From a virus: a DNA stretch of 64,000 nucleotides. Positions within the stretch are counted from its first letter, which is position 1. Each line of letters begins with the position of its first letter. The translations under genes and the position numbers were made by a program. The stretch spans positions 1-64,000 of the IMG/VR virus record IMGVR_UViG_3300037261_000012; one strand, written 5' to 3'. This document shows positions 1-64,000 of the stretch, one piece after another. Under the pieces are notes generated by a model, which was not told where the DNA came from, made no database searches, and was given only the letters and a program-made list of their open reading frames with translations.

Positions 1-183
1 CAGCTAAACAAGCTATGGAGTGTCCGCATAACAATCTTTCTTACGCTGCTGGCGGGGTCTGATCAGATTCTTGGGCTTTTTCAACTGTATATTCCACCTG
101 TGGTTTATTCCTTGCTGGGTATAGCTATCGTTATAACCCGCTTGGTGTATCAACCTAAATTATATGCCAGTGTTAATACCTGA
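1..183 (+). CDS. Holin-like membrane protein (5'-truncated at window edge)
   Basis: Manual frame-1 translation QLNKLWSVRITIFLTLLAG...SLLGIAIVITRLVYQPKL...* has two hydrophobic segments and overlaps the start of the lysozyme gene. Confidence 0.65.
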   Translation, partial: QLNKLWSVRITIFLTLLAGSDQILGLFQLYIPPVVYSLLGIAIVITRLVYQPKLYASVNT

Positions 184-646
184 ACAACATCAGAAGAAGG
201 CTGCGTGGATAACACTTTGTGTGGCGTGTGTAGCTGGCTTCGAAGGCTTGCGTACAAGTACGTACTTCGATGTAGGTGGAATCCCAACAGTATGCTTTGG
301 AGAGACCAAGAATATAAAAGTAGGAGACAAGTTCACACCAGAACAATGCAAGAACATGCTTGGAGACAGGCTGATAAGAGATTTTGGGCCAGGAGTGGAC
401 AAGTGTGTACATCACCCACTCCCTCCACCAAGAAAAGCGGCCTACACCAGCTTTGCATACAATGTTGGTATCAAGGCGTTTTGTGGTTCCACAGCAGCTA
501 GGAAAGAAAATGCAGGAGACATAGAAGGTGCTTGTAATGCCTTGATGTCTTGGAATAAAATACGAGTTGCAGGGGTAATGGTGTATTCCCCTGGATTGAA
601 TAACCGCCGTGAAGAAGAACGGCAACTTTGTCTTACTAAGGAGTGA
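164..646 (+). CDS. Endolysin, GH24 phage lysozyme, probably SAR type
   Basis: E-x8-D-x5-T catalytic triad (FEGLRTSTYFDVGGIPTVCFG), SFAYNVG, GLNNRREEE; weakly hydrophobic N-terminal segment. Confidence 0.92.
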   Translation: MPVLIPEQHQKKAAWITLCVACVAGFEGLRTSTYFDVGGIPTVCFGETKNIKVGDKFTPEQCKNMLGDRLIRDFGPGVDKCVHHPLPPPRKAAYTSFAYNVGIKAFCGSTAARKENAGDIEGACNALMSWNKIRVAGVMVYSPGLNNRREEERQLCLTKE

Positions 647-1257
647 CCATGAATAACGCCCCAAGCAAGCAGCGTGGAGTAATTGCCGCTATTTGGTTGT
701 ACGCCATAGCTGCAATTGCCATTCTAGCTATGTTTACAGCCGCAATCTCTGCCTGGCACAGCTATACCGACGGGTTGGTAAAGAAAGGGCATGATGCTGG
801 TGTTGCAGAGGAAAAAGCCCTGTACCTGGCTAGGGACAACAAACAACTTCGTGATGTTGAAGCAGCCAAGAAAGTGGTAGAAGCAAGGGTAGAAGCACTT
901 GAAGCACAACTTGCCGTATTACAAGCTACGGCCCTACGGAAATACAACCAAGGAGTAAAAGATGAACAAGCTAAAACTAACGCTGCTGTTGCTGCCGCTG
1001 TTGCTGGCACTCTCGTCCTGCGCGACCCAGGAAAAAGTGGAGCCAGCACCCCCTGTAATAGTGTCGATGCCAAAGGCCAAAGCACCTGCGGTACCGGAGG
1101 AAGTGATGGTAAGACGGGAGCCGTCCTTTCAACAGAGGCTGAAGTCTTTCTTCTCCAACTCACAGGAGAAGCCGACGAAGTAGTGAAACAATTAACCTTG
1201 GCTCAAGACGAAATAGACATACTGCAAAAGACTATAAAAGACTTACAAAGTCCATGA
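643..1257 (+). CDS. Rz-like inner-membrane spanin
   Basis: N-terminal TM helix, coiled coil, C-terminal ADEVVKQL; follows the lysozyme and contains a nested lipoprotein ORF. Confidence 0.8.
   Translation: MTMNNAPSKQRGVIAAIWLYAIAAIAILAMFTAAISAWHSYTDGLVKKGHDAGVAEEKALYLARDNKQLRDVEAAKKVVEARVEALEAQLAVLQATALRKYNQGVKDEQAKTNAAVAAAVAGTLVLRDPGKSGASTPCNSVDAKGQSTCGTGGSDGKTGAVLSTEAEVFLLQLTGEADEVVKQLTLAQDEIDILQKTIKDLQSP
962..1183 (+). CDS. Rz1-like outer-membrane lipoprotein spanin nested in Rz (+1 frame)
   Basis: Signal peptide with lipobox LALSS-C, Pro-rich mature part, upstream AGGAG. Confidence 0.8.
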   Translation: MNKLKLTLLLLPLLLALSSCATQEKVEPAPPVIVSMPKAKAPAVPEEVMVRREPSFQQRLKSFFSNSQEKPTK

Positions 1258-1445
1258 CCAGGTGGGAGACTGCCTTGAGTGAGGTAAATAACTTCATTTT
1301 ACACCAGCAAGTTATTGCTTTAGAAACCAAGGTGGATAAGTTGGCAGGGTTCGTCCGTCATAATCTGAACTGCAAGAGCTTAGTGCCAGGAAAAGAAGAA
1401 GGGTACGTTTGCGATTGCGGGTTATGGGATGCCCTTTACAAGTGA
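1254..1445 (+). CDS. Hypothetical protein
   Basis: ATGA-coupled ORF with HxxxC...CDCG. Confidence 0.55.
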   Translation: MTRWETALSEVNNFILHQQVIALETKVDKLAGFVRHNLNCKSLVPGKEEGYVCDCGLWDALYK

Positions 1446-1453
1446 GGGTTAAA

Positions 1454-1714
1454 ATGTCAGACATGAAAGCAAAATTGCAGGTAGGGTTTGTACAAGAACA
1501 GCATTATGGGGCTGGAAAGAGCAAGTCTGGGGAGATGCTTACCATGCACGCTGTAGCAGCCCATGAATACCCAGAAGATGGGCACGATGATGATAACACC
1601 TATGCTAGATGGTCTCCAGGGGCTAACCTTCAGATAAATATCGTGAATCCAGCCCTGTGGGGTAAGTTTGTGGTTGGTGATAAGTATTACGTTGATTTCA
1701 CAAAGGCTGCATGA
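1454..1714 (+). CDS. Hypothetical phage protein
   Basis: GAGG upstream of ATG 1454; ends YYVDFTKAA. Confidence 0.65.
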   Translation: MSDMKAKLQVGFVQEQHYGAGKSKSGEMLTMHAVAAHEYPEDGHDDDNTYARWSPGANLQINIVNPALWGKFVVGDKYYVDFTKAA

Positions 1715-1993
1715 TGTTTTTGCAAGCTGATCAGGAATTAACACAAGTGCCTTTCATGCCTGAAAGGAGAGTACCTCCTGTATTAAAAGACCTTAGTACT
1801 GGGGTATTAAGGCAGGCAAGATCAAAATACAGACACAATGTGTGTGTGTGGAGGGTACACCACTAACTTGTGGGTTTCAAAATCAGATGTAGAAGGGCAA
1901 AAGTTCAACGGAGTTATATACTGTGCAGTTTGTAAAAAGCATAAGCCTATACTGGAATTCAAGTGGATGGATGGAACTACCGTAGGTAATTAA
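1711..1993 (+). pseudogene. Small Cys/His (Zn-binding-like) protein gene frameshifted in a (TG)6 tract at 1839-1850
   Basis: ...RQARSKYRHNVC continues in the +1 frame as GGYTT...YCAVCKKHKPILEFKWMDGTTVGN*; span is 3n+1. Confidence 0.55.
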
Positions 1994-2308
1994 GTGAAAC
2001 TTTCTTCAATAATAGCCGCTCTTGCTTTTCTGCCAGGTTGTGCGTTTGCAACCTATATCTACAATGATCACTATCCATCAACATTAACAACAGTAAAAGT
2101 TGAAATTGAGTGGTTTGATTCTGAGGTAGAGTTAAATGAGATGTGCTGGCGTATTGGGTTGGACAGTCGAAACCATTATACCGGGTGCTCCATAAAGGTT
2201 AAGGATATTGGGTACATATATGTGGTTAAACCAAAAGACTTTAATGATCATTTCAGGTTAGAAGTTCTCGGGCACGAGTTGTATCACATGCTTGGGGCAT
2301 ACCATTGA
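1994..2308 (+). CDS. Secreted HEXXH metallopeptidase-like protein
   Basis: Signal peptide; LGHELYHMLGAYH. Confidence 0.6.
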   Translation: MKLSSIIAALAFLPGCAFATYIYNDHYPSTLTTVKVEIEWFDSEVELNEMCWRIGLDSRNHYTGCSIKVKDIGYIYVVKPKDFNDHFRLEVLGHELYHMLGAYH

Positions 2309-2375
2309 TCGGCACTTACCAGCAAGGTACACTGTTGCCTGAACACTGCAATCAATTGCAATCTGAGGAACGCAC

Positions 2376-4718
2376 ATGAAAATCTACGACTCTCTCAACC
2401 CAACATTTTCCGCAGCCGAAGCACTTGGTGTGGTCACAGTCTCCGCCAACGCCCAAGGTGCCCCTCTTGATCTGGCTCCTGCGACCAGCAATGCCACTCG
2501 TTTGCCGCTGGTTACAGTGCCCAAAAATCTGTATCAGCCTGACCAGAAAAGCTATACCATCACCCCAACAGGAGTACATACCGGGGACACAGTTACCATC
2601 AATGGGCGGGTATTCACGGCCACCGGTAGCACGGCTGACGTGGGCAAGATTGTATTCACTAATAATTTCTCAGTAGCAGATACCGTAACAATAAATGGTG
2701 TGGTTTTCACAGCTATAGATGGTGCCTATGCAACAGGGAAGATTGTCTTCACCGGCAACTTCAGTTTGTGGGATACCATTACCTTGAATGGAAAGGTCTT
2801 TACTGCCATTACTACTGCCGCACCCGCTGTTGGTAAATTGGTATTCACTGGAAATCTGCTTGCTGGAAACACCGTAACAGTAAATGGAAAGGTGTTTACG
2901 GCTGTGGGGATTGCGGCTCCCGCAGTAGGTAAGATTGTATTCACCGGGAACTTCCTGAATGGTGATACGGTTACCTTCAACGGTGTAACTTTTACTTGCC
3001 ATAAAGCAGCCCCATCAGTTGGGAGTATTGCCTTCACTGGGAATATTGCTCCTGGAGAAACAGTAACAGCCAATGGAATAGTATTTACCTGCATGGCATC
3101 AGGTGCAGCCGGTGATCAGTTCAATGTTGGAGCAAGTCTTTCCGTTACGTTGGATAACCTAGTAACTGCCTTGAATGCTCACGTTGGAGCAGCAGTTGAT
3201 TTCGCTACTTGGAGCAAAACTGGAGGTAATGCAGCGGTCACTGGAACGTCTGATACCAATGACGCAACCCAGAATGGTCGTACCTTCAGTTCTACTGCCT
3301 CACCAGCCCCAACTATCACGGCCTTTGCTAATGGTGTGACTGCTGCCAGTGGTGAACTTCAGTTTGACTGGGATACAACTTTATCTCTGTCTTTGGATGC
3401 CTTAGTCACCAAGCTACAGGCTTGCAGTGATGTTCTTATTTCATATGCGACATACACCAAAACAGATACCAATACAGCAGTAACTAGCACTTCTGACACA
3501 AATAACAGTGCTCAGAATGGGTTGGTATTTACTAGCACGCACGCTACTGTGGTGGTGACTGCCCCTGTTGGTGGAGTAAGTGCCCCGGCAGGTGAATTCC
3601 AGTTTGCGATTGACACCACACTTAGTCTGTCGATAGATAATCTGAATACAGCCTTGAATGGGTGTACAGATGTTGCTGTATCTTATGCAACATACAGCAA
3701 GACCGATGGCAATACAGCAGTTACATCCACTTCAGATACAAATAACAAAGTTCATAACGGGGTGGCTTACCCAGGTGGAACAATTGTTCTTGCTAGTAAC
3801 CACAGCACTGTAGTCATTACCCAGCCTTCTGGGGGAACGGCAGCAGCTACAGGTGAATTTGAATTCACTATTGCTGGAAGCCTGTCCCTGTCTTTGGACG
3901 CCCTGGTGATTGTGTGTAATGCTTGTACTGATCCCTTGATTACCTATGCTACATATGACAAGTCTGATACCAATACTTCTCTTAGGAGCATAGCTGATAC
4001 ACATGGTACGGCTTACAATACTCCAACTGTTGTGTTTAGCTCTACACACTCAACTGTGGTGGTGACTCAACCAGTTGGTGGAGTAGATGATACAGATGGA
4101 AGTGCTGCTCAATTTGATGTTAAGGCAACCCTGGCTCTGACTTTGGCGGCTTTAGCAGCAAAATTGACTGCCAGCGTTGTTGCAGCAGTGGCCATCGCTG
4201 ATTACACGGTTACTGATGGAGATACTGCCATAACAGTCACCTTAAATCGCTTGCGCGGGTCTGCCGGTGATGCAATTGTATTAGCAAGTAATCATAGTAC
4301 AGTGGTTGTGACTCAGCCAACTGGAGGTTCAGATACCACTGCATACAACACCACAACCTTCTGCACAGGAGCACCATCTGATGCTGAGACTGCTGCAAAC
4401 CTGAATTCAGCAATAAATACTTGGAAAGCCAATGCAGGGGCGGCATTCCAGCTACATGATGGTAAAGTAGCCATGACAGCCACCAATGTAGCTTCTTCAG
4501 GCGCTGCTGTTACTACTTTTGATCTTCAAGTTAGTACTGATGGGGTTAATTACATCCAGCACCCTGAAGGAAGTAACCCAACTCTATCCTTGAATCAAAC
4601 ACCTGGTGAAACAAAGACCACACCTATGTATACAGCCTACCCATTCGTTCGGGCTAAGTGCCTGACTAAAACAGGAACCAACGCAGAAGCACAAGCGTAT
4701 ATTGCAACAGCCATATAA
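2376..4718 (+). CDS. Virion-type structural protein with six nested repeat domains
   Basis: T/A/G/V-rich; six GKIVFTGN..GDTVT.NG.VFT segments followed by six QF....LSLSLD.L...LNA.....ATY segments; C-terminal LQVSTDGVNY...PFVR. Confidence 0.75.
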   Translation: MKIYDSLNPTFSAAEALGVVTVSANAQGAPLDLAPATSNATRLPLVTVPKNLYQPDQKSYTITPTGVHTGDTVTINGRVFTATGSTADVGKIVFTNNFSVADTVTINGVVFTAIDGAYATGKIVFTGNFSLWDTITLNGKVFTAITTAAPAVGKLVFTGNLLAGNTVTVNGKVFTAVGIAAPAVGKIVFTGNFLNGDTVTFNGVTFTCHKAAPSVGSIAFTGNIAPGETVTANGIVFTCMASGAAGDQFNVGASLSVTLDNLVTALNAHVGAAVDFATWSKTGGNAAVTGTSDTNDATQNGRTFSSTASPAPTITAFANGVTAASGELQFDWDTTLSLSLDALVTKLQACSDVLISYATYTKTDTNTAVTSTSDTNNSAQNGLVFTSTHATVVVTAPVGGVSAPAGEFQFAIDTTLSLSIDNLNTALNGCTDVAVSYATYSKTDGNTAVTSTSDTNNKVHNGVAYPGGTIVLASNHSTVVITQPSGGTAAATGEFEFTIAGSLSLSLDALVIVCNACTDPLITYATYDKSDTNTSLRSIADTHGTAYNTPTVVFSSTHSTVVVTQPVGGVDDTDGSAAQFDVKATLALTLAALAAKLTASVVAAVAIADYTVTDGDTAITVTLNRLRGSAGDAIVLASNHSTVVVTQPTGGSDTTAYNTTTFCTGAPSDAETAANLNSAINTWKANAGAAFQLHDGKVAMTATNVASSGAAVTTFDLQVSTDGVNYIQHPEGSNPTLSLNQTPGETKTTPMYTAYPFVRAKCLTKTGTNAEAQAYIATAI

Positions 4719-4727
4719 GGAGTACGT

Positions 4728-5078
4728 ATGAAGGCAGCACTGAAGGTAGTGAAGGTTGAGAATTTTTATGACGTGGCTAGTGGAAATCGAAGCTCCAGGG
4801 TGATCCTGGAGTCCACAGCCAAATCTCTAACGGCAATAGGGCCAAAACCTGAGACCAGGGTGGAGATTACCGTAAAAGGAAATACCGGCATTGATATGAC
4901 CAGGATTAAAGATTACGTTATAACCTTGGTTTCAAATGAAGACCTACTGAAGGCCGAGGCCGAGGTCAAGGCAGAGCCAAAGGCTAATAATGGGCCTGCG
5001 AACTTTCTCGATGGAGGGGAAATAATCCCTCTAAATGGTGGGGTGAGCATATCCTCAGAACAGCTTCGGGGCCTGTGA
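4728..5078 (+). CDS. Hypothetical protein
   Basis: AAGGAG RBS; 116-aa ORF. Confidence 0.65.
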   Translation: MKAALKVVKVENFYDVASGNRSSRVILESTAKSLTAIGPKPETRVEITVKGNTGIDMTRIKDYVITLVSNEDLLKAEAEVKAEPKANNGPANFLDGGEIIPLNGGVSISSEQLRGL

Positions 5079-5488
5079 TGTTGCTACAGGCTGAACGAGA
5101 GCAGTGCATAAGAGCAGCAGTGTTACATGGTGTAGTAGATGATGACTCTCTACGGTCGGCCCTTGACGATGCTGATGACCTTCTGGAGAGTCTAGTTAAT
5201 ATCTCTCTGGCTTTCCACCATAAAGTGGCGTTGATTGGCCTGGCTGCTGATGTTCTGCGTGGAAGGGTAGATGGTGATCTTGAAGGTAGTAAGTTGATTG
5301 ACCTTCTTAATCAAGGACAGCTTCAACTGGCTGCTGCGGAATTTCAGAACTGGTGTAGGGTGGATGGATGCATGGTACTGTCCATGTATCAAAAACGTCT
5401 GGATGAGATGAGGGTGTTCCAAGGGGATTGTAATGATCTCCACAAGTGGGCTACCGGCCACGGTAAAAAAGAACTGTTCAATAGTTAG
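5075..5488 (+). CDS. Degenerate GH24 lysozyme-like protein lacking the catalytic N-terminal lobe
   Basis: SKLIDLLNQGQLQLAAAEFQNWCRVDG...QKRLDEMRVF resembles the lysozyme C-terminus; no E-x8-D-x5-T triad. Confidence 0.55.
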   Translation: MMLLQAEREQCIRAAVLHGVVDDDSLRSALDDADDLLESLVNISLAFHHKVALIGLAADVLRGRVDGDLEGSKLIDLLNQGQLQLAAAEFQNWCRVDGCMVLSMYQKRLDEMRVFQGDCNDLHKWATGHGKKELFNS

Positions 5489-5556
5489 AAAGGGCTTGAC
5501 AGTCCGGCAAATTGTGTTATACTTTGCAATCAAGTGCAGTAAGCAATGGAGTGGTT

Positions 5557-6732
5557 ATGTTCGAATTGTCTTACAAATCCCATATTCCCATTATCGGCGT
5601 GCAAACAGATGACGTTGTGAATGTTGAGGCTGTGTTGCAAACAATCACGGGAATGAAGACCCAACCTTTCCCGAAGGTGAAGATGGGGCAACTTGGGCCG
5701 TATCTATATTGGACTCAGGACATAGAGGTAGTCACTGCCGATAATTATAAGAATCTGGTGAAAACTGAGCATCAATTGGTGGTGATCAATTGCCATCATA
5801 ATTCACTGGTATTCGAAACAGGGCCATTGCTTACACCAAAATCAATGATCACGGCATATCTGGAAGACTTTGCCGAGGCTGAAAAGATACCCCACTTGCT
5901 GGAGGTTCTGAAAGGATTAAGCCTGAAGACTGCTAGTGAGATTGTGCAGCTAACCATGGCCAGTACTGGAGGAATCCTACCACAGGATGTGCGTAGAACC
6001 AGAACCAGATTGTCTGTTGGTGTTCGTGGATTACTGCCGTTGGATACGGAAATGGATTTCTACATCATGCCTCCGGTGTTGAAACAGTGGATTGACCTTA
6101 ACACCAAGTTCTTCCTGGATGACACTACACCATACCAGCTTCGCCCTAGAGGTCTGATGATGGCTGGTGAACGCGGCGTCGGCAAAACGATGGGTGCACG
6201 GGCAATAGCTTCAGCTTGGAATATCCCGTTGTACCGTTTGAATATTCCTACATCACTGGATAAGTACATAGGGGTATCCGAAGGGCGCATTGAGGACAGC
6301 CTGCTGCTGCTTGAGCGCGAAGCTCCATGCGTTGTTTTACTGGATGAGGTCGAAAAAATCTTCACCGGAAGTGATGAAAGTGGAGTAACTAAAAGAATAT
6401 TGAGCCAACTACTGTGGTGGTTGGCCGAGCACAGAAGCAAGGTTATTACGGTAATGACCACCAACGACCTGAAAAGCCTGCCCTCAGAGCTATACAGGGA
6501 AGGAAGGTTGGATAAGGTATTGCAGTTACCAATGCTTACCACGGCTGAATCAAAGGTCTTTGGTGTGGAAGTCTACAAGGGTGTTACTGGTTTTACCACC
6601 GTTGGCATGAAGGTTCAGAATTCCATAAGAAGTGCCGTGGAAGATGTTAATGCTCAGAATATGAGCCACGCTGAAGTATCAGGATTGGTGTATAACCTGA
6701 TCAAAAACCATCCATGGATGTTAGGAAAATAG
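5557..6732 (+). CDS. AAA+ ATPase (Ycf46-like)
   Basis: Walker A GERGVGKT, Walker B VLLDEVEK, TTN sensor, LPSELYREGRLD; start chosen at the ATG after the GGAG RBS. Confidence 0.88.
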   Translation: MFELSYKSHIPIIGVQTDDVVNVEAVLQTITGMKTQPFPKVKMGQLGPYLYWTQDIEVVTADNYKNLVKTEHQLVVINCHHNSLVFETGPLLTPKSMITAYLEDFAEAEKIPHLLEVLKGLSLKTASEIVQLTMASTGGILPQDVRRTRTRLSVGVRGLLPLDTEMDFYIMPPVLKQWIDLNTKFFLDDTTPYQLRPRGLMMAGERGVGKTMGARAIASAWNIPLYRLNIPTSLDKYIGVSEGRIEDSLLLLEREAPCVVLLDEVEKIFTGSDESGVTKRILSQLLWWLAEHRSKVITVMTTNDLKSLPSELYREGRLDKVLQLPMLTTAESKVFGVEVYKGVTGFTTVGMKVQNSIRSAVEDVNAQNMSHAEVSGLVYNLIKNHPWMLGK

Positions 6733-6814
6733 TTCAGAAAGTACTTGACAGACTGACTGAATGTGGTAAAATTGGTATGAATAACCCGATAAACAACGCA
6801 AAGGAGTTGCACGC

Positions 6815-7330
6815 ATGAAGCAGTTCAGAGGAACAGGTGACTTTTACACGGTAGTTGCGGAAGATGAAGGCATTGCACTTGGTTGTCGCGTAACTATCTC
6901 TAATATGGAGACCATTACTGTACGTTTTGCAGCAGCCATCCAGGCTATCAAGACAGCCCCAACAAAGGAACCTCAGCATTTTGGATGTAGGCACAAAACA
7001 GCCTTCATTGGTGATGATCATGAGCCACACTTTGGGTGGAACTTGGACAAGACGGACATCCCGGTGTTCGAAGACCCGGCTACCATAGCGGACTGGCAGG
7101 CCGCGCAGGCTACCAACAACATCACCACCACGGTCGTAGGATGGATCATCGAACAGGTCAAGCTTGGTGGATTCACCATTACGAACTCCACCAAGGAGAC
7201 TGTGCTGGATATGGTTACCAGGGCGTTCCCGGTGCTGAAGGTGAAATTCGTTAAGCCCAAGAACATCTTCAACGAGCTGAAGATCACCGACAAGGCTATC
7301 TCTGATGATACAGGGGCAGCAGAGGAATAA
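6815..7330 (+). CDS. Hypothetical protein
   Basis: Promoter and AAGGAG RBS upstream. Confidence 0.7.
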   Translation: MKQFRGTGDFYTVVAEDEGIALGCRVTISNMETITVRFAAAIQAIKTAPTKEPQHFGCRHKTAFIGDDHEPHFGWNLDKTDIPVFEDPATIADWQAAQATNNITTTVVGWIIEQVKLGGFTITNSTKETVLDMVTRAFPVLKVKFVKPKNIFNELKITDKAISDDTGAAEE

Positions 7331-7372
7331 TCTTACCGCAGTAAAACTGAAGTAACTTACAAGGAGATTGGA

Positions 7373-7975
7373 ATGCAAGCAACAGGGAATTTTCGTACTA
7401 CCAGCCGTGGCACTCCAGAAGTAATCGACGGACGTACCACCAACCAGTCCTACATGATCATCGCAGCCTTGGCAGCAGCAGCGTCATGGAATGCCGTGGT
7501 TGCTATGGACGCAAAACACAACGGCAACGCTCATAGCATCAAGATGAAGTTCTACCCAACCGCCGACTTCTTCCTCAATGAGGATATGATGAGAGAGCAA
7601 TTCGGTGCTCATGACTGGCGCAACCGTTACCCTGGGGATAGGGATTTCCCAGGCGCGGGTTACCAGCGTTTCTACCTGACCAAGGAGAACCTGGTGAAGT
7701 TCATGGAATGGATGTGGGATCAACCACAGTTTGTCGTCGCTCCGGTGAAGCTGGCGTTCGAGAAGCTCGGCTACACCCTACCCGGAAACCAGACCTTCGA
7801 CTTCGACAGCAAAGGCAGGCGCTTCAGCTTGGTCGCCGAGGATGACCCGCGCCAACACGCGCACTACAAGAAACTGGCCAGGGCGTTGAACAAGAACCCG
7901 AAACCAACATTGCCGCCGACTGCGACTGAAAAGCAAGGTCGTCACTTCAAGACAGCCGGGGAAATGGCCAGCTAA
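7373..7975 (+). CDS. Hypothetical protein
   Basis: AAGGAG RBS; biased codon usage. Confidence 0.7.
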   Translation: MQATGNFRTTSRGTPEVIDGRTTNQSYMIIAALAAAASWNAVVAMDAKHNGNAHSIKMKFYPTADFFLNEDMMREQFGAHDWRNRYPGDRDFPGAGYQRFYLTKENLVKFMEWMWDQPQFVVAPVKLAFEKLGYTLPGNQTFDFDSKGRRFSLVAEDDPRQHAHYKKLARALNKNPKPTLPPTATEKQGRHFKTAGEMAS

Positions 7976-8982
7976 TGCCATGGAAAAAGGCCGTTGCTGA
8001 TTGCACGGCCACTGGAATCAAGCGGGAGTACAAGCTGGTCACTGGAGATTGGAACAGTGCCAGCCTACTCTCGCAAATCATTTACTGGCGTTCTGATGGT
8101 TCAGACGGTACGCCAAGAGCAAAAGTTTGGAGACAGAACAGATTTTGGGTAGCAGACCCCATTAAAAAATGGACGGATTCCTGCATGATAACAGACGCCG
8201 AGTATAGACGGAGCGCAAAGTTATTAGTAGACCGTGGGCTGGTAGTAACAGCCGTATTCAAGTTTCGTGGCATTAACTGCGTTCATTTCTCCATAGAGGA
8301 TGAATCTCTTGCCAACGCACTTGCTGCTGCAATTTCTGGTAATCCTCCTAAAGTGGTTAATTCACATTTTACAAAATGCGATATTAACAGTTCTCAAAAT
8401 GCGAATACAGCAGTTTCTTATACTACTGATTCTGCTTTAGATTCTGCTTTAGATTCTAAAACAGCGATTGACATCGCGGAGACAAGTGTGGATGCCCAAG
8501 AGACCTTAAAAGCTCATAAGGAAAAGCAAACCCAAGTACTACCAGGGGCTAGCTTGGCATTCCTATGGAAGAAGCGTTATACCACGATTTATGGGGGTTT
8601 CATAAAAGGGTTTACACAGAAAGAAATGGGGCAGTTCAAGAAGCTGCGGGAAGCCCTTGGGGAAAACGGTGCGCCAGTTATTGAGTATGTACTGGCAAAC
8701 TGGGGAAAATTCGCTTATAAGGTGGCAGGGGACAAAGGTATACACAATACACCTGAAAAGCCTGTTGTGGGCTTTGTCCTAGCCCATTATGATGTGGCAC
8801 TGCAATTGATTGCAGAACCTAATGTGCCCCACCCAACATACAAGCCAAAACAAGTTGTGTACACTGTGGCACCTGCTACCGAATCCCCGGTTAAAGGTTT
8901 AGAAGAGCCTGCGTTCTCCACGGAACAAATTAAATTGGTGGAGCATTTCAAGGCAAAAGCCGACGCCGCAAAGGAGTTGTGA
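7975..8982 (+). CDS. Replication initiator-like protein (N-terminal winged HTH)
   Basis: LLSQIIYW...W...LLVDRGLV wHTH pattern; internal iteron-like repeats; upstream of DnaC-like and DnaB genes. Confidence 0.6.
   Translation: MPWKKAVADCTATGIKREYKLVTGDWNSASLLSQIIYWRSDGSDGTPRAKVWRQNRFWVADPIKKWTDSCMITDAEYRRSAKLLVDRGLVVTAVFKFRGINCVHFSIEDESLANALAAAISGNPPKVVNSHFTKCDINSSQNANTAVSYTTDSALDSALDSKTAIDIAETSVDAQETLKAHKEKQTQVLPGASLAFLWKKRYTTIYGGFIKGFTQKEMGQFKKLREALGENGAPVIEYVLANWGKFAYKVAGDKGIHNTPEKPVVGFVLAHYDVALQLIAEPNVPHPTYKPKQVVYTVAPATESPVKGLEEPAFSTEQIKLVEHFKAKADAAKEL
8365..8458. repeat. Putative replication origin repeats inside the initiator gene
   Basis: CAAAATGCGA x2 and GATTCTGCTTTA x2.5 (8428-8458) in an AT-rich stretch. 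Confidence 0.4.
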
Positions 8983-9587
8983 TGGCTGATAAGATAGAGG
9001 TCACAAAGACAGTAAAGACTGTGGACACTCATATTGTAGAAACTACCTCTACAGTGGAAACTACTTCCATGTTGGACGCGGTGGAACATAAGAGGATTAT
9101 CTCCGACATGGAACACGTTCTTACCACGGCAAACCTGCCTGAAAAGTACCTGCACGAAAGCATGATTCCTCATTGCCACTCAACGGAAGTTAATTGGGTA
9201 CGGAATTTCCGTGCTTTCAGAAAGACCCATGCTGGTCTGATAATAATCGGTGGGGACGACCCGGAAACCAGATGTCATGCAATTTGTGGGGCGCTTATCA
9301 GAAACTTCATTGACGCTAGGATAATCACGTTGAACACCGTGATTGAGAATATGGACACTGGAGATATACCAAACCCAACGGTATTGATCATGCCTAATTT
9401 GTTTGTTGAAATGCATGGTAAGGGTCTAACAAGCTGGCAAACACAAGGTATGTATGACGTGTTTCTTGCAAGATACTCCTCTAGACGCCCGAGCATAATG
9501 TACGTCCAATCAATGGAAAAGCTTGAAAAAGCCTATGGGTCGGTATTTGCTGGCCATCTAAACACTCACTACTGCTTTTCCTTATAA
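8979..9587 (+). CDS. Degenerate DnaC/IstB-like helicase loader
   Basis: ANLPEKY, GLIIIG (eroded Walker A), YDVFLARY..RRPSI; lies between initiator and helicase. Confidence 0.55.
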   Translation: MMADKIEVTKTVKTVDTHIVETTSTVETTSMLDAVEHKRIISDMEHVLTTANLPEKYLHESMIPHCHSTEVNWVRNFRAFRKTHAGLIIIGGDDPETRCHAICGALIRNFIDARIITLNTVIENMDTGDIPNPTVLIMPNLFVEMHGKGLTSWQTQGMYDVFLARYSSRRPSIMYVQSMEKLEKAYGSVFAGHLNTHYCFSL

Positions 9588-9599
9588 GAGAAATAAACT

Positions 9600-10868
9600 A
9601 TGTATGCTATTGGTATGAAAGCTATGCTACGGTTGTGTCAACACCAATCAGCGTTGGCTTGGCATAAGGCAAAATTATCACCAGTGCTGTTCAAGCAGGA
9701 TGAAGTTGCGGCTTTCCTGTGGGTTGATCAGCATGTGAAGCTCCACCATCAACTTCCACAGGTGGAGACCTTACTACAAGCATTCCCGTTATTCAAGGGG
9801 GTGGAGGTGCCGGAACCACCAAGCTACTACCTTAAACTGCTGGAGAATAAGTACTTCTACGAGCGCATAAACCAGGCGAACATTGCCAGCCAAGAACTTC
9901 TTAAAAGCGATAAGGATGCACATGATAAGGCAATGATCCTGCTTCAAGAAGCAATAAATGATTGTAAGTACCAGAAATACCGAGCTAGGATCATGGATGT
10001 TGGCTTTGAAGCACCAGGGGTAGTTCTTGCTGCCTACCATGATGTGTTGAAGCAAGAGGAGTTCCTGGAGTTTGGTTGGCCCCACATGGACTCCACTGGT
10101 GGGGTGATGCCAGGAGATGTAATTTCTATAGTTGGAAGGCCCGCAGCCGGGAAAACCTGGATGATGCTGTACATAGCACTGTATAACTGGATGCGTGGTA
10201 GAAACAGCTTGTTGGTGAGCATGGAGATGAGTCCACTGCCAATTGCCCAACGGGTAACCAGCATGTATGCACATACTAACATCAGTCAGTTGCAAGAGGC
10301 TGGCTATTCAATGTTTCCAGCAGGAGGAACCTACGCTAAGTTCGTACAGGGTCTCCAAAAACTGGAGAATGAGAAAGCCAAGCTGTACATAGTGGATGGG
10401 AACCTGGCGGCCAGTGCTGAAGACGTATTTATCTTGGCAGATCAATTAAAATGCAAGAACATATTGGTAGATGGGGCATACCTGTTACGCCATAAGAATG
10501 TTAGGCTGGACAGGTATACCAGGGCTGCTGAAAACGTGGAGTTGATGAAACGATCCTGCACTGACAGTGAAGCCAGTTGTTTTGCAAGCTGGCAGTTCGC
10601 CAAAACTGCTACTACTAAAGCCAAAGCACATAAAGGGCAAGGCGATCTTGAGGATATTGGATACACGGATGCAATAGCCCAGATTAGCTCTATTGTTCTT
10701 GGGTTGTTCCAGGAGGATGGGGTAGAGACTATGAAGAAGCGAAAGGTCAGTGCTTTGAAGGGACGGTCAGGACAGACGGGGGAGTTCAGTATTTTCTGGG
10801 ACTTCCTGAATATGGATTTCTCACAGGTTTTCGAGACTTTAGTACACGGCCCTCTGTCATTTGTATAA
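9600..10868 (+). CDS. dnaB: DnaB-like replicative helicase
   Basis: GRPAAGKT, VSMEM, ILVDGAY, SWQ, DIGYTDAIAQ, KGR. Confidence 0.88.
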   Translation: MYAIGMKAMLRLCQHQSALAWHKAKLSPVLFKQDEVAAFLWVDQHVKLHHQLPQVETLLQAFPLFKGVEVPEPPSYYLKLLENKYFYERINQANIASQELLKSDKDAHDKAMILLQEAINDCKYQKYRARIMDVGFEAPGVVLAAYHDVLKQEEFLEFGWPHMDSTGGVMPGDVISIVGRPAAGKTWMMLYIALYNWMRGRNSLLVSMEMSPLPIAQRVTSMYAHTNISQLQEAGYSMFPAGGTYAKFVQGLQKLENEKAKLYIVDGNLAASAEDVFILADQLKCKNILVDGAYLLRHKNVRLDRYTRAAENVELMKRSCTDSEASCFASWQFAKTATTKAKAHKGQGDLEDIGYTDAIAQISSIVLGLFQEDGVETMKKRKVSALKGRSGQTGEFSIFWDFLNMDFSQVFETLVHGPLSFV

Positions 10869-10929
10869 AAAGGTGTTGACAAATCGACAAAGTGTGTTAC
10901 ACTCGTAGTAAGTTCAATAGCAGTATCTC

Positions 10930-11421
10930 ATGGAGGATAGTATGGCCCTTACAATTGAAAAGATTGTGCAGGTTCAGGAACAGGCACCAGTGCAAGCACA
11001 GAAGCCTGCCGTGGCGGTTGCCATGGTGGCTCAAGACGCTGGTTCCTTACTGGCCGATGAGTTGATCAATCTGGAGCTAAAACTGAGAGGTATTGAGTAC
11101 GCGAAGATCATCGCCAGGCAGAAAGAAATAAAAGACCTGCTCGTTGGTATGGCTAACGCCAACTACAAGTCTGATGTGCCAGTGACGTTCAGCGGCACCC
11201 TGGGGGACGTGAACCTTACCAAGTGTGCTTCAAAGACAGTGGTTAAAGACCCATTGAATCTATTCCAGACCTTACAGAATAAATTCAACCTTGAGATTGC
11301 TATGAGTTGTGTCAACTGGAATCTCACTGGCTTGGCTAAAGTTCTCAGTGAGAATGAACTGGAAGTTTTCACCAAGAAGGAGGAAGGTAGTCGTAGTACC
11401 AAAATTGTGCCAAAGGTGTAA
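10930..11421 (+). CDS. Hypothetical protein
   Basis: Promoter at 10876; GGAGG RBS suggests a start at 10942. Confidence 0.7.
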   Translation: MEDSMALTIEKIVQVQEQAPVQAQKPAVAVAMVAQDAGSLLADELINLELKLRGIEYAKIIARQKEIKDLLVGMANANYKSDVPVTFSGTLGDVNLTKCASKTVVKDPLNLFQTLQNKFNLEIAMSCVNWNLTGLAKVLSENELEVFTKKEEGSRSTKIVPKV

Positions 11422-11424
11422 TTA

Positions 11425-11652
11425 GTGGTAAGGATAATTGAAATGCAAGTGCTGGAGGGGGAGCGTTCACCTACTGGCAGAGAAATTCACATGGAGGAGA
11501 GTAGTCCATTCTTTTCCACTGTGGCTGGAGGGATGCGCGCCATAGAATTGGGTTTTCTGGCCGTGAACATCTCTTTATTTGAACAACTCAGAATGATCAT
11601 CGAAGAAGCAAATGCCACAGAAAATGAACTTCCTGAAGGTGGAACAAACTGA
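11425..11652 (+). CDS. Hypothetical protein
   Basis: ORF within the operon. Confidence 0.45.
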   Translation: MVRIIEMQVLEGERSPTGREIHMEESSPFFSTVAGGMRAIELGFLAVNISLFEQLRMIIEEANATENELPEGGTN

Positions 11653-11818
11653 CGAGCTATGGGTACAGAAAGACGGAACCTCCATACCAGTGGGGTTGAT
11701 GGAGGTACACCACCTCAAGAATGCCCTTCGTAAAATGATAAAATGGCGCAATCAATTGCAGAAGAACATGGAAGCATTGAAAGAGGAAGAAACAGGCCAA
11801 CCTGGAGACCATAATTGA
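11612..11818 (+). CDS. Hypothetical protein
   Basis: WVQKDG..IPV..M...HLKNA, a common small phage protein pattern. Confidence 0.55.
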   Translation: MPQKMNFLKVEQTDELWVQKDGTSIPVGLMEVHHLKNALRKMIKWRNQLQKNMEALKEEETGQPGDHN

Positions 11819-12780
11819 ATGCTGAACAAGGCATCCTTTTTTTGAAGGCTATTGGAGCCAAGAATCTCCAGGTAAGGGAGCAGTGGATAACAGCATCGTG
11901 TCCTTTGGCATTTCTAACCCATAAAAATAATAAAGATAGCAACCCATCCTTTGGTTTGTCCTTAGGCACCAAGAGTTTCTATAATTGTTTTGCCTGTGGT
12001 AGAGGTAGCGCCGTCCAGTTATTGCAATCAATTGCAGCTAATGGTGAAGGTGTGGATATTCCCCTTGCTACTGCGTTGCTTGAGCAAGAGGCATCAACAA
12101 TAGCTTTTCTACCTGGGTATTCTGAGTTTGCGAATAACGAAACTACAGAGTTCTCTGCCTGGCCTGAATACTGGATAGACAGTTTTTTGTTGGCAGGGAT
12201 GAATACAGAAGCAGCTTTATACCTGGGTAAGAGAGATGATATAGGAGTGCCTGTGTATCAGTGGGAGAAGTTTGAACTTCATTATGATACTGCCAGGCAC
12301 ATGATAGTTTGTCCTTTCAGGAACGTGTGGGGAGAGTTAGCAGGGGCCAGAGGTAGGTTTATAGGTAAGAAGGATAAGGATACCCCTAGTTGGCAAGTAC
12401 ATTTTGACTACGGGTGGAACAACATCCGTAATACAAGAATGGTATGGTACAACGAGCAAGCATTACAGTTGGATGGGTGGGTGGTAGTAGTTGAAGGGCA
12501 ATTTGACTGTATGAGAATAGATGAGAAATATAAAAAGGTGGTGGCCAATCTAACGGCCCTTCCAACACACCCAAAGCTTATGAAGTTGCTTCAGTCTGAT
12601 GGGGTAATACATATACCAGATAATGATATGACGGGTGAAAAGAGTGTAGTTGAGTACCAAGAATTCTGTAAAAGTCATAAACTTAGGTATAAGAAATTGA
12701 GTCTGCCTGATGGAATAAAGGATGCTTCAGAGTGTAATCCTGACTATATTTTCGACAGGATTATGGAGTTACACAGTTGA
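11815..12780 (+). CDS. DNA primase (Zn finger + TOPRIM)
   Basis: CP...H..DSNPSF...CFAC; VVVEGQFD; DND; KDASE. Confidence 0.9.
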   Translation: MNAEQGILFLKAIGAKNLQVREQWITASCPLAFLTHKNNKDSNPSFGLSLGTKSFYNCFACGRGSAVQLLQSIAANGEGVDIPLATALLEQEASTIAFLPGYSEFANNETTEFSAWPEYWIDSFLLAGMNTEAALYLGKRDDIGVPVYQWEKFELHYDTARHMIVCPFRNVWGELAGARGRFIGKKDKDTPSWQVHFDYGWNNIRNTRMVWYNEQALQLDGWVVVVEGQFDCMRIDEKYKKVVANLTALPTHPKLMKLLQSDGVIHIPDNDMTGEKSVVEYQEFCKSHKLRYKKLSLPDGIKDASECNPDYIFDRIMELHS

Positions 12781-12864
12781 CAAAGACTTGCTCTACTGGT
12801 ATAGTGTTATTGTCTCATTGAGACAGGCTTAATCCTGCTAGGGATAACTTATAGGAGTTAAATC

Positions 12865-13668
12865 ATGATTTCATGGATGAAGAAAGGCGCTGAAAGCGTA
12901 GCCGCAGTAAAACAAGATGCAGTAGAGTATGAAGCACGCAAGCTAGAAATAGGAAAGATGTGGCGCTTCTTCCTTCGATGGAAGGGAGACCCCAAGGTAA
13001 AATCAGAATCAGACTGGAAGGCCCAGATAACCTTTGTGGATGGTGACCTATCACCAGAAGGGTTTCTTCTACCGCCAAGGTTCTACGAACATGGTTTGAT
13101 GCTGAATGGACAAGTCTCAAACATTGTTTGCCCTGAAAAGACTAACCCAAGTGGTGGGGAAGACATGAAGTGCCCACTATGTGAGGGTGGAGACCGGCCA
13201 ATGCTGGTGGCAGTGTTCACTATCATTGACCACCGTATGCAATCCAGCAAGGATGGCACCAAGCATTACAAGGACACCAAGAGGTTATTGGTGGTGAAAA
13301 GTAACACGTTCGAGCAGTTGAACATGATGGCGATCAAGCGCGGAGGTCTTGCAGGATGCAAGTTTGATGTCATGCGCGTTGGTGAGAAAGCAGCTAACGT
13401 AGGTGACGTATTCGACTTCTGTGATAAGAAGCCGGTTGCCGAACTCCAGGCTATGTACATGGATGAGGTAGTTGACCCTAAGACTAATGCCAAGTCCATG
13501 GTGACTCGTTTCAAGCCAGCAGACTATGAGAATGAAATCGTGTTCCGCAGTGGCAAGGAACTTCGTGCAGCAGGGTTCGGTAAGCCACAAGTGGGAATGA
13601 CAGGTTTTGCCAACGCCGCAACTAGCGGTGGTGAAGCTAGTACTACTGACTACGCTAAGAACCTGTGA
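12865..13668 (+). CDS. Single-stranded DNA-binding protein (gp32-like)
   Basis: FYEH...CP...CPLCE Zn site; position in the replication block; own promoter. Confidence 0.65.
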   Translation: MISWMKKGAESVAAVKQDAVEYEARKLEIGKMWRFFLRWKGDPKVKSESDWKAQITFVDGDLSPEGFLLPPRFYEHGLMLNGQVSNIVCPEKTNPSGGEDMKCPLCEGGDRPMLVAVFTIIDHRMQSSKDGTKHYKDTKRLLVVKSNTFEQLNMMAIKRGGLAGCKFDVMRVGEKAANVGDVFDFCDKKPVAELQAMYMDEVVDPKTNAKSMVTRFKPADYENEIVFRSGKELRAAGFGKPQVGMTGFANAATSGGEASTTDYAKNL

Positions 13669-14991
13669 GCCAGATAGTCTCAGTCATCCCGGAATTCTCG
13701 GGGGCGTATTCTGTACTCCCCTGGAGTCCTGGGCTGGCTGAGGCTTACCGCTTTAAGGATGCTTTCGGGGAACCAGTTAATATGGCCAGAAGGATGGGAA
13801 ATGCCCTATGGGTTCCAAGGAATAGTTGTCCAGTATCACCACATGATGGACGAGTAGTAAAACCCTACACTGCAATCAATTGCAGTTTTACTCCAGCAAA
13901 TAGTGAGCAAGCCCCGTTGGCGGATATGTCTCTTTCCCTGCTTCGTAGTGGGAGAGATCACATATTTGAAGCACCAACGGGGTGGGGATAAAACCGTTGT
14001 AGGAAGTCTCATTGCAGCTAAGTTAGGGCAACCAACGCTGATCGTCGTGACTAAGAACGACCTTACTGTGGCGTGGAAACAAGCGTTAAACCAAATTCTA
14101 GGAATTCCTCTGAGCATGATAGGGCAAGTCCAGCAAGATATGTGCGATTGGAAGGGCAAGCAGTTCGTGATAGGTATGTTACATTCCCTCATAATTGAGG
14201 ATCGTTACCCGGAGGAAATGTACCGTCACTTCGGTCTGATGATTGTGGATGAAGTGCATTTGGTTGCAGCCGAACATTTCCAGGAAATATGTTGGAAAGT
14301 ACCAGCTAAACATAGAATAGGTTTCAGTGCCACCCCAACTAGGAAGGACGGCAGGGATAGACTACTCAAGGCGCACATCGGAGAAACTCTGGTAAAAGGG
14401 TATCTTGTGCCAATGAAGCCTAAGGTGCTTGTAAAGAAAACTGGCTGGCAGATACCTATGTATAGGGATAGAGAAACAATGGGGTTGGTGAAGATACCTC
14501 ACCAACCTGGTAGGATGATGGGTGTGGTGAAGGCCCAGGCAAATAACCAGAATAGGAACTTGTTAATCCTGGAGTTCGTGCTGGCCACGTTTAAGAACGG
14601 GCGTAGAACTGTTATAATGGCTGATACCTTAGATCATCTTGACAGGTTATTCCAGATATTTACCAGTGGTGGTATCAGTGGAGACAAGATTGGTTTCTAT
14701 GTGGGGCAGATGTCTCAAGCTGATCTGGACTTCAACAAGGAAAAGCCTGTGATATTGGCGACATACCGTATGGTTTCAACAGGTACGAATGTCCCAAAAT
14801 GGGATACCTTAGTGTTGGCTACTCCACGCTCAGATGTTAAACAAATGATAGGTAGGGTACTACGATTTTTGACTGACAAGAAACAACCTGTCATCCTGGA
14901 TTTGCTTGACGATGATAAGTTGTTGCACAATTTTCACCTATCAAGATTACGTCAATACTACGCTGTAGGGGCAGAAATTGTATATGTTTGA
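13665..14991 (+). pseudogene. SF2 (UvsW/XPB-like) DNA helicase interrupted by one extra nucleotide in Walker A
   Basis: ORF1 ends EAPTGWG*; the +1 frame continues KTVVGS...DEVH...SAT...QMIGRVLR. The joined motif is EAPTGWGKT. Confidence 0.85.
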
Positions 14992-15002
14992 GGGGTTTGG
15001 CT

Positions 15003-15413
15003 ATGGGAAAAACTTTTCGTGATTGGTACAACGGTGGTGGGGATAAAAAGCTTTCTAGAGAGCGTAAGGAACGTTATGCCAATGATCCGGTTTACCGCCA
15101 GACGGTGATTGATAGGGCTAAGGCTCAAAGAGATAAAAGAGTAAGTGAGCCTCCCCCATTAGGATATGATTTCACTATGGCGGAAGCAGCAGAGCATGTG
15201 GGTGTGACGATCTGGACTCTACGTGAGTGGCGTAAGAAAAACTACTTCCCGGAACCAATGGATTACAAGGGAAAGAAGCTATTTACCAACGGGCAACTCA
15301 CCTTGCTAGGCAAGATTAAGGATTTCCTCACCTCCTGTGGGACTCGCATGAGCAAGTCCCATAAAGAGCAGTTGGACAACGTAGTGGGACTTATATATAG
15401 CAACTGGTCATAA
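15003..15413 (+). CDS. MerR-type HTH DNA-binding protein
   Basis: FTMAEAAEHVGVTIWTLREWRKK. Confidence 0.75.
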   Translation: MGKTFRDWYNGGGDKKLSRERKERYANDPVYRQTVIDRAKAQRDKRVSEPPPLGYDFTMAEAAEHVGVTIWTLREWRKKNYFPEPMDYKGKKLFTNGQLTLLGKIKDFLTSCGTRMSKSHKEQLDNVVGLIYSNWS

Positions 15414-15429
15414 CGGCACGGAGGCCAGT

Positions 15430-15798
15430 ATGAGTATCAATTTCGGAACTAAAGCTGGAGATGGTTATAAGGCTCATCTTGGGCCAGATAGCGGGTTGGT
15501 CAGTACACCAGTCACTGGAACAGTTTTGGCGGAGAAAGGAAGCAAGAGCAAAGGCTTCTCTGTCTACAAAAACAGTGAAGAAACAATAAACAAAGGAGTA
15601 TTAACATCAGAAGCTGAATTGATCATGATGGAAGTAGGTGGTGGTCGGACAGTCAACCTTGGAAACTTTGAGTCAGCCAGGATTGACGTTCATCTGAAAA
15701 TACCATCTACTATGGAAACAATGGAAGAAACGTATGAGTTCGCCACGAAGTGGGTTGGTGACAAAATCAAAGAGGCAGTGGACGGGGCAAAAGGGTAA
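15430..15798 (+). CDS. Hypothetical protein
   Basis: GGAGG RBS; TVNLGNFESARID motif. Confidence 0.7.
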   Translation: MSINFGTKAGDGYKAHLGPDSGLVSTPVTGTVLAEKGSKSKGFSVYKNSEETINKGVLTSEAELIMMEVGGGRTVNLGNFESARIDVHLKIPSTMETMEETYEFATKWVGDKIKEAVDGAKG

Positions 15799-15800
15799 CT

Positions 15801-16967
15801 ATGATCAAAATTGAAGGCACGCCAGCACCAAAGGTGGTGACTGTAACCCCAAAGAAATCTGGTGAATTAGCTGGAATTCTTTCGGCTATAAAGAAAGAGA
15901 AGGGTGACAAGGTGGTGATGGCTGGCTCAGATATTCACCCAGTAGAACGTATTGCTACTGGTATGTTTGAAGTAGACATAGCCATAGGTGGTGGTTTTCC
16001 AAGAGGAAGGTATAGCATCATATACGGGCCTGAAGGTTCAACCAAGACTAACGTCTGTTACTGTGCAATAGCTACTGCCCAACGTATGCCGCCCCCATGC
16101 AATAAGGCAGTATTCGTTGATCTTGAAGGTACATTTTCTCCAGATTGGGCTGCTAGGTTCGGTGTGAACATAGATGAGTTGGTGCTGGTGAAACCTGCTT
16201 TCGGTGAGGAGGCTGTTGATCTAATAGATGCCCTTGTAAGGGCAGATGATGTGGCTATCTTGGTGGTTGATTCCCTAGCGGTTGTTGTGGCTAGTAAAGA
16301 AATTGCTCAAAGCACAGAGAAGTTCGATGTTGGTACAACCAGCATTCTTATAAAAAGATTGTGCAATAAGATGGTGATTGCCCTTTCCATTGAGAGTCGT
16401 CGCAACCACACACCGGCAGTTATCTTCATTAACCAAACTCGCTTCAAAATTGGGGTGATGTTTGGTGATCCAGAAACAATGCCTGGTGGCCAGACTATGA
16501 AGTTCCTGTCCAGCCTCACAGTGAGGGTGTATGGGAAGAACTTGATGGATAAGCTGGTGAGTACTACGCTACCTGCGTTCAAGACTGTTCATGCCGTGGT
16601 GAAAAAGGCAAAAGTTCCTATCACCAAGATTGAATTTGATTACGATATGTGTGTGTATCCACATGATACGCTGAAGGTAGGTCAAACCCGCAGTTGGGGG
16701 TTGGTTAGCAACAACTTGAAACAGATAGGAAAGCTGGAAAACACGGGTAAGGGATGGAAGCTGGAGGGAACGGTTTATCCTACCCTTGTGGTTATACAAG
16801 ATAAATATGAGAATGATAAAGACTTCTGCAATCAATTGCAGAAAATAGTGCTGGATTCACACAAAGGAAATATGTTCTATTGTAAAGACCCAGACGAGCT
16901 AAAAGGTGAGGAAGCTCTAGCTAAAGGTGTGATTGACTTAGAAACTGGGGAGATCGTAGGAAAATGA
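15801..16967 (+). CDS. recA: RecA/UvsX recombinase
   Basis: GGGFPRGR, YGPEGSTKT, VVDSLA, FINQTRFKIGVMFGDPETMPGG. Confidence 0.95.
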   Translation: MIKIEGTPAPKVVTVTPKKSGELAGILSAIKKEKGDKVVMAGSDIHPVERIATGMFEVDIAIGGGFPRGRYSIIYGPEGSTKTNVCYCAIATAQRMPPPCNKAVFVDLEGTFSPDWAARFGVNIDELVLVKPAFGEEAVDLIDALVRADDVAILVVDSLAVVVASKEIAQSTEKFDVGTTSILIKRLCNKMVIALSIESRRNHTPAVIFINQTRFKIGVMFGDPETMPGGQTMKFLSSLTVRVYGKNLMDKLVSTTLPAFKTVHAVVKKAKVPITKIEFDYDMCVYPHDTLKVGQTRSWGLVSNNLKQIGKLENTGKGWKLEGTVYPTLVVIQDKYENDKDFCNQLQKIVLDSHKGNMFYCKDPDELKGEEALAKGVIDLETGEIVGK

Positions 16968-17272
16968 GTCCAGATTTCTTTAACGGATTGTTCGAAGCAG
17001 TAGCTGGCCTACTTGTGTTTAATAATTGCCGAGCCGTTTTGAGAGACAAGCAGGTAAAAGGAGTTAGTATTATCAGCACTGCCATATTCACAAGCTGGGG
17101 ATTTTTCAATATTTATTACTACCCAAGCCTGGATCAATGGTGGAGTTTCAGCGGTGGTTTGGTAATTGTGTCAGCCAATTCTCTGTGGGTGTATCTGATG
17201 GTGAGATACACTGGAGGCTGGCCGCTGTTGTGGTTCCGCACCAAGATGTGGTTTGGAGGTATGCATGTCTAA
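16964..17272 (+). CDS. Small 3-TM membrane protein (PQ-loop/SemiSWEET-like)
   Basis: Three hydrophobic helices; KQVKGVS. Confidence 0.55.
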   Translation: MSPDFFNGLFEAVAGLLVFNNCRAVLRDKQVKGVSIISTAIFTSWGFFNIYYYPSLDQWWSFSGGLVIVSANSLWVYLMVRYTGGWPLLWFRTKMWFGGMHV

Positions 17273-17663
17273 CCCCTTCCTTGAACGTGTGGCCAAGAAG
17301 GGCCAGATCGGACATGGTGCCCTCTCCGAGAAGCGTGTAGGTCTCAGCCTTGCAGCTAGGATGCAGCCCGCCAGCGGGGCTATGGCTAGTGCCAAGAGCG
17401 ACTTTAAGATAAAGATCGGAACTAAGAAATTCCGTGGTGAATCAAAGAGCACGGTCAAAACTACCATGCCTTTGGACTTGGCTTGGCTGGAGAAGATAAG
17501 TCAGGAGTCAGCATCCGATGGGAGTATACCAATACTGACTTTGAGTTTTGTAACTCCAGAGGGTAAGCCAAGAACAAAAACTAACGCAGATTGGGCTTGT
17601 ATTCCTATGGTCTTTTTGAAAGAGCTATTGGATAATACGAAACGTCGGGAGCACCTGACTTGA
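17265..17663 (+). CDS. PD-(D/E)XK nuclease, Hjc-like resolvase
   Basis: G..SEK, PASGA, SD...GESKST. Confidence 0.7.
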   Translation: MSNPFLERVAKKGQIGHGALSEKRVGLSLAARMQPASGAMASAKSDFKIKIGTKKFRGESKSTVKTTMPLDLAWLEKISQESASDGSIPILTLSFVTPEGKPRTKTNADWACIPMVFLKELLDNTKRREHLT

Positions 17664-18541
17664 GTTCATGGCTTAAATCAGCAGTGATTGACGCAAATTC
17701 TGCAACCTACACAATCTTGGATGTTTTGAAAAAGAACATAGGTGGGTACAGGAAAGCCAGGTCAAGACAGCTTGTTCATGCAAGTGACGCAACTAAGCCT
17801 GGATTTTGCCCAAGGGAATGGGCCTTGATGGATTACTACAAGGTAACGCCACCAGATGAATTCATAAGTGCGGGGCTTCAAGCTACTTTTGATGTTGGGT
17901 TGATGACCGAGCATATCTTCGTCAACAAGTGGATAGGCAACCATGCTGTTGGAACTTGGGCTTGTACCAGGTGCGGGGAAGTTAAACACATGGTTACCAA
18001 GCCTGGCATGGGGTGTACTAAGCATCAGAAATGTCAGTGGGAATATCAGCAAGCTGTTTTTGTAAGCCAAGAGTATGGTGTGTCTGGAGCATTAGATTTG
18101 TTGGTGAACCTTGGCGCTCCAAAGTTATTTGTTACTGAAATAAAGATCATTAAGGTAGAGGATTTCGCTGAATTGCTAGTGCCTTTGCCAGAACATAGAT
18201 TGAGAACCGGAATTTATCTCAAACTGATTTCTGATAGCACAAATCCGCTAAAAGATGCTATCAACCTACAGGAGGCTAGAGTATGTTATGTGAGCAGGGG
18301 GTTCGGTAAGAAAAATGTGTCTACAGGAACTATCCTTCCTTTCAAAGAATTTGTTATAAAAAGGGACGATTCTGTGTGTTTACCTATCTTGAACAGAGCA
18401 AAGAAAGTGAAGATATTTCGGGAGACTGGCGCATTTCCTTGCGGTATTTGTAATACTGCATTAGATACTAGAGCTAAGAATTGTCCTGTAAATAAGCAAT
18501 GTTTCGGAGGAGCGCATCCACCAACACAAATCAAGGAGTGA
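17660..18541 (+). CDS. Cas4-like PD-(D/E)XK exonuclease with Cys cluster
   Basis: HAS...CPR, GALD, EIK, C-terminal C..C...CP...C. Confidence 0.7.
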   Translation: MSSWLKSAVIDANSATYTILDVLKKNIGGYRKARSRQLVHASDATKPGFCPREWALMDYYKVTPPDEFISAGLQATFDVGLMTEHIFVNKWIGNHAVGTWACTRCGEVKHMVTKPGMGCTKHQKCQWEYQQAVFVSQEYGVSGALDLLVNLGAPKLFVTEIKIIKVEDFAELLVPLPEHRLRTGIYLKLISDSTNPLKDAINLQEARVCYVSRGFGKKNVSTGTILPFKEFVIKRDDSVCLPILNRAKKVKIFRETGAFPCGICNTALDTRAKNCPVNKQCFGGAHPPTQIKE

Positions 18542-18543
18542 TT

Positions 18544-19248
18544 ATGGAATACCCTAAGCAAAAAGTACTAGATTTTGGTTACGTCAAGTTGATCGAAACC
18601 TGGGGTAAAGGTGAGGCTGATGTACCAGAGGCAGGTATAATTGAAGCCGCCCGCCAGAGTACCCAAGGAAGTTTCCGTGGTTGGGAGCAAGATGAGAAGC
18701 TTTTGAAGCATCTTTACAACAACAAGCATAGCACTCCTTTTGAGTTTGCTGGAATGGTGGTTGAAGTCCAGGCGCCTATCTTTGTGTTCAGGGAGTGGCA
18801 CCGCCACAGGACACAGGGATATAATGAAGCTAGTGCTAGATATTTGCCCTTACCAGATTTGAACTACCTGCCAACATACAACAGATTGCTCACAGTACAA
18901 ACGGCTAATAAACAAGCTCAAGGAACTGGTCATGTACTGGAGACTCTTGAAGCTCAGGTATGGTTGAAAGAATTGGAAGGCTTGTATGAACATGCTCAGA
19001 AAGTGTATGCTCGCGGCTTGGAAGCAGGGGTGCCTAAGGAACTAGCTAGGCTTGCAGTACCAGTGGCAAGGTATAGTAGGATGCGAGCTACCACTTGTCT
19101 ACGAAACTGGCTTGGATTCATGACTTTAAGATGTGATCCTAATGCCCAGTGGGAAATAAGGATGTACGCAGATGAAGTGTCTACCCTTATAAGCCAGCAT
19201 TTTCCTAAAACCTGGGAACTGTGGCGTAAGGAATTTGATAAAGAATGA
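18544..19248 (+). CDS. thyX: Flavin-dependent thymidylate synthase
   Basis: HSTPFE, RHRTQGYNEASARY, LRCDPNAQWEIR. Confidence 0.95.
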   Translation: MEYPKQKVLDFGYVKLIETWGKGEADVPEAGIIEAARQSTQGSFRGWEQDEKLLKHLYNNKHSTPFEFAGMVVEVQAPIFVFREWHRHRTQGYNEASARYLPLPDLNYLPTYNRLLTVQTANKQAQGTGHVLETLEAQVWLKELEGLYEHAQKVYARGLEAGVPKELARLAVPVARYSRMRATTCLRNWLGFMTLRCDPNAQWEIRMYADEVSTLISQHFPKTWELWRKEFDKE

Positions 19249-19308
19249 TCTCAATAGGTATTGACTCCGAGAACTATAGTAGTATAGTAGTTAATATACA
19301 AGGAAACC

Positions 19309-19794
19309 ATGATTTCCATAGGAATTGATCCAAGCACATGGACTGGCATAGTACGCATTGAAGGTACTGAATCAGTAGGTAAAGTGGTCAATTTCAAGGA
19401 TTTCACTGGTTGGAAGCGTCTGCACTTGATTGCAGAGGAAGTAACCAGAACCCTCAAACTGTGGTCTGGAGAAAACACAATAGTCACAATTGAGGATTAT
19501 GTAATAGGGCATGTAAGTTCTGTTGTGAAAGTAGTTGAAATAGGCACTGTATTGAGGTATAGTCTTTTTAAGAGTGGCATAAATTGGTATGAAGTAAAGC
19601 CAAGCACCTTGAAAAAATGGTGTACAGGTAAGGGTAATGCTAAGAAGCCAGATATGGCTCTTGCAGTTAAAGAAAGATGGGGCTATAGTAGCCCTTCAGA
19701 CGATATTGTCGATGCGTACTGCCTCGCTAAACTAGGCGAGCATGTATGCAACAATGGAGTGGGTGACCTGAAAGGTGTTCACCTTGGTTTTTAA
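19309..19794 (+). CDS. RuvC-like Holliday junction resolvase
   Basis: IGIDPS, IED, KK..TGKGNAKK, DDIVDA. Confidence 0.88.
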   Translation: MISIGIDPSTWTGIVRIEGTESVGKVVNFKDFTGWKRLHLIAEEVTRTLKLWSGENTIVTIEDYVIGHVSSVVKVVEIGTVLRYSLFKSGINWYEVKPSTLKKWCTGKGNAKKPDMALAVKERWGYSSPSDDIVDAYCLAKLGEHVCNNGVGDLKGVHLGF

Positions 19795-19818
19795 TCGCTT
19801 CTAAGGAGTAATACTATT

Positions 19819-20526
19819 GTGGATATCTCAACCTACAGACGTAACGTAGTAAAAACGATGCCGGTGAAGCCTGCCAAGGCTGCTCTCCGGTACGTTACCA
19901 GAAACACTCAACGCACGAACATGCTGCACGCAGCCATTGGAGTGGCCACCGAAATGGGGGAACTGATCCAAGGGGTGGAGAATTACCTGTTGATCGGTAA
20001 GACCACAGACCTTGAAAAGCTACAAGCCAAGGAGGAGCTTGGGGACTTCGCGTACTACCTTACGGCCCTGGCTAAGGCAGTGAAAGCCAAAATGCCTGGT
20101 TCTGGCAAGAAGCTGAAGCTGGTAGGCACACGCGGGAAGGCACTGCTTGACTTGCAAAACCTAGTTCTAGGTCACGGTGGAATCCTGGACATCATGAAGA
20201 AATCCATTGCTGGTGGAATAGCTACCAAAGGTGTTCCGGTTGCGGCTAAGACCAGGAAAGGGAAAGATGGGAAACCTATCATTATTCCAGCCCATGAAAC
20301 CCAGGTTCTTGACGTTGAACTCCAGAAAGCAGAGGATGTGGTACTGGTGGTGAAGATGAAAGAAAAGGTTGAGGCAGTAATCGACCTGTACTACCGTCTT
20401 TGTTATGAGATGTTCAACGTCCCACCGGCTGTTGTATTCCAAGCCAACATCGACAAGCTGGTGGCCAAGTACCCGAAACTGGAGTTCGAGCAGCAGAAAG
20501 CACCAGCCCAAGCAGCAACTGCCTAA
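19819..20526 (+). CDS. MazG-like all-alpha NTP pyrophosphohydrolase
   Basis: LHAAIGVATEMGEL, KEELGD, NIDKLVAKYP. Confidence 0.75.
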   Translation: MDISTYRRNVVKTMPVKPAKAALRYVTRNTQRTNMLHAAIGVATEMGELIQGVENYLLIGKTTDLEKLQAKEELGDFAYYLTALAKAVKAKMPGSGKKLKLVGTRGKALLDLQNLVLGHGGILDIMKKSIAGGIATKGVPVAAKTRKGKDGKPIIIPAHETQVLDVELQKAEDVVLVVKMKEKVEAVIDLYYRLCYEMFNVPPAVVFQANIDKLVAKYPKLEFEQQKAPAQAATA

Positions 20527-20593
20527 AGGGATTGACAGACGACGGAAAAGTGGTACAATTGAGATTGTAAGACCTACATAAAGGAGTAATAAG

Positions 20594-21370
20594 ATGAGTA
20601 CAACTGCACAAGCGGCTGCCGAAGTGGTAGCCATCAAACCGAAGGCCAAGGAGACCAATCTTATCCTGGTCATCGCGCAAGAAGTGGAGTCAATGACCAA
20701 GACCAAGGCGCTTAATTCAGCGGAGAAACTTGCCGAGGACATTGAAACCAACTACTTCAAACTCGGCGGCGTGCTGAAACTGATAGGAGACAATAGCTGG
20801 TTCGAAGGATTCGAAAGCTTTGGAAGCTACGTCTACGAGAAATTCGGCTTCCAAGAGCGCAAGGCCCGTTACCTGATGGGCATCTACACCGACCTGGTGA
20901 GCAAACAGATTCCGTGGGAAAAGGTCGGACATCTGGGTTGGACGAAGCTGAAAGACCTGGCTCCACTACTTACCTTGGAGAACGTAGATGAGTGGGTGGC
21001 CAAGGCTGAGAAGTTGACCGTGATTGAACTACAGGCAGCCATCAAGGCTACAATGGCCCCTACCGGTGACACGTCTTCTACGACCACTGATGACGTGTCC
21101 ACCCTTAAGTTCAAGGTCAAACAAGACCAGAAGGAAGTGATCCAAACTGCGTTGGCCAAGGCCAAAGGAGAGTTGGGAACGGAATTCGACAACGTGGCTC
21201 TTGAAAATATTTGCGCTGGATACGTAGCTGGTAATATCGGTGGCAGTCCAGCGGCTGATCCAAAGTCTGTTATTCAGGCAGCGGGTTGGCAGCAAGTCCT
21301 GACCATGGTATCGGAGCTTTGGCCTGAGATTGACATAAATCTCAAAATCCCTGAAGGGTATAACAAGTAA
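20594..21370 (+). CDS. Conserved hypothetical phage protein (possibly DNA-binding)
   Basis: Own promoter and RBS; GFESFGSY...GF..RKARYL...GWTKL. Confidence 0.7.
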   Translation: MSTTAQAAAEVVAIKPKAKETNLILVIAQEVESMTKTKALNSAEKLAEDIETNYFKLGGVLKLIGDNSWFEGFESFGSYVYEKFGFQERKARYLMGIYTDLVSKQIPWEKVGHLGWTKLKDLAPLLTLENVDEWVAKAEKLTVIELQAAIKATMAPTGDTSSTTTDDVSTLKFKVKQDQKEVIQTALAKAKGELGTEFDNVALENICAGYVAGNIGGSPAADPKSVIQAAGWQQVLTMVSELWPEIDINLKIPEGYNK

Positions 21371-21393
21371 GGTCTGCTGATGAAGACGAGATC

Positions 21394-21424
21394 GCAGGGT
21401 GGCCGCAAGGTTGCCCTGCTCTTT
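21394..21424 (+). terminator. Rho-independent terminator
   Basis: GCAGGGTGGCC-GCAA-GGTTGCCCTGC followed by TCTTT. Confidence 0.65.
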
Positions 21425-21443
21425 CCATCCTAATGGAGTAGGT

Positions 21444-21920
21444 ATGGCTCTGATTATTGAAGAAAAGAAAGTACCTTCTGTAACTGACCAGCTTATCACC
21501 TATCAACAGATTGGTGTGGATTTTTCAGCCGGTGGCTTGCACATAGAGACAGTACCAAAGCAGCCGTGTCCTATTTGTTGTGGCATGGAGTGTTGCTGCA
21601 ATAGCACAGACCACGGAGACCAGGTAGTGACGTGCCACGCCTGTACTAAGAATGTTGATAGTACAACGCTGATTAACGGCATGGAATTATGTCCTGATTG
21701 CGTAGAGAAAACCAAATATTCAATACTTGATGCGCTGAAAGACCTGGAGACAAGTAAGAAAGTCCTGATGTTGGTGCGGCTGTCCGATGGTGAATCTTAC
21801 GTTGTAAAATCTCATGACCCAGAAACAAAAATAACCGTACTTCAAGGTAGTCATGGGAAGTCCGTGCGAGTTAAGCTTACCAACAAAGAATATTTACTGT
21901 ACAAGCCAGTCTTCCGCTAA
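21444..21920 (+). CDS. Cys-rich hypothetical protein
   Basis: Several CxxC pairs; GGAG RBS. Confidence 0.6.
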   Translation: MALIIEEKKVPSVTDQLITYQQIGVDFSAGGLHIETVPKQPCPICCGMECCCNSTDHGDQVVTCHACTKNVDSTTLINGMELCPDCVEKTKYSILDALKDLETSKKVLMLVRLSDGESYVVKSHDPETKITVLQGSHGKSVRVKLTNKEYLLYKPVFR

Positions 21921-21949
21921 GTTTGGAATGTATTTGAACGGGTGAGAAA

Positions 21950-22171
21950 ATGATCCTTGGTCTGACAGACAATGAAGTAAAGACCTTGAAAAAGGTGCTT
22001 GATAGAGCCTGGAATTATCCAGCAATAACATTTGATGGAGTTAAGATAACTGTGCCTGAGAAACGTGGTATCACCAGCATTTTGCGAAAGCTAAACACTG
22101 CAATCAATTGCAGTAAGGCTTACCCTCTACCGGAGTTCCTACGACAGGGAAACCATGAGAACACCAAATAA
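21950..22171 (+). CDS. Hypothetical protein
   Basis: ORF within the operon. Confidence 0.5.
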   Translation: MILGLTDNEVKTLKKVLDRAWNYPAITFDGVKITVPEKRGITSILRKLNTAINCSKAYPLPEFLRQGNHENTK

Positions 22172-22619
22172 GTGGGACTACCGCTACCTTTGTTTGGCAA
22201 AGCATGTGGCTGGCTGGTCCAAAGACCCGAGCACAAGGGTAGGGGCAGTCATAACCCTTGATAATCATGTGGTGTCCTTGGGATTCAATGGCCTACCAAG
22301 AGGTGTGCAGGATACTCCAATGCGCTTGCAAGCACGGGAGTTGAAATATAAGCTGATAGTCCATGGGGAGATGAATGCCATGAACTTTGCAAGCTGTCCT
22401 TTGAAGGGAGCCACGTTATATACTTATCCTTTTATGCCATGCAGTGTTTGCGCGGGAAGCGTAATCCAACATGGTTTTAAGGAAATAGTAGCTCCTTATT
22501 CAGATAATCAACGATGGAAAGAATCATTTGACCTGACTGAAATGATATTGCGAGAGGCTGGGGTAGAACTACTATTAGTACATGGAGACATCATAGAGTA
22601 CGACTTGGTGGTGCCATGA
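22155..22619 (+). CDS. dCMP deaminase
   Basis: SKDPSTRVGA, GFNG, HGEMNA, PCSVC. Confidence 0.93.
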   Translation: MRTPNKWDYRYLCLAKHVAGWSKDPSTRVGAVITLDNHVVSLGFNGLPRGVQDTPMRLQARELKYKLIVHGEMNAMNFASCPLKGATLYTYPFMPCSVCAGSVIQHGFKEIVAPYSDNQRWKESFDLTEMILREAGVELLLVHGDIIEYDLVVP

Positions 22620-22933
22620 AGGTATTACCAGCACCAAATGGAGTATTGTGGTTTGCAATAATGCCAAGCCAAATAGCCTTCTTAATATCACAGCTATTTG
22701 GTGGGAATATTGGGGCTATTGGTGTGCGGCCCCTAAACGGACGTGAGTTGAAGAACTATGCTATTTCCCAAAAAGCCAAGAAAGACTGTTAAACAGATAC
22801 GCCAGGAGAGTTTTCTGGCTGGCATGGAGCGGGCCGCTCAGATAATAGAGGGTGGTCATTTCCTCCATACAGATTCACCAGCATACAGGTTTGCCAAGGA
22901 AGCAGCGGCAGCCATACGTAGGGAGAAAAGTAA

Positions 22934-23302
22934 ATGATTAACAGAGAACAATTACAAAGAGCAAGGAACGATGTATTCAAAGCCGTGGAGTTGCTGCGGA
23001 ATGTTGAGTCCGTGCTTGATGCCACCCTCAAAGAAAGCAAAGAGCCAGTAATTAACCCAGTTTTGGCCTTAAAACAAGCAATAACAGGTGGGCCATTTGG
23101 TTCAGCTAGAGAGGTAGATGAGCTTTCTTTTGCAACAGCAGCAACCAAGTTCCCAGGTATAGTTGCTGGGCCTGTAAGATCAGATTGGTTAAAGGATGGA
23201 TTTCATGCCAACATACCTGAATTAAAACAATACAAGCTAGAAGTACACTTCAATCAGTTGATTGCTAAGTACACGTATTATTTAGTGCTAATAGAGCACT
23301 GA
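22934..23302 (+). CDS. Hypothetical protein
   Basis: GGAG RBS; 122-aa ORF. Confidence 0.55.
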   Translation: MINREQLQRARNDVFKAVELLRNVESVLDATLKESKEPVINPVLALKQAITGGPFGSAREVDELSFATAATKFPGIVAGPVRSDWLKDGFHANIPELKQYKLEVHFNQLIAKYTYYLVLIEH

Positions 23303-23367
23303 GGTTGCAACTACCTAAGGAAGGGTATAAACTTGTGACACTACAAACCTCCTATTAGGTAGTTCCC

Positions 23368-24180
23368 GTGCCATTAAGTATAGCCCACAAAATAGAACCA
23401 ACCAAAAAAGCAAGAGATTTAGCTAGAAAAGTGCTGGCTGGGGGCGAGCTAAGCAGAAGTTCCTTAGAACGTATCCAAAAGGTACTAACAGATCAAAAAG
23501 AACTAGATTCTCAAGGCTTCCTCCAATGCATGAGGGAAAACAGTAATAAGACTGATGATGAACTCCTGCAAGACCTCCAAACAGTACTAGAGAGTAAGAC
23601 CTCCAGAGAGGGTAGGCCAGTAGGTACGGTAGCCACCCAGAGAATGAACGAGCGTGTGCTCCTGTCTTGGAGACTGCAACAACGTGGCCTTACCTATGAT
23701 CAGATAGGTGAGCAGCTTAAATGTAGTAATGCTCAAGTTGGCACGTACATTTCCCGCGCCAAATCCATCCTCCGTGTAGACCCAATGAAGATCAATCTCC
23801 CGCAACAGATAGGGGAGAGTCTGAACTTCTATGAGGATTTGAAACAGATGGCGCTCTTTATTGCAAGCGGCCAGCAAAGTAGCAAGAAAGACAAACTTAC
23901 TGCCATGAGCGTGGCCTTAGGAGTGGAAAGAGATAAGAACGAGTTCCTTACCAAGGTAGGTGTGTACAGTCCAAGTGTGGTTGATTCATTCAAGAGTCTT
24001 GTTCTACAGCAAGTGACGGTGTTGATGGGTAACACCGAGAAGCCTGTAACACCTGAGAACCAGGTTGATCTGTTCTTTTCAAATGTGGCCGCGCAATTAC
24101 TGGACTGCGCCAGGTCTGACCACCCACCACTGCAATCAATTGCAGAAGACGTGGAGTACGTCGATGCTCCTCCCAAGTAA
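23368..24180 (+). CDS. HTH protein, probable terminase small subunit
   Basis: GLTYDQIGEQLKCS HTH; overlaps the terminase large gene. Confidence 0.6.
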   Translation: MPLSIAHKIEPTKKARDLARKVLAGGELSRSSLERIQKVLTDQKELDSQGFLQCMRENSNKTDDELLQDLQTVLESKTSREGRPVGTVATQRMNERVLLSWRLQQRGLTYDQIGEQLKCSNAQVGTYISRAKSILRVDPMKINLPQQIGESLNFYEDLKQMALFIASGQQSSKKDKLTAMSVALGVERDKNEFLTKVGVYSPSVVDSFKSLVLQQVTVLMGNTEKPVTPENQVDLFFSNVAAQLLDCARSDHPPLQSIAEDVEYVDAPPK

Positions 24181-26119
24181 CGTCCAAGACACGGTGACGC
24201 TGATTCAGCGCAACGTCCATGTGATTGCTGCTGGAGACCCTGAATGGGGTGCAGCGTTCGAGAGAGCAATACCAAATTACCTGTCGAAGAAAGAAGTATT
24301 CGAACTTCCATACCTTATACAACTACGACGTTACCCAGTGGATGTAGATACGTTTGTTCATGGCAACATTTATTTGAACAAACCACGGGGAGAAATCTAC
24401 CCGGCAGTTCTGGAAGAACTAAGTAAGATCAATAACCCTGGTGGTGTACGGGTAGTCAACCCTTATTCAGAGGCAGTCTTTACTGGGGGCATTGGATCAA
24501 CCAAGTCCACTACTGCCTTGTACACAGTGGCGTACCAACTGTATGTCCTAAGCTGCTTTAAGAATCCACACCAGGTGTTTGGGTTGGATACAGCTTCTGA
24601 AATTCTGTTTATTTTTCAGGCTATTGGAGACACGGCAGAGAGTGACTACCAGCGTTTCTTGCATATGATTAAGGCCAGCCCGTACTTCAATAACGTATAC
24701 CCATGGGATAAGCGTATTCAGAGTAAGCTAAAATTCCCAGGTAGAGTGGAGGTCAAGCCCATAGAGTCTGATACTGGCACTATTGGTCAGAACGTCCTTG
24801 GAGGTATGCTGGATGAAGTAAACTGGATGGCTGTAACAACCTTTAGTAAGAAATCTCTTGATGGGGGTATCTACGATCAGGCAAGGACTATTTATAACAG
24901 TATAAGTAGACGGAGAAAGAGCCGGTTCTTAAAACAAGGTAAAGCGCCTGGAATACTGTGTCTAGTGTCATCCAAGAGATACCCAGGGGAATTCACGGAT
25001 GTAAAGATTGTGCAGAGCAAGAACGACCCAAGCATCTACGTGTTTGAAAAGAACGTATGGGATATGAAGCCGCCAGGTACGTTCACTAATGGGTACTTCA
25101 GGCTATTCAAAGGAGACCTGCTGAGGAAGGCCAGAGTTGTCAATGAAGGTGAGAGCCTGGACAGGCACGCTGAGATCATAGCCGATGAGTACCTCCAAGA
25201 GGATGAGGTACAGCTTACGATGTTGGTGCCTAACGACTTCCTTGGGGAATTCAAGGAGGATATGATTGGTTCCCTGAGGGACATCGCTGGCGTGAGTGTA
25301 ACCGCCAGATACCCATTCATTACCAATGGTGAGGCTGTTAATGAGATGTTCCAAGGAGGAGAATCCATACTGAATCTGGAAGAAACAGATATGGAGTCAA
25401 CCACTTTGCAGTTCTTTCCCAGCAAATTTAAGAACAAAGAGTGGCCGCGCTGGGTACATATTGACCTTGGGTTGACTTCTGATAGTGCAGGTGTATGTTG
25501 TGGGTATGTACCAAAGTTTGTGTTCACTGAAGACGGATTATTAATGCCGCAGATCAACCTGGACTTCCTACTGCGGGTGAAGCCACCGCCAAACAAGGAG
25601 ATTCAGTTTTACAAGATAAGAAATCTGCTGGTAAAGTTGAAAGAATCAGGGATTCCTATCCAATATGTGACGTTCGACCTATACCAATCTGCCGATTCTA
25701 TACAATTATTGAGGCATTTGGGTTTTAGCACTGGTAAGATAAGCACTACAACAGGTTTGATGCCGTACATGGTGTGTAAGACTGCCATATACCAGAGAAG
25801 GATAAAAGGTACGCCAAGTAAAAGGTGCCATGGAGAGTTGCTCTCACTAGAAATGTACACAACAGTAGGAAAACATGGTGTGATTGATCATCCCCCAGGG
25901 GGAAATAAGGATTTGGCCGATGCTTTAGCCTGTGTAGTATATGGCCTGACCACCAGGAGAGAAACCTGGCTGACACATGGTGTGCCAATTACACAAGCTG
26001 TGGCTGCATTTAAGGAAATAAGTACAACTGAAGGAGTAAAAGATGGAACAGACCCAGACGCTGATGACGGACAATCAATCAAGCCTTTTGAGCACGCCCA
26101 GAAGACCAGTTTTGCGTGA
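24164..26119 (+). CDS. terL: Terminase large subunit
   Basis: GGIGSTKST Walker A, MLDEV, VSS, nuclease HIDLG..SD, TFD, DH....KDLADA. Confidence 0.9.
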   Translation: MLLPSNVQDTVTLIQRNVHVIAAGDPEWGAAFERAIPNYLSKKEVFELPYLIQLRRYPVDVDTFVHGNIYLNKPRGEIYPAVLEELSKINNPGGVRVVNPYSEAVFTGGIGSTKSTTALYTVAYQLYVLSCFKNPHQVFGLDTASEILFIFQAIGDTAESDYQRFLHMIKASPYFNNVYPWDKRIQSKLKFPGRVEVKPIESDTGTIGQNVLGGMLDEVNWMAVTTFSKKSLDGGIYDQARTIYNSISRRRKSRFLKQGKAPGILCLVSSKRYPGEFTDVKIVQSKNDPSIYVFEKNVWDMKPPGTFTNGYFRLFKGDLLRKARVVNEGESLDRHAEIIADEYLQEDEVQLTMLVPNDFLGEFKEDMIGSLRDIAGVSVTARYPFITNGEAVNEMFQGGESILNLEETDMESTTLQFFPSKFKNKEWPRWVHIDLGLTSDSAGVCCGYVPKFVFTEDGLLMPQINLDFLLRVKPPPNKEIQFYKIRNLLVKLKESGIPIQYVTFDLYQSADSIQLLRHLGFSTGKISTTTGLMPYMVCKTAIYQRRIKGTPSKRCHGELLSLEMYTTVGKHGVIDHPPGGNKDLADALACVVYGLTTRRETWLTHGVPITQAVAAFKEISTTEGVKDGTDPDADDGQSIKPFEHAQKTSFA

Positions 26120-27305
26120 TCAGAGGCCCTTGTATAGTGGGCTTGGCTTTCACCCATTCAATGTGGTTGAAGCGGCCAAGGCACGCATACGCTGGCTGGT
26201 GCGCCGTTTCGATGATGTGATCGTGTCGTTCTCTGGTGGAAAAGACAGCTTGGTGTGTCTTGAGTTAGTTGACCAGGTATACAAGGAACTCGGTATACAT
26301 AAAAAGGTGAAGTTCAAATTCATGGATGAGGAGCTTGTGTGCGACAGCATCATTGATTTTCTTCAGAAGCAGTATGAGTGCGGGCGCTTCGAGGGCCAGT
26401 ACTACGCACTACAGATGTACGTGGGATTCTTCGTCATGGGTAGGCATGAGAAGTTCCTGTCCTGGGACACCAAGAGGAAGTGGCATAGGCAACCGCCCCC
26501 CTATGCGATAATGACCATGGGGCATGACACTTCTATTCACAATGAGAACACGATAAGTAAGCTTATGCATCCAGATACTAGTAGAAAAATCTGTGAGATA
26601 GTCGGTGTGCGGGCGCAGGAAAGCATGAAGCGTAAGCAAGCTATAAGTCGTGGGGGTCTTACCATAGGAGGACAACCTAACTACCTGTCATGTGAGGGTA
26701 TGGATCATATATGGAGCGCCAAACCAATATTCGACTGGTCTGAGTTAGATGTTTTCAAATTCTTCAGGGATTACAATATAGAATACTGCAACTGCTATGA
26801 TGCTCAAGCATGGACTAAAGCCCCCTTGCGCGTGGCAAGTGCCCTACACGAAAGAGCAGCCGGGCAGTTCTTCAAGATGAAGGAGATAGAGCCGCTGTTC
26901 TATGAACAACTTCGAAGTCTTTATCCAGAGATTGAAACACACTTCCGCTATTGGAAGGAAGTTGATCCATACACTACTATGTATCGCTACCCCAGGACTT
27001 TCGAAGGCATAAGACAGTACATAAGAGAACAGTTGGATGAATCCCACCGGGATACAGCATTGAAGTTTGTGAACATTGCTGAGGGGCGTCGCACTAAGAG
27101 AATGAAGCTTGATCCTACCTCTGTACTTGGAGACATGCCTGTGCTACAAGTATTTAGAGAAGTAATTGGCGGCAAATTTGTGAAAGGCGCAGCCTTCAGG
27201 TGTAACGTCAGTCAGGCCGATGTGGATTATGAAGAAGGGCGGGGCGGCCCAAACTTACCACTGCAATCAATTGCAGAACCTACGGTGGACTTTGGAGGTG
27301 CATGA
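26043..27305 (+). CDS. PAPS-reductase-like PP-loop protein (IbrA/YbdN-like)
   Basis: VSFSGGKDS, DEE, VGVRAQES..R, PIFDWS..DV, LRVAS. Confidence 0.85.
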   Translation: MEQTQTLMTDNQSSLLSTPRRPVLRDQRPLYSGLGFHPFNVVEAAKARIRWLVRRFDDVIVSFSGGKDSLVCLELVDQVYKELGIHKKVKFKFMDEELVCDSIIDFLQKQYECGRFEGQYYALQMYVGFFVMGRHEKFLSWDTKRKWHRQPPPYAIMTMGHDTSIHNENTISKLMHPDTSRKICEIVGVRAQESMKRKQAISRGGLTIGGQPNYLSCEGMDHIWSAKPIFDWSELDVFKFFRDYNIEYCNCYDAQAWTKAPLRVASALHERAAGQFFKMKEIEPLFYEQLRSLYPEIETHFRYWKEVDPYTTMYRYPRTFEGIRQYIREQLDESHRDTALKFVNIAEGRRTKRMKLDPTSVLGDMPVLQVFREVIGGKFVKGAAFRCNVSQADVDYEEGRGGPNLPLQSIAEPTVDFGGA

Positions 27306-28519
27306 TGGATAAAAATCTTTTAGGTATGTTGGTTGGGAAAAAACCCAGTGTAGTACAAAAAGGTGCCCCATATGGAAATATGAACTGGAAAGGAGGTAAT
27401 GGGGTTACTAGGGACTTCAGCACTGGAGATAAGGGTAAATCTACATTACCGTTGGTTGGTAAATCTTTAGCACTCAGAGGTAGTGAGTATGATTGGAAGA
27501 CTGGATCACAGAGAACGGATGCTGATTGGCATTCCACTAATAAAGAAGAAATACAAAGTAAGAATGATGCTCTTGTATCAGACTTATCCAAGGCAGGGTT
27601 TACTAAGGTAGGTGAGGAAACTAAACTAGGGGGACAATTGTGGAGGTCAGCAGACGGACATACTGAGGTAAGTACTAGGTTTATTACTTCCTTACCTAGT
27701 GCGGCTGGGGGACAAACTACATATGGAGCTATTGCAAGTGTGTATGTTGGTGGGGCTAAACCTCCAAAAGACCCTGAAATGAAAGGTGAAGGTGAGCCAA
27801 GAAAGTACAGTACTGACGAAACTCCAAGAGGAGATGAGAACCAGTATTTCTCAGCATGGATGGACAAGAAAACCAGTGAAAACTCCGACTTAACTCCTGC
27901 TCAGCGTGATGCTTCATTGAATTACACCACGGCTTACTTAGATATAAATCCATTTCTAAGAGGCACTGGAATACCAGAAGGGCATGATGGGCATAAATAC
28001 CCATTATCTGCTGAGGAGCGGGATACTACTATAAAAACACTTGATGGTATGATGCAACCTCTTGGAAAAGATGTAGTGTTGGGTAGAGGTGTTGGGCCTG
28101 AGCCTGCAAGAGATTTGGTGCAAGCATTTAAGGATGGGACATTGATAGGTAGAACCTTTGAGGATAAAGCCTATCTAAGCACTACTTATAACACCTCCCA
28201 AGGTCTTGGGTTCTTTGCTACTAAAGTGCCTTATAAAGATGGAAAGGAGGTTATTGTTACTATGAAAATACATGCTGACCGTGAAGTTAAAGGACTTTTT
28301 ATGCCTGGGTCTAATGATCTTACTGGAGAAGATATGGAAGTAGTTCTTGCCCGTAATACTCCTGTACATATCACGGGTGCTTCTCTGAAAAATGGAGTGT
28401 TAGAGTTGCAAGGACATGCTGGTGATTACATAAGTAAGAAAGCTGAAAACACTTATATAGCTTGGGGTGATCCTATGTATAAGGAGAAAAATCATGATCA
28501 AATCAGTAAAGAAGGTTGA
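27302..28519 (+). CDS. ADP-ribosyltransferase (VIP2/Alt-like, R-S-E class)
   Basis: YT..Y..INPFLR, VLGRGV, KAYLSTT, EDMEVVLARNT. Confidence 0.8.
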   Translation: MMDKNLLGMLVGKKPSVVQKGAPYGNMNWKGGNGVTRDFSTGDKGKSTLPLVGKSLALRGSEYDWKTGSQRTDADWHSTNKEEIQSKNDALVSDLSKAGFTKVGEETKLGGQLWRSADGHTEVSTRFITSLPSAAGGQTTYGAIASVYVGGAKPPKDPEMKGEGEPRKYSTDETPRGDENQYFSAWMDKKTSENSDLTPAQRDASLNYTTAYLDINPFLRGTGIPEGHDGHKYPLSAEERDTTIKTLDGMMQPLGKDVVLGRGVGPEPARDLVQAFKDGTLIGRTFEDKAYLSTTYNTSQGLGFFATKVPYKDGKEVIVTMKIHADREVKGLFMPGSNDLTGEDMEVVLARNTPVHITGASLKNGVLELQGHAGDYISKKAENTYIAWGDPMYKEKNHDQISKEG

Positions 28520-28620
28520 GGAAGCCCAACCTATGGGAGGAATCCAGTCTAAGGTTCCATCTGAGCAGTACCGACAAAATTGGGAACGCATCTTCGGTAA
28601 GAAACAACAGGAGAAGAAAG

Positions 28621-29196
28621 ATGTCAAGCACGTTCAATGATCCTGCCATACTAGCTGATTGGAAGGACAATGGCAGGTGGCCAGCCATCCATGGAAAAAT
28701 AGCATACGCCGCTAGTGAGTTCATGAAATCAAGTAGAATACTGGACTTATGTTGTTCTTTTGGTCTTCTTGGTGAGCGCCTGCACAAGCATCACCCGCTA
28801 CATCCATTCGTAGTCGGTGTAGATTGTGATGTTAAGGCCATGAGAGCAGGTAAAGAAGCAGGTATATGTGTGCCTATGTTTAGTGTGCGGATAACCCGTG
28901 AGACAGTACAAGATTTGTTTCTCATCATTGACACCCACAAGATTACAGGAATAGTGGCCAGGAGAGCATTTCCTGAGTTATTCAGTGATGACCATGAGTT
29001 TGGACGAGAGTTTGCAATCAATTGCAGAGCACATGGCATTACCGAGATTCTTCTGGAGGGAAGGGTAGAGAGTAAGAGGAGCAGTAACAGCTTGTGCGGG
29101 GTAGATTTGGAAGTCCAACTCCTGGCTGGCCTGTACTACCAGACAGCAGGTTATGATAAGTGCGCCTATCTACAACCAGTTAAAGCAAGTAGCTAG
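28621..29196 (+). CDS. SAM-dependent methyltransferase-like protein
   Basis: ILDLCCSFG motif I, VVGVD. Confidence 0.65.
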   Translation: MSSTFNDPAILADWKDNGRWPAIHGKIAYAASEFMKSSRILDLCCSFGLLGERLHKHHPLHPFVVGVDCDVKAMRAGKEAGICVPMFSVRITRETVQDLFLIIDTHKITGIVARRAFPELFSDDHEFGREFAINCRAHGITEILLEGRVESKRSSNSLCGVDLEVQLLAGLYYQTAGYDKCAYLQPVKASS

Positions 29197-29256
29197 AAAT
29201 AGCTTGACAAATCAATAACTTGTGTTATACTTGAGTATAACTGAGGAGTGGAATGC

Positions 29257-29832
29257 ATGGGTATGGGAGCGTATAACGGCTGGTCTGGGTTAATCAGAAC
29301 TGAGCGTGGAAATTTGCAGTACAACATGATCAGGAGTGGCAAGTACCCAATGACCGGAAAGTGTGAGTTGTGTGGACACGACAAAGGGTTGACCGTACAC
29401 GCAGAAGAATATGGGAGTACCTGGGAAGCTTTTGTAGCTAGCAGTCATGAGCTATGTCCGGTGTGCCATGGGCTTATCCACATGAGATGGAAACTACCAA
29501 ACAGGTGGAAGCGTCACAAGCAACGGTTGTTGGCAGGTCAATACCAGGAAGTGATCAGGCTCCCAAGCTTAGGTGCGTTCTTTGGAATATGCCGAAATAT
29601 CCGAGACTTGCCATTCATAGAAGACTGCAAAACAGGGATAGAGTGGGTGGATGGCATCACTATGGAAGGCTGGAAGGACAAGCCTCCTAAGGTAGCGTTG
29701 ATAATAGACAAGGAAGGGGTATTCAGGCCCGACCCAAAGGTATATACTAACGTCAGTTCCCTGCACGGAGTGCGCTGGGATCACGAAACAAAACAAGCAT
29801 ATGACTTTGCATATGGAGAGCCGCCAAAGTGA
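29257..29832 (+). CDS. HNH-like Zn-binding protein
   Basis: CELCG...HAEEY...LCPVCHGLIH. Confidence 0.55.
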   Translation: MGMGAYNGWSGLIRTERGNLQYNMIRSGKYPMTGKCELCGHDKGLTVHAEEYGSTWEAFVASSHELCPVCHGLIHMRWKLPNRWKRHKQRLLAGQYQEVIRLPSLGAFFGICRNIRDLPFIEDCKTGIEWVDGITMEGWKDKPPKVALIIDKEGVFRPDPKVYTNVSSLHGVRWDHETKQAYDFAYGEPPK

Positions 29833-30500
29833 CTGAAACAACACAGGCCATACCTGGTGTGATGGGAAATATAGTATTTGGCACAGAAGTTTCTACCCAA
29901 GAAACTAACGCTCCAAGAAGTATAACTCAACCATCACTGCAATCAATTGCAGACCCCTCCGGCCATCCTGTAAATAACATCCAATGGCTGGATGTAAATG
30001 ATCTAACAGCTAACGATTACAATCCAAACCATGTGATGGAGCCAGAGATGCAGTTGCTGGCGTTGTCATTACTGAAGCAAAAGTGGATACAACCTATCCT
30101 GGTGTGGCCAGACCCAAAGACCGGAAAGTACGTGATTATTGACGGCTATCACCGTACCATGGTGGTCAGATCAAATAAGCAAGTGTGGGCTATGACTAAT
30201 GGGCGCGTACCTGTAGTAATTATGGAAATGACTGTTCCAGACAGGATGTTACTGACCATACGAATAAACCGTGCTAAGGGCAATCACGCTGCCATCAGGA
30301 TGCACGCTATAGTTCATTCTCTCATCAATGATTGGAATTACAGTCCTGACCTTGTAGCTACCGAAATTGGCGCGGACATTAGTGAGATCAACACGCTTGT
30401 TGCGGAGAACGTGTTTGAGATCAAGAAAGTTGACGAGATGAATTACAGCAAATCCTGGTTCCCCAAATCAGTGGTAGAACATGGAATGGAGTTCGAATGA
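29829..30500 (+). CDS. ParB/Srx N-terminal domain protein (IbrB/YbdM-like)
   Basis: ANDYNPN, QPILV, IIDGYHR, TIRINRAKG.H. Confidence 0.88.
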   Translation: MTETTQAIPGVMGNIVFGTEVSTQETNAPRSITQPSLQSIADPSGHPVNNIQWLDVNDLTANDYNPNHVMEPEMQLLALSLLKQKWIQPILVWPDPKTGKYVIIDGYHRTMVVRSNKQVWAMTNGRVPVVIMEMTVPDRMLLTIRINRAKGNHAAIRMHAIVHSLINDWNYSPDLVATEIGADISEINTLVAENVFEIKKVDEMNYSKSWFPKSVVEHGMEFE

Positions 30501-31075
30501 GCAAGATCGGAGTACAGCAAGAATCTTCAGATCAGGCATTTGGGCAAGACCCAATGACCTTCCCTGTAAAATACATGAGTCCTACTGCTGTGCTTCCGTA
30601 CTTCAGAAATGCCAAGAAGCATGACCGCCGCCAAATAACCTTGCTGGCAAAAGCCATACGTACAAGTGGATTTGACCAACCAATCGTAGTGGACAAAGAC
30701 CTTGTAATTATCAAAGGACATGCTCGCCGCCTTGCAGCATTAGAACTAAAGATGGATTTAGTACCGGTGGTAGTACGTGATGACCTGTCCCCAGAGGAGT
30801 GCGTGGCCAGCCGCATAGCTGATAATCAAGTAGCTACCATGACTAGTGTGGATAAAGCCATGGAGCAGCAGGAGATTCTGGATTACGTTGGTGCAGGAGG
30901 GCATGATGCGGCGATATTTTTCGATTTCATGGACACAAGTAATTCTTATGGAAAGCAAGCTAAAGTTCTTCCAGGGGCTGCTACACCTGCTCCAGCCCCA
31001 AAACCTAATCCTGTTGCTGGGAACTTAGAAACTTGTCCTAAGTGCGGCCATACATTCATGGAAATACCTAAATAA
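30497..31075 (+). CDS. ParB/Srx N-terminal domain protein
   Basis: PYFRNAKKH, GFDQPIVVD, IIKGHARRLAA, RIADN; C-terminal CPKCGH. Confidence 0.88.
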   Translation: MSKIGVQQESSDQAFGQDPMTFPVKYMSPTAVLPYFRNAKKHDRRQITLLAKAIRTSGFDQPIVVDKDLVIIKGHARRLAALELKMDLVPVVVRDDLSPEECVASRIADNQVATMTSVDKAMEQQEILDYVGAGGHDAAIFFDFMDTSNSYGKQAKVLPGAATPAPAPKPNPVAGNLETCPKCGHTFMEIPK

Positions 31076-31290
31076 TGGATTCAGTGTACCTTGCTGGTAG
31101 GACGTTGAAGGTGCTCATGCATGATGCGTGGGTGCCAACTTTATGGACTCATCTGTGGAGTGGAGATCGTTTCCGCATGTATGAGGGTGATAAGTTAATA
31201 GCCAGTGGGGTGGCAGAAAGCAATGCAACTGATTGCAAGCCAGCAGGAAATATGAGTTTCATAGCCACACTTGATAAGGTGCCAATTTGA
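31075..31290 (+). CDS. Hypothetical protein
   Basis: Translationally coupled ORF. Confidence 0.5.
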   Translation: MDSVYLAGRTLKVLMHDAWVPTLWTHLWSGDRFRMYEGDKLIASGVAESNATDCKPAGNMSFIATLDKVPI

Positions 31291-31748
31291 ACATACTGAT
31301 GAAAGACCCGCTGACGTTGATTCCTTTTCCAGCCAACAGCAAGGCACACACGGAAGAACAAATAACGGCGCTTGCTGAGACCATTAAGCACTTCAAGTTC
31401 GACCAGCCGGTAGTGGTGGATCAAAATCTCGTTATTATTAAGGGGCATGGGCGCACGCTTGCGGCGATAAAGCTTGGCATGAAATTCATCCCGGTGATAG
31501 TCAGCAACGTATCTGACGCGGAGGCCCGTCTTAATAGGGTCTTGGATAACCACCTGGTAAGCCAGGAGTACGATCCTCATAGCTTGCGAGAAGACTTGCT
31601 GGATTTGAAATCTACCGGGCACTTGTCCTTGAGCCTGTTTGACGAGAAGATGATACCTGAGGTGTATACAGCGGTAAGTCGGGTGGAAGCCACGTTATTC
31701 AGCTTGGTGACCAAACATAAGTGCTCCCAATGTACCTATAAATGGTGA
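31287..31748 (+). CDS. ParB/Srx N-terminal domain protein (paralogue of 30497)
   Basis: PFPANSKAH, FDQPVVVD, IIKGHGRTLAA, RVLDN; C-terminal CSQC. Confidence 0.88.
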   Translation: MNILMKDPLTLIPFPANSKAHTEEQITALAETIKHFKFDQPVVVDQNLVIIKGHGRTLAAIKLGMKFIPVIVSNVSDAEARLNRVLDNHLVSQEYDPHSLREDLLDLKSTGHLSLSLFDEKMIPEVYTAVSRVEATLFSLVTKHKCSQCTYKW

Positions 31749-32605
31749 TTAAAATTCCTATTTGGGGAACATTTTCAGTTGAAGGCTCGCGCAAGGATAG
31801 GATTATGAGCACATTAATTTCGGTTGACACTGTGATCAGGAAGAACACTGGGTTTGACACCTGCCTGGGCATAAGTGAGTGCAATCAATTGCAGGAACCA
31901 GAGTTGCTGGTGATCGAACCATTCTTCACTAACTTCAAGGCCGCCAACAACGATCAACTAGGGGCTATATTCAAGGTAGCTGCTGAATGTGCGGTTGCCG
32001 GAAAACCTATGCCGCGCACTATTGTTGTAAATATAAGCTACAGTAAGATAAATGCAGTAACTATCAAAGGATACCTGCTGGATGTAGTGGAGCATTTTAA
32101 GGGTATGGGCTACAAGAACTTTACAAGCGTACATATCCCGTTTGAATCCTATGGCTGCCCGATGGTTGGTTCGGTGTTGAGCCTTATTTTTTGTAAAGAT
32201 CGTATTGCATACCTGCCAGTGGCAAGGACTGTACTACCAGGAGCGGCCTTTGAAGGACTGCTTTATCACGCTATGGCAGGAAGAATGAGGGGGAGCGTCT
32301 ATGCCGGAGCCGCCGACGTAAGCGGGTTCCTCAACAGTAACAGGTCATTCCTACCTGATCTAAGTGTCTGGGCAGAGGAGGGTTTGCGCGCCGAATATCG
32401 TAAGGACAACAGTAGTGTAAGTACTGTCTTTAAGGATGAGCATGTACATGAGCTATTTGGAGTAAGCTCGTACATGCACCCACTTGATTTGCACTTGTGT
32501 ACACCGCCGGTTATTCTTGCTACTTTTCTGAACAACTTAAAGCAATTGAATGACCTTACAGACACCATGAAAAAGGATGCTGCGGAAACAAATAGTCAAA
32601 AATAG
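31742..32605 (+). CDS. Hypothetical protein, possibly a degenerate C5 DNA methyltransferase fold
   Basis: F..MGY...SYGCPM weakly recalls C5-MTase motif VIII; no PC catalytic motif seen. Confidence 0.4.
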   Translation: MVIKIPIWGTFSVEGSRKDRIMSTLISVDTVIRKNTGFDTCLGISECNQLQEPELLVIEPFFTNFKAANNDQLGAIFKVAAECAVAGKPMPRTIVVNISYSKINAVTIKGYLLDVVEHFKGMGYKNFTSVHIPFESYGCPMVGSVLSLIFCKDRIAYLPVARTVLPGAAFEGLLYHAMAGRMRGSVYAGAADVSGFLNSNRSFLPDLSVWAEEGLRAEYRKDNSSVSTVFKDEHVHELFGVSSYMHPLDLHLCTPPVILATFLNNLKQLNDLTDTMKKDAAETNSQK

Positions 32606-32676
32606 TTCAGAAAGTGCTTGACAGACTGGCCTGATTGTGGGAAACTTCAATCATACCGAACGCAATGGAGTGCGAG

Positions 32677-32811
32677 ATGAAAGCAGAATACGAAGATTAC
32701 CTGCTGGAGATTCAAGGCCAAGAGCCTATGAGTTTTCAAGAGTATTGCCGCTGGGTGGTGATGTCAGTGGAATTCGAAATCCGATCCAAACTTGCAAGGA
32801 GTGCAAAATGA
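32677..32811 (+). CDS. Small early protein (44 aa)
   Basis: After promoter 32618 and GGAG RBS; MKAEYEDYLLEIQ... Confidence 0.5.
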   Translation: MKAEYEDYLLEIQGQEPMSFQEYCRWVVMSVEFEIRSKLARSAK

Positions 32812-33080
32812 GCTTCAATGTTGTAATCCAGTTTAGCAAGCTAAGTCAGGAGGATAAAGAGACCTGCCGCGCAATGTTGGCTGGTGCCGTTCGTCACTAC
32901 GCTGACACCCATTATGAAAAGGGTTGGGACATCGTGGTGGAGTGCTTTAGCGATCAGGACATCATCGCCGTAATCGGTGGTGCTCAGACAGTCAACGGTG
33001 CCCTTCGCAAGATGTACCAAGATCAGATCAAACCCCACAACGAAGCACGGCTCAGGCACGAAGCAGCCGCAGGAGTCTGA
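32808..33080 (+). CDS. Hypothetical early protein
   Basis: AAGGAG RBS; HYEKGWDIVVEC. Confidence 0.65.
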   Translation: MSFNVVIQFSKLSQEDKETCRAMLAGAVRHYADTHYEKGWDIVVECFSDQDIIAVIGGAQTVNGALRKMYQDQIKPHNEARLRHEAAAGV

Positions 33081-33081
33081 G

Positions 33082-33348
33082 ATGATCAACACTGAAAAGC
33101 CTCTGATGAACGCGGAATTCATACAAGCTGTTTCACACGCCATCCACTCCGTATGGGGAGACATTGCACAAGATGCTTGGGAGTTGGGTGAAATGAATAA
33201 TGCTGGTGCATTGGAGTTGGTGTTAGATGCAGACAGGTTGCAAACTGGTGGGTACAAAGAAGCTGCTGACCTGCTGGAGGCAGCATACAAAGCCTGGACG
33301 TACAAGACAGTGGCCAGGTACCTCAACCGTCAAATCAAGCTGGTGTGA
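33082..33348 (+). CDS. Hypothetical early protein
   Basis: AGGAG RBS. Confidence 0.6.
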   Translation: MINTEKPLMNAEFIQAVSHAIHSVWGDIAQDAWELGEMNNAGALELVLDADRLQTGGYKEAADLLEAAYKAWTYKTVARYLNRQIKLV

Positions 33349-33530
33349 TGAAACCTAAATTCTACTGGGTAAAGTTTGATGATGAGCTTACCTGGGCGGT
33401 TAAAGATGAAGAAGATAGTGTTTATCCATACCAAGTCATAGGCAGTGATGAAATCTTTGCTGAGCAAGAGATTGAAGTTCTTGCTGGTCCATTCACAGAA
33501 GAAGAAATAGCTAATTTAGTGAAGAAATAG
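33345..33530 (+). CDS. Small acidic protein (paralogue of the broken gene at 56620)
   Basis: FYWV...VIGSDE...EVLAGPF shared with 56620-56834. Confidence 0.6.
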   Translation: MMKPKFYWVKFDDELTWAVKDEEDSVYPYQVIGSDEIFAEQEIEVLAGPFTEEEIANLVKK

Positions 33531-33628
33531 TGATAAATTTAGCAAATTTAGTGCTGCAAGTACTTGACAGACTGTGCGTATTGTGGGATACTCCAATCAT
33601 ACCGAATCACATGACAAGGAGTGTCAAA

Positions 33629-33793
33629 ATGTGCCAAACAACCAAAGCCCCGCTGAAGCCCTACATAGCTATAGTGTATGGGACTGTCCGGGGCATCCCC
33701 TTCGTGCGGTACGCCAAGACCCTGCAATCAATTGCCAGGATCGAGCGTACCTGCCGGTCAGTTGAAATCTTTCCAATGAGAAAGGCGGCGTGA
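33629..33793 (+). CDS. Small early protein
   Basis: CAAGGAGTGTCAAAATG start after promoter 33564. Confidence 0.55.
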   Translation: MCQTTKAPLKPYIAIVYGTVRGIPFVRYAKTLQSIARIERTCRSVEIFPMRKAA

Positions 33794-34059
33794 TGGCACT
33801 AAATACATTCAAGAGTTATGAAGATACCGCAGCGTCGGTGCGACTATATGGAGACAAGCAAGCTGGTGTTGCTCCAACCATTAAAATGCGTACGGGGTGG
33901 AGTAAAACTCTTGCTGTGATGACTGAGCAGGAGATGGCGGATTACCTGCGGTTGAAGAAAATCTGGTCAGTCAACGGAGCGATCAAGCACTTCGAAAGCC
34001 AGGTGTCCCAACGGGCTGTCGGTAGTACCCCTGTCATTAAGCCATACAAGGTGGCGTAA
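33790..34059 (+). CDS. Hypothetical protein
   Basis: Coupled ORF. Confidence 0.55.
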   Translation: MMALNTFKSYEDTAASVRLYGDKQAGVAPTIKMRTGWSKTLAVMTEQEMADYLRLKKIWSVNGAIKHFESQVSQRAVGSTPVIKPYKVA

Positions 34060-34247
34060 TGGACAACATTCTGAAAGTAAAGCTAACTGCCATTGGAGCT
34101 AACCAATGGAATGCATATTGGGAAGCCAAGTACGCTGGTGGTGAGCCTCACTGGAATTCAGTAACAGAAGGGTATGAGGTGACTGCCAAGGAAAGCGTGC
34201 TTCTCAAAATCCTGGACACTCTGCAAGAAACCACGGTGCAACTATGA
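34059..34247 (+). CDS. Hypothetical protein
   Basis: Coupled ORF. Confidence 0.5.
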   Translation: MDNILKVKLTAIGANQWNAYWEAKYAGGEPHWNSVTEGYEVTAKESVLLKILDTLQETTVQL

Positions 34248-34654
34248 AAGTAGGATTCACAGGGACACAGCATGGTATGACTGGAGAGCAGGCACTATTG
34301 TTGAATCAGTTGCTCCATCAGCTAAAGCCAACAGAATTCCATCATGGGTGTTGTGTAGGTGCTGATGAAGTAGCCAACAGGATGGCCAACGCCTTTGACA
34401 TACCTACCGTGGCTCATCCTCCGCTGAATGAGATCAAGATGGCCTTGAACTTGATTAACGTCACTACCCTGCCGCCGAAGGAATACCTAGAGCGCAACAT
34501 GGACATCGTTGATGCAACTGATTGCCTGATAGCCACACCCTGGACTACTCAAGAGGTACTGAGGTCAGGAACCTGGGCTACTGTCCGGTATGCCAGGCGC
34601 AAAGGCCGCACAATATACCTGTTATTTCCTCACGGTGAGGTACGAAAGGAGTAA
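34244..34654 (+). CDS. SLOG (DprA/YspA-like) nucleotide-binding protein
   Basis: VGFTGT, HHGCCVGAD, RN..IVD, RSGTWATVRYA. Confidence 0.75.
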   Translation: MKVGFTGTQHGMTGEQALLLNQLLHQLKPTEFHHGCCVGADEVANRMANAFDIPTVAHPPLNEIKMALNLINVTTLPPKEYLERNMDIVDATDCLIATPWTTQEVLRSGTWATVRYARRKGRTIYLLFPHGEVRKE

Positions 34655-34656
34655 CC

Positions 34657-35199
34657 ATGGAAGCACCTGAGTTTGTAGAATTTGCAAAGATTGCACGCCT
34701 TAGTCGCTTATGTGTAGTGACTGAGAAAATTGATGGCACCAATGCGAGTATCTTCATCGGAGAGGACGGTGGATTCCTGACAGGTAGCCGCACGCGCTGG
34801 ATCACGCCCGAGGACGACAACTTTGGCTTCTCAAGATGGGCACATGAACATAAAGAAGAACTGCTTACCCTTGGGCCTGGGCACCATTTTGGTGAGTGGT
34901 GGGGGCAAGGAATACAGAGAAAGTATGATTTGAAAGAAAAAAGATGGAGTCTGTTTAACACTAGCAAGTGGACTGATCCTGCGGTTCGTCCGGCTTGTTG
35001 CCATGTTGCCCCTGTACTAGCCTCTGGGTTGTTCTCTGCTTTTGATTGGAACGACTTGTTGGAAGGATTAAAGATAAATGGGAGTCTTGCGGCTCCTGGT
35101 TTTATGAAGCCAGAGGGTATTGTTATCTGGCATGAACATGCTAGAACGTACTTCAAGAAGACTATTGAGAAAGATCAAGAGGGCAAATCATGGAAGTAA
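34657..35199 (+). CDS. RNA ligase (Rnl2-like nucleotidyltransferase)
   Basis: TEKIDGTN, GSR, FGEWWG.GIQ, PEGIV, K. Confidence 0.85.
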   Translation: MEAPEFVEFAKIARLSRLCVVTEKIDGTNASIFIGEDGGFLTGSRTRWITPEDDNFGFSRWAHEHKEELLTLGPGHHFGEWWGQGIQRKYDLKEKRWSLFNTSKWTDPAVRPACCHVAPVLASGLFSAFDWNDLLEGLKINGSLAAPGFMKPEGIVIWHEHARTYFKKTIEKDQEGKSWK

Positions 35200-35474
35200 A
35201 TAAACAAGGGCATATGATTGTCCTGGTGAATTCAGACAGTGGCGACAAACAGTATAGAGTGGACTTGACTGCCCAAAAATGTAGTTGCCCTGGGTGGATA
35301 TTCAGTAAAAATTATCCGCGAAATTGCAAGCACCTTCGTAGACTGGGTTATAGTGATGAAGTGCTTCTTGAGCAACAAGAAGCCGCAGGTAAATACCCAA
35401 ATCAAATAATCAACAAGCCGGAAGCCCAGCATTACACAAAGGAAGAACTGAAGGAGATTGCTGAAAAGCTATAA
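35190..35474 (+). CDS. SWIM zinc-finger protein
   Basis: CSCPGW...CKH. Confidence 0.75.
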   Translation: MEVNKQGHMIVLVNSDSGDKQYRVDLTAQKCSCPGWIFSKNYPRNCKHLRRLGYSDEVLLEQQEAAGKYPNQIINKPEAQHYTKEELKEIAEKL

Positions 35475-36027
35475 GGAGGATTATAATGGTGTATGGACGA
35501 ACTCCTACGCCAGTTAGATGTGAAAGCCAGGTTGTATGGAGACCTTAGCTTGGAGGCTCGCGCCGCCCTAAGAGTAAGAGAATTAGAAAGCCAAGTAAGT
35601 AACCTTCTGGCCAGCAAGAACATGCGCAAGATAGACATGGCGGTTTTCAAACGTAAGTAACTGCAATCAATTGCAGTCCAAGGAGTAACATGCAACGCAT
35701 TGAGTTGATAGATATAGTGCTATACACGGATATAGCATTATGTATTCTTATCTTAATTTCTTCAATTATTCAATGATGCTGTACTACCCTTGTATTACCC
35801 ATGTGTTTACAGGCAAAATCCAGCAGAAGGTTGGTGAGGCCATGACTCTTGCGGAGGCAACTCTCTTTCTTGTGAAACATTATCACTGTAAGTGGGTTAA
35901 TTGTGAAGCTATTCCACAACCAGTAAATCATGAATATTTTCAGAAATAGTTCAGAAAGTGCTTGACAGACTGCGCCGATTGCGGTAAATTGTAGTCATAG
36001 ATCGCAAATACGACAAGGAGTGTCAAA

Positions 36028-36219
36028 ATGTGTGAGTATACCGAATATGCTGACAACGAAGTAAAGGAAATGCGGGAAGATGACTTTACTGCCGATAGCT
36101 TCACCAACCAGGATGAGGTGGACTTTCTGCAAGGAAAGAAAGTCCAGGTAGACTGCCACCAGACCATGGAACCATCAGAGGAATATGAAACTCTGATGAA
36201 AGATTTGGAGTTCGCATGA
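36028..36219 (+). CDS. Small highly acidic early protein
   Basis: First gene after promoter 35962; D/E-rich. Confidence 0.6.
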   Translation: MCEYTEYADNEVKEMREDDFTADSFTNQDEVDFLQGKKVQVDCHQTMEPSEEYETLMKDLEFA

Positions 36220-36419
36220 GCAAGCTCTCTGATCGTGCAGTTACTGCGATTGAGGCTGCCTTGGATCAATCCAAATACAGGTTCATACGGGAGGAAACAG
36301 CCGCTGTGGTGCTGGATGAGGCTACCGGAATCCATGTGGATTTCAACGAATTCCCAGGCATTATACAATCCTTGGGGTTCCGCTGCACGGATGGTTACGT
36401 GTGGGAAGACCCAGCATGA
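36216..36419 (+). CDS. Hypothetical protein
   Basis: Coupled ORF. Confidence 0.55.
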   Translation: MSKLSDRAVTAIEAALDQSKYRFIREETAAVVLDEATGIHVDFNEFPGIIQSLGFRCTDGYVWEDPA

Positions 36420-36899
36420 GCTTCAGGGTGTGGGTGGTGTTCATGCCTGGTGTGCCCACCTTCAAAGGGGTAGGTTCGTGGAGGGTGATTTGCTGCCTTA
36501 AAGCCAAACCTGCAAGCCCTTACGCATGTGATGGAATACTGATAAGCTGTGGTGAACTGAGCTTTACTAGCAATAGTCCAGTAAAGCCAGGGCAGTGGTG
36601 CAACCCAGCCAAACTGGCCTTGGAATACCAAAGGACAAAACATGATTAGCTGGTGGCAACATCTGAGTTTCTCTCAAGCTGGATCACTGTTGATAATCCT
36701 GATCTTGGTTATTCTTACCGCCAGGTATGGCTGGAAGAAGGGTGGGGATGATTAAGCATCACGCAACTAGGGAACAAGTAGGCAACCTATTCATGGTGTT
36801 TGCCAAGCTCGTTGAAACGAAACATGAGGGGTATGCTTGTTCTTGTTGGAGTATGCCTGACTGGCTAATAACTATGTACTACACAGCAAAGGAACCAGA

Positions 36900-37724
36900 A
36901 TGGACAAGAATGACGAGCTGGCGCTGAAGATTTACATTGAAATGAATTGCGACGGTACTATACCGTGGGAGCCAGATGGTGTTTATTGGTATCAAGAATT
37001 CGCCAGCCGCCTTCGCGCAGCGTGGCAGGGGGAGCCTCTGTTTGTTATCTTTGACGGGCCACCTAGCCATGAATCAGGACGTTTCATTGAAGTTGAAACG
37101 GAAGACGGTAAATCACGCAATGTTGGGCATTGGGAACTGTATCCGGGCCAGCCTGGATTATGGCGTCTTGGCCCACTCTACGCCGCCCCAACGGGCAACG
37201 AGTCCGCAACTCCGAAGGTGCCTGAACCCGCGAGGGAAGGGCCGGAGAGCTTCGCTCCGACGAATTCACCTTTGGATGCTGCGGCCACGCCGAGCCAGCC
37301 TGTTCTCGATAATCCTTGGCCGCTTGATATTGACGGTGAGCGATATACTCCTGCGCCCGAGACTGCGGCTACGGATGACTATGAAGATATTGCGAGGTTG
37401 ATGGAACGCCGAAACTGCGCGATCTGGGCGAAGATGCTGCGCGAATTGGTATCTGTTCTTGCAGCAGCAGCCAAGGAGATAGCCGAACTCCGCGCCGCGA
37501 CTCCTGCGGCAGCGAAACTGGAGGAGTGGTCTAGGCAAGTTCGCATCACAATTCGCGGCATTGATGGCCAAGCTGAAATGTTAGTTGGGCCGCCGCCGCT
37601 TTCAAACTGGAAAGCGGAAGAAATCGTTGTTGGGTACAAACTCAATACAGGGCTATGGCATCGGCTGCTTGGATTGCTCGCGTGCTGTCCGGTAAGCGAA
37701 GGTGCCGACACCTGGCGCATGTAA
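36900..37724 (+). CDS. GC-rich mosaic hypothetical protein (probably recently acquired)
   Basis: Visibly higher GC/CpG content than the flanks; FDGPPSHESGRFIEVE module. Confidence 0.6.
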   Translation: MDKNDELALKIYIEMNCDGTIPWEPDGVYWYQEFASRLRAAWQGEPLFVIFDGPPSHESGRFIEVETEDGKSRNVGHWELYPGQPGLWRLGPLYAAPTGNESATPKVPEPAREGPESFAPTNSPLDAAATPSQPVLDNPWPLDIDGERYTPAPETAATDDYEDIARLMERRNCAIWAKMLRELVSVLAAAAKEIAELRAATPAAAKLEEWSRQVRITIRGIDGQAEMLVGPPPLSNWKAEEIVVGYKLNTGLWHRLLGLLACCPVSEGADTWRM

Positions 37725-37860
37725 AACGTTAACCACAACTTAAGCGCCATAAACGGCAACCATCACATGCGGATTAGGTTACGCCCTTAGGCTCTTATGG
37801 CCTTTTAATTTGTACGGTAGATTGTAGGAGAGTAATCTGTATTCTCACCTGGAGAATACC

Positions 37861-38049
37861 ATGGATGTCTTAATGCTTATATTTGCAATGAGTTTTTTTG
37901 GGGAATCAGCAATGATGGCCGTTCAGTTTCCAACCATGGAAAAGTGTGAAGCAGCCATAGGGGGAGTACTACAAGGGTTTGCTGATGACAACAATGCTAA
38001 ACTTTTTCAAGCAGTATGTGTGAAACCAATTGCTGGGAAAGCAGCGTAA
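37861..38049 (+). CDS. Small hypothetical protein
   Basis: GGAG RBS; FPTMEKCEAA...AVCV. Confidence 0.55.
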   Translation: MDVLMLIFAMSFFGESAMMAVQFPTMEKCEAAIGGVLQGFADDNNAKLFQAVCVKPIAGKAA

Positions 38050-38184
38050 GCCCAGAGAAATGGTGGGTTGGTGTTAGGAAAGAACATAATGAGTTCTGGA
38101 GTTTTATTTGCCGAAAGTCCTTGACAGACTCGCCAAATTGTGGGAAACTTGGCAATCAATTGCAGTCAAGCAAAGGAGTGCAGT

Positions 38185-38387
38185 ATGTTGACATATGGAC
38201 ATCCAAACTCTAAGATCAGTTTACCTGCTTTGCCTGAGGTCAGGCTTGGTATTTCCCACTGACTACCAACAAGGTAGAGGCAGAGATTCATATACAAGAA
38301 ACTGGGGAAGAAATCGCTGTAGGCTCTGGAGACACAGTAGCAGAAGCCATGGCCGAATGCTTGAAGATGTTGGAGCAGCCAGCGTGA
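38185..38387 (+). pseudogene. Small gene with a 1-nt deletion at about 38253 (ATTTCCC)
   Basis: RBS-ATG frame MLTYGH...RLGI continues in the -1 frame as PLTTNKVEAE...MLEQPA*. Confidence 0.45.
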
Positions 38388-38617
38388 AACAGCTTGAAAT
38401 CAGCGACCAACCTGATGGTTTCCTACACTCGGTGTACCATGTGGAGAATGAGGAGGAGGTGCAGTTGCTGATGAAGCAAGCACGCTCCAATGGCCTTAGT
38501 GGGTTCCAGGTGTTTGACAAGATTGATATACCAGAAACTGATCCAGGTTGGCGCGAGACCCCAATATACCCGGCTTTGCTGGCTAAACACCGTGAAGAAG
38601 TACTGAGGAAACCATGA
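38384..38617 (+). CDS. Hypothetical protein
   Basis: GTG start overlapping the previous stop. Confidence 0.5.
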   Translation: MKQLEISDQPDGFLHSVYHVENEEEVQLLMKQARSNGLSGFQVFDKIDIPETDPGWRETPIYPALLAKHREEVLRKP

Positions 38618-38796
38618 GCATCACCATACCAGGGTCTGTTTATACAGGCCCGCACTCACCAGCAGAGACAGCCAGACCGTTGTCTCCCAAGCAACAAGAT
38701 GGTGTCGTAGAGTACGAAAGTTGGTTAAATTTATTGCAAATAATGACGAAATAGTTCAGAAAGTACTTGACAAACTGCGCCGATTGCGGTAAATTG

Positions 38797-39225
38797 GGGA
38801 ATTACATACTTAACTCCCTCTGACCAAGAGGGACAACTGGAGAACAACGATGAGCAAGCAACTGACGTTCGATGAGTTTCGCGCTGCCAACGTGGCGCGC
38901 TGCCTCAAGTGGAATCCACAAGGGATTGAATCGTGGTCGCCGTCCGACTGGCTTACAGCCGTTACTGGCGAGCTTGGCGAACTGGCCTCGCTGTTGAAGA
39001 TGCGCAACCGTGAACGAGACGGCCTTCCCGGTAACAAATTCAGCCCAACCGACAAGCAAGTAGCTGACGAGATAGCAGATGTGCTCACCTATCTCGACCT
39101 GCTGGCCGCTGCGCTGGGCGTTGACTTGGGTTTCGCTGCGGCACAGAAATTTAACGAGGTAAGTGAGCGTGTAGGGTTCCCCGACCGCATCGAAATGGCG
39201 TGAGGGAGTTATGTATATAAGTCCC
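38797..39225. mobile_element. Non-autonomous mobile insertion cassette (IS1595-family-like ends) carrying mazG
   Basis: 22-bp TIRs (19/22 match) GGGAATTACATACTTAACTCCC / GGGAGTTATGTATATAAGTCCC; 8-bp direct repeat GTAAATTG at 38789-38796 and 39226-39233; no transposase. Confidence 0.85.
38850..39203 (+). CDS. MazG-like NTP pyrophosphohydrolase (cassette passenger)
   Basis: GELGELA, DEIADVLTYL, KFNEVS. Confidence 0.85.
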   Translation: MSKQLTFDEFRAANVARCLKWNPQGIESWSPSDWLTAVTGELGELASLLKMRNRERDGLPGNKFSPTDKQVADEIADVLTYLDLLAAALGVDLGFAAAQKFNEVSERVGFPDRIEMA

Positions 39226-39257
39226 GTAAATTGTAGTCATAACGGAGAAACCAGGTG

Positions 39258-39314
39258 TATTCGCCTACCAATTTAGGCATTAACGGACTTAACGCCTAAT
39301 TTGGTAGGCGAATA
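39258..39314. repeat. 57-bp near-perfect inverted repeat
   Basis: 26-bp arms, 24/26 complementary, 5-nt spacer CGGAC. Confidence 0.85.
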
Positions 39315-39417
39315 ATGATGAAATAGTTCAGAAAGTACTTGACAGATTCACTGGATTGTGGGAAACTCTAGTCATAGGTTGAAGATCAGAAGTTAAACCC
39401 AGACAAGGAGTGTCAAA

Positions 39418-39636
39418 ATGGAAACCAGCAAAACCCTGAGCGCCCAAGTAGTTCTTCGTGGCAACAGCCTGTACACTATCGTCACGATGCCCAGCACAAG
39501 CAACCTCGACAAGTCCTACCGCGTGGATGTAACTAATGGTCGTTGCGACTGCCCGGCCTGGAAATTCTCGAAGGGCCATACCAAGGTTTGCAAGCACCTG
39601 CAAGCACTGGGCTTCAAACAGCGCGTAGCAGCCTAA
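39418..39636 (+). CDS. SWIM zinc-finger protein (paralogue of 35190)
   Basis: YRVD...CDCPAW...CKHL. Confidence 0.75.
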   Translation: METSKTLSAQVVLRGNSLYTIVTMPSTSNLDKSYRVDVTNGRCDCPAWKFSKGHTKVCKHLQALGFKQRVAA

Positions 39637-39689
39637 GCCTGAGCCGGTGGGCGTCACCGACTTGACAGGGTGGAACAGACACCCTTAGG

Positions 39690-40223
39690 ATGGGAATGAG
39701 CACTAACAGAATATTGCGGGCCGCTACCTTTGCCGTGCAAGCACACGGAATCCAGGTACGTAAGTATACTGGTGAGCCGTATGTGCGGCATGTGTTCGAA
39801 GTAGCTGAAATAGTGGCTAGTGTAACTACCGATGAGGACACGATCATTGCCGCCATGCTGCATGACGTGCTGGAAGACACCAGTATGGAGCCATCGGATA
39901 TATCATTGCGGTTCGGATTTATAGTACTTGATCTGGTGATGCAATTAACTGATTCCAAAGTAGAACCTGGGATCAATCGCGCTGCCAGGAAAGCCAATGA
40001 TTGCTCTCGTTTGTCATTATCTAGTCCAGCAGCGGCTACGATCAAACTGGCCGACTTGATGAACAACACAGAAAGCATCGTCAAGTATGCTCCTAACTTT
40101 GCCAAGGTGTATTTGGCAGAGAAGATGCTGGCACTCACGGTGTTGAGTCATGGCCATGCTGGGCTGTATCATCTTGCCAAAGAACAGGTCTTCAGTGCAT
40201 TGGAAAAGCTGGGACCAAAGTGA
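39690..40223 (+). CDS. HD-domain hydrolase (Mesh1/SpoT-type (p)ppGpp hydrolase-like)
   Basis: AH..Q.RKYTGEPY..H, LHDVLEDT, IKLAD...N. Confidence 0.85.
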   Translation: MGMSTNRILRAATFAVQAHGIQVRKYTGEPYVRHVFEVAEIVASVTTDEDTIIAAMLHDVLEDTSMEPSDISLRFGFIVLDLVMQLTDSKVEPGINRAARKANDCSRLSLSSPAAATIKLADLMNNTESIVKYAPNFAKVYLAEKMLALTVLSHGHAGLYHLAKEQVFSALEKLGPK

Positions 40224-40374
40224 GTTGGTTACTTCACATGAAAATCCTTAATCTGCCTCTTAGCGCCGGGCAGGTACTATACAATTCAGACACGCTTGTT
40301 GTGGCTATGGTGTGGCAAGCCTGGGTGATTATTGCCATTGTGTTGGTGTGGGTTGTTATTATGTTGAGAACGAA

Positions 40375-40617
40375 ATGAGTGGTGGTAGTTTTGATTATGC
40401 TTATCTGAAGACCAAGACTTTCGCAGATGAACTGGAAGCCAAGCTCCATATGACGGAGTATGAGTTCAGTGATGAAGTTCGGGCCAAGCTAAACTTAATA
40501 TTGGATCAAACCAAAAAGACAGCTTTTATGATGAGGGAAGTAGAGTGGCTGTTCTCCGGCGACACAGGGGAAGACAGCTTCCTTGAAAGAATTGCAGAAT
40601 ACAAGAGGAAAGCATGA
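40375..40617 (+). CDS. Hypothetical phage protein
   Basis: MSGGSFDY...EWLFSGD.GEDSF. Confidence 0.7.
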   Translation: MSGGSFDYAYLKTKTFADELEAKLHMTEYEFSDEVRAKLNLILDQTKKTAFMMREVEWLFSGDTGEDSFLERIAEYKRKA

Positions 40618-40935
40618 ATCTTGAAAACAAAGATTGCATATGCAAGGGTATAAGGTTCAAAACCTGTCCTGCATGTGGATTACCACAGAACAGTTTCCAT
40701 GATTTTCGTGACTACACCCCTCCGGTAACCGATGACCACTGGGTACATGGGAAAGAACAACCAGCTTGGAGTGGGAGATGACAACGGTAACCTGGGATAA
40801 ACCTATGTTGGAGAAATTCAAGAAGGTGTATGCCAAGGCTGTCAGGAGCGAAGCACAGGAGTTTTCTTTCCAAGGGCAAACATATTTAGTAGCCTATGCT
40901 AAGTATATGATTGAGTATTTGGAGGTAAGACTAAG

Positions 40936-41185
40936 ATGAGTAGGAAAGAGGATTTAGGTCATCAATTTGATGACATGAAGTATGGGTGGTTAAAAAGAAC
41001 TCAAGGTGGGTGATATAGTCACTCGTAACATGGGTGGTGTTAAGATGCAATTGAAAGTTACTGGTATAGTTGGCCGAAGGATAATTTGTGGGCCTTGGGA
41101 ATTCAGTAGTAGAAATGGAGCCGAGCTTGATGACATGCTTGGCTGGGATGAACAACAAACAGGTTCTATGTTGATAGATAAATGA
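40936..41185 (+). pseudogene. Small gene with an extra A in an A5 run at 40992-40996
   Basis: MSRKED...GWLK continues in the +1 frame as ELKVGDIVTRNMGG...GPWEF...GAELD. Confidence 0.5.
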
Positions 41186-41309
41186 CTTGACAGATCGGCC
41201 TGATTGTGGGAAACTCGGTTCTGATAGGCTGCAATCAATTGCAGAAATGTACTAAAGGAGAAGGCGGCCCTCCTAAATGGGTCGTCAAACAAGCAAGGAG
41301 TGTATCACC

Positions 41310-41411
41310 ATGGCAAAGTCCGTTAGCAAGAGCAAGAAAACTACCGTCAAGAAAGCTGTAAAGCGCACGACTATCAAAGCCGCGCCCCGCAAGGTCGCTC
41401 AACGCCAGTAA
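41310..41411 (+). CDS. 33-aa very basic peptide
   Basis: AAGGAG RBS; MAKSVSKSKKTTVKKAVKRTTIKAAPRKVAQRQ; followed by a hairpin. Confidence 0.6.
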   Translation: MAKSVSKSKKTTVKKAVKRTTIKAAPRKVAQRQ

Positions 41412-41488
41412 CCTGGCCTGCCATCAACATGGCAAACGGGTGGCCGGAGTACCGTCGCCCGTCCTTTCTATAAGATCATGGAGGAATT

Positions 41489-42457
41489 GTGCGAGCATCA
41501 GCAATGAGGTTACATGGTGGGGTAACAGAGGAGCCATTAGTAACAGGAACCAAGCTGCCATACAAGTTGGGCATTGAACTAACAATGCAGTCACCACTTG
41601 CTATTTGCAAGAATGTCCAGGATGAAGGTGATCGGGTAATTTATACTAGCTTGAGCAGAATACTCTCAACAGTAGCTGGACTAAAGAGAATCAAATCCTA
41701 CGGGATAGACCGAGATGGTGGTTGTGTGGAAGCCAGTTCTCCTATTCTGACAACACATGAAGAAACCGAAAAGTGGTACAAGGGTATGTCAGGTCTGATG
41801 CTCCAATTGGGCATGACACCTCACCATGACAAGATGATCAGTGGTGGAGGCCATCTTCATGTGGGGCCACTGCCGTTAAAGACTGCAATCAATTGCATAC
41901 GGGACATGCAGAACCGCCCGTACCTGCTATGGATATTCAACGAACCTGACAATACACTTGCATCTGACTTATTTACAGGAGACCTTGTTTCATTAAAGCC
42001 CTCACTGGTTAAAGCTGCTCAAAATGCTACTTTTGACCCAACGGTGTTTGGTGAACCTTCAATGGAAGGTAGGACAGCATTGACCTTCTATGGCAACCCG
42101 AAGTATGTGAAACATGACTGGCTGCCTGATGATAAGAACCGGATGGCCAGGTGGCTAGGTGGTGGGGGTGGCCGGATGGAATTACGCTTGTTCGAAGCCC
42201 CTATGAACTGGGAGGAGCAGAAAGCCCACCTAGATTTTACTTGGGCTTACATAAAGTACATCGAGACCACATACAAGACCGAACATGCTGTGACCACCGT
42301 AAATAGTATGGTTGAGCAGCGGAAGTTCACGCTTGAAATTTGCCGGGCGGAATTCCTGAAGTTTCTTACTATATTGGGCTTGAAACCAGAGCCATACAAG
42401 CGTATGCTGGACGAGAATCTAACCACAAAACTTCAACGTCTGAAAGTGGTGCCATGA
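41489..42457 (+). CDS. Amidoligase-like (COOH-NH2 ligase fold) protein
   Basis: GIELT, EASSPIL, GGGHLHVG, MELRLF. Confidence 0.7.
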   Translation: MRASAMRLHGGVTEEPLVTGTKLPYKLGIELTMQSPLAICKNVQDEGDRVIYTSLSRILSTVAGLKRIKSYGIDRDGGCVEASSPILTTHEETEKWYKGMSGLMLQLGMTPHHDKMISGGGHLHVGPLPLKTAINCIRDMQNRPYLLWIFNEPDNTLASDLFTGDLVSLKPSLVKAAQNATFDPTVFGEPSMEGRTALTFYGNPKYVKHDWLPDDKNRMARWLGGGGGRMELRLFEAPMNWEEQKAHLDFTWAYIKYIETTYKTEHAVTTVNSMVEQRKFTLEICRAEFLKFLTILGLKPEPYKRMLDENLTTKLQRLKVVP

Positions 42458-42702
42458 TCCTGGAAGAAGGGAAGAAGCACGTAGACCGGTTGATCAGCCA
42501 GAACAACACCGGTCTTCTTGCCTTGAAGAAGGCTACCAGATCGGGGGATAAGCTGGCCGCCATGGGTCTACGTTTAGCCTCAGATAGAGGTAAGTCCTTG
42601 GTGGCCTTGCGTAAGATGTTGAATACCATGCCGGAGAAATTCAGCCTCCAGACAGGGGAGTTGATACAAACTCTAGCGGATAAATCAAATGCAGCTAACT
42701 GA
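42454..42702 (+). CDS. Hypothetical protein
   Basis: Coupled ORF. Confidence 0.5.
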   Translation: MILEEGKKHVDRLISQNNTGLLALKKATRSGDKLAAMGLRLASDRGKSLVALRKMLNTMPEKFSLQTGELIQTLADKSNAAN

Positions 42703-42964
42703 GGAAGAACGCAAGAAAGTCCTTTATTGGTTGTTTTCTTTAGAGAACAAACTTGCATTTGACGTTGCAGCAGAAGTTCCTGCGGAGGTACTGAACGCCA
42801 TTCTAAAGGCTGGTGATTATCCACGCCCGTATGTCCTGCCATTTAAGGAAGGCATATATGACCGTGCCTTGGCTATGAAACTCATACTCCTATGCAGGGA
42901 GAAGATTGGTAAAGCTACTGATCCAGTGAGTGCTAAGGTCATACCAATAAGGAAGAAAGCATGA
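42689..42964 (+). CDS. Hypothetical protein
   Basis: Coupled ORF. Confidence 0.5.
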   Translation: MQLTEEERKKVLYWLFSLENKLAFDVAAEVPAEVLNAILKAGDYPRPYVLPFKEGIYDRALAMKLILLCREKIGKATDPVSAKVIPIRKKA

Positions 42965-43288
42965 GCCTTGAACAAGCTATCTGGCTGTTTGCGGCTGGTG
43001 ATGTTGGTACCAGTAGGTATCTTGCTATTATTGTTCAAGAAATAATCATCTAAAGAGCTTGACAGATCGCCAGAATTGGGTTAAAGTCTTGCAATCAAGT
43101 GCAATAACAGACAAAGGAGTGTCAAATGTACATCGTTGAATACCTGAGGCTAGGACGTTGGCCCACCATGATGGGCAAGAGAGTGTTCATCAGTTTGTGG
43201 GGCGCAAACAAACGAGCTAAGCGAGCATCCACCTTGTTTCGTGTAGTGACCATGGTGACTAAAATCTCCTAAGGTGCGATAATGTTGG

Positions 43289-43516
43289 ATGAATACCAAA
43301 ATCAGATGGTTAGGCACAATCCTGTACTTCATGGGAATGGGCCTTACCAGTTTCAATTTCTACCCTTACAACCTGTTCTTTATGACCAGTGGGGCGTTCT
43401 TCTGGTGTAGAGCAGGTTGGCAAGTCAATGACCAGCCGTTGGTACTGGTAGAGGGTGTGGCCTTCACAATATATGGAGTAGGTTTGGCTATGGCCATATA
43501 CAAATTCGTATTCTAA
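43289..43516 (+). CDS. Small 3-TM membrane protein
   Basis: Hydrophobic; W.GT...N.YP.N pattern. Confidence 0.6.
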   Translation: MNTKIRWLGTILYFMGMGLTSFNFYPYNLFFMTSGAFFWCRAGWQVNDQPLVLVEGVAFTIYGVGLAMAIYKFVF

Positions 43517-43527
43517 GGAGTAGCAGC

Positions 43528-43770
43528 ATGAAAATTCGTAAAACAGTACTGGCTGTGGTTATCTTGTCCAAGGGTGGGGAACAACTGGAGTTTGATGACT
43601 TGGAAGAACTTGGCAGGATGATCAACGATGGGGAGGCTAGTGGGGAGCTTATTGGCAAGCACACGGAAGCCGACTCAGTGGTAATAGAGAAGATCGAGCG
43701 CATCCAGCAAGAACTCACCAAGATCGGGGATGATGGCACGTTCTTTGGAGACCTTGACCTAGATGACTGA
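43528..43770 (+). CDS. Small acidic protein
   Basis: AAGGAG RBS. Confidence 0.6.
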   Translation: MKIRKTVLAVVILSKGGEQLEFDDLEELGRMINDGEASGELIGKHTEADSVVIEKIERIQQELTKIGDDGTFFGDLDLDD

Positions 43771-44044
43771 GCAAATTGATTGGGGCAGCTTGCCTATGGT
43801 GATTGAAGTCACCTTACCAGGAATGTACTCCAATGAGAACCTTGCAGGCTGGTCGGCCTTGGCTATGAAACTTGAGAAAGAGGGCATACCCTGCGGGGTG
43901 GAGATGAGCACCCAGCCGTTGGTCATGGTGTTTTCTGAAAACCCCAAGGAGTACGCCACGGGAGTTGCTGTTTTCAAAGGGCACTTGACCAAGACGTACA
44001 ACATAAAGGCCGACAACACGACATTCACCTGGAGCAACAAGTGA
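43763..44044 (+). CDS. Hypothetical protein
   Basis: Coupled ORF. Confidence 0.5.
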   Translation: MTEQIDWGSLPMVIEVTLPGMYSNENLAGWSALAMKLEKEGIPCGVEMSTQPLVMVFSENPKEYATGVAVFKGHLTKTYNIKADNTTFTWSNK

Positions 44045-44355
44045 AAATATACCAGTTTGGATTTAATAATAGTGTGGGTAAGGTTCCTCCAGGGCTACCT
44101 ACTTTGGATTGTAGAGTTATTCCAAACCCACACCACCTGCGGGATGCTGTTGCCAAACGCCTGGCAGTTAGGTCTAGCCCGTTCTTTACTCCTTTGGTAA
44201 TGCAGGGGGTGGAAATGCTTGCCGCCAACAGTAAGATTGCTGTAGGATGTGCATATGGGCATGATCGTAGTGGGCAGGTGGCTCAGGCTATAATGATGGC
44301 CATGGCAGAAAAAGGAATTTACGTACAGATAGAGAAACTTTCAAAAGGAGCGTGA
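44041..44355 (+). CDS. RapZ C-terminal-like domain protein
   Basis: YQFGF, LDCRVIPNPH, IAVGCAYGHDRS. Confidence 0.7.
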   Translation: MKIYQFGFNNSVGKVPPGLPTLDCRVIPNPHHLRDAVAKRLAVRSSPFFTPLVMQGVEMLAANSKIAVGCAYGHDRSGQVAQAIMMAMAEKGIYVQIEKLSKGA

Positions 44356-44358
44356 AGC

Positions 44359-44775
44359 ATGGTGGAGCCTTTATCATCAGCACTCTTATGTATTTCTCTC
44401 AATGTTTATTTTGAGGCCAGGAATCAACCTGAGGAAGGCCAACTAGCAGTAGCTTACGTGACGTTGAATCGTTCTAAGAAGTCAGGAAAGTCAGTGTGTA
44501 ATACTGTGGTAGAACCAAAGCAATTTAGCTGGGCAACAGGCCGTTTTTTGAAGGATAATGGCTTCTGGTTGCGCGCAGACTCTTTTCCAGTAGAATTAGA
44601 TGCTTGGATAAAAGCCAGGAGAATCGCTAGGATGGCCATGGCAAGGCTATCGCCAGACCCTACCCACGGGGCTACCCACTACCATGAACGACGGCTACAT
44701 CCAGTTTGGGCGACCCGAATGCAGAAGGTAGTCATCATCGCCCAGCATGTATTCTACAAACCAAGGAGCGCCTGA
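44359..44775 (+). CDS. SleB-like cell wall hydrolase (Hydrolase_2)
   Basis: VYFEARNQ..EGQLAVAYVTLNR, QFSW, DPTHGATHYH, HVFY. Confidence 0.9.
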   Translation: MVEPLSSALLCISLNVYFEARNQPEEGQLAVAYVTLNRSKKSGKSVCNTVVEPKQFSWATGRFLKDNGFWLRADSFPVELDAWIKARRIARMAMARLSPDPTHGATHYHERRLHPVWATRMQKVVIIAQHVFYKPRSA

Positions 44776-44976
44776 TGCCGCGTGAGATGTACAATCCAGA
44801 ACTTGAGGAGTTCGTACAGGAGTACCCAGACTATGAGAAGGGTCTGCACGCTGATAATAGTACACGGCATACAACAGATAAAGCTCGATGTGAGCATATT
44901 ACCTGTATATGGTGTTTCCCAAAGAGACTCATAAAGTGGTACTTGAAAGGTAGAATAGCACCATCTAAAATGAGGC

Positions 44977-45198
44977 ATGTGCAGCCAAATCGTAATGCTG
45001 GACGACCTGCGTGATTGGAAGGCCCGCAAGAAGTATGAATTAGAGTACTATAATAAAGAGCTAAATGCTCTCCTGATAAAGATGGGATACTTGAAAGCTG
45101 AGATTAATCTAACCACAAGAATAATTCAAATGGTGGAGCAAGACAAGATAACTTGTATTAGACGACAACTGCAATCAATTGCAGTAGAGGCAAGCTAG
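44977..45198 (+). CDS. Small coiled-coil protein
   Basis: ORF within the operon. Confidence 0.5.
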   Translation: MCSQIVMLDDLRDWKARKKYELEYYNKELNALLIKMGYLKAEINLTTRIIQMVEQDKITCIRRQLQSIAVEAS

Positions 45199-45240
45199 TG
45201 TTAATATCAAGCTTCATTCATAAATTCTCTGGAAACCCAC

Positions 45241-45804
45241 ATGCATTATTTCGATGGCCGTACAGGCAAAACACTCAAATTTGATGATACAGTGCAGAAA
45301 GGAGGCCCAGGGAGTGGTGTGTATGAGCGTTCTCATGGGGCACGCGCTAACGCAGCAAAAGATTATCATGAGTGGAGAGGTCCATCTGGTGCTAAAGATA
45401 CTCCAGAGAACAGAAAAGACTTTTTAGCTCAATCACATGCCCAAGGACAGCACAAAGGAGTTTCCGCTGAACAATTAGGGCATACTCGCGCTTGGAGTGG
45501 AGAAGGGGCAAGCTCCCACGCCGATGCTGTAGCAAGCGCAACTGGGGGCAAAAAGGTCTCTGATGGAGACACACATTATGTGGAGTCTAGTCATTCGAAT
45601 AGAGCCTCTGCTAATGCTGCTGGTGAGAAAGCAAAAGCTGAGCTAGCTAATAGTGGATACAAGGAGGGGAAAAGCTATAAGATTAGTGATGGTGGAATGC
45701 ATGTAACGGAATTCACTCACCCTAATGGCCATACAGCAGAAGTGGCAGTGTCTTCTGGAGGGGGTGGGCGTCATAGTGTAAACACTGTTGTAAAGAATAA
45801 ATAA
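45241..45804 (+). CDS. QKGGPGSG-motif protein (candidate packaged internal protein)
   Basis: TVQKGGPGSGVYERS; G/S/H-rich. Confidence 0.7.
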   Translation: MHYFDGRTGKTLKFDDTVQKGGPGSGVYERSHGARANAAKDYHEWRGPSGAKDTPENRKDFLAQSHAQGQHKGVSAEQLGHTRAWSGEGASSHADAVASATGGKKVSDGDTHYVESSHSNRASANAAGEKAKAELANSGYKEGKSYKISDGGMHVTEFTHPNGHTAEVAVSSGGGGRHSVNTVVKNK

Positions 45805-46139
45805 TGTTGGAAGATGGTAAACTGTTGTCAAAGCGTAAGCGCCGGGCAACGCAGTCAACACCTATGGATATAGGAAGAATAAACGATGAGCTTGCCTCCA
45901 CTACCAAGACTGACATTAGGAACGTACTTGGTAAGTACAGTGTTCCTCATAGTCATGGTGATCATATTGCTTACCATGGTACTGAGACTGCTCTTGTTGG
46001 GCGTGTGGGTAGGGTTTACGACCCTTATGGGGAACACAAGACTAGCCCTAACGTGCCTGTTCATTTCTATCCTAGCTCTAACCATATGTTTAGCCGGAGA
46101 GAAATTCTTCCAGTAGCACACCTCAGAAAATTAGTCTAA
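45804..46139 (+). CDS. Hypothetical His-rich protein
   Basis: Coupled ORF between the two QKGGPGSG genes. Confidence 0.5.
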   Translation: MLEDGKLLSKRKRRATQSTPMDIGRINDELASTTKTDIRNVLGKYSVPHSHGDHIAYHGTETALVGRVGRVYDPYGEHKTSPNVPVHFYPSSNHMFSRREILPVAHLRKLV

Positions 46140-46149
46140 AGGAGCGATC

Positions 46150-46584
46150 ATGATTGAAACTGGTATATTGATTAGCAAACGTGAATTTGCCTTGGCCCAG
46201 AAGGGTGGCCCTGGGTCGGGGGTATATGAGCGTAGTGGAACCAAGTCCTTGTCAGGTTTAGGAACCGCCAAGGATATTATTGACAAGCATGGTAAAACAG
46301 GGGATGTTAAGGCATCACAAGGAACTGCTAATACTGAGAAACAAGCAGCCAAATTTAGTGGTTCTTTCCCTAAAGATAAATTTGATGCGGTGCATAAAGA
46401 CTTTATGGCTGCTGGGTACTCGCATGTTCGTAGTGATCCTAAGTACTCTGCGGTGGACTACCATACGTATACAAAGGATCATGGGGATCACACCTCTAGT
46501 GTAATGTTATCTGATCTTCAGAATGGTCGCATGGGAGTTAGAGCCAATGCTTCTAATATTAGCCAGCGTATGGCGAAGGTTTGA
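46150..46584 (+). CDS. QKGGPGSG-motif protein (candidate packaged internal protein)
   Basis: LAQKGGPGSGVYERS; AGGAG RBS. Confidence 0.7.
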   Translation: MIETGILISKREFALAQKGGPGSGVYERSGTKSLSGLGTAKDIIDKHGKTGDVKASQGTANTEKQAAKFSGSFPKDKFDAVHKDFMAAGYSHVRSDPKYSAVDYHTYTKDHGDHTSSVMLSDLQNGRMGVRANASNISQRMAKV

Positions 46585-46658
46585 AATAAATAGTTCGGGT
46601 GGTCTTGACAGACTGCCCGAATTGCGGTAAAGTCCAGTATCAGTCCAAGGAGTGGAAC

Positions 46659-47600
46659 ATGTTCAGTCCGACCCTAGCAATAACAGCAAAGAATGAGGAT
46701 GTACTTTATCCTTGTATTGCCAGCCCAAAGTTAGATGGTTTGCGCGGGTTAATTCATATTGAAGGGCTTCGCAGTAGGAGCATGAAGCCCTTCACCAACG
46801 TAGCTACTGTTGACACCTTCAGCATTCCTGAGTTCCTGGGGTTTGATGGGGAACTGGTGGTGGGCAGCCCTACAGCCAAGGATGTATTCATCAAGAGCAC
46901 TAGTGGCCTCCGCACCACAATCAACAATCCTGGCGCAGTGTTCTACGTGTTTGATCTGCACAGCACGGAAGGCGCTTTCATAGATAGGTGGAAAATTCTA
47001 TCCCAGCGTGTGGAATCCTTGCCAGAACACTTGAAAAGCAGGGTAGTCTTGCTTGAACAGCGTTGGATAGAGAATCTTGAACAATTACTGGCTTATGAAG
47101 ACCAGTGCCTTGAACAAGGGTATGAAGGTCTGATCATTAGGAATCCACAAGCCAAGTACCTGAATGGTAGGTCTGGTCTGGGCAAGAATTGGGTGATGCT
47201 TAAATTAAAGAGATTCACCGATTCAGAAGCCGAACTGGTCGGAATGATCGAGCTAATGGTTAATGACAATGCGGCGCAAACAAACGAGCTAGGTAATACC
47301 TTCCATTCCAGTCATAAAGAGGGATTGAAACCAGGTGGAATGATGGGGGCGCTGCTGCTGAGAGACCTGACAACTGGAGTAGAATTCTCGGTTGGAACAG
47401 GGTTTGACCACAAAACTCGTAAAAAGTATTGGTCAGAAAGAGGCTACATACAGTACGATGGTGTGTTCGCTGGCCAGAAAGTGGTATACTACCAGCATCA
47501 GGAAGCCAAGATCATCAAGTACAAGTACTTCGCTATTGGGTATGATAAAGTACCTAGATTTCCAGTATATCTAGGTGAGCGTCTGCCGGTGGACTTATGA
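46659..47600 (+). CDS. ATP-dependent DNA ligase
   Basis: SPKLDGLR, FDGEL, VFD, EGLIIR, LKLK, VGTGF, PRFPVY. Confidence 0.93.
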   Translation: MFSPTLAITAKNEDVLYPCIASPKLDGLRGLIHIEGLRSRSMKPFTNVATVDTFSIPEFLGFDGELVVGSPTAKDVFIKSTSGLRTTINNPGAVFYVFDLHSTEGAFIDRWKILSQRVESLPEHLKSRVVLLEQRWIENLEQLLAYEDQCLEQGYEGLIIRNPQAKYLNGRSGLGKNWVMLKLKRFTDSEAELVGMIELMVNDNAAQTNELGNTFHSSHKEGLKPGGMMGALLLRDLTTGVEFSVGTGFDHKTRKKYWSERGYIQYDGVFAGQKVVYYQHQEAKIIKYKYFAIGYDKVPRFPVYLGERLPVDL

Positions 47601-47845
47601 AAATCCAAATTGGTGACAATGGGCCATGGAAGGAAGTGGATGTCATACGGGTGTGGCATGACCTTGAAAACCAAGAAGGTGAGAGGCTGATGTTGACCTT
47701 GGCTGATGACTTCGTGCAGGTAGACAAGTTCGGGCCAGGACACCTGCTTATTATCAGTGGAACAGTACCTACCTGTGATTTCCTAGACAAGGTAGAAGAT
47801 GGTAGCTTCGACATTCATGAGGGCATGATCCCTATAAGCGGGTGA
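47597..47845 (+). CDS. Hypothetical protein
   Basis: Coupled ORF. Confidence 0.5.
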   Translation: MKIQIGDNGPWKEVDVIRVWHDLENQEGERLMLTLADDFVQVDKFGPGHLLIISGTVPTCDFLDKVEDGSFDIHEGMIPISG

Positions 47846-47860
47846 CTGCAATCAATTGCC

Positions 47861-48286
47861 ATGGCCAAGATAAGCACAAAAGCAAGGGTAGCTAGGGAGA
47901 CCAGGTGGTTATATCGCGTGGAGTGGAAGATATTGAATCTCAACCGTGAAGCTGTGAAAGACAGAAAGATTGGTTATCTTAGAACTTTAGCGCAAGAGGT
48001 GTGGGCTAACGAAGCTCCAGGTGGAAGGACAATGCCCACAATTTTGGCAAGTAAAGGCATTAAATATTCTAGGGGGTGGTACAGTTACTGTGAGGGCTTC
48101 ACCAAGATTGTGCTATCAAGACGCCAGAGAAGTATCATGGTGTTGTTGCATGAGCTTACTCATGCTTTAGGGCCGTGCATACATGGAAAGAGATTTGTTA
48201 CCCTGTATTTCTATTTACTGCATAAATATGCAGGATATAATCGTTTTTTCTTGCAGCACTTGCAGGAGAATAGCCCAGCAAAATAG
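47861..48286 (+). CDS. SprT-like HEXXH metalloprotease
   Basis: VLLHELTHAL...HGKRF. Confidence 0.7.
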   Translation: MAKISTKARVARETRWLYRVEWKILNLNREAVKDRKIGYLRTLAQEVWANEAPGGRTMPTILASKGIKYSRGWYSYCEGFTKIVLSRRQRSIMVLLHELTHALGPCIHGKRFVTLYFYLLHKYAGYNRFFLQHLQENSPAK

Positions 48287-48358
48287 TTTCGAAAGTGCTT
48301 GACAGACTCTCGGAATTGTGGGAAAATCCAGTATTGATAGTCCAATGGAGTGGAAAGC

Positions 48359-50335
48359 ATGTTCCTGACTAAAGACTCACAAGAGATTCAGAACCTTTCT
48401 GATGAAGACCTTCGCATACTCCTTGGTGGTAAAGGAGCAGGGCTGGTGCAAATGATTAATGCCGGTGTTAATGTTCCTCCCTTCGTAGTTTTACCTACTA
48501 CTGTGTGGAAGGAGTACAGCAAAGCACCAAAAACAACTATGAAGGCTATATCTCAGGAGATTAACTCAATACTTACTAATTTCAAGAAGCAAATTGGGTA
48601 TATCCCTTTAGTATCTATTAGGTCTGGTGCGCGTGTAAGCTGCCCCGGAATGTTAGACACGATCTTGAATGTTGGGCTTGATATTACAACCCAGGACTTC
48701 TGGATGAGCAAGCTTGGCAAAGAGTGCTACGAGAACAGCCTGCACCGGTTGGTTACCATGTATGGTTCAGTGGTGAAAGGAATCGACAGGAAGGAATTGG
48801 AGCAATGCACTCCTGCTGCTGCGTTCGAACTCTATCAGCGCCGGTCTGGTGAGGTGTTCCCATTCGTGAAGTACCAGATCATCGGAGCCATAGAAGCCGT
48901 GCTAAAAAGCTGGAACAACGAGCGCGCAAAGTATTACCGCAAGATGCACAATATTCCTGAAACATGGGGTACAGCCGTGGTAATACAAGCCATGGTGTTC
49001 GGCAATCTTAATGATCAATCAGGTACGGGAGTTCTTTTTACACGCAATCCTGATAGTGGTGCCAATGCTATCACAGGGGAATTCTTGATAAACGCTCAAG
49101 GTGAGGACGTGGTTGCTGGGATCAGGACTCCGATGCCGTTGCACAAGCTGGCTGAGTGGAACAAGCTGGTGTCTGACGAACTTGCTTCAGTTGTGGAGAA
49201 ACTGGAGAAATCCAAGCAGGATGTTCAAGACGTGGAATTTACGATCCAGGATGGCAAGCTGTTCATTCTGCAAACTAGGAATGCCAAGCGGAGTGCCAAA
49301 GCAGCCATCAGGATTGCCCTGGACATGGTGAAAGAGGGCTTGATTTCAGCAAATGTGGCCGTAGGTCGCGTGACTGCCAGAGATATGGATTTGGTGCAAA
49401 TGAATGTGATTAGCCCGAAATTCAAGAATGTACCTGCCTTTACTGGAATAGGAGCGTGCAGTGGAGTAGTTACTGGGGTGCCAGTGTTCAGCACGGCAGA
49501 TGCGGTAGCCAGCAAGGTTCCGTGTATCCTCATTACCCAAGAAACCACGCCGGAAGACATCGCAGGAATGGATGCAGCGGTTGGAATACTGACTATGACC
49601 GGTGGAACAACCAGCCACGCTGCTGTTGTTGCGCGGGGGATGAACAAGCCATGTGTAGTGGGTTTGGGCGTTGGCCTTAGTGAATTAGCCAATTATGCAT
49701 GGGAGAAGGTTAGCATCTGCGGTGAGACAGGACGAGTGTGGTTCATGGAAGTTCCTGTTACTAATGGCAGCCAGAATGGAGACCTTGCTGAGTTCAAGGC
49801 CATGGTGATTGCTGCCCTTGGAATCATTCCGGTGGTTACTGATCCTACCACTCAGTGCAAGGAAATGATGCTTGATTTGAGCAATGAAACAAACATAGCC
49901 AGAGCACAATTGCTGGTGATGAAAGCGGCTGGTATGTGCGAGATGCTGTACGTGGACTTCCGCAAGGAGAACTTGCCGGAAGCCAGCCAGTCCTTCAACC
50001 GGATGTACGGGTCAACTACATTAGAGCAATCTATAGTGGATGCTGTCTGCAATCAATTGCAGTCCGTAGCCCCCTCTGGGTGGGAAGTCCACATCAAGGT
50101 AATGGTGAGCAATGGGATCAAAACAACCATGCCAATGATCGGAACTATGGACGACATCAAGAGTCTGATTCTTGCTAAAGGTAGTGTGGTGGTTGGCGGG
50201 GAAGACCTGGATGCGGCCACTAAGAAAGTGCTTGAGTGGAAAAAGGCTGAAGGGTTGGAGTTAATGTCAGTTGGAGGGTACATGCCTGGAGTCAAATCTG
50301 TCCTCTCAATTGAGCAGGCAATGCAGATAGAGTAA
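48359..50335 (+). CDS. Pyruvate phosphate dikinase-like protein lacking the PEP/pyruvate-binding barrel
   Basis: LGGKGAGL, VSIRSGA..SCPGMLDTILN, QAMVFGN, NAQGEDVVAGIRTP, DVEFT..LQTR, phospho-His GGTTSHAAVVARG; unrelated C-terminus of about 190 aa. Confidence 0.9.
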   Translation: MFLTKDSQEIQNLSDEDLRILLGGKGAGLVQMINAGVNVPPFVVLPTTVWKEYSKAPKTTMKAISQEINSILTNFKKQIGYIPLVSIRSGARVSCPGMLDTILNVGLDITTQDFWMSKLGKECYENSLHRLVTMYGSVVKGIDRKELEQCTPAAAFELYQRRSGEVFPFVKYQIIGAIEAVLKSWNNERAKYYRKMHNIPETWGTAVVIQAMVFGNLNDQSGTGVLFTRNPDSGANAITGEFLINAQGEDVVAGIRTPMPLHKLAEWNKLVSDELASVVEKLEKSKQDVQDVEFTIQDGKLFILQTRNAKRSAKAAIRIALDMVKEGLISANVAVGRVTARDMDLVQMNVISPKFKNVPAFTGIGACSGVVTGVPVFSTADAVASKVPCILITQETTPEDIAGMDAAVGILTMTGGTTSHAAVVARGMNKPCVVGLGVGLSELANYAWEKVSICGETGRVWFMEVPVTNGSQNGDLAEFKAMVIAALGIIPVVTDPTTQCKEMMLDLSNETNIARAQLLVMKAAGMCEMLYVDFRKENLPEASQSFNRMYGSTTLEQSIVDAVCNQLQSVAPSGWEVHIKVMVSNGIKTTMPMIGTMDDIKSLILAKGSVVVGGEDLDAATKKVLEWKKAEGLELMSVGGYMPGVKSVLSIEQAMQIE

Positions 50336-50391
50336 GTTGTAGGTAGTTACATTTTCGAGTACAATTGGTAGGATAAAGTAGGAGTCCTACC

Positions 50392-50859
50392 TTGCGAACG
50401 GAGTGCCCGAAGTGTGCTAGTGAAAGTGCCCATTATATAAAGAGTGGGCCTGATTTGGTGCTTCGCTGTATGTGTGGGTATTACAAAGTAGTCTTCACTA
50501 TGTTGGGTACCATACAGACAGCTACTGTGGAGTCAGGTATAGATGTGAAGTTGCCGAAACCGAAGTCAAATCTACATAAGACTTTAATGGTGGTTTCAAT
50601 ACTGGATGAGCCTTCCAGTGCAGAGGCAACAGAAAGAATGCAGGATTTGGGAGTATATCGTAATGTGTCTGATGTGAGTTCCTACCTTACGATATTACGC
50701 TCAAAAGGATTGGTTGAAACCGTGGTAGTCAGACGCGGGATGCTTGGAGGCTCCACTTGGAGATTGACGGCAGCCTCATTGAAGTTGCTGAACATAGAGT
50801 GTGCAAGGAGTGAAAATGGCGCTTACACAAGACAAGCTGAGAGAGCTAACCAAGTATGA
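50392..50859 (+). CDS. Zn-ribbon + winged-helix DNA-binding protein
   Basis: CPKC...CMCG; SDVSSYLTILRSKGLV. Confidence 0.7.
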   Translation: MRTECPKCASESAHYIKSGPDLVLRCMCGYYKVVFTMLGTIQTATVESGIDVKLPKPKSNLHKTLMVVSILDEPSSAEATERMQDLGVYRNVSDVSSYLTILRSKGLVETVVVRRGMLGGSTWRLTAASLKLLNIECARSENGAYTRQAERANQV

Positions 50860-50876
50860 CCTAGTAGGGGTTTATC

Positions 50877-51380
50877 ATCGCTCTTACTAAAGAAAGACTT
50901 AAAGAACTAATAACATATGATCCCATAACTGGGGTTATGACTTGGCTTGTTTCACCTAGAGCAAATGTAAAAGTAGGAGACATTGCTGGTTCTGTAGATG
51001 GCAACGGCAGGCTTATGATTATGATTGATCAAGTAAGTTATTATGCGAGCCGATTAATTTGGTTGTATATGGTAGGGCAGTGGCCTGTAGGTGATGTTGA
51101 TCACAAAGATAGAAAACCATTAAATAATAAGTGGGATAATCTTCGGGATGTCCCACATGCAATCAATTGCCAGAATCGATCATTAGCGGTAACCAACAAA
51201 TCAGGACAGACAGGGGTGTATTGGAACGCTCTTGAAAAGAAGTGGAAAGTACAGATTAAAGCCAATAAAGTGAAAAGAAACCTTGGAACCTTTTCTGAGT
51301 TTGAGGGTGCTGTTGCGGCTAGGCTTGCTGCTGAAGCTAAGTATTTTCAACCTGTTTATGGAGAATATCTTGGCTCTTAG
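50877..51380 (+). CDS. HNH endonuclease with AP2 domain (homing endonuclease-like)
   Basis: RLIWLY..G.WP...VDHKD....NNKWDNLR; SGQTGVYW...W.VQI; the family N-terminus LTKERLKELITYDP extends to an ATC codon at 50877. Confidence 0.85.
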   Translation: MALTKERLKELITYDPITGVMTWLVSPRANVKVGDIAGSVDGNGRLMIMIDQVSYYASRLIWLYMVGQWPVGDVDHKDRKPLNNKWDNLRDVPHAINCQNRSLAVTNKSGQTGVYWNALEKKWKVQIKANKVKRNLGTFSEFEGAVAARLAAEAKYFQPVYGEYLGS

Positions 51381-51636
51381 CATAGGAGTTACGAGAGGCA
51401 GTAGGATTAGAGTTGGCCAGTCCATGGTCAAGGTAGAGGAGATCGTTCAGGATGTGGCGGTCACTCTATCAGTGGATGGCGGCAAGAAATTCATGATCAC
51501 GGACTCCGAGCGCACGCAGATTATCCCTGAGGTGTTCGTCCAGCTTGGACTGAATCACCGCAGTAGTGGAACAAACAGTAGTCGCCTTGCGTTTGAAGCC
51601 CCCTTTTCTATAAAAATAAACAGAATAAGACAATAA
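51370..51636 (+). CDS. CsrA-like protein
   Basis: LSIGVTRGSRIRVG...RLAFEAPFSIKINR resembles the CsrA strands; TTG start after GGAG. Confidence 0.5.
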   Translation: MALSIGVTRGSRIRVGQSMVKVEEIVQDVAVTLSVDGGKKFMITDSERTQIIPEVFVQLGLNHRSSGTNSSRLAFEAPFSIKINRIRQ

Positions 51637-51769
51637 TGGACGCACGTTTCTACAGTTTGGAGTTCTGCGTTATCCTGGCTTGTATCCTTCCTGACGACCC
51701 GTTAATTGTGGTAGGGACAGGTGAAGAACTTGGAATTATCATGGATAACATCGCGCAGGATGACAACCT

Positions 51770-52063
51770 ATGAACATCGGGCCAAGAGTCCTGGAGGTGA
51801 TGCAGCACTATGGCATCAGCAAGGACGAGCTTGAGCAGATGGTGCAGAGAGCAGCTATTACCAGTCAGGAAGGTGGCAACAGGAAATTCCATACCTGGAT
51901 ATTCAACGTCCATGATGGTGCTGTGGTAAGCATGAGACCAGTTGAAAAGACCGTGGTAGGAAAGGACAAAGGTAATGGAGTCCAGCACGAAGACTGCGAT
52001 AAATGTGATGGATTCGGGTGTAAAGATTGCGGGTGGTGGGGACACATAATTAGGTACATTTAG
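51770..52063 (+). CDS. Hypothetical protein with C-terminal CxxCxGxG
   Basis: CDKCDGFGCKDCGWWG. Confidence 0.6.
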   Translation: MNIGPRVLEVMQHYGISKDELEQMVQRAAITSQEGGNRKFHTWIFNVHDGAVVSMRPVEKTVVGKDKGNGVQHEDCDKCDGFGCKDCGWWGHIIRYI

Positions 52064-52170
52064 GGCTTGACAGATCACCAGACTTGTGGGAAAATCACCC
52101 TAGATGACCAATGGAGTGTGTGTAAGTAACCGTGCAATCAATTGCAGTAATTACCAAGGAGTGGTATAAC

Positions 52171-52326
52171 GTGAGCTATAAGAGCACGCAGGACAAAGAG
52201 AAACTGGAATACCCATGGACTGCCCGCCAGAAGCGTGACAAGATCGGGCGTGGAGCTAAGAAGCGTGATAAAAAGATGCAGAAAGTAAAGATTAAGAAGG
52301 GCCAGGCTAAGACCAAGCCCAAGTAA
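52171..52326 (+). CDS. Small Lys-rich protein
   Basis: AAGGAG RBS after promoter 52067. Confidence 0.45.
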   Translation: MSYKSTQDKEKLEYPWTARQKRDKIGRGAKKRDKKMQKVKIKKGQAKTKPK

Positions 52327-52379
52327 AGAACTTGCAAAACGCCACGCGAAAAGGGTGGCAAAGAAAGCAAAGTAATTAT

Positions 52380-52456
52380 AGCGGGATAGCGCAGCATGGT
52401 AGAGCGCCAGGCTCATAACCTGGAGGTCGATGGTTCGAATCCATCTCCCGCTACCA
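52380..52456 (+). tRNA. tRNA-Met(CAT), initiator-like acceptor stem
   Basis: AGCGGGA/TCCCGCT stem, CTCATAA loop, GGTTCGAAT, ACCA. Confidence 0.92.
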
Positions 52457-52463
52457 GATTTAT

Positions 52464-52541
52464 AGTAAGATGGCAGAGTGGCCAAATGCAACGGACTGCA
52501 AATCCGTAAAGTCGTCGGTTCGAATCCGACTCTTACTTCCA
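52464..52541 (+). tRNA. tRNA-Cys(GCA)
   Basis: AGTAAGA/TCTTACT, CTGCAAA loop, U73, CCA. Confidence 0.92.
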
Positions 52542-52577
52542 AGATATTGTTGTAAGCCTTCTTATTTCGTCGTTCGA

Positions 52578-52920
52578 AGGCTGGAGTTGCTGAGATAGGT
52601 GTGCAAGAAGGCGGTTTGACTCCGCCCAGGTCCACCAGATGTGCATTGATTGGCTGAAGGGTTACCCAACAAGTCCAAAGGGAGATTAGTAAGCCTGTGT
52701 ACACAGGACGAACATCCTAGAGGTCAGGTAAGCATGGCAAGGTCAATGTACATCTGATGGGCCTGTCCCGATTTCGATTGTGCATCGACGGCAGTGAGGA
52801 CAACACGACAAGGGCGTATCCCGATCACCAATACCCGCCAACGATAGCGAGTATTTTCCGGCACTGCGTCTCGCGGCGTAAGACGGACGGGGTTCCCAGA
52901 ACCTTGTAACCAAAGATGGG
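52578..52920 (+). ncRNA. ssrA: Circularly permuted (two-piece) tmRNA
   Basis: T-arm plus CAGGTCC-A-CCA ends at 52637; the GGGCCTG 5' strand starts at 52759 (G3:U70); P2 GGTGTGCAA/TTGTGCATC; tag ANDSEYFPALRLAA* at 52837-52881; outer ends approximate. Confidence 0.9.
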
Positions 52921-52940
52921 TGGTGATGCCTCGAAAGAGG

Positions 52941-53050
52941 ACATCATCAGAAGTACAAATATAGGCTCACACCGGTAATGCGGGATTCAAAGCCCACCAC
53001 TGGTGCCACCCTGAAGCCTTTAGTAAGGTTGCTTTGTATTTCTGATGATG
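52941..53050 (+). ncRNA. Rod-like structured RNA (about 110 nt) between tmRNA and tRNA-Ser
   Basis: 18-bp closing stem CATCATCAGAAGTACAAA/TTTGTATTTCTGATGATG plus inner stems AGGCT/AGCCT and CACCGGT/ACTGGTG. Confidence 0.5.
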
Positions 53051-53141
53051 GAAAGTTGACCGAGTGGTAAGGTAGCGGTTTGCTAAACCGTAGTCGGCAC
53101 ATAATATGGCCGCACACGTTCGATCCGTGTACTTTCCGCCA
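53050..53141 (+). tRNA. tRNA-Ser(GCT)
   Basis: GGAAAGT/ACTTTCC, TTGCTAA loop, long variable arm, G73, CCA. Confidence 0.92.
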
Positions 53142-53146
53142 AGTAT

Positions 53147-53252
53147 TATGTTGGTAGGTAGTAGATGATATGGGTGGTAGTGCCAAGTTGCCCTTACGAT
53201 AAGCTACTGGTAGTCCAGCAAACCCGGTGCCTATGTGGGTGCCGGGAACATA
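53147..53252 (+). ncRNA. Multibranch structured RNA candidate
   Basis: TATGTT/AACATA closes hairpins including CCCGGTGCCT-ATGT-GGGTGCCGGG. Confidence 0.35.
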
Positions 53253-53318
53253 AGATAAGGAAAGTGTAGCTCAATTTTTAATGGAGTGAATCAATATTCT
53301 AAATTTGGAAAGAAATAT

Positions 53319-53403
53319 GGAGGATAGCGTCAGAGGGGACAAACAGACTTGAAATCTGTCGCCATCCGAAAGGTTGAGAGTTCGACTCTTTTATCCTCCA
53401 CCA
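53319..53403 (+). tRNA. tRNA-Ser(TGA) with 8/4-type acceptor/T stems
   Basis: GGAGGATA/TATCCTCC 8-bp stem, AGAG/CTTT T-stem, CTTGAAA loop, long variable arm, ACCA. Confidence 0.8.
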
Positions 53404-53411
53404 TGAACGAT

Positions 53412-53487
53412 GGTGACTGCAATGTGCTGGAGCGCAGGTTGGGCTGTGAACCCGACAGTTTGGGTTCAATTCCCAACAGCCACCCCA
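53412..53487 (+). tRNA. tRNA-His(GTG)
   Basis: G-1:C73, CTGTGAA loop, TTCAATT T-loop, CCA; atypical D-arm. Confidence 0.82.
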
Positions 53488-53494
53488 GGAACAC

Positions 53495-53569
53495 GGCTCT
53501 GTAGCTGAGACATGATTAGCGCGACTTTGAAAAGGTCGAGAGATTGGACGGTACCAATCGGAGCCACCA
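53495..53569 (+). tRNA. tRNA-Phe(GAA), aberrant T-loop
   Basis: GGCTCTG/CGGAGCC, TTGAAAA loop, 6-nt T-loop ACGGTA, ACCA. Confidence 0.78.
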
Positions 53570-53577
53570 AGTATTAA

Positions 53578-53648
53578 GCGGGTGTCATTGTGGAATGTAA
53601 TGGCCTTCCAAGCCAGGAAAGTAGGTTCGACACCTATCACCCGCTCCA
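53578..53648 (+). tRNA. tRNA-Gly(TCC), reduced D-arm
   Basis: GCGGGTG/CACCCGC, CTTCCAA loop, U73, CCA. Confidence 0.82.
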
Positions 53649-53667
53649 GTATTAGCAGTAGAATTAC

Positions 53668-53741
53668 GGGTTGGTAGCTCAATGGTAGAGCATCGGTCTC
53701 CAAAACCGAGGACTGAGGATCGTAACCTTACCGGCCTGCCA
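53668..53741 (+). tRNA. tRNA-Trp(CCA)
   Basis: CTCCAAA loop, G73, CCA; T-loop ATCGTAA. Confidence 0.88.
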
Positions 53742-53748
53742 AGTATTA

Positions 53749-53823
53749 CTGGGTGTAGCGCAGCCTGGTCAGCGTTTCCGGCCTGGAACCGGAAGGTCGT
53801 TGGTTCGAATCCAACCACCCAGA
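53749..53823 (+). tRNA. tRNA-Pro(TGG) with C33 and A37, no encoded CCA
   Basis: CTGGGTG/CACCCAG, loop CCTGGAA, GGTTCGAAT. Confidence 0.85.
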
Positions 53824-53945
53824 CACGACCGAAATCAGACTCTCAATGGAGAAGTCGATGAAGAAGCAATTGCAGTTAGGCATGAGAAGTATTTGCGTAA
53901 TGGTAACTAAACAGCATTTTGTGATGTTCAACGCACGGAGGAAGT

Positions 53946-54356
53946 ATGAAAAGTACAGCAGTAGCAGAGTGGTCTTTCCCTACTGAGGTGAACCACCCTA
54001 AGAAAATAGCCGCAGCAATGGAGGCTGCGGTCAAGCATAGCCAAAAAATAGAGAGGAAGTATCTGGAGGAAGGGTGGGCAAAAGCTCATGGTCTTCAGTA
54101 TGTCCATCTGCGTGGATATGATATTTTTGGTAAACTGTGCTCAAATGGTGGATTGACCATAGCTTATGTAAAGCCCAAGCACGATTACCAGAATGTGGTA
54201 CTTATTTCCACCGGCTTGTGCAATCCAATTGACTCGTTCTACAAGGAAGATGGGCGTTTCTATGCCGCCAGGGAATTTGCATCTGGACATTACATAAAGG
54301 TGCGTGTTCCTGGTGGTTACGGGGTGGCAGAATATCTGATGCTCATGTTCGATTGA
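53946..54356 (+). CDS. Hypothetical phage protein
   Basis: GGAGG RBS; NGGLTIA...C...DSF....GR. Confidence 0.65.
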   Translation: MKSTAVAEWSFPTEVNHPKKIAAAMEAAVKHSQKIERKYLEEGWAKAHGLQYVHLRGYDIFGKLCSNGGLTIAYVKPKHDYQNVVLISTGLCNPIDSFYKEDGRFYAAREFASGHYIKVRVPGGYGVAEYLMLMFD

Positions 54357-54447
54357 TGGTCGAACAGTCGGTGAATCTGATTCATTTACTGGAACTCCAT
54401 TTGGAACCTGCCGATTATAAGCGTTTCCCCGGCCGGTCGCGGCACCA

Positions 54448-54524
54448 AGGCAGTGTAGCTCAGTTGGTAGAGCAAGAGCCTTCTAAGCTCTGTGTCGAAG
54501 GTTCGATTCCTTCACTGGCTACCA
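54448..54524 (+). tRNA. tRNA-Arg(TCT), irregular acceptor stem
   Basis: AGAGC-CTTCTAA-GCTCT, canonical D and T loops, ACCA; pairs best as 8/4 with a G.G mismatch. Confidence 0.82.
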
Positions 54525-54532
54525 GATTAAAT

Positions 54533-54607
54533 GGGCCGGTAACTCACTGGTGAGAGTTTCGTCCTCATAAGGCGAGAGGGGTGGATCGTAACCACCACGG
54601 CCCACCA
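54533..54607 (+). tRNA. tRNA-Ile2/Met(CAT)
   Basis: GGGCCG/CGGCCC stem (Ile2-like), CTCATAA loop, ACCA. Confidence 0.82.
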
Positions 54608-55010
54608 AGGTAAATAGTGAAGAAAGTGCTTGACAGATCGGGTGAATTGTGGGAAACTCCTCTATGAAGTGCAATCAATTGCAGTGCTAACCAAAGGAGT
54701 GGAAGATGAAGATTGTGTTTGGTAATATCCCGCCGAGAACAAAACTTCTAAGATTAACTGAGGTTGGTGAAGTTGTTATGCGTACAGGGGTTGGATGCAC
54801 ATAATCTAAATCTTTTAGTATTGGATGTCAAGGAGACATCATAATGCGGGCAGTAGCATGTGATGTTACACGAAAAGCCATTGAAAGAACTCGCAGTGAA
54901 CCATGGCGAGATACCTACGTTGTTAATCTTAAGACCGGCAGCGCCTGGTTTGCTGATGGCAACGAACAAGTCATTCCGATGAAAGCAGTCCTGGGCGTGG
55001 AGAAAGACCA

Positions 55011-55511
55011 GTGAAAGTAGGACTAGGTACACTAAAAATGCCTCTTTGGTTTGGGCGCTATGCTGTCGTTACTGGTGGCCCGTACTACGACTGCCCGCGC
55101 TATATGTTTGGCGTGAAGATGGCGGAAGAAATACGTGCGCCCAATCAAGTGAGTGTGCCTACTAGGGACTTTGGTGTGCCGAAGACCTCTGCCCTTGACA
55201 ATGGAGTAAAGTTGACCGTGCAAGCGGTATTGTCGGGGCAGCAGGTCTACGTTGGCTGCATGGGGGGTAAAGGAAGAACTGGATTGTTCTTAGCTGTGTT
55301 GGCCAAAGCTTTTGGGGTAAAGAACCCAGTTGAATATGTCAGAAAGCATTACTATGAACACGCGGTGGAAACCAAAGAACAGTATGCTTTCGTCACCCAC
55401 TATCAAGTGCCACGCCAGGTGCTTCTGAGTATCAGCCTGAGCAAGTGCCTGTCGTTCATGCGCCCAAAGAACATAACTTCCACTATCAATCACAATGATG
55501 ATTGGAAATAG
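55011..55511 (+). CDS. CX5R protein tyrosine/dual-specificity phosphatase
   Basis: RDFGVP, YVGCMGGKGRTG, AVETKEQ. Confidence 0.88.
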   Translation: MKVGLGTLKMPLWFGRYAVVTGGPYYDCPRYMFGVKMAEEIRAPNQVSVPTRDFGVPKTSALDNGVKLTVQAVLSGQQVYVGCMGGKGRTGLFLAVLAKAFGVKNPVEYVRKHYYEHAVETKEQYAFVTHYQVPRQVLLSISLSKCLSFMRPKNITSTINHNDDWK

Positions 55512-55585
55512 TTGCGAAAGTGCTTGACAGACGGGCCTGATTGTGGGAAACTGTCTTATGGTTATTTCAATACAATGGAGTGTTA

Positions 55586-56623
55586 GTGAAATACCTTCCT
55601 AAGAATACTAGGGCGTACTTCCAGGCAGCACCGCAATATGCGTTGCATAACCTCGCTGAAGTGCCCTGTTCTACCTTAGCGTTAGCTACCAGGAAATACC
55701 GTGGTGACACTAAAACAAAACCATCACCATTGCCTGATTGTGAGGCTGTGAATTTCTATGCCCTCAATCATTGCGCTGCCTTGGTAAGGAAGATGTTCAC
55801 GATGAATGAGGTTCTCCCATCTTGGGCAGAAAACGTGATGACCAACTACCAGATAGAACTGGTAGAGCAAGCAGAGCGACTTACCCATTACATCATTTGT
55901 GTAATAGTGCGGGAGGCTCGTCATTGGCACTCACCATCAATTAGTCTTTCAAAAGCCGTGGCCACCAAATTTGGCCAGCCGGTGTTGGACTTCCTGAACT
56001 TGAATCGCTCATCTACTGAGACTGCGTCGGTCAATAATTATATGAACAATCCCCCTGATACCACGCTGATAAAGCTGGTGGGGGGGTTGGCCCACATTTA
56101 TGACTTTGGACAATGGAGTGGTGGGTATGGTGGTAAAGCATGGGGCATGATAGCCAAGACTCTACTTTCAGTGTTGGAGGGCAAAACAACTATAGAAATG
56201 ATGGTGGACACTGCCTACACCTTGGCGCACAACAATGGCCCGATGTTCAACAAAGGGATGTTGTACCAGAATTACAATGGTAAGTACTTTATCATGATAC
56301 TGGATGTTCAGCGTAGTGGCCAAATACCTGAATTGATGCTGGAGAAAGGTGAGGTTGGCTTCGAGTACAATCCTTCAGTGGTGAATGTGATCAAGGAAGT
56401 GAAAGCTGCTGTGCCTGGAGCATTTGGAACTTACGTTGACTGGTTCAAAGTCACAGCCCTTGGTGCCGTTGGACATTATGGCCCGCAGCAAGCTAATCAA
56501 CAGAAAAAGCATCCGAAGGAAGTTGAATTCCCCAAGTTCCTTGGCCAGAAAGCCAAGAACATCGGAGAATGGGATGTATTCCCTGGTCAGTCCGTGCAGG
56601 TCTTCGAAAGGGTGAAAGCATGA
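55586..56623 (+). CDS. Conserved hypothetical phage protein
   Basis: Own promoter; FYALNH, REARH, GYGGKAW, DTAYTLAHNNGPMFNK. Confidence 0.75.
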   Translation: MKYLPKNTRAYFQAAPQYALHNLAEVPCSTLALATRKYRGDTKTKPSPLPDCEAVNFYALNHCAALVRKMFTMNEVLPSWAENVMTNYQIELVEQAERLTHYIICVIVREARHWHSPSISLSKAVATKFGQPVLDFLNLNRSSTETASVNNYMNNPPDTTLIKLVGGLAHIYDFGQWSGGYGGKAWGMIAKTLLSVLEGKTTIEMMVDTAYTLAHNNGPMFNKGMLYQNYNGKYFIMILDVQRSGQIPELMLEKGEVGFEYNPSVVNVIKEVKAAVPGAFGTYVDWFKVTALGAVGHYGPQQANQQKKHPKEVEFPKFLGQKAKNIGEWDVFPGQSVQVFERVKA

Positions 56624-56834
56624 ACACTCAATTTATTGGGTTAGGATCAGAGGCGGAGATGGTGAGTTTACGTGGTCTGCCAAAGATCAAGAGGATGTGT
56701 ACTTCCCATTTTCAGTTATTGGTAGTGACGAGTGTTTCGAGGAGGGGGTTAATGATGACCAACTTGAAGTGTTGGCCGGGCCTTTCAATGAAACTCAAAT
56801 TTTTGCAATGTTGCCTGAGGGTGGAATGTCATGA
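56620..56834 (+). pseudogene. Frameshifted paralogue of 33345-33530
   Basis: MNTQF continues in the -1 frame as YWVRIR...VIGSDECF...EVLAGPFNE; one T missing at about 56634. Confidence 0.6.
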
Positions 56835-57616
56835 GCAAGAAGCAGTATGAATTGAGTCAGGAAGACCAGTTCTTCCATGACATGTTTATGAAGGAAAAGG
56901 CCGATAAAGGACGACCAGACGACCTTAGCCCTACAAATTGGACTGCCCAGGATAAGAAATGCGCGCATTCACATCCGGCACTGAAGATAGTCGTTGGGGA
57001 CAAAACCTACGAAATATACGGTGGTGCCTGCGGAAGTCCGATACACAAATGCGACATCTATATAGGGCTGGACAGATACAGTATGGAGTACCATACCAAG
57101 CAGTACCCATGGCAGGACAAGGAAGTTACTACGGAAATAGACATACTATATCCTATTACTGATATGTCTCCGCCAAGTGATTCGGCGAATTTCAAGCTGA
57201 TGGTAGCCTGGATTTGCAATCAATTGCAGTCTGAAAAGAAAATCCACATCGGTTGTATAGGTGGGCATGGAAGAACTGGTACAGTGTTGGCGGCGGTGGT
57301 AGCCAATATGATGGGTGGAGAAGGAGCCATCCAGTATGTACGGAAGAACTACTGCGATCATGCAGTGGAGTCGGCTAGTCAAGTGAGTTTCCTGATGAAG
57401 CACTTCGGGTGCTCCAAGGCAGTTGGGTACAAAGAGCACGGTGGCCTTGGATTCGTGAAAGATTGGGGTTCGGCCATGAAGGGCAGCCAGTGGGTGTCCC
57501 AACCTCATCAAAAGGAAGGCCAAACCCAAATCTATAAAAGCAGCAAAGCAAAGACCAGTTTTTCTGGGGCCAAGAGGTCGTTCTCAAACGTAACCAGCCT
57601 GCGATCAATTTGGTAA
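56831..57616 (+). CDS. CX5R protein tyrosine/dual-specificity phosphatase
   Basis: PITDMSPP, HIGCIGGHGRTG, AVESASQ. Confidence 0.88.
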   Translation: MSKKQYELSQEDQFFHDMFMKEKADKGRPDDLSPTNWTAQDKKCAHSHPALKIVVGDKTYEIYGGACGSPIHKCDIYIGLDRYSMEYHTKQYPWQDKEVTTEIDILYPITDMSPPSDSANFKLMVAWICNQLQSEKKIHIGCIGGHGRTGTVLAAVVANMMGGEGAIQYVRKNYCDHAVESASQVSFLMKHFGCSKAVGYKEHGGLGFVKDWGSAMKGSQWVSQPHQKEGQTQIYKSSKAKTSFSGAKRSFSNVTSLRSIW

Positions 57617-57694
57617 AATAGATGCGAAAGTGCTTGACAGATCTCCGGAATTGCGGTAAATTGACTTATGAGTTCAAACGTCAATGGAGTGACT

Positions 57695-58540
57695 ATGCCA
57701 ATGAGTATCACCATGTTGGGTAAAGACGAATTCTTTCACAAAGTATTATCCCCAGAAGGTTTCATGATGTATGGGCATCTTCTGGCTGATGGAGTAAAGT
57801 TCACAACTGAACTCTACACAATCAAGGCCGAGAAGGGAGTAAAAGGCTGGCAGGTTAATCTGCCGGTAGTGGTTACTACCTTGTTAAAAACTACCGCTTC
57901 TGCTCAATCTGAGTTGGCTTGCAACATGGTCAACGAGTTTGTGAGCAAGCTGTACCAGGTGGTGTTGCCGGAAGTCACCAAGCCTCAAGAGCCTACTATT
58001 CATGAGGCCCCTATTAAGACAGCAGCAGAATTCTTTGAAAAAGCTGAAGATATTAAGAAAGAGGCTTCAGAAATAGAAGTGAGCTTGGGAGAGTTGCTGA
58101 AGAAAAAGCTGGCTGACGCTAAGACTGTGGCCCCAATACCTGATCCTGTGCCAGTGCCTCCAAAAGCCAAGATTCTTTCAGATGGGAAAATTAAAGCTGG
58201 AGTGATCCCTCTGTGTGATGCTGAAGTTGTAGGCCAGAAAGTGCGCGGCACTAGCAATGGGAGTGTGTACATCGCCGTGGCGGTTAATCCCCGTGTGAAG
58301 CTGGCCGCCAGAGTCAAAGGATCATCCATCAGCCTCCGTGTGGAATGTAAGGATGGAGTTACTGAAAAAGAAATGGATGCAATCAAGGGTCTGTTGCAGT
58401 GGCATGGGAACTATGGTTCTACTCACTTCGAAGCCGGTAACATACCGGTACAACGGGTGCTAGGTGCCGCAATCTACGGCATGGGTGTTCAATTTGATGA
58501 TGTGATCAAAGCAGGGGAGGCACTTCAGAGTGGAATTTAA
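57695..58540 (+). CDS. Hypothetical protein
   Basis: Promoter 57634 and GGAG RBS. Confidence 0.7.
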   Translation: MPMSITMLGKDEFFHKVLSPEGFMMYGHLLADGVKFTTELYTIKAEKGVKGWQVNLPVVVTTLLKTTASAQSELACNMVNEFVSKLYQVVLPEVTKPQEPTIHEAPIKTAAEFFEKAEDIKKEASEIEVSLGELLKKKLADAKTVAPIPDPVPVPPKAKILSDGKIKAGVIPLCDAEVVGQKVRGTSNGSVYIAVAVNPRVKLAARVKGSSISLRVECKDGVTEKEMDAIKGLLQWHGNYGSTHFEAGNIPVQRVLGAAIYGMGVQFDDVIKAGEALQSGI

Positions 58541-58686
58541 GGAGGTAAAGGTGGGGTGCTTATTCTATGACCCCATCTCCCAGGAGACCTTCAAGAAGGT
58601 CAATAAAAAAGAAGCTGTAATGGTTTCTGGTGAAGGTGATGGAGTAACAGGTGATGAGTTTGAGCCTGATGAACAGGTATTAATCA

Positions 58687-58929
58687 ATGGACGCTAACTC
58701 CAAGGAGGGGCAACTGCTTACTATGACCCTGGCTGAAGCCAAGATAGGCAAGGAAGTAAAAATTGGTATGCAGAGTTTCGCACCAAGGCTTTCACCAGAG
58801 AGGTGTCAAGCCATACTCACTAGTATCAGTGATAGACTGTGGTGTTTCACTATCTACTGGTTCTCCTTGAGAGTGGCTGAAGTGAGTATCGAGCGCCGCA
58901 AAAACGAATATATCTTTGAGGAACTATAG
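58687..58929 (+). CDS. Hypothetical protein
   Basis: ORF within the operon. Confidence 0.5.
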   Translation: MDANSKEGQLLTMTLAEAKIGKEVKIGMQSFAPRLSPERCQAILTSISDRLWCFTIYWFSLRVAEVSIERRKNEYIFEEL

Positions 58930-59136
58930 ATGAATTTCAATGTGTTTGTTGCTATAGCTGTGGTAGCTGATAGTAAAGAGGCCGCAGAGAATATTGTTGC
59001 TTGTATGCTTTCCAAAGAAATTGGCACTGTGATTATAGGTCATACTACTGAAGACATAGAGGAGTTCGATTCAGTGCAATCAATTGCAGTAAACCAACGA
59101 CCATGGCAGGATGCAGTTCGTAGAGGGGAGTACTAA
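58930..59136 (+). CDS. Hypothetical protein
   Basis: ORF within the operon. Confidence 0.5.
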   Translation: MNFNVFVAIAVVADSKEAAENIVACMLSKEIGTVIIGHTTEDIEEFDSVQSIAVNQRPWQDAVRRGEY

Positions 59137-59564
59137 TGCCCACTCAATTACTTTACCTAGCCGCTGACACCTTAGGTATGCCCCTGCATGAGGTGGAAGA
59201 TCATCTCATTCGCGGGGCCAGAACACATGAACTAAAGCTGGGGTTTTGGAAAATTCATGTGGATACTCTGGCCTGCTCAGATGAATTGAATACCCAAGAG
59301 GTGGGCATGGTGTGCCGCCTGAAGGGTGATGTCTGGATGTATCTGATAGTTCATGCTGATGGTACAGCAGCAGGACACCTGTTCGACGGTGGCACTTTGC
59401 AATTGAAATCAAAGGATGTAGCCAAGTTCGGCATGGGTTCTATCAAGGCTACCTTGAAAAAGATCAAGCCTCTGACTAAGGCAGTGTTATCATACAACCC
59501 TGCCCCAGGAAAAGAGAAATGGGAGGAGTGTGATGTCCCTGGTAATTTGGAGTACCAAGCCTGA
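59136..59564 (+). CDS. Hypothetical protein
   Basis: GAGGGG RBS; overlaps the polymerase gene. Confidence 0.6.
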   Translation: MPTQLLYLAADTLGMPLHEVEDHLIRGARTHELKLGFWKIHVDTLACSDELNTQEVGMVCRLKGDVWMYLIVHADGTAAGHLFDGGTLQLKSKDVAKFGMGSIKATLKKIKPLTKAVLSYNPAPGKEKWEECDVPGNLEYQA

Positions 59565-61944
59565 GGCTTATGTCCGGGCTGCTTTTGCTGTAGTTTTACA
59601 TGAGTTCCCTGATTTACCAGTAGTTGTTGTTTCTGATGTCACTGTCTTGCCTAAAATCCCTGGCATGACTACCTTGTTTGCGCTTGGCCAAGAACCTATT
59701 GCCATGCTCGCCAGCAACCTGGTAATACCAAAGAATAGAACAGCCACTAGCCTACGTGGAGTCCCGCACCTCATGACCATACCTTTTGTAGGTAAGGTCA
59801 ATGCCCTTGTATCCTATGATCCAGGTGTGCAGGATATGGATTATGGTAGGTATATCCAGCTTCAATGTGATCTCACATCAGCTATAAGGTTGGAGACTAC
59901 CGGAAGCCTATCCCCCGTGTATGGTAACTACGAGTACGTCCCTGACTTACACAGTTTCAGAGGAATGATAGAGGCTGTCTGGGAAGAATTCCCACTTCGC
60001 ATGGTTGATGTGGCCCTTGATCTGGAGACTGTAGGGCTAGACCCGTGGCTCTTACCAAAAGATAAACACCCAGGAGCATACATTGTTTCCATCCAAGTAT
60101 CAGCAGAGGAAGGCACTGCACAGGTTGTGTATTTTAACAATGCTAAGGAAGAACAAAACTGGTTCATGACATTGGAGTTTGTTGAAGACCTTATTTGGAT
60201 ACTCACTAATACAAAGATACGTCTGCGCGGGGCTAACCTAAAATATGATCTGACCTGGTTGTGGGTACGGGCTATGGTGGAGTGTACGAACTTCGTGTTC
60301 GATACGACTTTGGTTGGGTCACTTCTTGATGAAAATCGTAGCAATGCATTGGATGTTCATTGTAAATTATATGCCGCTCCACTTGGAGGATACTCAGATT
60401 TAGTGGATAAGACGGTAGATAAGGCCCGTATGGATTTAGTACCAAGAGATAAACTTCTGCCATATGCAGCAGGAGATGCTGATGCCACGTTAAGAGTGGC
60501 TAGGCAGATGAAAGGCCAGCTACTGAAAGACAAGCAGCTAACATCTTTTTATGTGAACATCTTACATCCGGCAGCAAGAGCTTTTGAAATAGTTGAACGT
60601 GGTGGGTGTTGTGTTGACCCCAAGGCTTTTGCTGAGCTAGAAGTTGACTTGGACAAAGAAATAGCTGGTCTGGTATGGAAAGCTCGTAATATTCTTGGTG
60701 GAAGAATCTGGGCTAAGCACGCAGACGAGGATAAGAATGGTGGCATGAACTTAACCAAGGCCAGTATGCTGTGTGATTTCATGTTCAGCCCAATGGGACT
60801 CAACCTAAAGCCACTAGAATTAACAGCAGGAGGTAAGGATGGAACTGGGCCAAAGCTACCAAGCACAGCCATAGATCATCTACTTCAGTTTAAGGATGTT
60901 CCTGAGGCAAGTGAATTTATCGCGCTGCTTGGAGACTATAGTAGTGCAAGCAAAACACTCAGCACGTTTGTCCGTGGCTTTCAGAAGCATATACGATCAG
61001 ACGGGAGGCTGCACCCTACCTATTGGTTCTTCGCAGGTAACAAAGATGAGGGTGACGGAGGAACTAATAGTGGTCGGCTCAGTGCCCGTGATCCTGCCTG
61101 GCAAACCCTTCCGAAACACACAAAATGGGCTAAAAGATTGAGGTATTGTTACATCGCACCTTCTGGTCATGTGGTAGTTGAGCGTGATTACAATCAAGGG
61201 GAGTTACGAGTTCATGCCTGCATAGCACATGAGCCAAACATGATCAAAGCATACAAGATGGGTATGGATTTACACGCCCTCACTAGTGGAGAATTCAGTG
61301 GGTACAATTATGAAGCCATGATGGAACTGAAGAAAACCAACAAGGCACTATTTGATGCCATTAGGCAGTTGGGAAAGGCTGGTAACTTCGGACTCCTGTA
61401 TGGCATGTCGGCAGGTGGCTTCTTCGTATATGCTGTTGAGAACTATGGGGTTAAAGATTTCACGATGGATAAGTCAGTCACATTCTGTGATGGCTTCTTC
61501 CAACGCTACCCAGGTCTGATAACATACAATGAAGCAACTAAGTTGCACGCTCACAAATATGGGTATGTTCGTTCACCATTAGGAAGAATCAGGCATCTGC
61601 CACTAATTAACAGTCCTAACAAGCAGATACAGAGCCAGGCTGAGCGTCAAAGCATAAATGCTCCAACGCAGGGATGTTTATCTGATTTATTGCTATGGAC
61701 TATATCAGAGGAGAATCATAATGGAATAAGTGCAGAAGCACCTTGTTTTGGAGCGTGCCACGATGCAGCCTATTCCTATGTGCTTGAAGACAAGGTAGCA
61801 CTATGGGTGCCTAAAGCATTAGGGGTTATGGAGAACCTACCATTCAATAAGGTAGGTTGGGAGCCTGAATTGAAATTCCTTGCAGACGCTAAATTTGGCC
61901 CGAATATGGGGAGTTTAACCGAGTGGAAAGGTGCTCACTCTTGA
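59530..61944 (+). CDS. Family A DNA polymerase with 3'-5' exonuclease
   Basis: DLET, NLKYD, YAAGDA; SGRLSARDP, DYNQGELR, RQLGKAGNFGLLYG, NAPTQG, CHDA. Confidence 0.95.
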   Translation: MMSLVIWSTKPEAYVRAAFAVVLHEFPDLPVVVVSDVTVLPKIPGMTTLFALGQEPIAMLASNLVIPKNRTATSLRGVPHLMTIPFVGKVNALVSYDPGVQDMDYGRYIQLQCDLTSAIRLETTGSLSPVYGNYEYVPDLHSFRGMIEAVWEEFPLRMVDVALDLETVGLDPWLLPKDKHPGAYIVSIQVSAEEGTAQVVYFNNAKEEQNWFMTLEFVEDLIWILTNTKIRLRGANLKYDLTWLWVRAMVECTNFVFDTTLVGSLLDENRSNALDVHCKLYAAPLGGYSDLVDKTVDKARMDLVPRDKLLPYAAGDADATLRVARQMKGQLLKDKQLTSFYVNILHPAARAFEIVERGGCCVDPKAFAELEVDLDKEIAGLVWKARNILGGRIWAKHADEDKNGGMNLTKASMLCDFMFSPMGLNLKPLELTAGGKDGTGPKLPSTAIDHLLQFKDVPEASEFIALLGDYSSASKTLSTFVRGFQKHIRSDGRLHPTYWFFAGNKDEGDGGTNSGRLSARDPAWQTLPKHTKWAKRLRYCYIAPSGHVVVERDYNQGELRVHACIAHEPNMIKAYKMGMDLHALTSGEFSGYNYEAMMELKKTNKALFDAIRQLGKAGNFGLLYGMSAGGFFVYAVENYGVKDFTMDKSVTFCDGFFQRYPGLITYNEATKLHAHKYGYVRSPLGRIRHLPLINSPNKQIQSQAERQSINAPTQGCLSDLLLWTISEENHNGISAEAPCFGACHDAAYSYVLEDKVALWVPKALGVMENLPFNKVGWEPELKFLADAKFGPNMGSLTEWKGAHS

Positions 61945-62022
61945 TTGCAATCAATTGCAGTCATAATTTGGCTAGGAGAATAATTTCTGATACACTGTGA
62001 GGAATACCACAGGAGAAACAGT

Positions 62023-64000
62023 ATGTCATTAAGCATAATCACTAGTCCTAAGGCAAAATCCTCTCCAGTCAAACCAACCAAATCCACTGTTTCCTATGTA
62101 CAGAAGACTATAGGTAACGATACTTGGCTGGTGATGGCTCAATCAGCTATTGAGTTGGAAGATGAGTTTGCCAACCTGTATTACACAACGCAGAATCAGT
62201 CAAACATCTTTATCCAACCTCCGTTTGAGCCTAAAGCCCTCAAGAATCTAGTAAATACTAATAATGTCCTTGGCCAATGCGTGGAAGCCATGGAGGTAAA
62301 CATTGATGGAACAGGTTATGACTTCGTTCCTATTGAGGAAAAGAAGCAATCGCTGTTAAAGCCACCAAAGAAGCCAATAACCCAACTTCCTCCCCCTCCT
62401 GGCCCACCTAAAGGTGTAGTTCCTCCAGGTCTAGCAGCCTTCCAAAAGAACAAGGGGGTTGCAGAAAAGCCACAACCACAGGAAAAGCCTCTTACTGAGG
62501 TTGTACCTGGTACTCCTGTACCTGTTAAACCAACACCTGAAGAAGTTCAAGCTCAAGCAGACCATCAGAAGTTGGTGGATGGACAGGCAGCAGAAGTATC
62601 AGACGCTGCTCAACAGCAATATGACGAAGATTTAGCCATATACAATGAAGAAAAAGCAAAAGAAGAAGCAGCAAATGCAGAAAAGGAGATAGCTAAGGCG
62701 TTCTTCAATGAACCATGTCCAGGAAAAACATTTATTGGTATTAGACGGCAGTTACGTAGGGATATGGAGTCCATTGGATATGCCTTTCTGGAAGTTCTAA
62801 GAAATGTGGCTGGTGATGTCGTTGGAGTGCGTAATATAGATACGTTCAACACCCGTATGGTGAAGTTGGATTCTCCTATATTGGTGGATCGTGATGTAGT
62901 GCGTCAAGGAAAGCCAGTTACCTTGAAAATATGGGAAAGGCAGAGAAGGTTTGCCCAGCGTGTGGCCTTGAAAGAGCTTGTTTATTACCGGGAGTTCGGT
63001 ACGGCCAGAGAAGTAGATAGGAAGACTGGGAAATGGGAAATACTGGATCAAGGGGAGCAGAACAATGTGGTGAAGCCGGAAGATCGTGGTACTGAATTGA
63101 TTATGTTTGGGATACACCCGGACGTAACTACTTCCTACTTCTTACCGCGTTGGATTAACCAGATGCCTTCCGTTGTTGGAAGTAGAAAAGCGGAAGAAGC
63201 TAACCTTGAATTCTTGGATGCTGGTGGTATGCCACCGTCGATTATCTTTGTTCAAGGGGGTACTCTTGGTAAGGATGCGGCAGATCAACTACGGATGTAT
63301 CTTTCTGGACAGAATAAGAACAAACACCGTGCTGTGGTGGTAGATGCACATTCAAGTGGTGGTAATTTGGATACGACTGCTGGGACAGTAAAAGTAACGG
63401 TAGAGCGTTTTGGGGCGGAACGAGCACAGGACGCGATGTTCATGAAGTATGATGATAGTACAGAAACGCATGTGGTGATGGGCTTCAGACTGCCATTTAT
63501 GTTCCTTGGGAAGGAAAAAGCCTTAAATTTCGCCACAGCTCAAGTAAGCTACATGATTGCTGAGCAGCAAGTGTTTGGGCCTGAGAGACTTGATTTCGAT
63601 GCCACAATCAATCGCACTATAATGAAAGAACTTGATATGAAGGTTGTCAAGTTTGAAAGCAAACCTGCGGTTATGGTTAATGCTGACAATCAGATTAAGG
63701 CTCTAACACTAGCCAAGGGTATTACTACCAATAAATCTCTGGTAGATGAGATAAATTCCCTGAATGGAAGTCATCTTGAGGCAACAGAGGGCACTATTGC
63801 TCCAGCAGCCCCTGTTGGAGGTAAGTCACCAATACCAAAGAATAACCCCTTCCAGTCATCTGATTCTGGTGGGGCACCTGCTGATTCCGCAGGGGATGGA
63901 AGCTATACTGGAAATGACAAAACCTCAAGTGAGTTGGTTACATTAGCCCAGGATTATGCGGCTATGCGCGGCCTCACCAAGAAACGTGAGATGAGTCCTG
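62023..64000 (+). CDS. Portal protein (PBSX-like), 3'-truncated at window edge
   Basis: AGGAG RBS; manual translation PPFEP..L...CVEAMEVNIDGTGY...RDMESIGYAFLEVLRN...YFLPRW...FRLP..FLG...NFATA; open to the end of the window. Confidence 0.88.
   Translation, partial: MSLSIITSPKAKSSPVKPTKSTVSYVQKTIGNDTWLVMAQSAIELEDEFANLYYTTQNQSNIFIQPPFEPKALKNLVNTNNVLGQCVEAMEVNIDGTGYDFVPIEEKKQSLLKPPKKPITQLPPPPGPPKGVVPPGLAAFQKNKGVAEKPQPQEKPLTEVVPGTPVPVKPTPEEVQAQADHQKLVDGQAAEVSDAAQQQYDEDLAIYNEEKAKEEAANAEKEIAKAFFNEPCPGKTFIGIRRQLRRDMESIGYAFLEVLRNVAGDVVGVRNIDTFNTRMVKLDSPILVDRDVVRQGKPVTLKIWERQRRFAQRVALKELVYYREFGTAREVDRKTGKWEILDQGEQNNVVKPEDRGTELIMFGIHPDVTTSYFLPRWINQMPSVVGSRKAEEANLEFLDAGGMPPSIIFVQGGTLGKDAADQLRMYLSGQNKNKHRAVVVDAHSSGGNLDTTAGTVKVTVERFGAERAQDAMFMKYDDSTETHVVMGFRLPFMFLGKEKALNFATAQVSYMIAEQQVFGPERLDFDATINRTIMKELDMKVVKFESKPAVMVNADNQIKALTLAKGITTNKSLVDEINSLNGSHLEATEGTIAPAAPVGGKSPIPKNNPFQSSDSGGAPADSAGDGSYTGNDKTSSELVTLAQDYAAMRGLTKKREMSP

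Follow-up and report, generated by a model that had tools for sequence, protein, structure and literature searches.

The recognition sites of the ParB-parS and Noc-NBS systems are palindromes of 14-16 bp that are conserved much more deeply than the proteins, and Noc sites are scattered over the chromosome. In Cluster A mycobacteriophages, dozens of repressor sites, the stoperators (bound by gp71 in phage L5), are found in transcribed regions and silence the genome in lysogeny. On the IncP-1 plasmid RK2, the KorB operator OB (KorB acts there with KorA) is a short palindrome with about a dozen copies across a 60-100-kb replicon, some directly upstream of -35 elements and others far from promoters. 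KorB acts at a distance, reaching promoters as far as 1.5 kb from its site (PMC11790492). In Cluster O mycobacteriophages, a 17-bp dyad repeat, TGTTCGGNNNCCGAACA, is present in >30 copies per genome, partly intergenic and about one third in coding DNA, and the authors favored a dimeric regulator (PMC4351075, which also refers to the Cluster A stoperators). Phage tf is reported to have localized nicks at a recurring sequence every few kb (PMC3517423).

The window analyzed here is a stretch of 64 kb from a phage genome of 94.9 kb (~95 kb), referred to below as the source genome. The sequencing runs listed for it are peat metagenomes, with no RNA run among them. It carries a lattice of short palindromic sites, which is confirmed as an observation. 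We found 26 exact copies of the core, GCAATCAATTGC, and five one-mismatch copies, with ~0.44 expected from shuffled sequences; these are the counts and coordinates that the initial annotation had given as far above chance. A scan of the window with the 16-mer, allowing up to two mismatches, gave 38 strand matches compared to 0.03 expected. The corresponding numbers for the whole genome were 37 and 46 copies, beside the window's 26 exact and five one-mismatch copies, and the extended consensus there is A-C-T-GCAATCAATTGC-A-G-T. As with OB, a short palindrome is distributed across a 60-100-kb replicon, with some copies directly upstream of -35 elements and others far from promoters. The lattice differs from KorB-OB in having 30-50 evenly spaced sites, many of them within codons, rather than about a dozen, in that the replicon is a phage, and in that the motif is common to phages of different host classes.

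Most exact copies in the window that are outside the promoter regions described below are on the + strand. Intergenic copies are at 2348..2359 (16 bp ahead of the start of the gene at 2376), 35663..35674, 47848..47859 (adjoining the ATG at 47861) and 61947..61958 (with the DNA polymerase and portal genes on either side), and another is 19 bp ahead of the helicase gene start (13872..13883). Copies associated with particular genes are at 12024..12035 (within the primase gene), 16828..16839 (recA 3' end), 24132..24143 (terL 5' end), 29939..29950 (within the ParB_N gene at 29829-30500), 50049..50060 (within a PPDK-like gene) and 57216..57227 (within a phosphatase-like gene; DLP5 has the orthologous position). 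Further exact + strand copies are at 11748..11759, 22100..22111, 27263..27274, 29014..29025, 31881..31892, 33724..33735, 41885..41896, 45171..45182, 51159..51170 and 59076..59087. The single exact copy in reverse orientation (8802..8813, - strand) is in an O-like/DnaD-like initiator gene, where it encodes the peptide LQLIA, and its position and orientation are kept in DLP5 and in two further relatives (G002 and G006). The variant GCAATCAAGTGC is found at 5526..5537 (+), 19422..19433 (-) and 43091..43102 (+), and the variant GCAATCAGTTGC, which is also present in relatives, at 31225..31236 (-) and 34514..34525 (-).

The sites are spaced more evenly than expected by chance. With variants included, gaps in the window had a mean of 1987 bp and a coefficient of variation (CV) of 0.45, and the largest was 3276 bp (5526 to 8802), in agreement with the regular spacing and the maximum of ~3.3 kb first described. 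The variant proposed to fill a gap near 5524 does so at 5526, closing what would otherwise be a 6.5-kb gap. When tested against random placement, the exact copies in the whole genome had a gap CV of 0.58 compared to 0.97, a sub-random value (P about 1.5e-4). Within the whole genome, 94% of bases are within 1.5 kb of a site, compared to 77 +/- 4% for random placement. The reach of KorB, about 1.5 kb (PMC11790492), is on the same scale as this spacing.

Copies within genes use all three reading frames, giving the peptides LQSIA, AINC and CNQLQ, as had been claimed for copies in unrelated genes. Over 12 genomes, 41% of sites were intergenic compared to 12% expected, and gene ends were also preferred. 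The use of all three frames and the preference for intergenic DNA and gene ends indicate selection on the DNA rather than on the proteins, and uphold the proposal of selection on the nucleic acid.

The lattice and its even spacing recurred in all 12 related genomes that were analyzed in full, with GC contents from 47 to 62%; cultured phages that infect Stenotrophomonas, Rhodobacter, Rhizobium and Vibrio are among them. The gap CV was 0.42-0.70 in these genomes, in every case more even than chance and also lower than that of randomly chosen gene starts, which rules out even spacing as a by-product of gene-start location. The form TGCAA-N4-YTGCA was present in 26-52 copies per genome. The spacer was strictly 4 bp in every genome, and the only centers found were TCAA, TTGA, TTAA and, rarely, TCGA. 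The same 12-mer is shared by phages with TerL proteins that are just 30-47% identical and that infect different host classes; among the cultured phages, those from Stenotrophomonas, Rhodobacter and Vibrio have it, and a variant is found in a Rhizobium phage. Respellings of the arm (GACAT, GAAAT, CCAAT) are specific to lineages and follow the phage rather than the host. Relatives that share core genes differ several-fold in site density. Two apparently lattice-free relatives (G013 and G016) have 16 and 28 one-mismatch copies compared to about 0.4 or fewer expected, and a search for the reader by comparing gene presence between lattice-free and lattice-bearing relatives failed because these two genomes have the one-mismatch motif. 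There was no match to cultured phages in a megablast search with 10 kb of the window, and a locus search with a single TerL protein gave no related loci. A literature search with the 12-mer recovered only unrelated primer and gene sequences, and searches by phrase turned up no account of it; calling the system undescribed thus holds for the searchable literature.

Orientation departed from the first description outside the source genome. In the source genome, CA was on the + (coding) strand in 25 of the 26 exact window copies (the exception is at 8802), the whole-genome ratio was 35:2, and the CA:TG ratio for intergenic copies was 12:0. Base composition was rejected as the source of this bias (the expected ratio from the skews is only about 0.93), and coding constraint was ruled out by the 12:0 ratio of the intergenic sites. 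The bias did not hold as a property of the system. Ratios of CA:TG on the coding strand in relatives were 23:17, 33:17, 13:11, 32:15, 11:9 and 7:19, and the orientation of the orthologous PPDK site was flipped between genomes. Compared against transcription, there was thus no fixed orientation among relatives, with values from 35:2 to 7:19. Mixed and reversed orientation points to double-stranded, dimer-type recognition, and weakens the strand-specific mechanisms that had been listed: an mRNA hairpin, lagging-strand priming and L5-type polar stoperators. The strong CA bias of the source genome, 12:0 even in intergenic DNA, is an observation that goes against a symmetric reader acting alone.

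A hairpin in single-stranded nucleic acid, either mRNA (processing, antitermination or translational control) or DNA (at the replication fork or on the non-template strand), is improbable given these orientations, with mixed or reversed sites in relatives transcribed in a single direction throughout and a flip at an orthologous site. The 18-nt consensus can form a stem of 7 bp capped by a 4-nt loop (-7.4 to -8.4 kcal/mol, z -3.7 to -4.6), and a hairpin would fit the 35:2 and 12:0 ratios of the source genome and the four sites in 5' leaders right behind promoters. The outer flank pair varies in a complementary manner between lineages (C..G, T..A, G..C, A..T), but no such covariation is seen when individual sites of the source genome are compared, and T..G and G..G pairs are common there. 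The loop and arms are invariant, although structure alone would permit compensatory change. In five genomes, many sites are upstream of the -35 element and directly past terminators, where little or no transcript would be expected from that promoter.

The lattice resembles the Cluster A stoperators in having dozens of sites along a phage genome. Stoperators are asymmetric, 13-17 bp long and strictly oriented with respect to transcription, and immunity makes them differ from one subcluster to another; in contrast, the lattice sites are symmetric, their orientation is not conserved (35:2 to 7:19), and their sequence is nearly invariant across very distant phages. Thus, we found neither an asymmetric site of fixed orientation nor diversification by immunity group. 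Against the docking-site interpretation preferred below, a conserved repressor of the immunity type should diversify from phage to phage, yet the motif is almost invariant. The Cluster O repeats are similar in having many dyad-symmetric copies per phage genome, partly in coding DNA. They have a different sequence and a 7-N3-7 architecture, are concentrated toward one genome end, and are known from one cluster and one host genus, with neither a reader nor satellite mimicry proposed.

A subset of sites is positioned relative to promoters. In five genomes, 15-37% of sites were 4-12 bp upstream of a TTGACA -35 element. In the source genome, four of the ten members of the genome's promoter family carry a site 13-49 bp past the -10 element: exact + strand copies are found at 38152..38163 (13 bp past the -10 element of promoter 38120-38150), 41231..41242 (26 bp, promoter 41186-41216), 52134..52145 (49 bp, promoter 52066-52096) and 54671..54682 (23 bp, promoter 54629-54659). 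Both promoter-proximal and promoter-distal sites were seen in the relatives tested for dispersal, and sites that were not near promoters were within genes.

This positioning bears on the possibility that the sites are cleavage or nicking targets of a phage nuclease, either producing interruptions like those of T5 or tf or making cuts for packaging or recombination-dependent replication. Palindromes are typical targets of dimeric nucleases, the phages encode DNA ligase, RuvC, a RecB/Cas4-like exonuclease and RecA, and, were packaging to end at such cuts, the denser sites of the likely satellites (see below) would be suited to a smaller capsid. There is precedent for nicked phage genomes with a nick consensus every few kb, for example that of tf (PMC3517423). 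The nick sites of T5, phiKMV and tf are like the lattice in that a specific sequence recurs every few kb in a phage that also encodes ligase; unlike the lattice sites, which are symmetric and of mixed orientation, they are strand-specific and not palindromic. A nuclease target would leave the fixed position upstream of promoters without explanation, and site density differs several-fold among relatives with the same core genes. In addition, the PG28-like Vibrio phage R21Y has ordinary headful (pac) packaging with redundant ends, not many fixed ends (PhageTerm; PMC10671443). We consider nuclease targets unlikely.

Host chromosomes are essentially free of the motif. A scan of a collection of bacterial genomes gave single, chance-level matches, with the exception of two islands; this check of host frequency, called for in the initial annotation, rules out a host word. 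The two islands, integrated in Comamonas and Paraburkholderia, carry the motif at higher density. The Comamonas island has six sites in 4.7 kb and encodes a P4-type integrase, a Rep_trans-like initiator and a homologue of a phage scaffold-like gene; the Paraburkholderia island has ten sites in 17.5 kb. Both are likely phage satellites and, since they carry the same sites, the protein of the helper phage would act on them in trans. A HIP1-like palindrome or DNA uptake sequence was rejected because host chromosomes are not rich in the motif, which is at chance level outside the two islands. A Chi-like hotspot was also rejected: the motif is palindromic, the same across hosts, and absent from host chromosomes outside the islands. 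The statement that the motif does not match parS, matS, SlmA, Chi or HIP1 was borne out by comparison with the known consensus sequences and with the properties of Chi and HIP1.

The host data also bear on two other explanations. A conserved host protein that reads the motif could account for a motif that is better conserved than any phage protein compared, across hosts among the Alpha-, Beta- and Gammaproteobacteria. This is very improbable: the 4.9-Mb Comamonas genome has copies only in its island, the arm respellings track the phage, and the motif does not fit the known consensus sequences of IHF, sigma-54, FNR/CRP, LexA, Fur, DnaA, parS, matS, SlmA or Noc. Apparent matches to IHF, sigma-54 and FNR failed when the consensus sequences were written out. 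Alternatively, the sites could be a 'self' mark protecting phage and satellite DNA, in the manner of Chi or a roadblock, that stops or diverts a translocating nuclease or defense system or recruits a modification enzyme. Such a mark needs even coverage, as seen; the likely satellites have a copy of the lattice, most of it intergenic, and host chromosomes are without it. The phages have modification-type genes, and DLP3 DNA resists 15 restriction enzymes (PMC7326821). We nonetheless regard a self mark as having a small chance of being correct. Chi is short, asymmetric and specific to host RecBCD/AddAB, whereas the lattice motif does not differ between hosts from different bacterial classes; no cognate nuclease was identified; and neither the fixed distance to -35 elements nor the conserved site at the phrog_17202 gene described next would follow from a self mark.

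The protein encoded at 20594..21370 (+ strand; phrog_17202, 258 aa) is, judging from its conservation, its upstream site and a structural model, the most likely candidate for the lattice reader. Homologues were present in 11 of 11 full-length genomes, including the most distant (G003); family members include YP_009619961.1 of DLP5 and QWS69833.1 of PG28. A lattice site is 69-196 bp upstream of the candidate start, just upstream of the promoter, in 10 of these 11 genomes, the source genome being the one without a site directly upstream. No other gene family had a conserved upstream site in >50%. In a wider set, an upstream site was present at 25 of 41 candidate loci, compared to about 10 expected, and absent from 16; at one of the 25, the lattice has changed to TGACATTAATGTCA. 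An R-K-A motif in a conserved helix was unchanged in all TGCAAT-type and CGCAAT-type sequences shown, and was changed in three of the five loci where an arm or the outer base is altered. Because reader and motif covary with the overall phylogeny, co-occurrence is weak evidence. Of the proteins that had been listed for testing, 20594 is now the best candidate, and the MerR-HTH protein (14988) and protein 50392 were rejected as universal readers, with BLAST homologues missing from RcZahn, RHph_Y1_11, PG28 and G003.

The model of the candidate is all-helical (mean pLDDT 63), with a core at residues 21-150 (pLDDT 70-86) after a disordered segment (residues 1-20). The core aligned to the DNA-binding domains of ParB on parS (Z 8.3), Spo0J (Z 7.1) and KorB on its operator (Z 6.8, rmsd 3.8 over 106 residues), and also to SopB, VirB and P1 ParB (overall Z 4.4-8.3), matches that may reflect a common helical arrangement alone; Raf1 (Z 9.5) outscored the ParB-type matches. 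A Foldseek search of the PDB gave no match at E <= 0.001, only weak ParB rows. No family member matched Pfam, and sequence searches of the PDB with 20594, 12865 and 29829 gave nothing significant. A ParB-type DNA-binding domain in the reader, as modeled, would be a further likeness to KorB-OB, and a ParB-type helix-turn-helix (HTH) reader together with deep conservation of the motif a likeness to ParB-parS and Noc-NBS. The lattice is unlike parS in that parS sites are few and near the origin, its sequence is unrelated to parS or NBS, and ParA was not found among the proteins scanned. The scan, which covered part of the genes, likewise found no ParA/IncC-like or KorA-like partner. There was no match to a ParB_N/CTP domain in 20594-21370, which excludes a KorB-type sliding clamp in one polypeptide.

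Unlike in KorB, ParB_N domains are on separate proteins, encoded on the + strand at 29829..30500, 30497..31075 and 31287..31748, the latter two being paralogues. The first of these is a rival reader or a partner: it, or the ~285-aa terminase-adjacent 'ParB-like nuclease' of DLP5, RcZahn and PG28, could load as a CTP-dependent clamp at each site of duplex DNA. Every complete genome encodes at least one ParB_N protein, and DLP5, a plasmid in the lysogen, has two ParB-domain proteins (PMC7326821). The N-domain model of 29829 resembles the CTP-binding N-domain of KorB (Z 11.6, rmsd 2.3 over 93 residues) and PadC (Z 11.2), a fold also found in sulfiredoxin and kinases. It is followed by a short three-helix segment that matches small HTH domains (Z 5-6), with Spo0J aligning across both parts (Z 6.8), but this putative HTH is of low confidence (pLDDT 50-63). 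As a group, the ParB_N proteins are diverse, with a type of 285 aa, types of 150-260 aa and fusions to methyltransferases. Identity between 29829 and the terminase-adjacent type is only 24-25% despite the identical motif, and the ParB_N genes are without a conserved lattice site. We regard a ParB_N reader as doubtful, though less so than the hairpin, nuclease and self-mark explanations. Of the mechanisms first listed, a ParB- or KorB-like docking or loading site, proposed there for the ParB-N proteins, fits best; the best candidate reader is instead 20594, which has no ParB_N domain.

Our preferred interpretation is that the lattice consists of double-stranded docking sites for a dimeric phage protein, probably phrog_17202, that acts like KorB; we give this a probability of roughly 0.45. 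The sites would be operator- or parS-like, of the form TGCAA-N4-YTGCA with a flexible pyrimidine-purine step at the center, and the phage-encoded reader would bind them as a dimer, with TGCAATCAATTGCA the predicted specific target of the 20594 family. The position of the upstream site suggests that the candidate reader controls its own promoter through a lattice site. Selection would keep nearly every base no farther than about 1.5 kb from a site, with the sites placed in intergenic DNA or gene ends if possible and otherwise in codons. By analogy with KorB-OB of RK2, a genome-tiling operator network is the likeliest mechanism, in which the bound protein would act on many phage promoters and on the DNA between them, possibly in cooperation with the separately encoded ParB_N proteins. 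The outcome could be genome-wide silencing or timing of transcription, or the organization or partition of a plasmid-like prophage. A broader and more speculative proposal, which we hold only tentatively, is that siphoviruses of 80-120 kb that infect Proteobacteria, a widespread family, mark the whole chromosome with a deeply conserved 'identity lattice' read by a split ParB system (the HTH-only phrog_17202 protein and separate, nucleotide-binding ParB_N proteins), and that satellites have copied it so that the helper machinery treats them as phage DNA.

Phages of Stenotrophomonas, Vibrio, Rhodobacter and many uncultured hosts share a 14-bp word that is more strongly conserved than any of their proteins compared. 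This conservation, together with the near-complete coverage at 1.5 kb, implies a cis-acting function not accounted for in phage genomics, and a concrete candidate reader with a conserved, autoregulatory-looking site is now to hand. The docking-site interpretation is directly testable in the cultured relatives DLP3, DLP5, RcZahn and the PG28-like phages. DLP5 forms plasmid prophages (PMC7326821), and DLP3, closely related to it, has been put forward as a therapeutic phage. Engineering of these phages would be affected, because synonymous recoding could break the lattice. If the KorB-like interpretation is correct, long-range silencing by clamp and operator would extend from plasmids to phages, and it would explain how some satellites plug into their helpers. 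If the identity lattice is real, it would be a cis-acting layer of phage genome organization, and a route for satellite piracy, not previously described in print.

The palindromic site TGCAATCAATTGCA, of which TTAA, TCGA, AAGTGCA, and CAGTTGCA variants exist, recurs over the phage genome as an evenly spaced lattice. The core of the site, GCAATCAATTGC, was present in 26 exact and 5 one-mismatch copies in the window, compared to 0.44 expected, and the counts over the full genome (94,883 bp; the window covers its first 64 kb) were 37 and 46 copies. The longer consensus around the core is ACTGCAATCAATTGCAGT. With variant sites included, gaps in the window had a mean of 1987 bp and a maximum of 3276 bp. 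These copy numbers and gap sizes, the coordinates of the sites, and the reading of sites inside genes in three frames (as LQSIA, AINC, and CNQLQ) agree with the initial annotation. That annotation had also called for a comparison with random placement, and the spacing proved to be non-random: the coefficient of variation (CV) of the gaps between exact copies was 0.58, compared to 0.97 under random placement (P about 1.5e-4), and 94% of the genome was within 1.5 kb of a site, compared to 77 ± 4% for random sites.

Nearly all genes of this genome are carried on the + strand. Those annotated include an AAA ATPase, an O-like/DnaD-like initiator, DnaB, primase, a likely gp32-like single-strand-binding protein (SSB), helicase, RecA, exonuclease, ThyX, RuvC, a MazG-like protein, TerL, three ParB_N proteins, an ATP-dependent ligase, a family-A DNA polymerase, portal, protease, a scaffold-like protein, and a capsid protein. 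The SSB assignment is for a conserved 267-aa protein (phrog_17226) encoded between primase and helicase (window 12865-13668); it is probably the phage SSB because, among named proteins, those most like it in the ESM Atlas are gp32-type single-strand-binding proteins (score 0.88). Two further gene groups, one adjoining terL (window 26043-29196; PAPS-reductase-like, ADP-ribosyltransferase-domain, and methyltransferase proteins) and one at window 48350-58540 (PPDK-like, two thymidylate-synthase-like [phrog_17568], and phosphatase-like proteins), suggest DNA hypermodification. We consider it improbable that the lattice itself is a protective self-mark. The genome has a direct terminal repeat of 127 bp (window 1-127 and 94757-94883 of the whole record). 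This is a common assembler k-mer length, and the repeat is probably an assembly overlap, from a circular or permuted assembly, and not the true phage ends.

The lattice is found in diverse relatives. By TerL (40-47% identity), the closest cultured phages are the Stenotrophomonas phages DLP5, DLP3, and Summit, Rhizobium phage RHph_Y1_11, Rhodobacter phage RcZahn, and Vibrio phages of ~80 kb. A scan of viral contigs recovered several of 42-99 kb with many copies of the 14-mer. Four near-complete relatives, whose TerL proteins are 30-47% identical to that of this genome and whose GC content is 55-62% (compared to 47% here), have 24-50 exact copies per whole record, and DLP5 and DLP3 have about 26 each. 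The spelling is TGCAATTAAYTGCA in phage PG28 and TGCAACAAATTGCA in RHph_Y1_11, and RcZahn has mixed TCAA and TTAA centres with a CTGCA arm. The constant part of the motif is TGCAA-N4-YTGCA, with a spacer of 4 bp without exception. In all 12 genomes analysed the gap CV was 0.42-0.70, which is also lower than a null with sites at random gene starts. With the genomes pooled, 3.9% of gaps were <0.2 of the mean (18% expected) and 0.8% were >3x the mean (5% expected). About 30% of sites within conserved genes are at orthologous positions, in genomes with roughly 45-55% protein identity. A 117.5-kb relative with a variant lattice (G016, stretches L388-L393) has other over-represented words, CGACTCGTTC (21 times) and CAAGCAAGCA (17 times), and ~11 copies of the palindrome GGACC-N4-GGTCC. 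Our literature search found neither this motif nor an evenly spaced lattice described for these phages; the nearest printed case is a 17-bp dyad repeat of unknown function in Cluster O mycobacteriophages (PMC4351075).

The initial annotation had reported that sites are oriented, with CA as the central step on the coding strand. The bias is strong in this genome (CA:TG of 35:2 overall and 12:0 among intergenic sites), but it does not extend to the family. Transcription is essentially unidirectional in all 12 genomes, and the ratios were 23:17, 33:17, 13:11, 32:15, and 19:8 in five relatives and 11:9, 9:1, and 7:19 in three others, the last being reversed. The orthologous site in the PPDK gene has opposite orientations in DLP5 and relative G002 (peptide AIDC) and in relative G006 (AINC). 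Window site 8802, in the initiator gene, is the sole reversed one, and is likewise reversed in DLP5, G002, and G006, where it encodes LQLIA. The mixed and reversed ratios and the flip of the PPDK site show that orientation varies by lineage and is not required by the system. Only pyrimidine-purine steps occur at the centre (CA/TG, TA, or rarely CG), and this, with the arms being invariant, suggests that a dimer recognises the sites as duplex DNA. These properties and the mixed orientation make it quite unlikely that the sites act as hairpins in RNA or single-stranded DNA, even though a 7-bp hairpin is thermodynamically possible. We also give little credence to nicking or cutting at the sites, as the related phage R21Y is plain headful by PhageTerm (PMC10671443).

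Sites are preferentially located near gene boundaries and promoters. Among 370 sites in 12 genomes, 41% were intergenic (12% expected), and those within genes were over-represented in the first tenth and in the last tenth of the gene. The order terminator, motif, promoter was frequent, and in G001, G002, G006, G007 (all relatives), and PG28, a TTGACA -35 element is 4-12 bp (mostly 8 bp) downstream of 15-37% of sites. This genome has a promoter family, CTTGACAGA...TTGTGGGAAACT, in 10 copies; a site was 13-49 bp downstream of the -10 in four and upstream of the promoter in none. Because sites are upstream in the relatives and downstream here, their placement with respect to RNA polymerase varies, and a docking or loading function suits this better than that of a classical activator. 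A conserved promoter-like module in ten copies, AATAGTT..GAAAGTGCTTGACAGA-N12-TTGTGGGAAACT, with a near-consensus -35 and an extended -10-like element, is probably the early promoter class of the phage (window 6727-6770, 32601-32644, 33547-33590, 38104-38147, 39322-39365, 41170-41213, 48282-48325, 52050-52093, 54613-54656, and 55507-55550).

The leading candidate for a protein that recognises the sites is encoded at window 20594-21370 (phrog_17202; its counterparts YP_009619961.1 in DLP5 and QWS69833.1 in PG28 are labelled hypothetical). Among the predicted DNA-binding proteins, only this family is represented in all 11 full-length genomes, even in the most distant, G003. In 10 of the 11, a site precedes its start codon by 69-196 bp and a -35 element by 7-9 bp, the exception being this genome; by the same measure, all other gene families were at ≤50%. 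A further set of 80 viral loci encoding phrog_17202 homologues was examined; where a repeated word stood out, it was in almost every locus GCAAT-YR-ATTGC or a respelling (for example GGCAAT..ATTGCC, CGCAAT..ATTGCG, GAAAT..ATTTC, CCAAT..ATTGG, TGACATTAATGTCA, or GCAATCAGTTGC). Among the 41 loci in which a lattice was clear, 25 had a site just upstream of the homologue (~10 expected), one of them being a locus with the TGACAT spelling. A conserved helix carries the motif R-K-A, which is unchanged in all TGCAAT-type and CGCAAT-type sequences shown and altered in three of five loci with a changed arm or outer base, a covariation that is no more than a lead, given the confounding effect of phylogeny. 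The AlphaFold model had a mean pLDDT of 63 (70-86 for core residues 21-150). It aligned with the DNA-binding domains of Caulobacter ParB on parS (Z 8.3), Spo0J (7.1), KorB on its operator (6.8; rmsd 3.8 over 106 residues), a second KorB entry (6.5), and SopB, VirB, and P1 ParB (4.4-5.0), values of a size that the tool cautions can be unspecific for helical models and that are below the 9.5 obtained with Raf1. The protein has no ParB_N domain, and a single-polypeptide clamp architecture was rejected for it.

ParB_N domains were found in every genome on separate proteins, and one of these could be the reader instead. One possible rival or partner, from its modelled structure, is protein 29829, whose N-domain resembles the nucleotide-binding domain of KorB (Z 11.6) and precedes a short, low-confidence HTH; DLP5 gp114 is another of the ParB_N proteins. 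However, the ParB_N-bearing proteins are heterogeneous between genomes, and we view a different reader of this kind as unlikely. Relatives without the 285-aa terminase-adjacent ParB-like protein have ParB_N-methyltransferase fusions (L122:3596-5329, - strand, 577 aa, in G002; L129:12395-13951, + strand, 518 aa, in G003).

The initial annotation had raised the possibility that the motif is a common word of host chromosomes. A scan of prokaryotes (one genome per species, 185,579 species) gave single chance-level matches with two exceptions, so it is not a host word; recognition by a host factor is very improbable. The exceptions are integrated islands in Comamonas testosteroni SWCO2 (6 sites in 4.7 kb at the end of scaffold10; L299:13000-20000) and Paraburkholderia elongata (10 sites in 17.5 kb on contig C163, 47-65 kb; L296:17000 to L297:15000; the cluster is duplicated on a second contig), and the motif is absent elsewhere in both chromosomes. 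In the Comamonas island, the gene for a P4-type integrase is accompanied by those for a Rep_trans-like initiator and a small HTH protein, and one ORF is homologous to the scaffold-like gene of the phages (67585-68670 in this genome). The Paraburkholderia island encodes a Rep_trans-like protein and cargo typical of defence islands (ADP-ribosylglycohydrolase, DUF4145, a 1441-aa NOV_C protein, and Sel1-repeat), with no similarity to phage proteins detected. Both are probably satellites of lattice phages that copy the cis-acting sites of the helper. A separate P. elongata region (contig C113, L300:8315 to L301:15046) has four copies and one near-copy of a CG-centred variant, TGCAATCGATTGCA; similarity to phage proteins was not detected there.

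The best-supported reading of these analyses is that the lattice is a genome-tiling network of candidate sites at which a DNA-binding protein of the phage would dock, possibly in the manner of KorB and its OB operators in RK2. In RK2, a single palindrome is found both beside promoters and far from them, and the reach of KorB to a promoter can be as much as 1.5 kb (PMC11790492). Phage DLP5 forms lysogens as a plasmid, and the DNA of DLP3 is resistant to 15 restriction enzymes (PMC7326821). Silencing or partition of the prophage, or interplay with DNA modification, are therefore plausible outputs of the lattice.

Follow-up and report, generated by a model that had tools for sequence, protein, structure and literature searches.

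P0001 of a tailed phage: probably a linear six-level nest of a sheath-like domain on a jelly-roll base

Introduction

Recursive nesting of domains from the same family is already published for two systems, the Si3 region of cyanobacterial RNA polymerase and the "Russian doll" sheaths of contractile tails. Si3, in the beta' subunit (RpoC2), is made of recursively inserted sandwich-barrel hybrid motifs that form an arm of about 150 Å (PMC10895346; PMC13114784), and a 2026 survey called it six-level nesting (PMC13114784). In contractile tail sheaths such as T4 gp18, diffocin CD1363 and pyocin, the outer domains are inserted within one another, giving up to four nested domains (I–IV), and the outer two, III and IV, vary in fold from one contractile system to another (PMC6088184). 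Our literature searches found no published phage example of deep self-nesting.

Here we describe P0001, a 780-residue protein encoded in a window of 64,000 nucleotides (the whole stretch of DNA analysed, positions 1 to 64,000 of IMG/VR record IMGVR_UViG_3300037261_000012) from a tailed, 95-kb phage. The best explanation overall, and one that we consider probable, makes P0001 one polypeptide constructed by nesting a domain recursively. As in Si3, one small domain family would be inserted into its own copies, with several domains discontinuous in sequence, and the Si3 arm is likewise elongated. Unlike the all-beta barrel motif of that cellular enzyme, the P0001 domain is of the alpha/beta sheath type. 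The tree of Si3 domains branches irregularly and includes continuous members; the P0001 nest, by comparison, appears to be strictly linear, of the form N^6 C^6, with close relatives of depth 0 to 3. The domain superposes best on outer sheath domains, namely those of A-1(L) (Z 9.8, 23% identity), Milano (Z 8.9), Mu (Z 8.9) and PhiTE (Z 7.5–7.6), but P0001 differs from the Russian-doll sheaths in lacking a sheath core, in iterating one domain six times and in belonging to a phage with siphovirus-type tail genes. Small capsid-associated proteins (phrog_28344 and Phage_cement fusions) carry the same domain by sequence, but in one or two copies with other anchoring parts, whereas P0001 has a jelly-roll base, six levels and a gene far from the head genes. 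YomS and XepA of Bacillus prophages share the predicted base fold of a zero-insert homologue, as well as a position beside lysis genes, but have no inserted stalk and no detected sequence similarity.

Half-domain composition of P0001

P0001 was confirmed to contain six N-halves followed by six C-halves of an alpha/beta domain of ~110 residues (Table 1). An identical protein was recorded on 4 contigs, and a profile search of the phage DNA showed P0001 to be the only gene of this phage with the repeated domain. A motif scan located six [DNE]T[VI]TxNGxxFT cores at aa 71, 102, 133, 165, 197 and 228, five of them preceded by GxIxFTxN (aa 90, 121, 153, 185 and 216). Half-domain HMMs, built from 19 single-domain relatives that did not include P0001 and split at the N|C loop, matched six N-halves (aa 70-87, 90-114, 121-149, 153-179, 185-208 and 216-246; i-E 2e-5 to 4e-15) and five full C-halves (aa 247-320, 329-400, 409-487, 496-569 and 578-651; i-E 4e-19 to 3e-22). 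The sixth C-half, which starts TTFCTG, is a short form with one strand plus a helix and was matched by the profile of the zero-insert homologues described below. All units of P0001 therefore belong to one homologous domain family, the N-halves and five C-halves through the single-domain HMMs and the sixth C-half through the scaffold HMM. A second, independent tool run on the phage DNA gave the same decomposition. The initial annotation had described six consecutive N-half-repeats, the sixth running directly into a C-half with five more behind it, and had remarked that the first N-half and the last C-half were the most divergent; the motif and HMM matches bear out the former, and comparison of the units the latter.

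Table 1. Features of the P0001 gene and its surroundings (nucleotide positions in the window)
Feature	Position	Strand	Basis
Endolysin, upstream of P0001 gene	164-646	+	lysis genes 164..1257
Rz-like spanin, upstream of P0001 gene	643-1257	+	lysis genes 164..1257
Whole ORF P0001, 780 aa, stop codon included	2376..4718	+	reading frame open throughout
Base jelly-roll, N-terminal strands, aa 1-58 (predicted)	2376..2549	+	scaffold HMM; P0039 model
N1, outermost N-half, aa 59-89, most divergent	2550..2642	+	motif scan, scaffold HMM, half-domain HMM
N2, aa 90-120	2643..2735	+	half-domain HMM i-E 1.7e-10; second tool agrees
N3, aa 121-152	2736..2831	+	half-domain HMM i-E 8.7e-10; second tool agrees
N4, aa 153-184	2832..2927	+	half-domain HMM i-E 6.7e-11; second tool agrees
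N5, aa 185-215	2928..3020	+	i-E 9e-12; pLDDT about 84; paired with C5 in model
N6, aa 216-246, innermost N-half, joined directly to C6	3021..3113	+	i-E 4.2e-15; pLDDT 93-98
C6, aa 247-326; putative tip domain with N6	3114..3353	+	HMM, model, C-half tree
C5, aa 327-406	3354..3593	+	i-E 3.3e-22; PhiTE sheath domain superposition
C4, aa 407-492	3594..3851	+	i-E 3.6e-21; pLDDT 83-93 at aa 410-450
C3, aa 493-576	3852..4103	+	half-domain HMM i-E 3.7e-22
C2, aa 577-658	4104..4349	+	half-domain HMM i-E 5.3e-20
C1, short C-half closing outermost level, aa 659-690	4350..4445	+	scaffold HMM; predicted helix aa 670-687
Base jelly-roll, C-terminal strands, aa 691-780 (predicted)	4446..4715	+	scaffold HMM; P0039 model
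Strong sigma-70-like promoter, 11/12, TG extension; 3' of gene block	5496..5523	+	consensus match only

Comparisons among the units gave limited information on register and history. A permutation test on unit-to-unit identities placed the nested N/C register 15th of 720, weakly in its favour, and for the inner five units the nested register was no better than the parallel one. A maximum-likelihood tree of the C-halves was mostly unresolved; at most it suggests that C3–C5 belong with units that are innermost in relatives, and C2 with outer units, and C6 sits on a long branch. Inside the gene, repeats at the DNA level are short and share 63–90% identity, which marks the duplications as old and reveals no mechanism; insertion of whole copies or paired duplications of half-units may lie behind the nest.

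The carbohydrate-binding family CBM_5_12 (PF02839) scored 31.4 bits for the whole protein in Pfam, over the cut-off. Its only aligned stretch covers profile positions 10–26 of 44, on the N5 hairpin, and we read the match as a short hairpin-motif resemblance and rejected it as a CBM.

The outermost level and the base

The outermost level was examined with a scaffold HMM built from 15 zero-insert homologues of ~200–220 aa. Positions 1–89 of this profile matched aa 1-87 of P0001 (i-E 2.8e-18) and positions 88–208 matched aa 656-778 (i-E 1.3e-22), with no scaffold match between aa 87 and 656. Because the zero-insert profile splits in this way, the N|C loop is cleanly interrupted by an insert of 568 residues, aa 88-655.

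The fold of the base was taken from a model of the zero-insert homologue P0039 (pLDDT 85.7, pTM 0.83), in which both termini together make a jelly-roll. Base-fold alignments spanned residues 1..216 of this model, with 93–108 residues aligned to jelly-rolls of ~110 aa. Its closest fold was YomS (6i5o_A; Z 9.9, rmsd 2.4 Å, 93/112 residues), followed by XepA (6i56_D; Z 8.0), and phage cement proteins gave Z 6.2–6.5. As predicted on this homologue rather than on P0001 itself, the base therefore appears to have a YomS/XepA-like jelly-roll fold. A sequence-level similarity to YomS or XepA was sought with the 15-sequence base-family profile, which matched nothing among PDB sequences at E up to 10. 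The split profile and the P0039 model agree with the initial annotation, which had placed the whole array within a small beta-rich domain formed by the termini.

Predicted structure of the nest

In the AlphaFold2 model of P0001, pLDDT was 93–98 for N6-C6, about 84 for N5, 66–85 for C5 and 83–93 for part of C4 (aa 410-450), and fell below 60 for N1–N4 and C3–C1, where the input alignment had no coverage; the same secondary-structure pattern recurs in every unit. In this model the repeated domain shares its whole alpha/beta fold with contractile sheath outer domains, the best superpositions being 8kee_A (Z 9.8, rmsd 2.7 Å, 93 residues, 23% identity), 9khy_a (Z 8.9) and 8fqc_K1 (Z 8.9). Its structural neighbours are the outer domains of sheaths, T7-type nozzle proteins, FliD and flagellins. 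At the sequence level, the single-domain relative L006 matched the tail sheath family phrog_165 (E 8.5e-5), P0001 itself matched no sheath family in Pfam or PHROGs, and searches of PDB sequences with domain and family alignments gave chance matches or none. Since the Pfam and PHROGs searches gave no sign of the conserved sheath core domains I and II, and the base is a jelly-roll, P0001 was rejected as a whole tail sheath protein.

The sheath superpositions also bear on how the halves pair. The outer domains of A-1(L) and PhiTE aligned to residues 211–319 (Z 9.8 and 7.5), that is, to N6 with C6. The same PhiTE domain (its residues 86–178, 93 residues) aligned a second time to model residues 183..397, with 81 residues superposed at rmsd 2.2 Å and Z 7.6, and in doing so skipped the intervening 111 residues (aa 216-326). 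A single sheath domain can span 183..397 across this gap only if, in the model, N5 and C5 make up a single domain that encloses N6-C6. Eight more rows, in two lists of five and three that both included 9d9w, ran from residues 180–184 to 397–399 with 69–86 residues aligned. The AlphaFold2 model thus shows N6+C6 and N5+C5 as complete predicted domains, the level-5 pairing being read from the aligned ranges, and an outer domain is discontinuous at both level 1 (the split HMM match) and level 5 (the sheath superposition). By analogy, the order of the units in the sequence suggests that levels 2–4 pair likewise. The expectation in the initial annotation that structure prediction would pair each N-half with its C-half was accordingly upheld for N6/C6 and N5/C5, while levels 2–4 lie in low-confidence parts of the model.

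An alternative to pairing within one chain is domain swapping, in which the N-array of one chain would complete the C-array of its neighbour in an oligomer. Proteins with such a jelly-roll base usually form oligomers, pentamers for YomS and XepA and trimers for cement proteins (PMC6834076), split domains can complement in trans, and within-chain pairing was seen in the model for levels 5 and 6 only. Yet N6 and C6 are contiguous, N5 and C5 pair within the chain in a monomer model, the zero-length linkers between units suit a simple out-and-back path, and the nested order is what intrachain insertion would produce and recurs in unrelated scaffolds, which makes swapping improbable.

We propose instead that the nest is assembled within a single chain, as follows. 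The jelly-roll base (~1-58 plus ~691-780) would bear a reduced copy of the alpha/beta "sheath-outer-domain-like" module, N1 plus C1, and a full copy, N2 plus C2, would be inserted in the strand-3/strand-4 loop of that module. The identical loop of each copy would hold the next, ending at the contiguous innermost N6-C6, and the evidence supports insertion of each domain in the same loop of the previous one. On this path the chain would run outward through six N-halves of three strands each, with short AAPAV-type linkers between them, turn at the tip domain and return through six C-halves (strand, helix and four strands). The stacked beads may form an elongated arm that sets the divergent N6-C6 tip domain at a distance from the base.

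Relatives and the depth series

A representative search returned 225 matches, most of which aligned to aa ~211-330, corresponding to N6+C6. In more than 100 other proteins the N-half of the domain is followed directly by its C-half, and half-domain HMMs classed 112 relatives as NC and 20 as NCNC. The relatives carry 0, 1, 2 or 3 layers with the halves matched. Depth 0 of the inserted array was found in P0039, P0160, P0025 and others, and P0007, P0008 and P0010 hold one whole domain in a second scaffold. About ten proteins are NNCC, among them P0005, P0009, P0067 and P0153–P0156 by HMM and P0079 and P0086 by eye, and P0002, 50% identical to P0001, is NNNCCC. (A MAFFT alignment intended for folding P0002 was discarded because it joined halves that belong to different C units.) The nest occurs on at least three different scaffolds, and in runs of consecutive N-halves then C-halves the two counts are never clearly unequal. 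The initial annotation had anticipated homologues of varying depth with equal N and C counts, zero-insert forms included, and such homologues do exist. A tblastn search with P0001 and P0153 against 50,697 phage records returned no match, and viral and metagenome contigs yielded no usable locus for close relatives of P0001, P0039, P0153, P0160 or P0164 or for the family alignments. The zero-insert homologues P0039, P0160 and P0163 come from contigs of 87–99 kb.

These counts also weigh on the idea of two independent tandem arrays, a stack of N beta-hairpins and a separate string of C beads, whose equal numbers would be coincidental. The relative P0035, recorded with six or seven N-like units and no recognisable C-half, would fit such arrays, as would the low confidence of the outer N units in the model. 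A longer relative of P0035, however, has a C-like array after the N-like one, and equal counts occur in about a dozen nested proteins of depths 2, 3 and 6 on several scaffolds. Each half corresponds to one of the two halves of a domain found uninterrupted in more than 100 proteins, the zero-insert homologues prove the outermost split, and N5+C5 superpose on a single sheath domain, so that independent arrays seem to us barely credible. Under the nested reading, arm length may evolve through gain or loss of whole layers at one fixed loop.

Gene context and possible role

The P0001 gene follows the tail and lysis genes and is far from the head genes; just downstream is a strong candidate promoter that marks the start of the ATPase and replication genes. 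The tail genes are of siphovirus type, and the tape measure is long. In DLP_5, a related Stenotrophomonas phage, small ORFs alone occupy the position of P0001, and there is no base homologue; because relatives such as DLP_5 do without it, P0001 is an accessory gene, and synteny with DLP_5 lends a virion location no support.

Elsewhere, the domain is found on exposed surfaces. L006, a 184-aa single-domain protein, is encoded immediately after a major head gene and matches phrog_28344 at 8.7e-16, a family that P0001 matches weakly (E 0.0017). In P0079 the domain is fused to Pfam Phage_cement (PF22758), which Pfam searches found in this relative and not in P0001, and the flagellar hook protein P0006 also contains the domain. 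We lean slightly towards a role for P0001 as an accessory protein for decoration or adhesion, its arm attached to the virion surface through the base, and to this extent we infer the location that the label "virion-type" in the initial annotation implied.

P0001 could also be nested as proposed and yet act outside the virion, as an accessory protein of the lysis cassette that would target the host envelope when infection ends, as XepA and YomS may do. The XepA and YomS genes sit in prophage lytic cassettes (PMC6834076), these two proteins are the best matches to the base of the zero-insert homologue, about 1.1 kb separates the P0001 gene from the endolysin and spanin genes upstream of it, and the gene is accessory, absent from DLP_5 and the like. 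We nevertheless regard this role as unlikely: YomS and XepA have no sequence-level similarity to the base family and are themselves prophage proteins of putative role only, a jelly-roll Z of 8–10 is modestly above that of many unrelated jelly-rolls such as the cement proteins, and the repeated domain is otherwise one of exposed virion and flagellar surfaces.

Implications

To our knowledge, nearly all long repeat proteins grow through tandem duplication. A linear six-deep nest would be a different way of building an arm, because both ends of the chain remain at the base. Its folding is a question in its own right, since the outer domains cannot complete folding before the inner ones are made. 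For annotation, the architecture means that N-only and C-only profile matches in one protein can represent a single nested array rather than fragments, and for protein designers it offers a loop tolerant of repeated insertion. The depth series of 0, 1, 2 and 3 layers provides a natural set in which to study folding, change of depth at the DNA level, and arm length in relation to adsorption or virion stability. More broadly, and tentatively, since we place this a little below an even chance, the sheath-type domain may be a general evolvable "extension module" whose strand-3/strand-4 loop takes a further copy, so that phages and bacteria would tune the reach of a tip bead by bead; proteins of the form N^k C^k would result, with k of 0–6 in phages and about 8–10 in an acidobacterial secreted protein, and the divergent innermost domain would serve as a ligand-binding tip.

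Half-units and their order

A motif scan of P0001, the protein under study, found six [DNE]-T-[VI]-T-x-N-G-x-x-F-T cores (residues 71, 102, 133, 165, 197 and 228), five of them with G-x-I-x-F-T-x-N upstream. To avoid circularity, N-half and C-half profiles were made solely from 19 single-domain relatives (alignment A3), cut at the inter-half loop. In P0001 these half-profiles identified six N-halves (i-E 2e-5 to 4e-15) and five full C-halves (i-E 4e-19 to 3e-22); every C-half lay downstream of the last N-half, without any interleaving of the two kinds. Searched against the phage genome, the A3 profile gave one whole-domain match (aa 212-324), with five N-only matches before it and four C-only matches after, and detected the domain in no other gene of the phage. 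The initial annotation had read the protein as six N-halves followed by six C-halves, and the two separate profile searches agree on this order, the sixth C-half being a short form; comparison of the units also bore out that the first N-half and the last C-half are the most divergent. A Pfam CBM_5_12 match scored above its cut-off but was rejected, since it took in only 17 of the profile's 44 positions and fell on the hairpin of an N-half; automatic annotation of P0001 would probably give it a false carbohydrate-binding label by this route.

Coordinates of P0001, its surroundings and two relatives (window positions unless a locus is named)
Feature	Position	Strand	Remarks
P0001 gene	2376-4718	+	reading frame open, 780 residues encoded
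Pfam CBM_5_12 match (rejected)	2958-3008		aa 195-211 of P0001
Three small ORFs flanking P0001	4728-5488 and 1994-2308	+	116, 137 and 104 aa; without PHROG family
Near-consensus sigma-70-like promoter	5496-5523	+	TTGACA, 16 nt spacer, TATACT, with TG
End repeat	1-127 (first ~127 bases)		recurs at G000:C1:94756-94883, the end of the full record
Single-domain relative	L006:7860-8414	+	184 aa; phrog_28344, weak tail-sheath phrog_165
Secreted protein, relative of P0035	L011:4851-9995	+	1714 aa; Terracidiphilus (Acidobacteria) MAG

Relatives and the depth series

An exhaustive representative search returned 225 relatives, most of which align at P0001 residues ~211-330, where N6 runs into C6, and among 190 family proteins the half-unit order was NC in 112 and NCNC in 20. 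Because the domain is contiguous in most relatives, the N-half and C-half are parts of one ~110-residue domain. The flagellar hook protein P0006 (907 aa; Pfam Flg_bb_rod, LlgE_F_G_D1 and Flg_bbr_C) carries the same domain four times in tandem and un-nested, so the domain is used on flagella besides phages, and tandem and nested arrays both exist.

Proteins of 200-220 residues have both ends of P0001 and, between them, a single N-half that leads straight into a short C-half. A profile of 15 such zero-insert homologues matches P0001 in two pieces, positions 1-89 at residues 1-87 (i-E 2.8e-18) and positions 88-208 at residues 656-778 (i-E 1.3e-22), which proves the outermost level by sequence: 568 residues are inserted between the pieces, precisely at the loop that follows 'FTA'. 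On a second scaffold with a different C-terminal domain, we found depth 1 in P0007, P0008, P0010 and about 15 more proteins, depth 2 in P0005, P0009 and P0153-P0156, and depth 3 in P0002 (50% identity to P0001). The order NNCC also occurs on other scaffolds, including those of P0067, P0086 and P0079; the last (376 aa), a capsid cement protein that bears a nested extension, joins an N-terminal Pfam Phage_cement domain (E 5.5e-19) to the two-level pair. Homologues were expected to vary in depth with equal N and C counts, down to zero-insert forms, and depths 0 to 3 bear this out: no clearly unequal counts appeared among proteins of consecutive N-halves then C-halves, with P0035, recorded as a run of N-like units without C-halves, as the single real exception. 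Odd profile strings (NNC, NCC, NCNNC, NNNC and others) could be explained only in part, by units that the profiles missed in tandem or mixed arrays.

In the bacterial relative of P0035 at locus L011, N-like units of 34 aa (about 9-10; aa ~232-541) precede C-like units of 85 aa (about 8; aa 542-1208), and a large C-terminal part follows; all counts are approximate. Although their numbers are uncertain, these arrays of N-like then C-like units appear to repeat the N^k C^k nesting, and the same grammar may go deeper in bacteria.

Predicted structure

The AlphaFold2 model of whole P0001, whose input alignment covered the centre of the protein only, had a mean pLDDT of 57, with 93-98 in N6-C6, about 84 in N5, 66-85 in C5, 83-93 in part of C4 and poor values in the outer layers. 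By VIA-align, model residues 210-321 adopt the phage tail sheath outer-domain fold (A-1(L), Z 9.8, 23% identity; Mu and Milano, 8.9), a fold shared by T7-type nozzle proteins, FliD and flagellin outer domains, and the PhiTE sheath domain superposes on residues 212-319. The same 93-residue PhiTE domain also fits residues 183 to 397 (81 residues, rmsd 2.2 A, Z 7.6), and eight further small domains, including entry 9d9w, span residues 180-184 to 397-399 with 69-86 residues aligned. A compact domain can extend over 215 residues of sequence only when the 111 residues of N6-C6 are skipped, and this skip makes N5 and C5, in the model, a single domain enclosing N6-C6. The proposed pairing of each N-half with its C-half therefore stands for the two innermost levels, while the outer levels were modeled with low confidence; because the pattern repeats and the linkers are very short, we infer pairing for levels 2-4.

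Structural matches to the model of the zero-insert homologue P0039 (pLDDT 85.7, pTM 0.83) span residues 1 to 216, yet align only 93-108 residues to jelly-rolls of ~110 residues. The base is thus a jelly-roll formed by both termini with the N1/C1 module inserted in it, in keeping with the small beta-rich domain first proposed to enclose the array.

Likely role and growth of the nest

The top structural matches of the P0039 base were YomS (Z 9.9) and XepA (Z 8.0), which would fit a lysis-associated role of that type for P0001, though we regard this as unlikely. Baseplate and tail-tip proteins of phages ranked next, with the KP1 baseplate cup at Z 7.7 and the lambda tail tip at Z 7.1, and phage cement or decoration jelly-rolls scored Z 6.2-6.5 amid many unrelated jelly-rolls. 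ESM Atlas matches for the base were ~110-residue viral proteins, some in the Bbp16 cement family; searched against PDB sequences, a base-family profile linked the base to no solved structure at the level of sequence. The gene of the L006 relative lies directly 3' of the major head protein gene on a 38-kb IMG/VR contig, the usual position of a head decoration gene. Attachment of P0001 to the virion seems somewhat probable, and by analogy with capsid-associated relatives the jelly-roll base would anchor an arm to the particle.

Beyond the nested order, unit homology and two paired levels demonstrated in P0001, we suggest that the beads may line up as this arm, with the N6-C6 domain, called divergent because C6 sits on a long branch in the tree of C-halves, as its tip. 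The DNA repeats inside the gene are old and the tree of units leaves their branching unresolved; layers could have been added by single insertion of a whole copy or by paired duplications of half-units.

Genome setting

The phage record is complete (94.9 kb; 94,883 bp) with terminal repeats, and the repeat at its ends could represent direct terminal repeats, as IMG/VR has it, or an overlap left by the assembly of a genome that is circularly permuted. The phage resembles siphoviruses and has a tape measure of 1759 residues; Stenotrophomonas phages DLP_5, DLP_3 and Summit are distant relatives (major capsid protein 62-63% identity). P0001 lies behind the head, tail, tail-fiber and lysis genes, in that order, with three small ORFs between the lysis genes and itself; after it come two small ORFs, a strong promoter-like site, and the ATPase and replication genes. 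The promoter-like site lies directly before the ATPase gene at 5512 and would divide a late block ending with P0001 from the replication genes. DLP_5 has small ORFs only at this position and no detected homologue of the P0001 base, which makes P0001 an accessory gene that closes the late region.

Comparison with known nested proteins

Like P0001, the Si3 insertion of cyanobacterial RNA polymerase is a recursive nest of one domain family (PMC10895346), termed six-level in a survey (PMC13114784), and tail sheath proteins also have nested domains, for which 'Russian doll' nesting is the textbook account (PMC6088184). Our literature searches turned up no published case of a phage protein that nests in itself both deeply and in strictly linear order. 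The particular value of P0001 lies in its clean depth series and exact insertion point.

Follow-up and report, generated by a model that had tools for sequence, protein, structure and literature searches.

An IbrA/IbrB-type gene module behind the large terminase gene of a virus, and its relation to a dispersed 14-mer

Introduction

E. coli carries IbrA/IbrB and YbdN/YbdM pairs, and in phages and prophages IbrA/IbrB pairs likewise consist of a PAPS-reductase-like PP-loop protein and a ParB-like protein. Several other systems have a comparable composition. In DNA phosphorothioation, the DndB/DndC pair places a ParB-superfamily protein beside a PP-loop enzyme of the PAPS-reductase superfamily that acts on DNA, according to an excerpt of one account (PMC10853773). 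The DpdA/DpdB system of 7-deazaguanine DNA modification has a ParB-like ATPase that helps the DNA-modifying enzyme, as an extract from another article describes (PMC12839542). Part of a 2025 preprint deals with phage fusions of ParB_N to methyltransferases and gives ATP, CTP or GTP as ligands of the fold. In addition, the ParB-family protein KorB, which acts at the OB operators of plasmid RK2, is a CTP-gated transcriptional repressor that slides up to 1.5 kb, as stated in PMC11790492.

Here we describe a gene cluster that recalls each of these systems, within a 64,000-nt stretch of viral DNA (the window; positions 1 to 64,000 of IMGVR_UViG_3300037261_000012, to which all coordinates refer; this genome is G000 below). 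A sequence-only reading had listed most of its genes and had proposed a DNA-modification machine, possibly loaded at a dispersed palindrome.

Results

All genes of the cluster lie on the + strand, and overlaps of stop and start codons join most of them (ORF list). The cluster and its upstream neighbors are as follows.

23368..24180, + strand, HTH protein of 270 aa in the small-terminase position (Sigma70_r4_2, weak, 7.2e-4)
24164..26119, + strand, terL, large terminase subunit (24164 is a guess for the start within an ORF open from 24065)
26163..27305, + strand, IbrA-like PP-loop ATP pyrophosphatase of the PAPS-reductase superfamily (PF01507, 9.7e-10; phrog_2302, 4.2e-80)
27302..28519, + strand, ADP-ribosyltransferase (ART), domain at residues 185-363 (PF03496, 1.5e-8; phrog_3895, 1.7e-9)
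28621..29196, + strand, MT226, class-I SAM methyltransferase-like protein (phrog_11826, 1.5e-22; the ORF opens at 28516)
29190..29232, + strand, putative Sigma-70-like promoter preceding the cluster's second half (repeat family D10; promoter pattern match at 29204)
29248..29832, + strand, X194, HNH-fold zinc protein (CxxC..H..CxxCHxxxH invariant in the family; fold match 4h9d_B)
29829..30500, + strand, IbrB-type ParB/Srx protein (phrog_2159, 4.4e-58; 51% identical to IbrB as annotated in Rhizobium phage L338C)
30497..31075, + strand, ParB2, a ParB_N protein (phrog_930, 3e-37; N-terminus of phrog_498 'DNA methyltransferase', 1e-24)
31075..31290, + strand, ORF of 71 aa, containing a degenerate, reverse-oriented motif copy at 31223
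31287..31748, + strand, ParB3, a second ParB_N protein of the ParB2 type (PF02195, 1.9e-7; phrog_930, 5.4e-33)
31802..32605, + strand, Y287, C5 DNA-methyltransferase fold with degenerate motifs (the ORF opens at 31742; homologues begin at M21)

The location of the cluster directly after terL, as first read, is borne out by the 47% identity over 565 aa between the terL product and a place in phage DLP5 (G005) annotated 'terminase large subunit' (NC_042082.1). Identities to the four relatives G001, G003, G004 and G005 are 42-47% over 553-635 aa, while Pfam, PHROG, NCBIfam and PDB sequences gave no match. The HTH protein, whose gene lies immediately upstream of terL and overlaps it, has a weak homologue in G004 only (27% over 111 aa) and may be the small terminase. 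The IbrA-like protein, ART, MT226, X194 and Y287 are absent from all four relatives with an orthologous terL, so the module appears to be accessory.

The IbrA-like ORF opens at 26043 and carries the SGGKDS motif (database form P0001, 380 aa), and its two family matches agree with the PAPS-reductase-like PP-loop protein that had been noted. Invariant residues of the family include SGGKDS, D55, E57, R105, R109, R150, E153, S154, R157, D191 and D196, and none of them is a cysteine among the 43 sequences aligned. Dnd-like sulfur chemistry is therefore unlikely in this family. The pairing of a ParB-superfamily protein with a PP-loop enzyme is shared with DndB/DndC, but the likeness to DndC that had been suggested is weak: the DndC model scores 20.8 bits on the G000 protein against a cut-off of 290.4, and Pfam detected no cysteine desulfurase, DndD or DndE among the cluster proteins. 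The best solved-structure match of the IbrA-like profile is CysD, an adenylyl-transferase (3.5e-5). Fusions to a SET domain, typical of protein methyltransferases, occur in some of the IbrA homologues, and a protein target is thus possible for the module.

In the IbrB-type family, invariant residues include NPN, DGxHR and TxRxNRxKGxH. Among solved chains the family profile matches ParB and Noc (1.3e-6). IbrB itself has a weak match to SerK (0.0042). Read from its sequence only, the protein may have an HTH-like segment at its C-terminus; Pfam found no HTH_ParB domain in any of the ParB proteins of the cluster, which differ in this from the KorB system. The IbrB-like assignment made earlier holds. 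So does that of two further ParB-N proteins, both of the phrog_930 type; they do end in CPKC (ParB2) and CSQC (ParB3), but their families do not conserve this CxxC. In other phages, proteins of the ParB2/ParB3 type occur as fusions with DNA methyltransferases (PHROG 498 and PHROG 5475), the two G000 proteins match the N-termini of these fusions, and ParB2 also matches the N-terminus of the PADLOC model MTase_II (2.8e-14). In G000 ParB3 is followed by the methyltransferase-fold protein Y287; here, however, the parts are separate genes, and Y287 is of the C5 type without a conserved catalytic cysteine.

The remaining assignments of the sequence-only reading, an HNH-like protein, a SAM-binding protein and a possible degenerate C5 methyltransferase, are upheld by family and fold comparisons. 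X194 has no Pfam match; R17, C39, C42, H51, Y55, C70, C73, H74 and H78 are invariant in its family, and its AF2 model (pLDDT 77.7) has as its best, modest fold match the Gme HNH nickase 4h9d_B (Z 5.4, rmsd 3.4 A, 81 aligned residues). MT226 shows 28% identity (E 6e-18) to the 'methyltransferase' gene product encoded after the PAPS-reductase gene of Bacillus phage 031MP004; its Atlas form begins at residue 36, and the look-alikes of this form are class-I methyltransferases. Y287, likewise without a Pfam match, is predicted to have the entire C5 fold (AF2 pLDDT 91.5, pTM 0.87; Foldseek to M.HhaI, E 1.7e-5). It superimposes on M.HhaI 2uyc_A with Z 14.9 and rmsd 3.5 A over 232 aligned residues (VIA), and the best 50 structure matches are all C5 methyltransferases (VIA). 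The catalytic cysteine is not conserved, as no cysteine is invariant in this small family (37 representatives).

The ART gene and the 71-aa ORF at 31075-31290 had been overlooked. PF03496 matches ART with 34.7 bits, above the cut-off of 23.4. No ART homologue occurs in 80 related loci, and the gene is an insertion specific to G000. The 71-aa ORF has no family match in Pfam or PHROG and no homologue in the same 80 loci.

These 80 other viral loci were collected with the IbrA profile. They encode IbrB-type proteins in 75 cases, X194 in 52, ParB2/3-type proteins in 51 and MT226 in 17; a Y287 homologue is found in one, L124, to which the cluster is most closely related. Gene order is fixed as ParB-IbrA-IbrB-(MT)-X194 or ParB-IbrA-X194-IbrB, the ORFs often overlap, and X194 homologues frequently lie between IbrA and IbrB or overlap both. 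The same gene sets are annotated in Bacillus phage 031MP004, Mycobacterium phage Pipefish and Rhizobium phage L338C. A large terminase gene lies within 3 kb of the module in 38 of 78 loci; of the 35 loci whose flanks both extend for 3 kb or more, 21 have one that close. These terL genes belong to at least five Pfam types (Terminase_6N/6C, Terminase_3, GpA, TerL_ATPase/nuclease and T7-type). In the literature searched, we found no published function or test of the module. The cluster is an enlarged copy of a widespread phage IbrA/IbrB-type module. The core of the module comprises a ParB_N protein, the IbrA-like enzyme without conserved cysteines, the IbrB-type protein, the HNH-fold protein X194 as a conserved third component and, in part of the loci, the class-I methyltransferase-like protein; ART, the second ParB_N protein and the C5-fold protein lacking the catalytic cysteine are extras of G000. 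Compared with IbrA/IbrB pairs as such, G000 adds the HNH-fold protein, ParB_N genes, two methyltransferase-fold proteins and the ADP-ribosyltransferase, and it lacks the DUF3440 domain (Pfam), which occurs in only 2 of 120 IbrA-like homologues among the matches listed.

A 14-mer found throughout the genome, TGCAAT-NN-ATTGCA, recurs in the cluster.

27262..27275, + strand, exact copy of the 14-mer TGCAATCAATTGCA; other exact copies at 29013, 29938 and 31880

The copies that the sequence-only reading had placed at 27261, 29012, 29937 and 31879 are thus real, but the one at 31223 is a degenerate copy in reverse orientation, and the motif is only a near-palindrome, with 7-bp arms and an asymmetric CA center. 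All copies in the cluster are intragenic (read as LQSIA, AINC, LQSIA and CNQLQ), and a further copy at 24131 lies in the HTH protein gene. Spacing across the genome is even (CV 0.56, reached in 0.08% of random placements). The claim that copies are densest in the cluster did not survive: four exact copies against 2.07 expected are within chance (Poisson P = 0.16), and when 30 sites are placed at random, 99% of the placements hold a four-site group tighter than the tightest observed.

The 14-mer also occurs 13 to 50 times in each of eight other viral records. PAPS_reduct was detected in none of the eight by a search that finds it in G000 and in 14 of 14 control genomes, and the four demonstrated relatives among them also lack ART, MT226, X194 and Y287. 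One complete relative (G009, 13 copies) has neither a ParB_N nor a PAPS_reduct match. Conversely, the 14-mer is absent from 79 of the 80 module loci (1.06 Mb); the exception, L124, has five copies in 21 kb. A ParB_N gene is present in five of ten motif-bearing records, including a ParB_N-Methyltransf_23 fusion in G004, and the five belong to different PHROG families. Since lattice-bearing records lack PAPS_reduct and module loci lack the motif, the module is independent of the 14-mer.

Discussion

We consider it about an even chance that this accessory module, acting independently of the 14-mer, modifies phage DNA or counters restriction, and this is the most likely of the functions considered. 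A DNA target is suggested because the partners have an HNH nickase fold, a C5 DNA-methyltransferase fold and a ParB_N type linked to DNA methyltransferases. The module would be expressed together with the packaging genes and would act on phage DNA. ParB-type proteins may bind DNA and a nucleotide; IbrA may adenylate a target oxygen, which a non-sulfur nucleophile could then replace; and the HNH-fold and methyltransferase-fold proteins might hold, nick or flip the DNA. A ParB-like partner of an enzyme is also found in DpdA/DpdB, where the catalytic partner is a transglycosylase rather than a PP-loop enzyme, and we claim no homology. Of the modification machine first proposed, the idea of DNA-directed enzymes working together is thus supported by context, namely the 80 loci and the DNA-handling folds, whereas its loading mechanism fails. 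Against the favored function, the DNA of the cultured relatives DLP5 and DLP3 resists restriction and is presumably modified, yet both lack the module, so a modification in this phage group does not need it.

Regulation of late or prophage gene expression is an unlikely alternative. The one label of the family that is reportedly experimental reads 'co-activator of prophage gene expression' (phage record annotation and a paper's table) and is regulatory. Late activators of many phages sit near the large terminase gene, as the module often does. KorB offers a ParB-family precedent as a repressor. Nevertheless, the catalytic residues of the PP-loop are invariant, the partners have nuclease and methyltransferase folds, and in G000 the module sits behind terL and not ahead of the late operon. 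Its absence from relatives that share core genes would also be odd for an essential late activator.

The frequent proximity to terL could instead reflect a packaging accessory, with a ParB-type nuclease and the HNH protein aiding the terminase in cutting or preparing DNA ends. HNH proteins encoded next to terminase genes are known to assist in packaging. We think this improbable: the variety of adjoining terL types cuts both ways, in that the module occurs with unrelated terminase families of differing packaging modes; relatives with an orthologous terL do without it; and the PP-loop enzyme and methyltransferase have no obvious cutting role.

There is a similarly small chance that the module makes or consumes a nucleotide-like small molecule for counter-defence or metabolism and does not mark DNA, with IbrA as a CysD-like adenylyl-transferase and IbrB as an Srx/SerK-like kinase. 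The CysD and SerK matches, the lack of a conserved cysteine in the IbrA-like family and the location in an accessory island are consistent with this, but the matches are all local and far below family cut-offs, and the same DNA-related folds point to DNA.

Finally, we regard as highly improbable the proposal in which the cluster's ParB-N proteins are loaded at the dispersed palindrome, from which they spread a modification over some 1.5 kb to either side: the lattice is real and even, five of ten motif-bearing records have a ParB_N gene, and L124 combines module and motif, but lattice without cluster and cluster without lattice both exist, one such lattice lies in a complete, ParB_N-free relative, the ParB_N genes of the five carriers differ in family, and the motif is unenriched in the cluster.

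In conclusion, we favor a module that modifies phage DNA or counters restriction, carried in a variable accessory region behind terL that is dispensable in relatives. A dispersed palindrome on a replicon encoding ParB-family proteins recalls KorB and OB, although here the lattice is kept by a complete relative that has no ParB_N gene. The 14-mer would accordingly be a separate lattice, common to the whole phage group and probably read by something other than the cluster.

The gene cluster and its genomic setting

The viral record is 94,883 bp long with a 127-bp terminal repeat, the window being its first 64 kb, and nearly all of its long open reading frames (ORFs) lie on the + strand. Among cultured phages its kin are DLP3, DLP5 and Summit of Stenotrophomonas (55% identity in one conserved protein), and the same one-protein comparison places Vibrio, Rhizobium and Rhodobacter phages further away. 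We found that the stretch from 23.4 to 32.6 kb is a single + strand gene run in which stop/start codon overlaps join most genes; megablast of positions 24000-33000 against cultured phages returned zero matches. A 270-aa HTH protein occupies the small-terminase position. The terL product has no family match; in four relatives the protein at the terL position is 42-47% identical to it, and one of these four is annotated as terL. The following features lie behind terL:

26163-27305, + strand, IbrA-like protein
27302-28519, + strand, ADP-ribosyltransferase, exoenzyme type (PF03496 over residues 185-363, 34.7 bits with the cut-off at 23.4)
28621-29196, + strand, MT226, methyltransferase-like protein
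29190-29232, predicted sigma-70-like promoter between MT226 and X194
29248-29832, + strand, X194, HNH-like protein
29829-30500, + strand, IbrB-type protein
30497-31075, + strand, ParB2
31075-31290, + strand, 71-aa ORF
31287-31748, + strand, ParB3
31802-32605, + strand, Y287, C5-methyltransferase-like fold

The gene content described in the sequence-only reading was borne out by family and fold matches, except that it had left out the ADP-ribosyltransferase gene, which sits, translationally coupled, between the gene for the IbrA-like protein and that for the methyltransferase-like one and whose N-terminal 180 residues match no family. A family of strong predicted sigma-70-like promoters (TTGACA, a 17-nt spacer with TGTGG, then GAAACT or TAAATT, and a conserved upstream block common to the copies) is present in about a dozen copies between 32599 and 57689 in the window, the first of them at the exact end of the cluster. 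Further along, the repeat family D14 (52417-54511) resembles tRNA T-arms, which suggests a possible tRNA gene cluster there.

The IbrA-like enzyme

The IbrA-like protein matches PF01507 at 9.7e-10 and phrog_2302 at 4.2e-80 (residues 40-383). Unlike E. coli IbrA proper, which has a C-terminal DUF3440, it shows no match to that domain (PF11922) at E <= 0.01, and among the 120 homologues listed DUF3440 is carried by P0093 and P0105 alone. In 43 IbrA-like sequences the SGGKDS motif is invariant, as are several Asp, Glu and Arg residues; an invariant Cys was sought in the same sequences and none was found, the best column being Cys in 33 of the 43. This sets the family apart from PAPS/APS reductase (CysH), which has a C-terminal catalytic Cys, and from DndC, in which conserved cysteines serve sulfur transfer or hold an Fe-S cluster. 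The DndC model TIGR03183 scored 20.8 bits against a cut-off of 290.4 and the CysH-type models TIGR00434 and TIGR02057 scored 19.5 against 165.1 and 16 against 254.2, the P-loop alone matching in each case; PADLOC likewise gave BrxP and DndC matches at the P-loop level only. Single-sequence searches of solved structures with IbrA, TerL and IbrB returned nothing useful, and the best solved-structure match of the IbrA family profile was CysD (3.5e-5). Because there is no invariant Cys, the scores fall far under the DndC and CysH cut-offs with P-loop-only matches, and CysD is the best solved match, it is unlikely that this protein inserts sulfur in the Dnd manner or reduces PAPS. Its fold suggests instead that it adenylates some oxygen.

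Three of the IbrA-like homologues (P0086, P0088 and P0089) are fused to a SET domain (PF00856), a fold that is usually a protein lysine methyltransferase. These fusions hint either that methyl transfer belongs to the chemistry of the module or that a protein is a target.

HNH-like and methyltransferase-like members

X194 has no Pfam match, HNH families included, and no PHROG match. Its family (51 sequences) is invariant at R17, C39, C42, H51, Y55, C70, C73, H74 and H78, and thus has the zinc-binding CxxC pairs and a candidate catalytic His of the HNH (beta-beta-alpha-Me) type. The AF2 model (pLDDT 77.7) is of high confidence at about residues 10-140. A Foldseek search with this model gave no row at E <= 0.001, yet HNH nucleases top the rows; a second structure comparison aligned the Gme HNH nickase 4h9d_B (Z 5.4, rmsd 3.4 A, 81 residues) and placed phage T5 SciA at Z 3.3. 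The X194 profile reached the IscB HNH region among solved chains at E 0.095, and Atlas look-alikes at 0.92-0.93 bear HNH names. The earlier label 'HNH-like' is therefore supported by the zinc/His motif and, moderately, by the fold. MT226 matches phrog_11826 at 1.5e-22 and its look-alikes are class-I methyltransferases; a homologue annotated 'methyltransferase' follows an IbrA-like gene in a Bacillus phage (28% identity, E 6e-18).

Y287 belongs to a small family, of which a word search found nine proteins and a profile search 37 representatives, and its homologues begin at Y287 residue 21. The predicted model is confident (pLDDT 91.5, pTM 0.87) and matches whole C5 DNA methyltransferases: M.HhaI in Foldseek at E 1.7e-5, and 2uyc_A in the VIA comparison at Z 14.9 and rmsd 3.5 A, with 232 of 327 residues aligned. 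All of the top 50 VIA rows are C5 methyltransferases. Across 40 family sequences the only invariant columns are G109, W209, E217 and P254, no Cys is conserved, and the sole Cys of the Y287 segment YGCPMVG varies among C, S and V; PF00145 (DNA_methylase) was not matched. C5 DNA methyltransferases have a catalytic Cys in motif IV and a glycine-rich SAM loop in motif I, whereas Y287 lacks both in the columns that we take to correspond to these motifs and keeps the two-domain fold. The suggestion of a possible degenerate C5 methyltransferase was right as to fold, and classical C5-methyltransferase catalysis by Y287 is unlikely.

The IbrB-type and ParB_N proteins

The IbrB-type protein matches phrog_2159 at 4.4e-58 and is 51% identical to an annotated IbrB, while ParB2 and ParB3 both match phrog_930. 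For PF02195 (ParB_N) the three proteins score 24.3, 25.5 and 31.5 bits against a cut-off of 26.3, and PHROG ParB families match them strongly; the variants of the P-motif, read from the sequence, are DGYHR, GHARR and GHGRT. Canonical ParB, the CTP clamp of ParABS, carries HTH_ParB and a C-terminal dimerisation domain, whereas none of the three cluster proteins matches HTH_ParB (PF17762) or such a dimerisation domain, and TIGR00180 scores them at 23.2-41.9 against a cut-off of 58.45. Other ParB-type proteins offer points of comparison: phage ParB-fold proteins are described as often fused to methyltransferases and as binding CTP, ATP or GTP (10.1101/2025.10.10.680097), DndB (PMC10853773) and DpdB (PMC12839542) are presented as ParB-type partners of DNA-modifying enzymes, and KorB is described as a CTP clamp able to slide as far as 1.5 kb (PMC11790492).

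The module in other phages

Hundreds of phage genomes carry IbrA/IbrB-type cassettes. A tblastn search with the IbrA-like enzyme found 216 cultured-phage records, and a profile search of the viral collection, in which about 1600 stretches were estimated to contain one of its short search patterns, confirmed 209 of the 580 that were checked as relatives. Cultured carriers of the module include Bacillus subtilis phage 031MP004, the M. smegmatis phage Pipefish and Rhizobium phage L338C. In three annotated phage records the IbrA-like gene is accompanied by ParB-like genes. We fetched 80 viral loci with the IbrA family profile, a single IbrA protein as query having given no relative, and counted module genes by phmmer of the cluster proteins against the ORFs of these loci. 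IbrA was present in 78, the IbrB-type protein in 75, X194 in 52, ParB2/3-type proteins in 51, MT226 in 17, Y287 in one and the ADP-ribosyltransferase in none. Gene orders recur among the loci, and the nearest locus, L124, reads TerS?-TerL-ParB-IbrA-X194-IbrB-ParB-ParB-Y287.

The link to the terminase was assessed by a Pfam scan restricted to 72 of the 127 ORFs of 400-800 aa in the loci, namely those no more than 3 kb from the module. It placed terL genes of at least five Pfam types near the module in 34 loci; with four more loci that have the terL type of this phage, the link is seen in 38/78, or in 21 of the 35 loci that extend 3 kb or more in both directions, and these counts are a lower bound since the terL of this phage itself has no Pfam match. 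We conclude that this lineage has a specifically enlarged version of an already known phage module. A literature search on the IbrA/IbrB-type module found no functional study.

The 14-mer lattice is independent of the module

The dispersed palindrome TGCAAT-NN-ATTGCA takes the form TGCAAT-CA-ATTGCA in this genome, frequently C- and G-flanked, with 30 exact copies, 29 of them in one orientation. Those in the window start at:

2347, 8801, 12023, 13871, 16827, 22099, 24131, 27262, 29013, 29938, 31880, 35662, 41230, 41884, 45170, 50048, 52133, 54670, 57215, 59075, 61946

Twenty copies are intragenic, in all three frames (LQSIA, CNQLQ or AINC), ten are intergenic or at gene edges, and three follow a promoter-like site at a distance of 40-66 bp. 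The copies are spaced more regularly than chance would give, with a CV of 0.56 that 0.08% of random placements attain. The palindrome had been described as densest in the cluster, where we counted four copies against 2.07 expected (P = 0.16), an excess within the range of chance.

A 16-mer search found other motif-rich viral contigs, and the identical 14-mer is kept in at least eight other viral records. Copies with any centre numbered 39 in G001, 28 in G003, 50 in G004, 27 in G005, 27 in G008, 13 in G009, 23 in G010 and five in G006, and G002 has 22 with the CA/TG form alone counted. G001, G003, G004 and G005 are true relatives of our genome (G000) by many proteins, and G+C among these five ranges from 0.47 to 0.62. 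G006 and G009 are related to it by one conserved protein (45% and 60% identity), to which the incomplete records G002, G008 and G010 show no match. A strand-specific role of the motif, prompted by the 29:1 orientation, fails as a general rule, as G001, G004 and G005 mix orientations and G003 and G008 have a symmetric CG centre.

PAPS_reduct was detected in our genome and in 14/14 control genomes, and in none of G001-G006 and G008-G010; G007 has one match but carries the motif only once. ParB_N was detected in G000, G001, G003, G004 and G005, and was sought without success in G002, G006, G008, G009 and G010, of which G009 has a completeness rating of 100%. Among the five carriers the ParB genes span different families: phrog_620 and phrog_5475 in G004, phrog_2159 and phrog_930 in G000, and phrog_26387 in the other three, where a ParB_N protein of about 285 aa is encoded directly upstream of terL:

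G001, 12959-13819, - strand
G003, 2299-3174, + strand
G005, 69945-70799, + strand

Each of these three genes contains the 14-mer, which falls at one common protein position (..LQSIA.. or ..LQLIA..), and the slot upstream of terL in G000 and G004 is occupied by an unrelated HTH protein. In the 80 module loci (1.06 Mb) the 14-mer was present in L124 only and absent from the other 79. A small protein at 51770-52063, the counterpart by position of a DLP3 'transcriptional repressor', was considered as a reader of the motif and set aside, having no Pfam or PHROG match.

Since the lattice occurs without PAPS_reduct or ParB_N and the module without the motif, the two are independent, and the lattice does not require a ParB-N reader. 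Canonical ParB differs in this respect as well, because its cognate palindromic site travels with the protein. The proposal that the module is loaded at the palindrome finds no support in lattice records that lack PAPS_reduct, a complete G009 that lacks ParB_N and 79/80 motif-free module loci. A tempting but wrong link is thereby removed, and the lattice needs an explanation of its own.

Possible function of the module

The DNA of cultured members of this phage group is presumably modified. DLP5 is temperate and persists as a phagemid, and four of 36 restriction enzymes cut its DNA (PMC5834331); DLP3 DNA is described as resisting 15/15 restriction enzymes (PMC7326821). The gene coordinates of G005 are those of DLP5. 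As DLP5 DNA is restriction-resistant and G005 is without the module, DNA modification in the group therefore has another source. In the window, a pyruvate-phosphate-dikinase-like protein (PPDK_N and a PEP-utilizers mobile domain, 48350-50335) and two dual-specificity-phosphatase-like proteins (55011-55511 and 56831-57616) are kept in 4/4 relatives compared, and are candidates for the real DNA or nucleotide modification route of the group because the DNA of its cultured relatives is restriction-resistant.

For the module, action on DNA by a chemistry other than sulfur transfer is the most likely reading. A more specific version, which we consider rather improbable, is that it installs a new non-sulfur covalent DNA modification, through adenylation by a Cys-less PP-loop enzyme with ParB/Srx, HNH-fold and C5-methyltransferase-derived helpers. 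The PP-loop enzyme would adenylate a base carbonyl or backbone oxygen of DNA, which a nucleotide-gated ParB/Srx protein would hold for it; access to the DNA would come from the HNH-fold protein and, in this lineage, the C5-methyltransferase-derived pseudo-enzyme might flip the target base. If this were true, the module would do on DNA, during genome packaging, what enzymes like lysidine synthase do on tRNA.

IbrA/IbrB-type cassettes are still annotated as sulfur-metabolism genes or as 'co-activators'. The Cys-less enzyme, the regular HNH-fold third member, the terminase neighbours of many types and the dispensability of the module in close kin provide a sharper basis for bench work.
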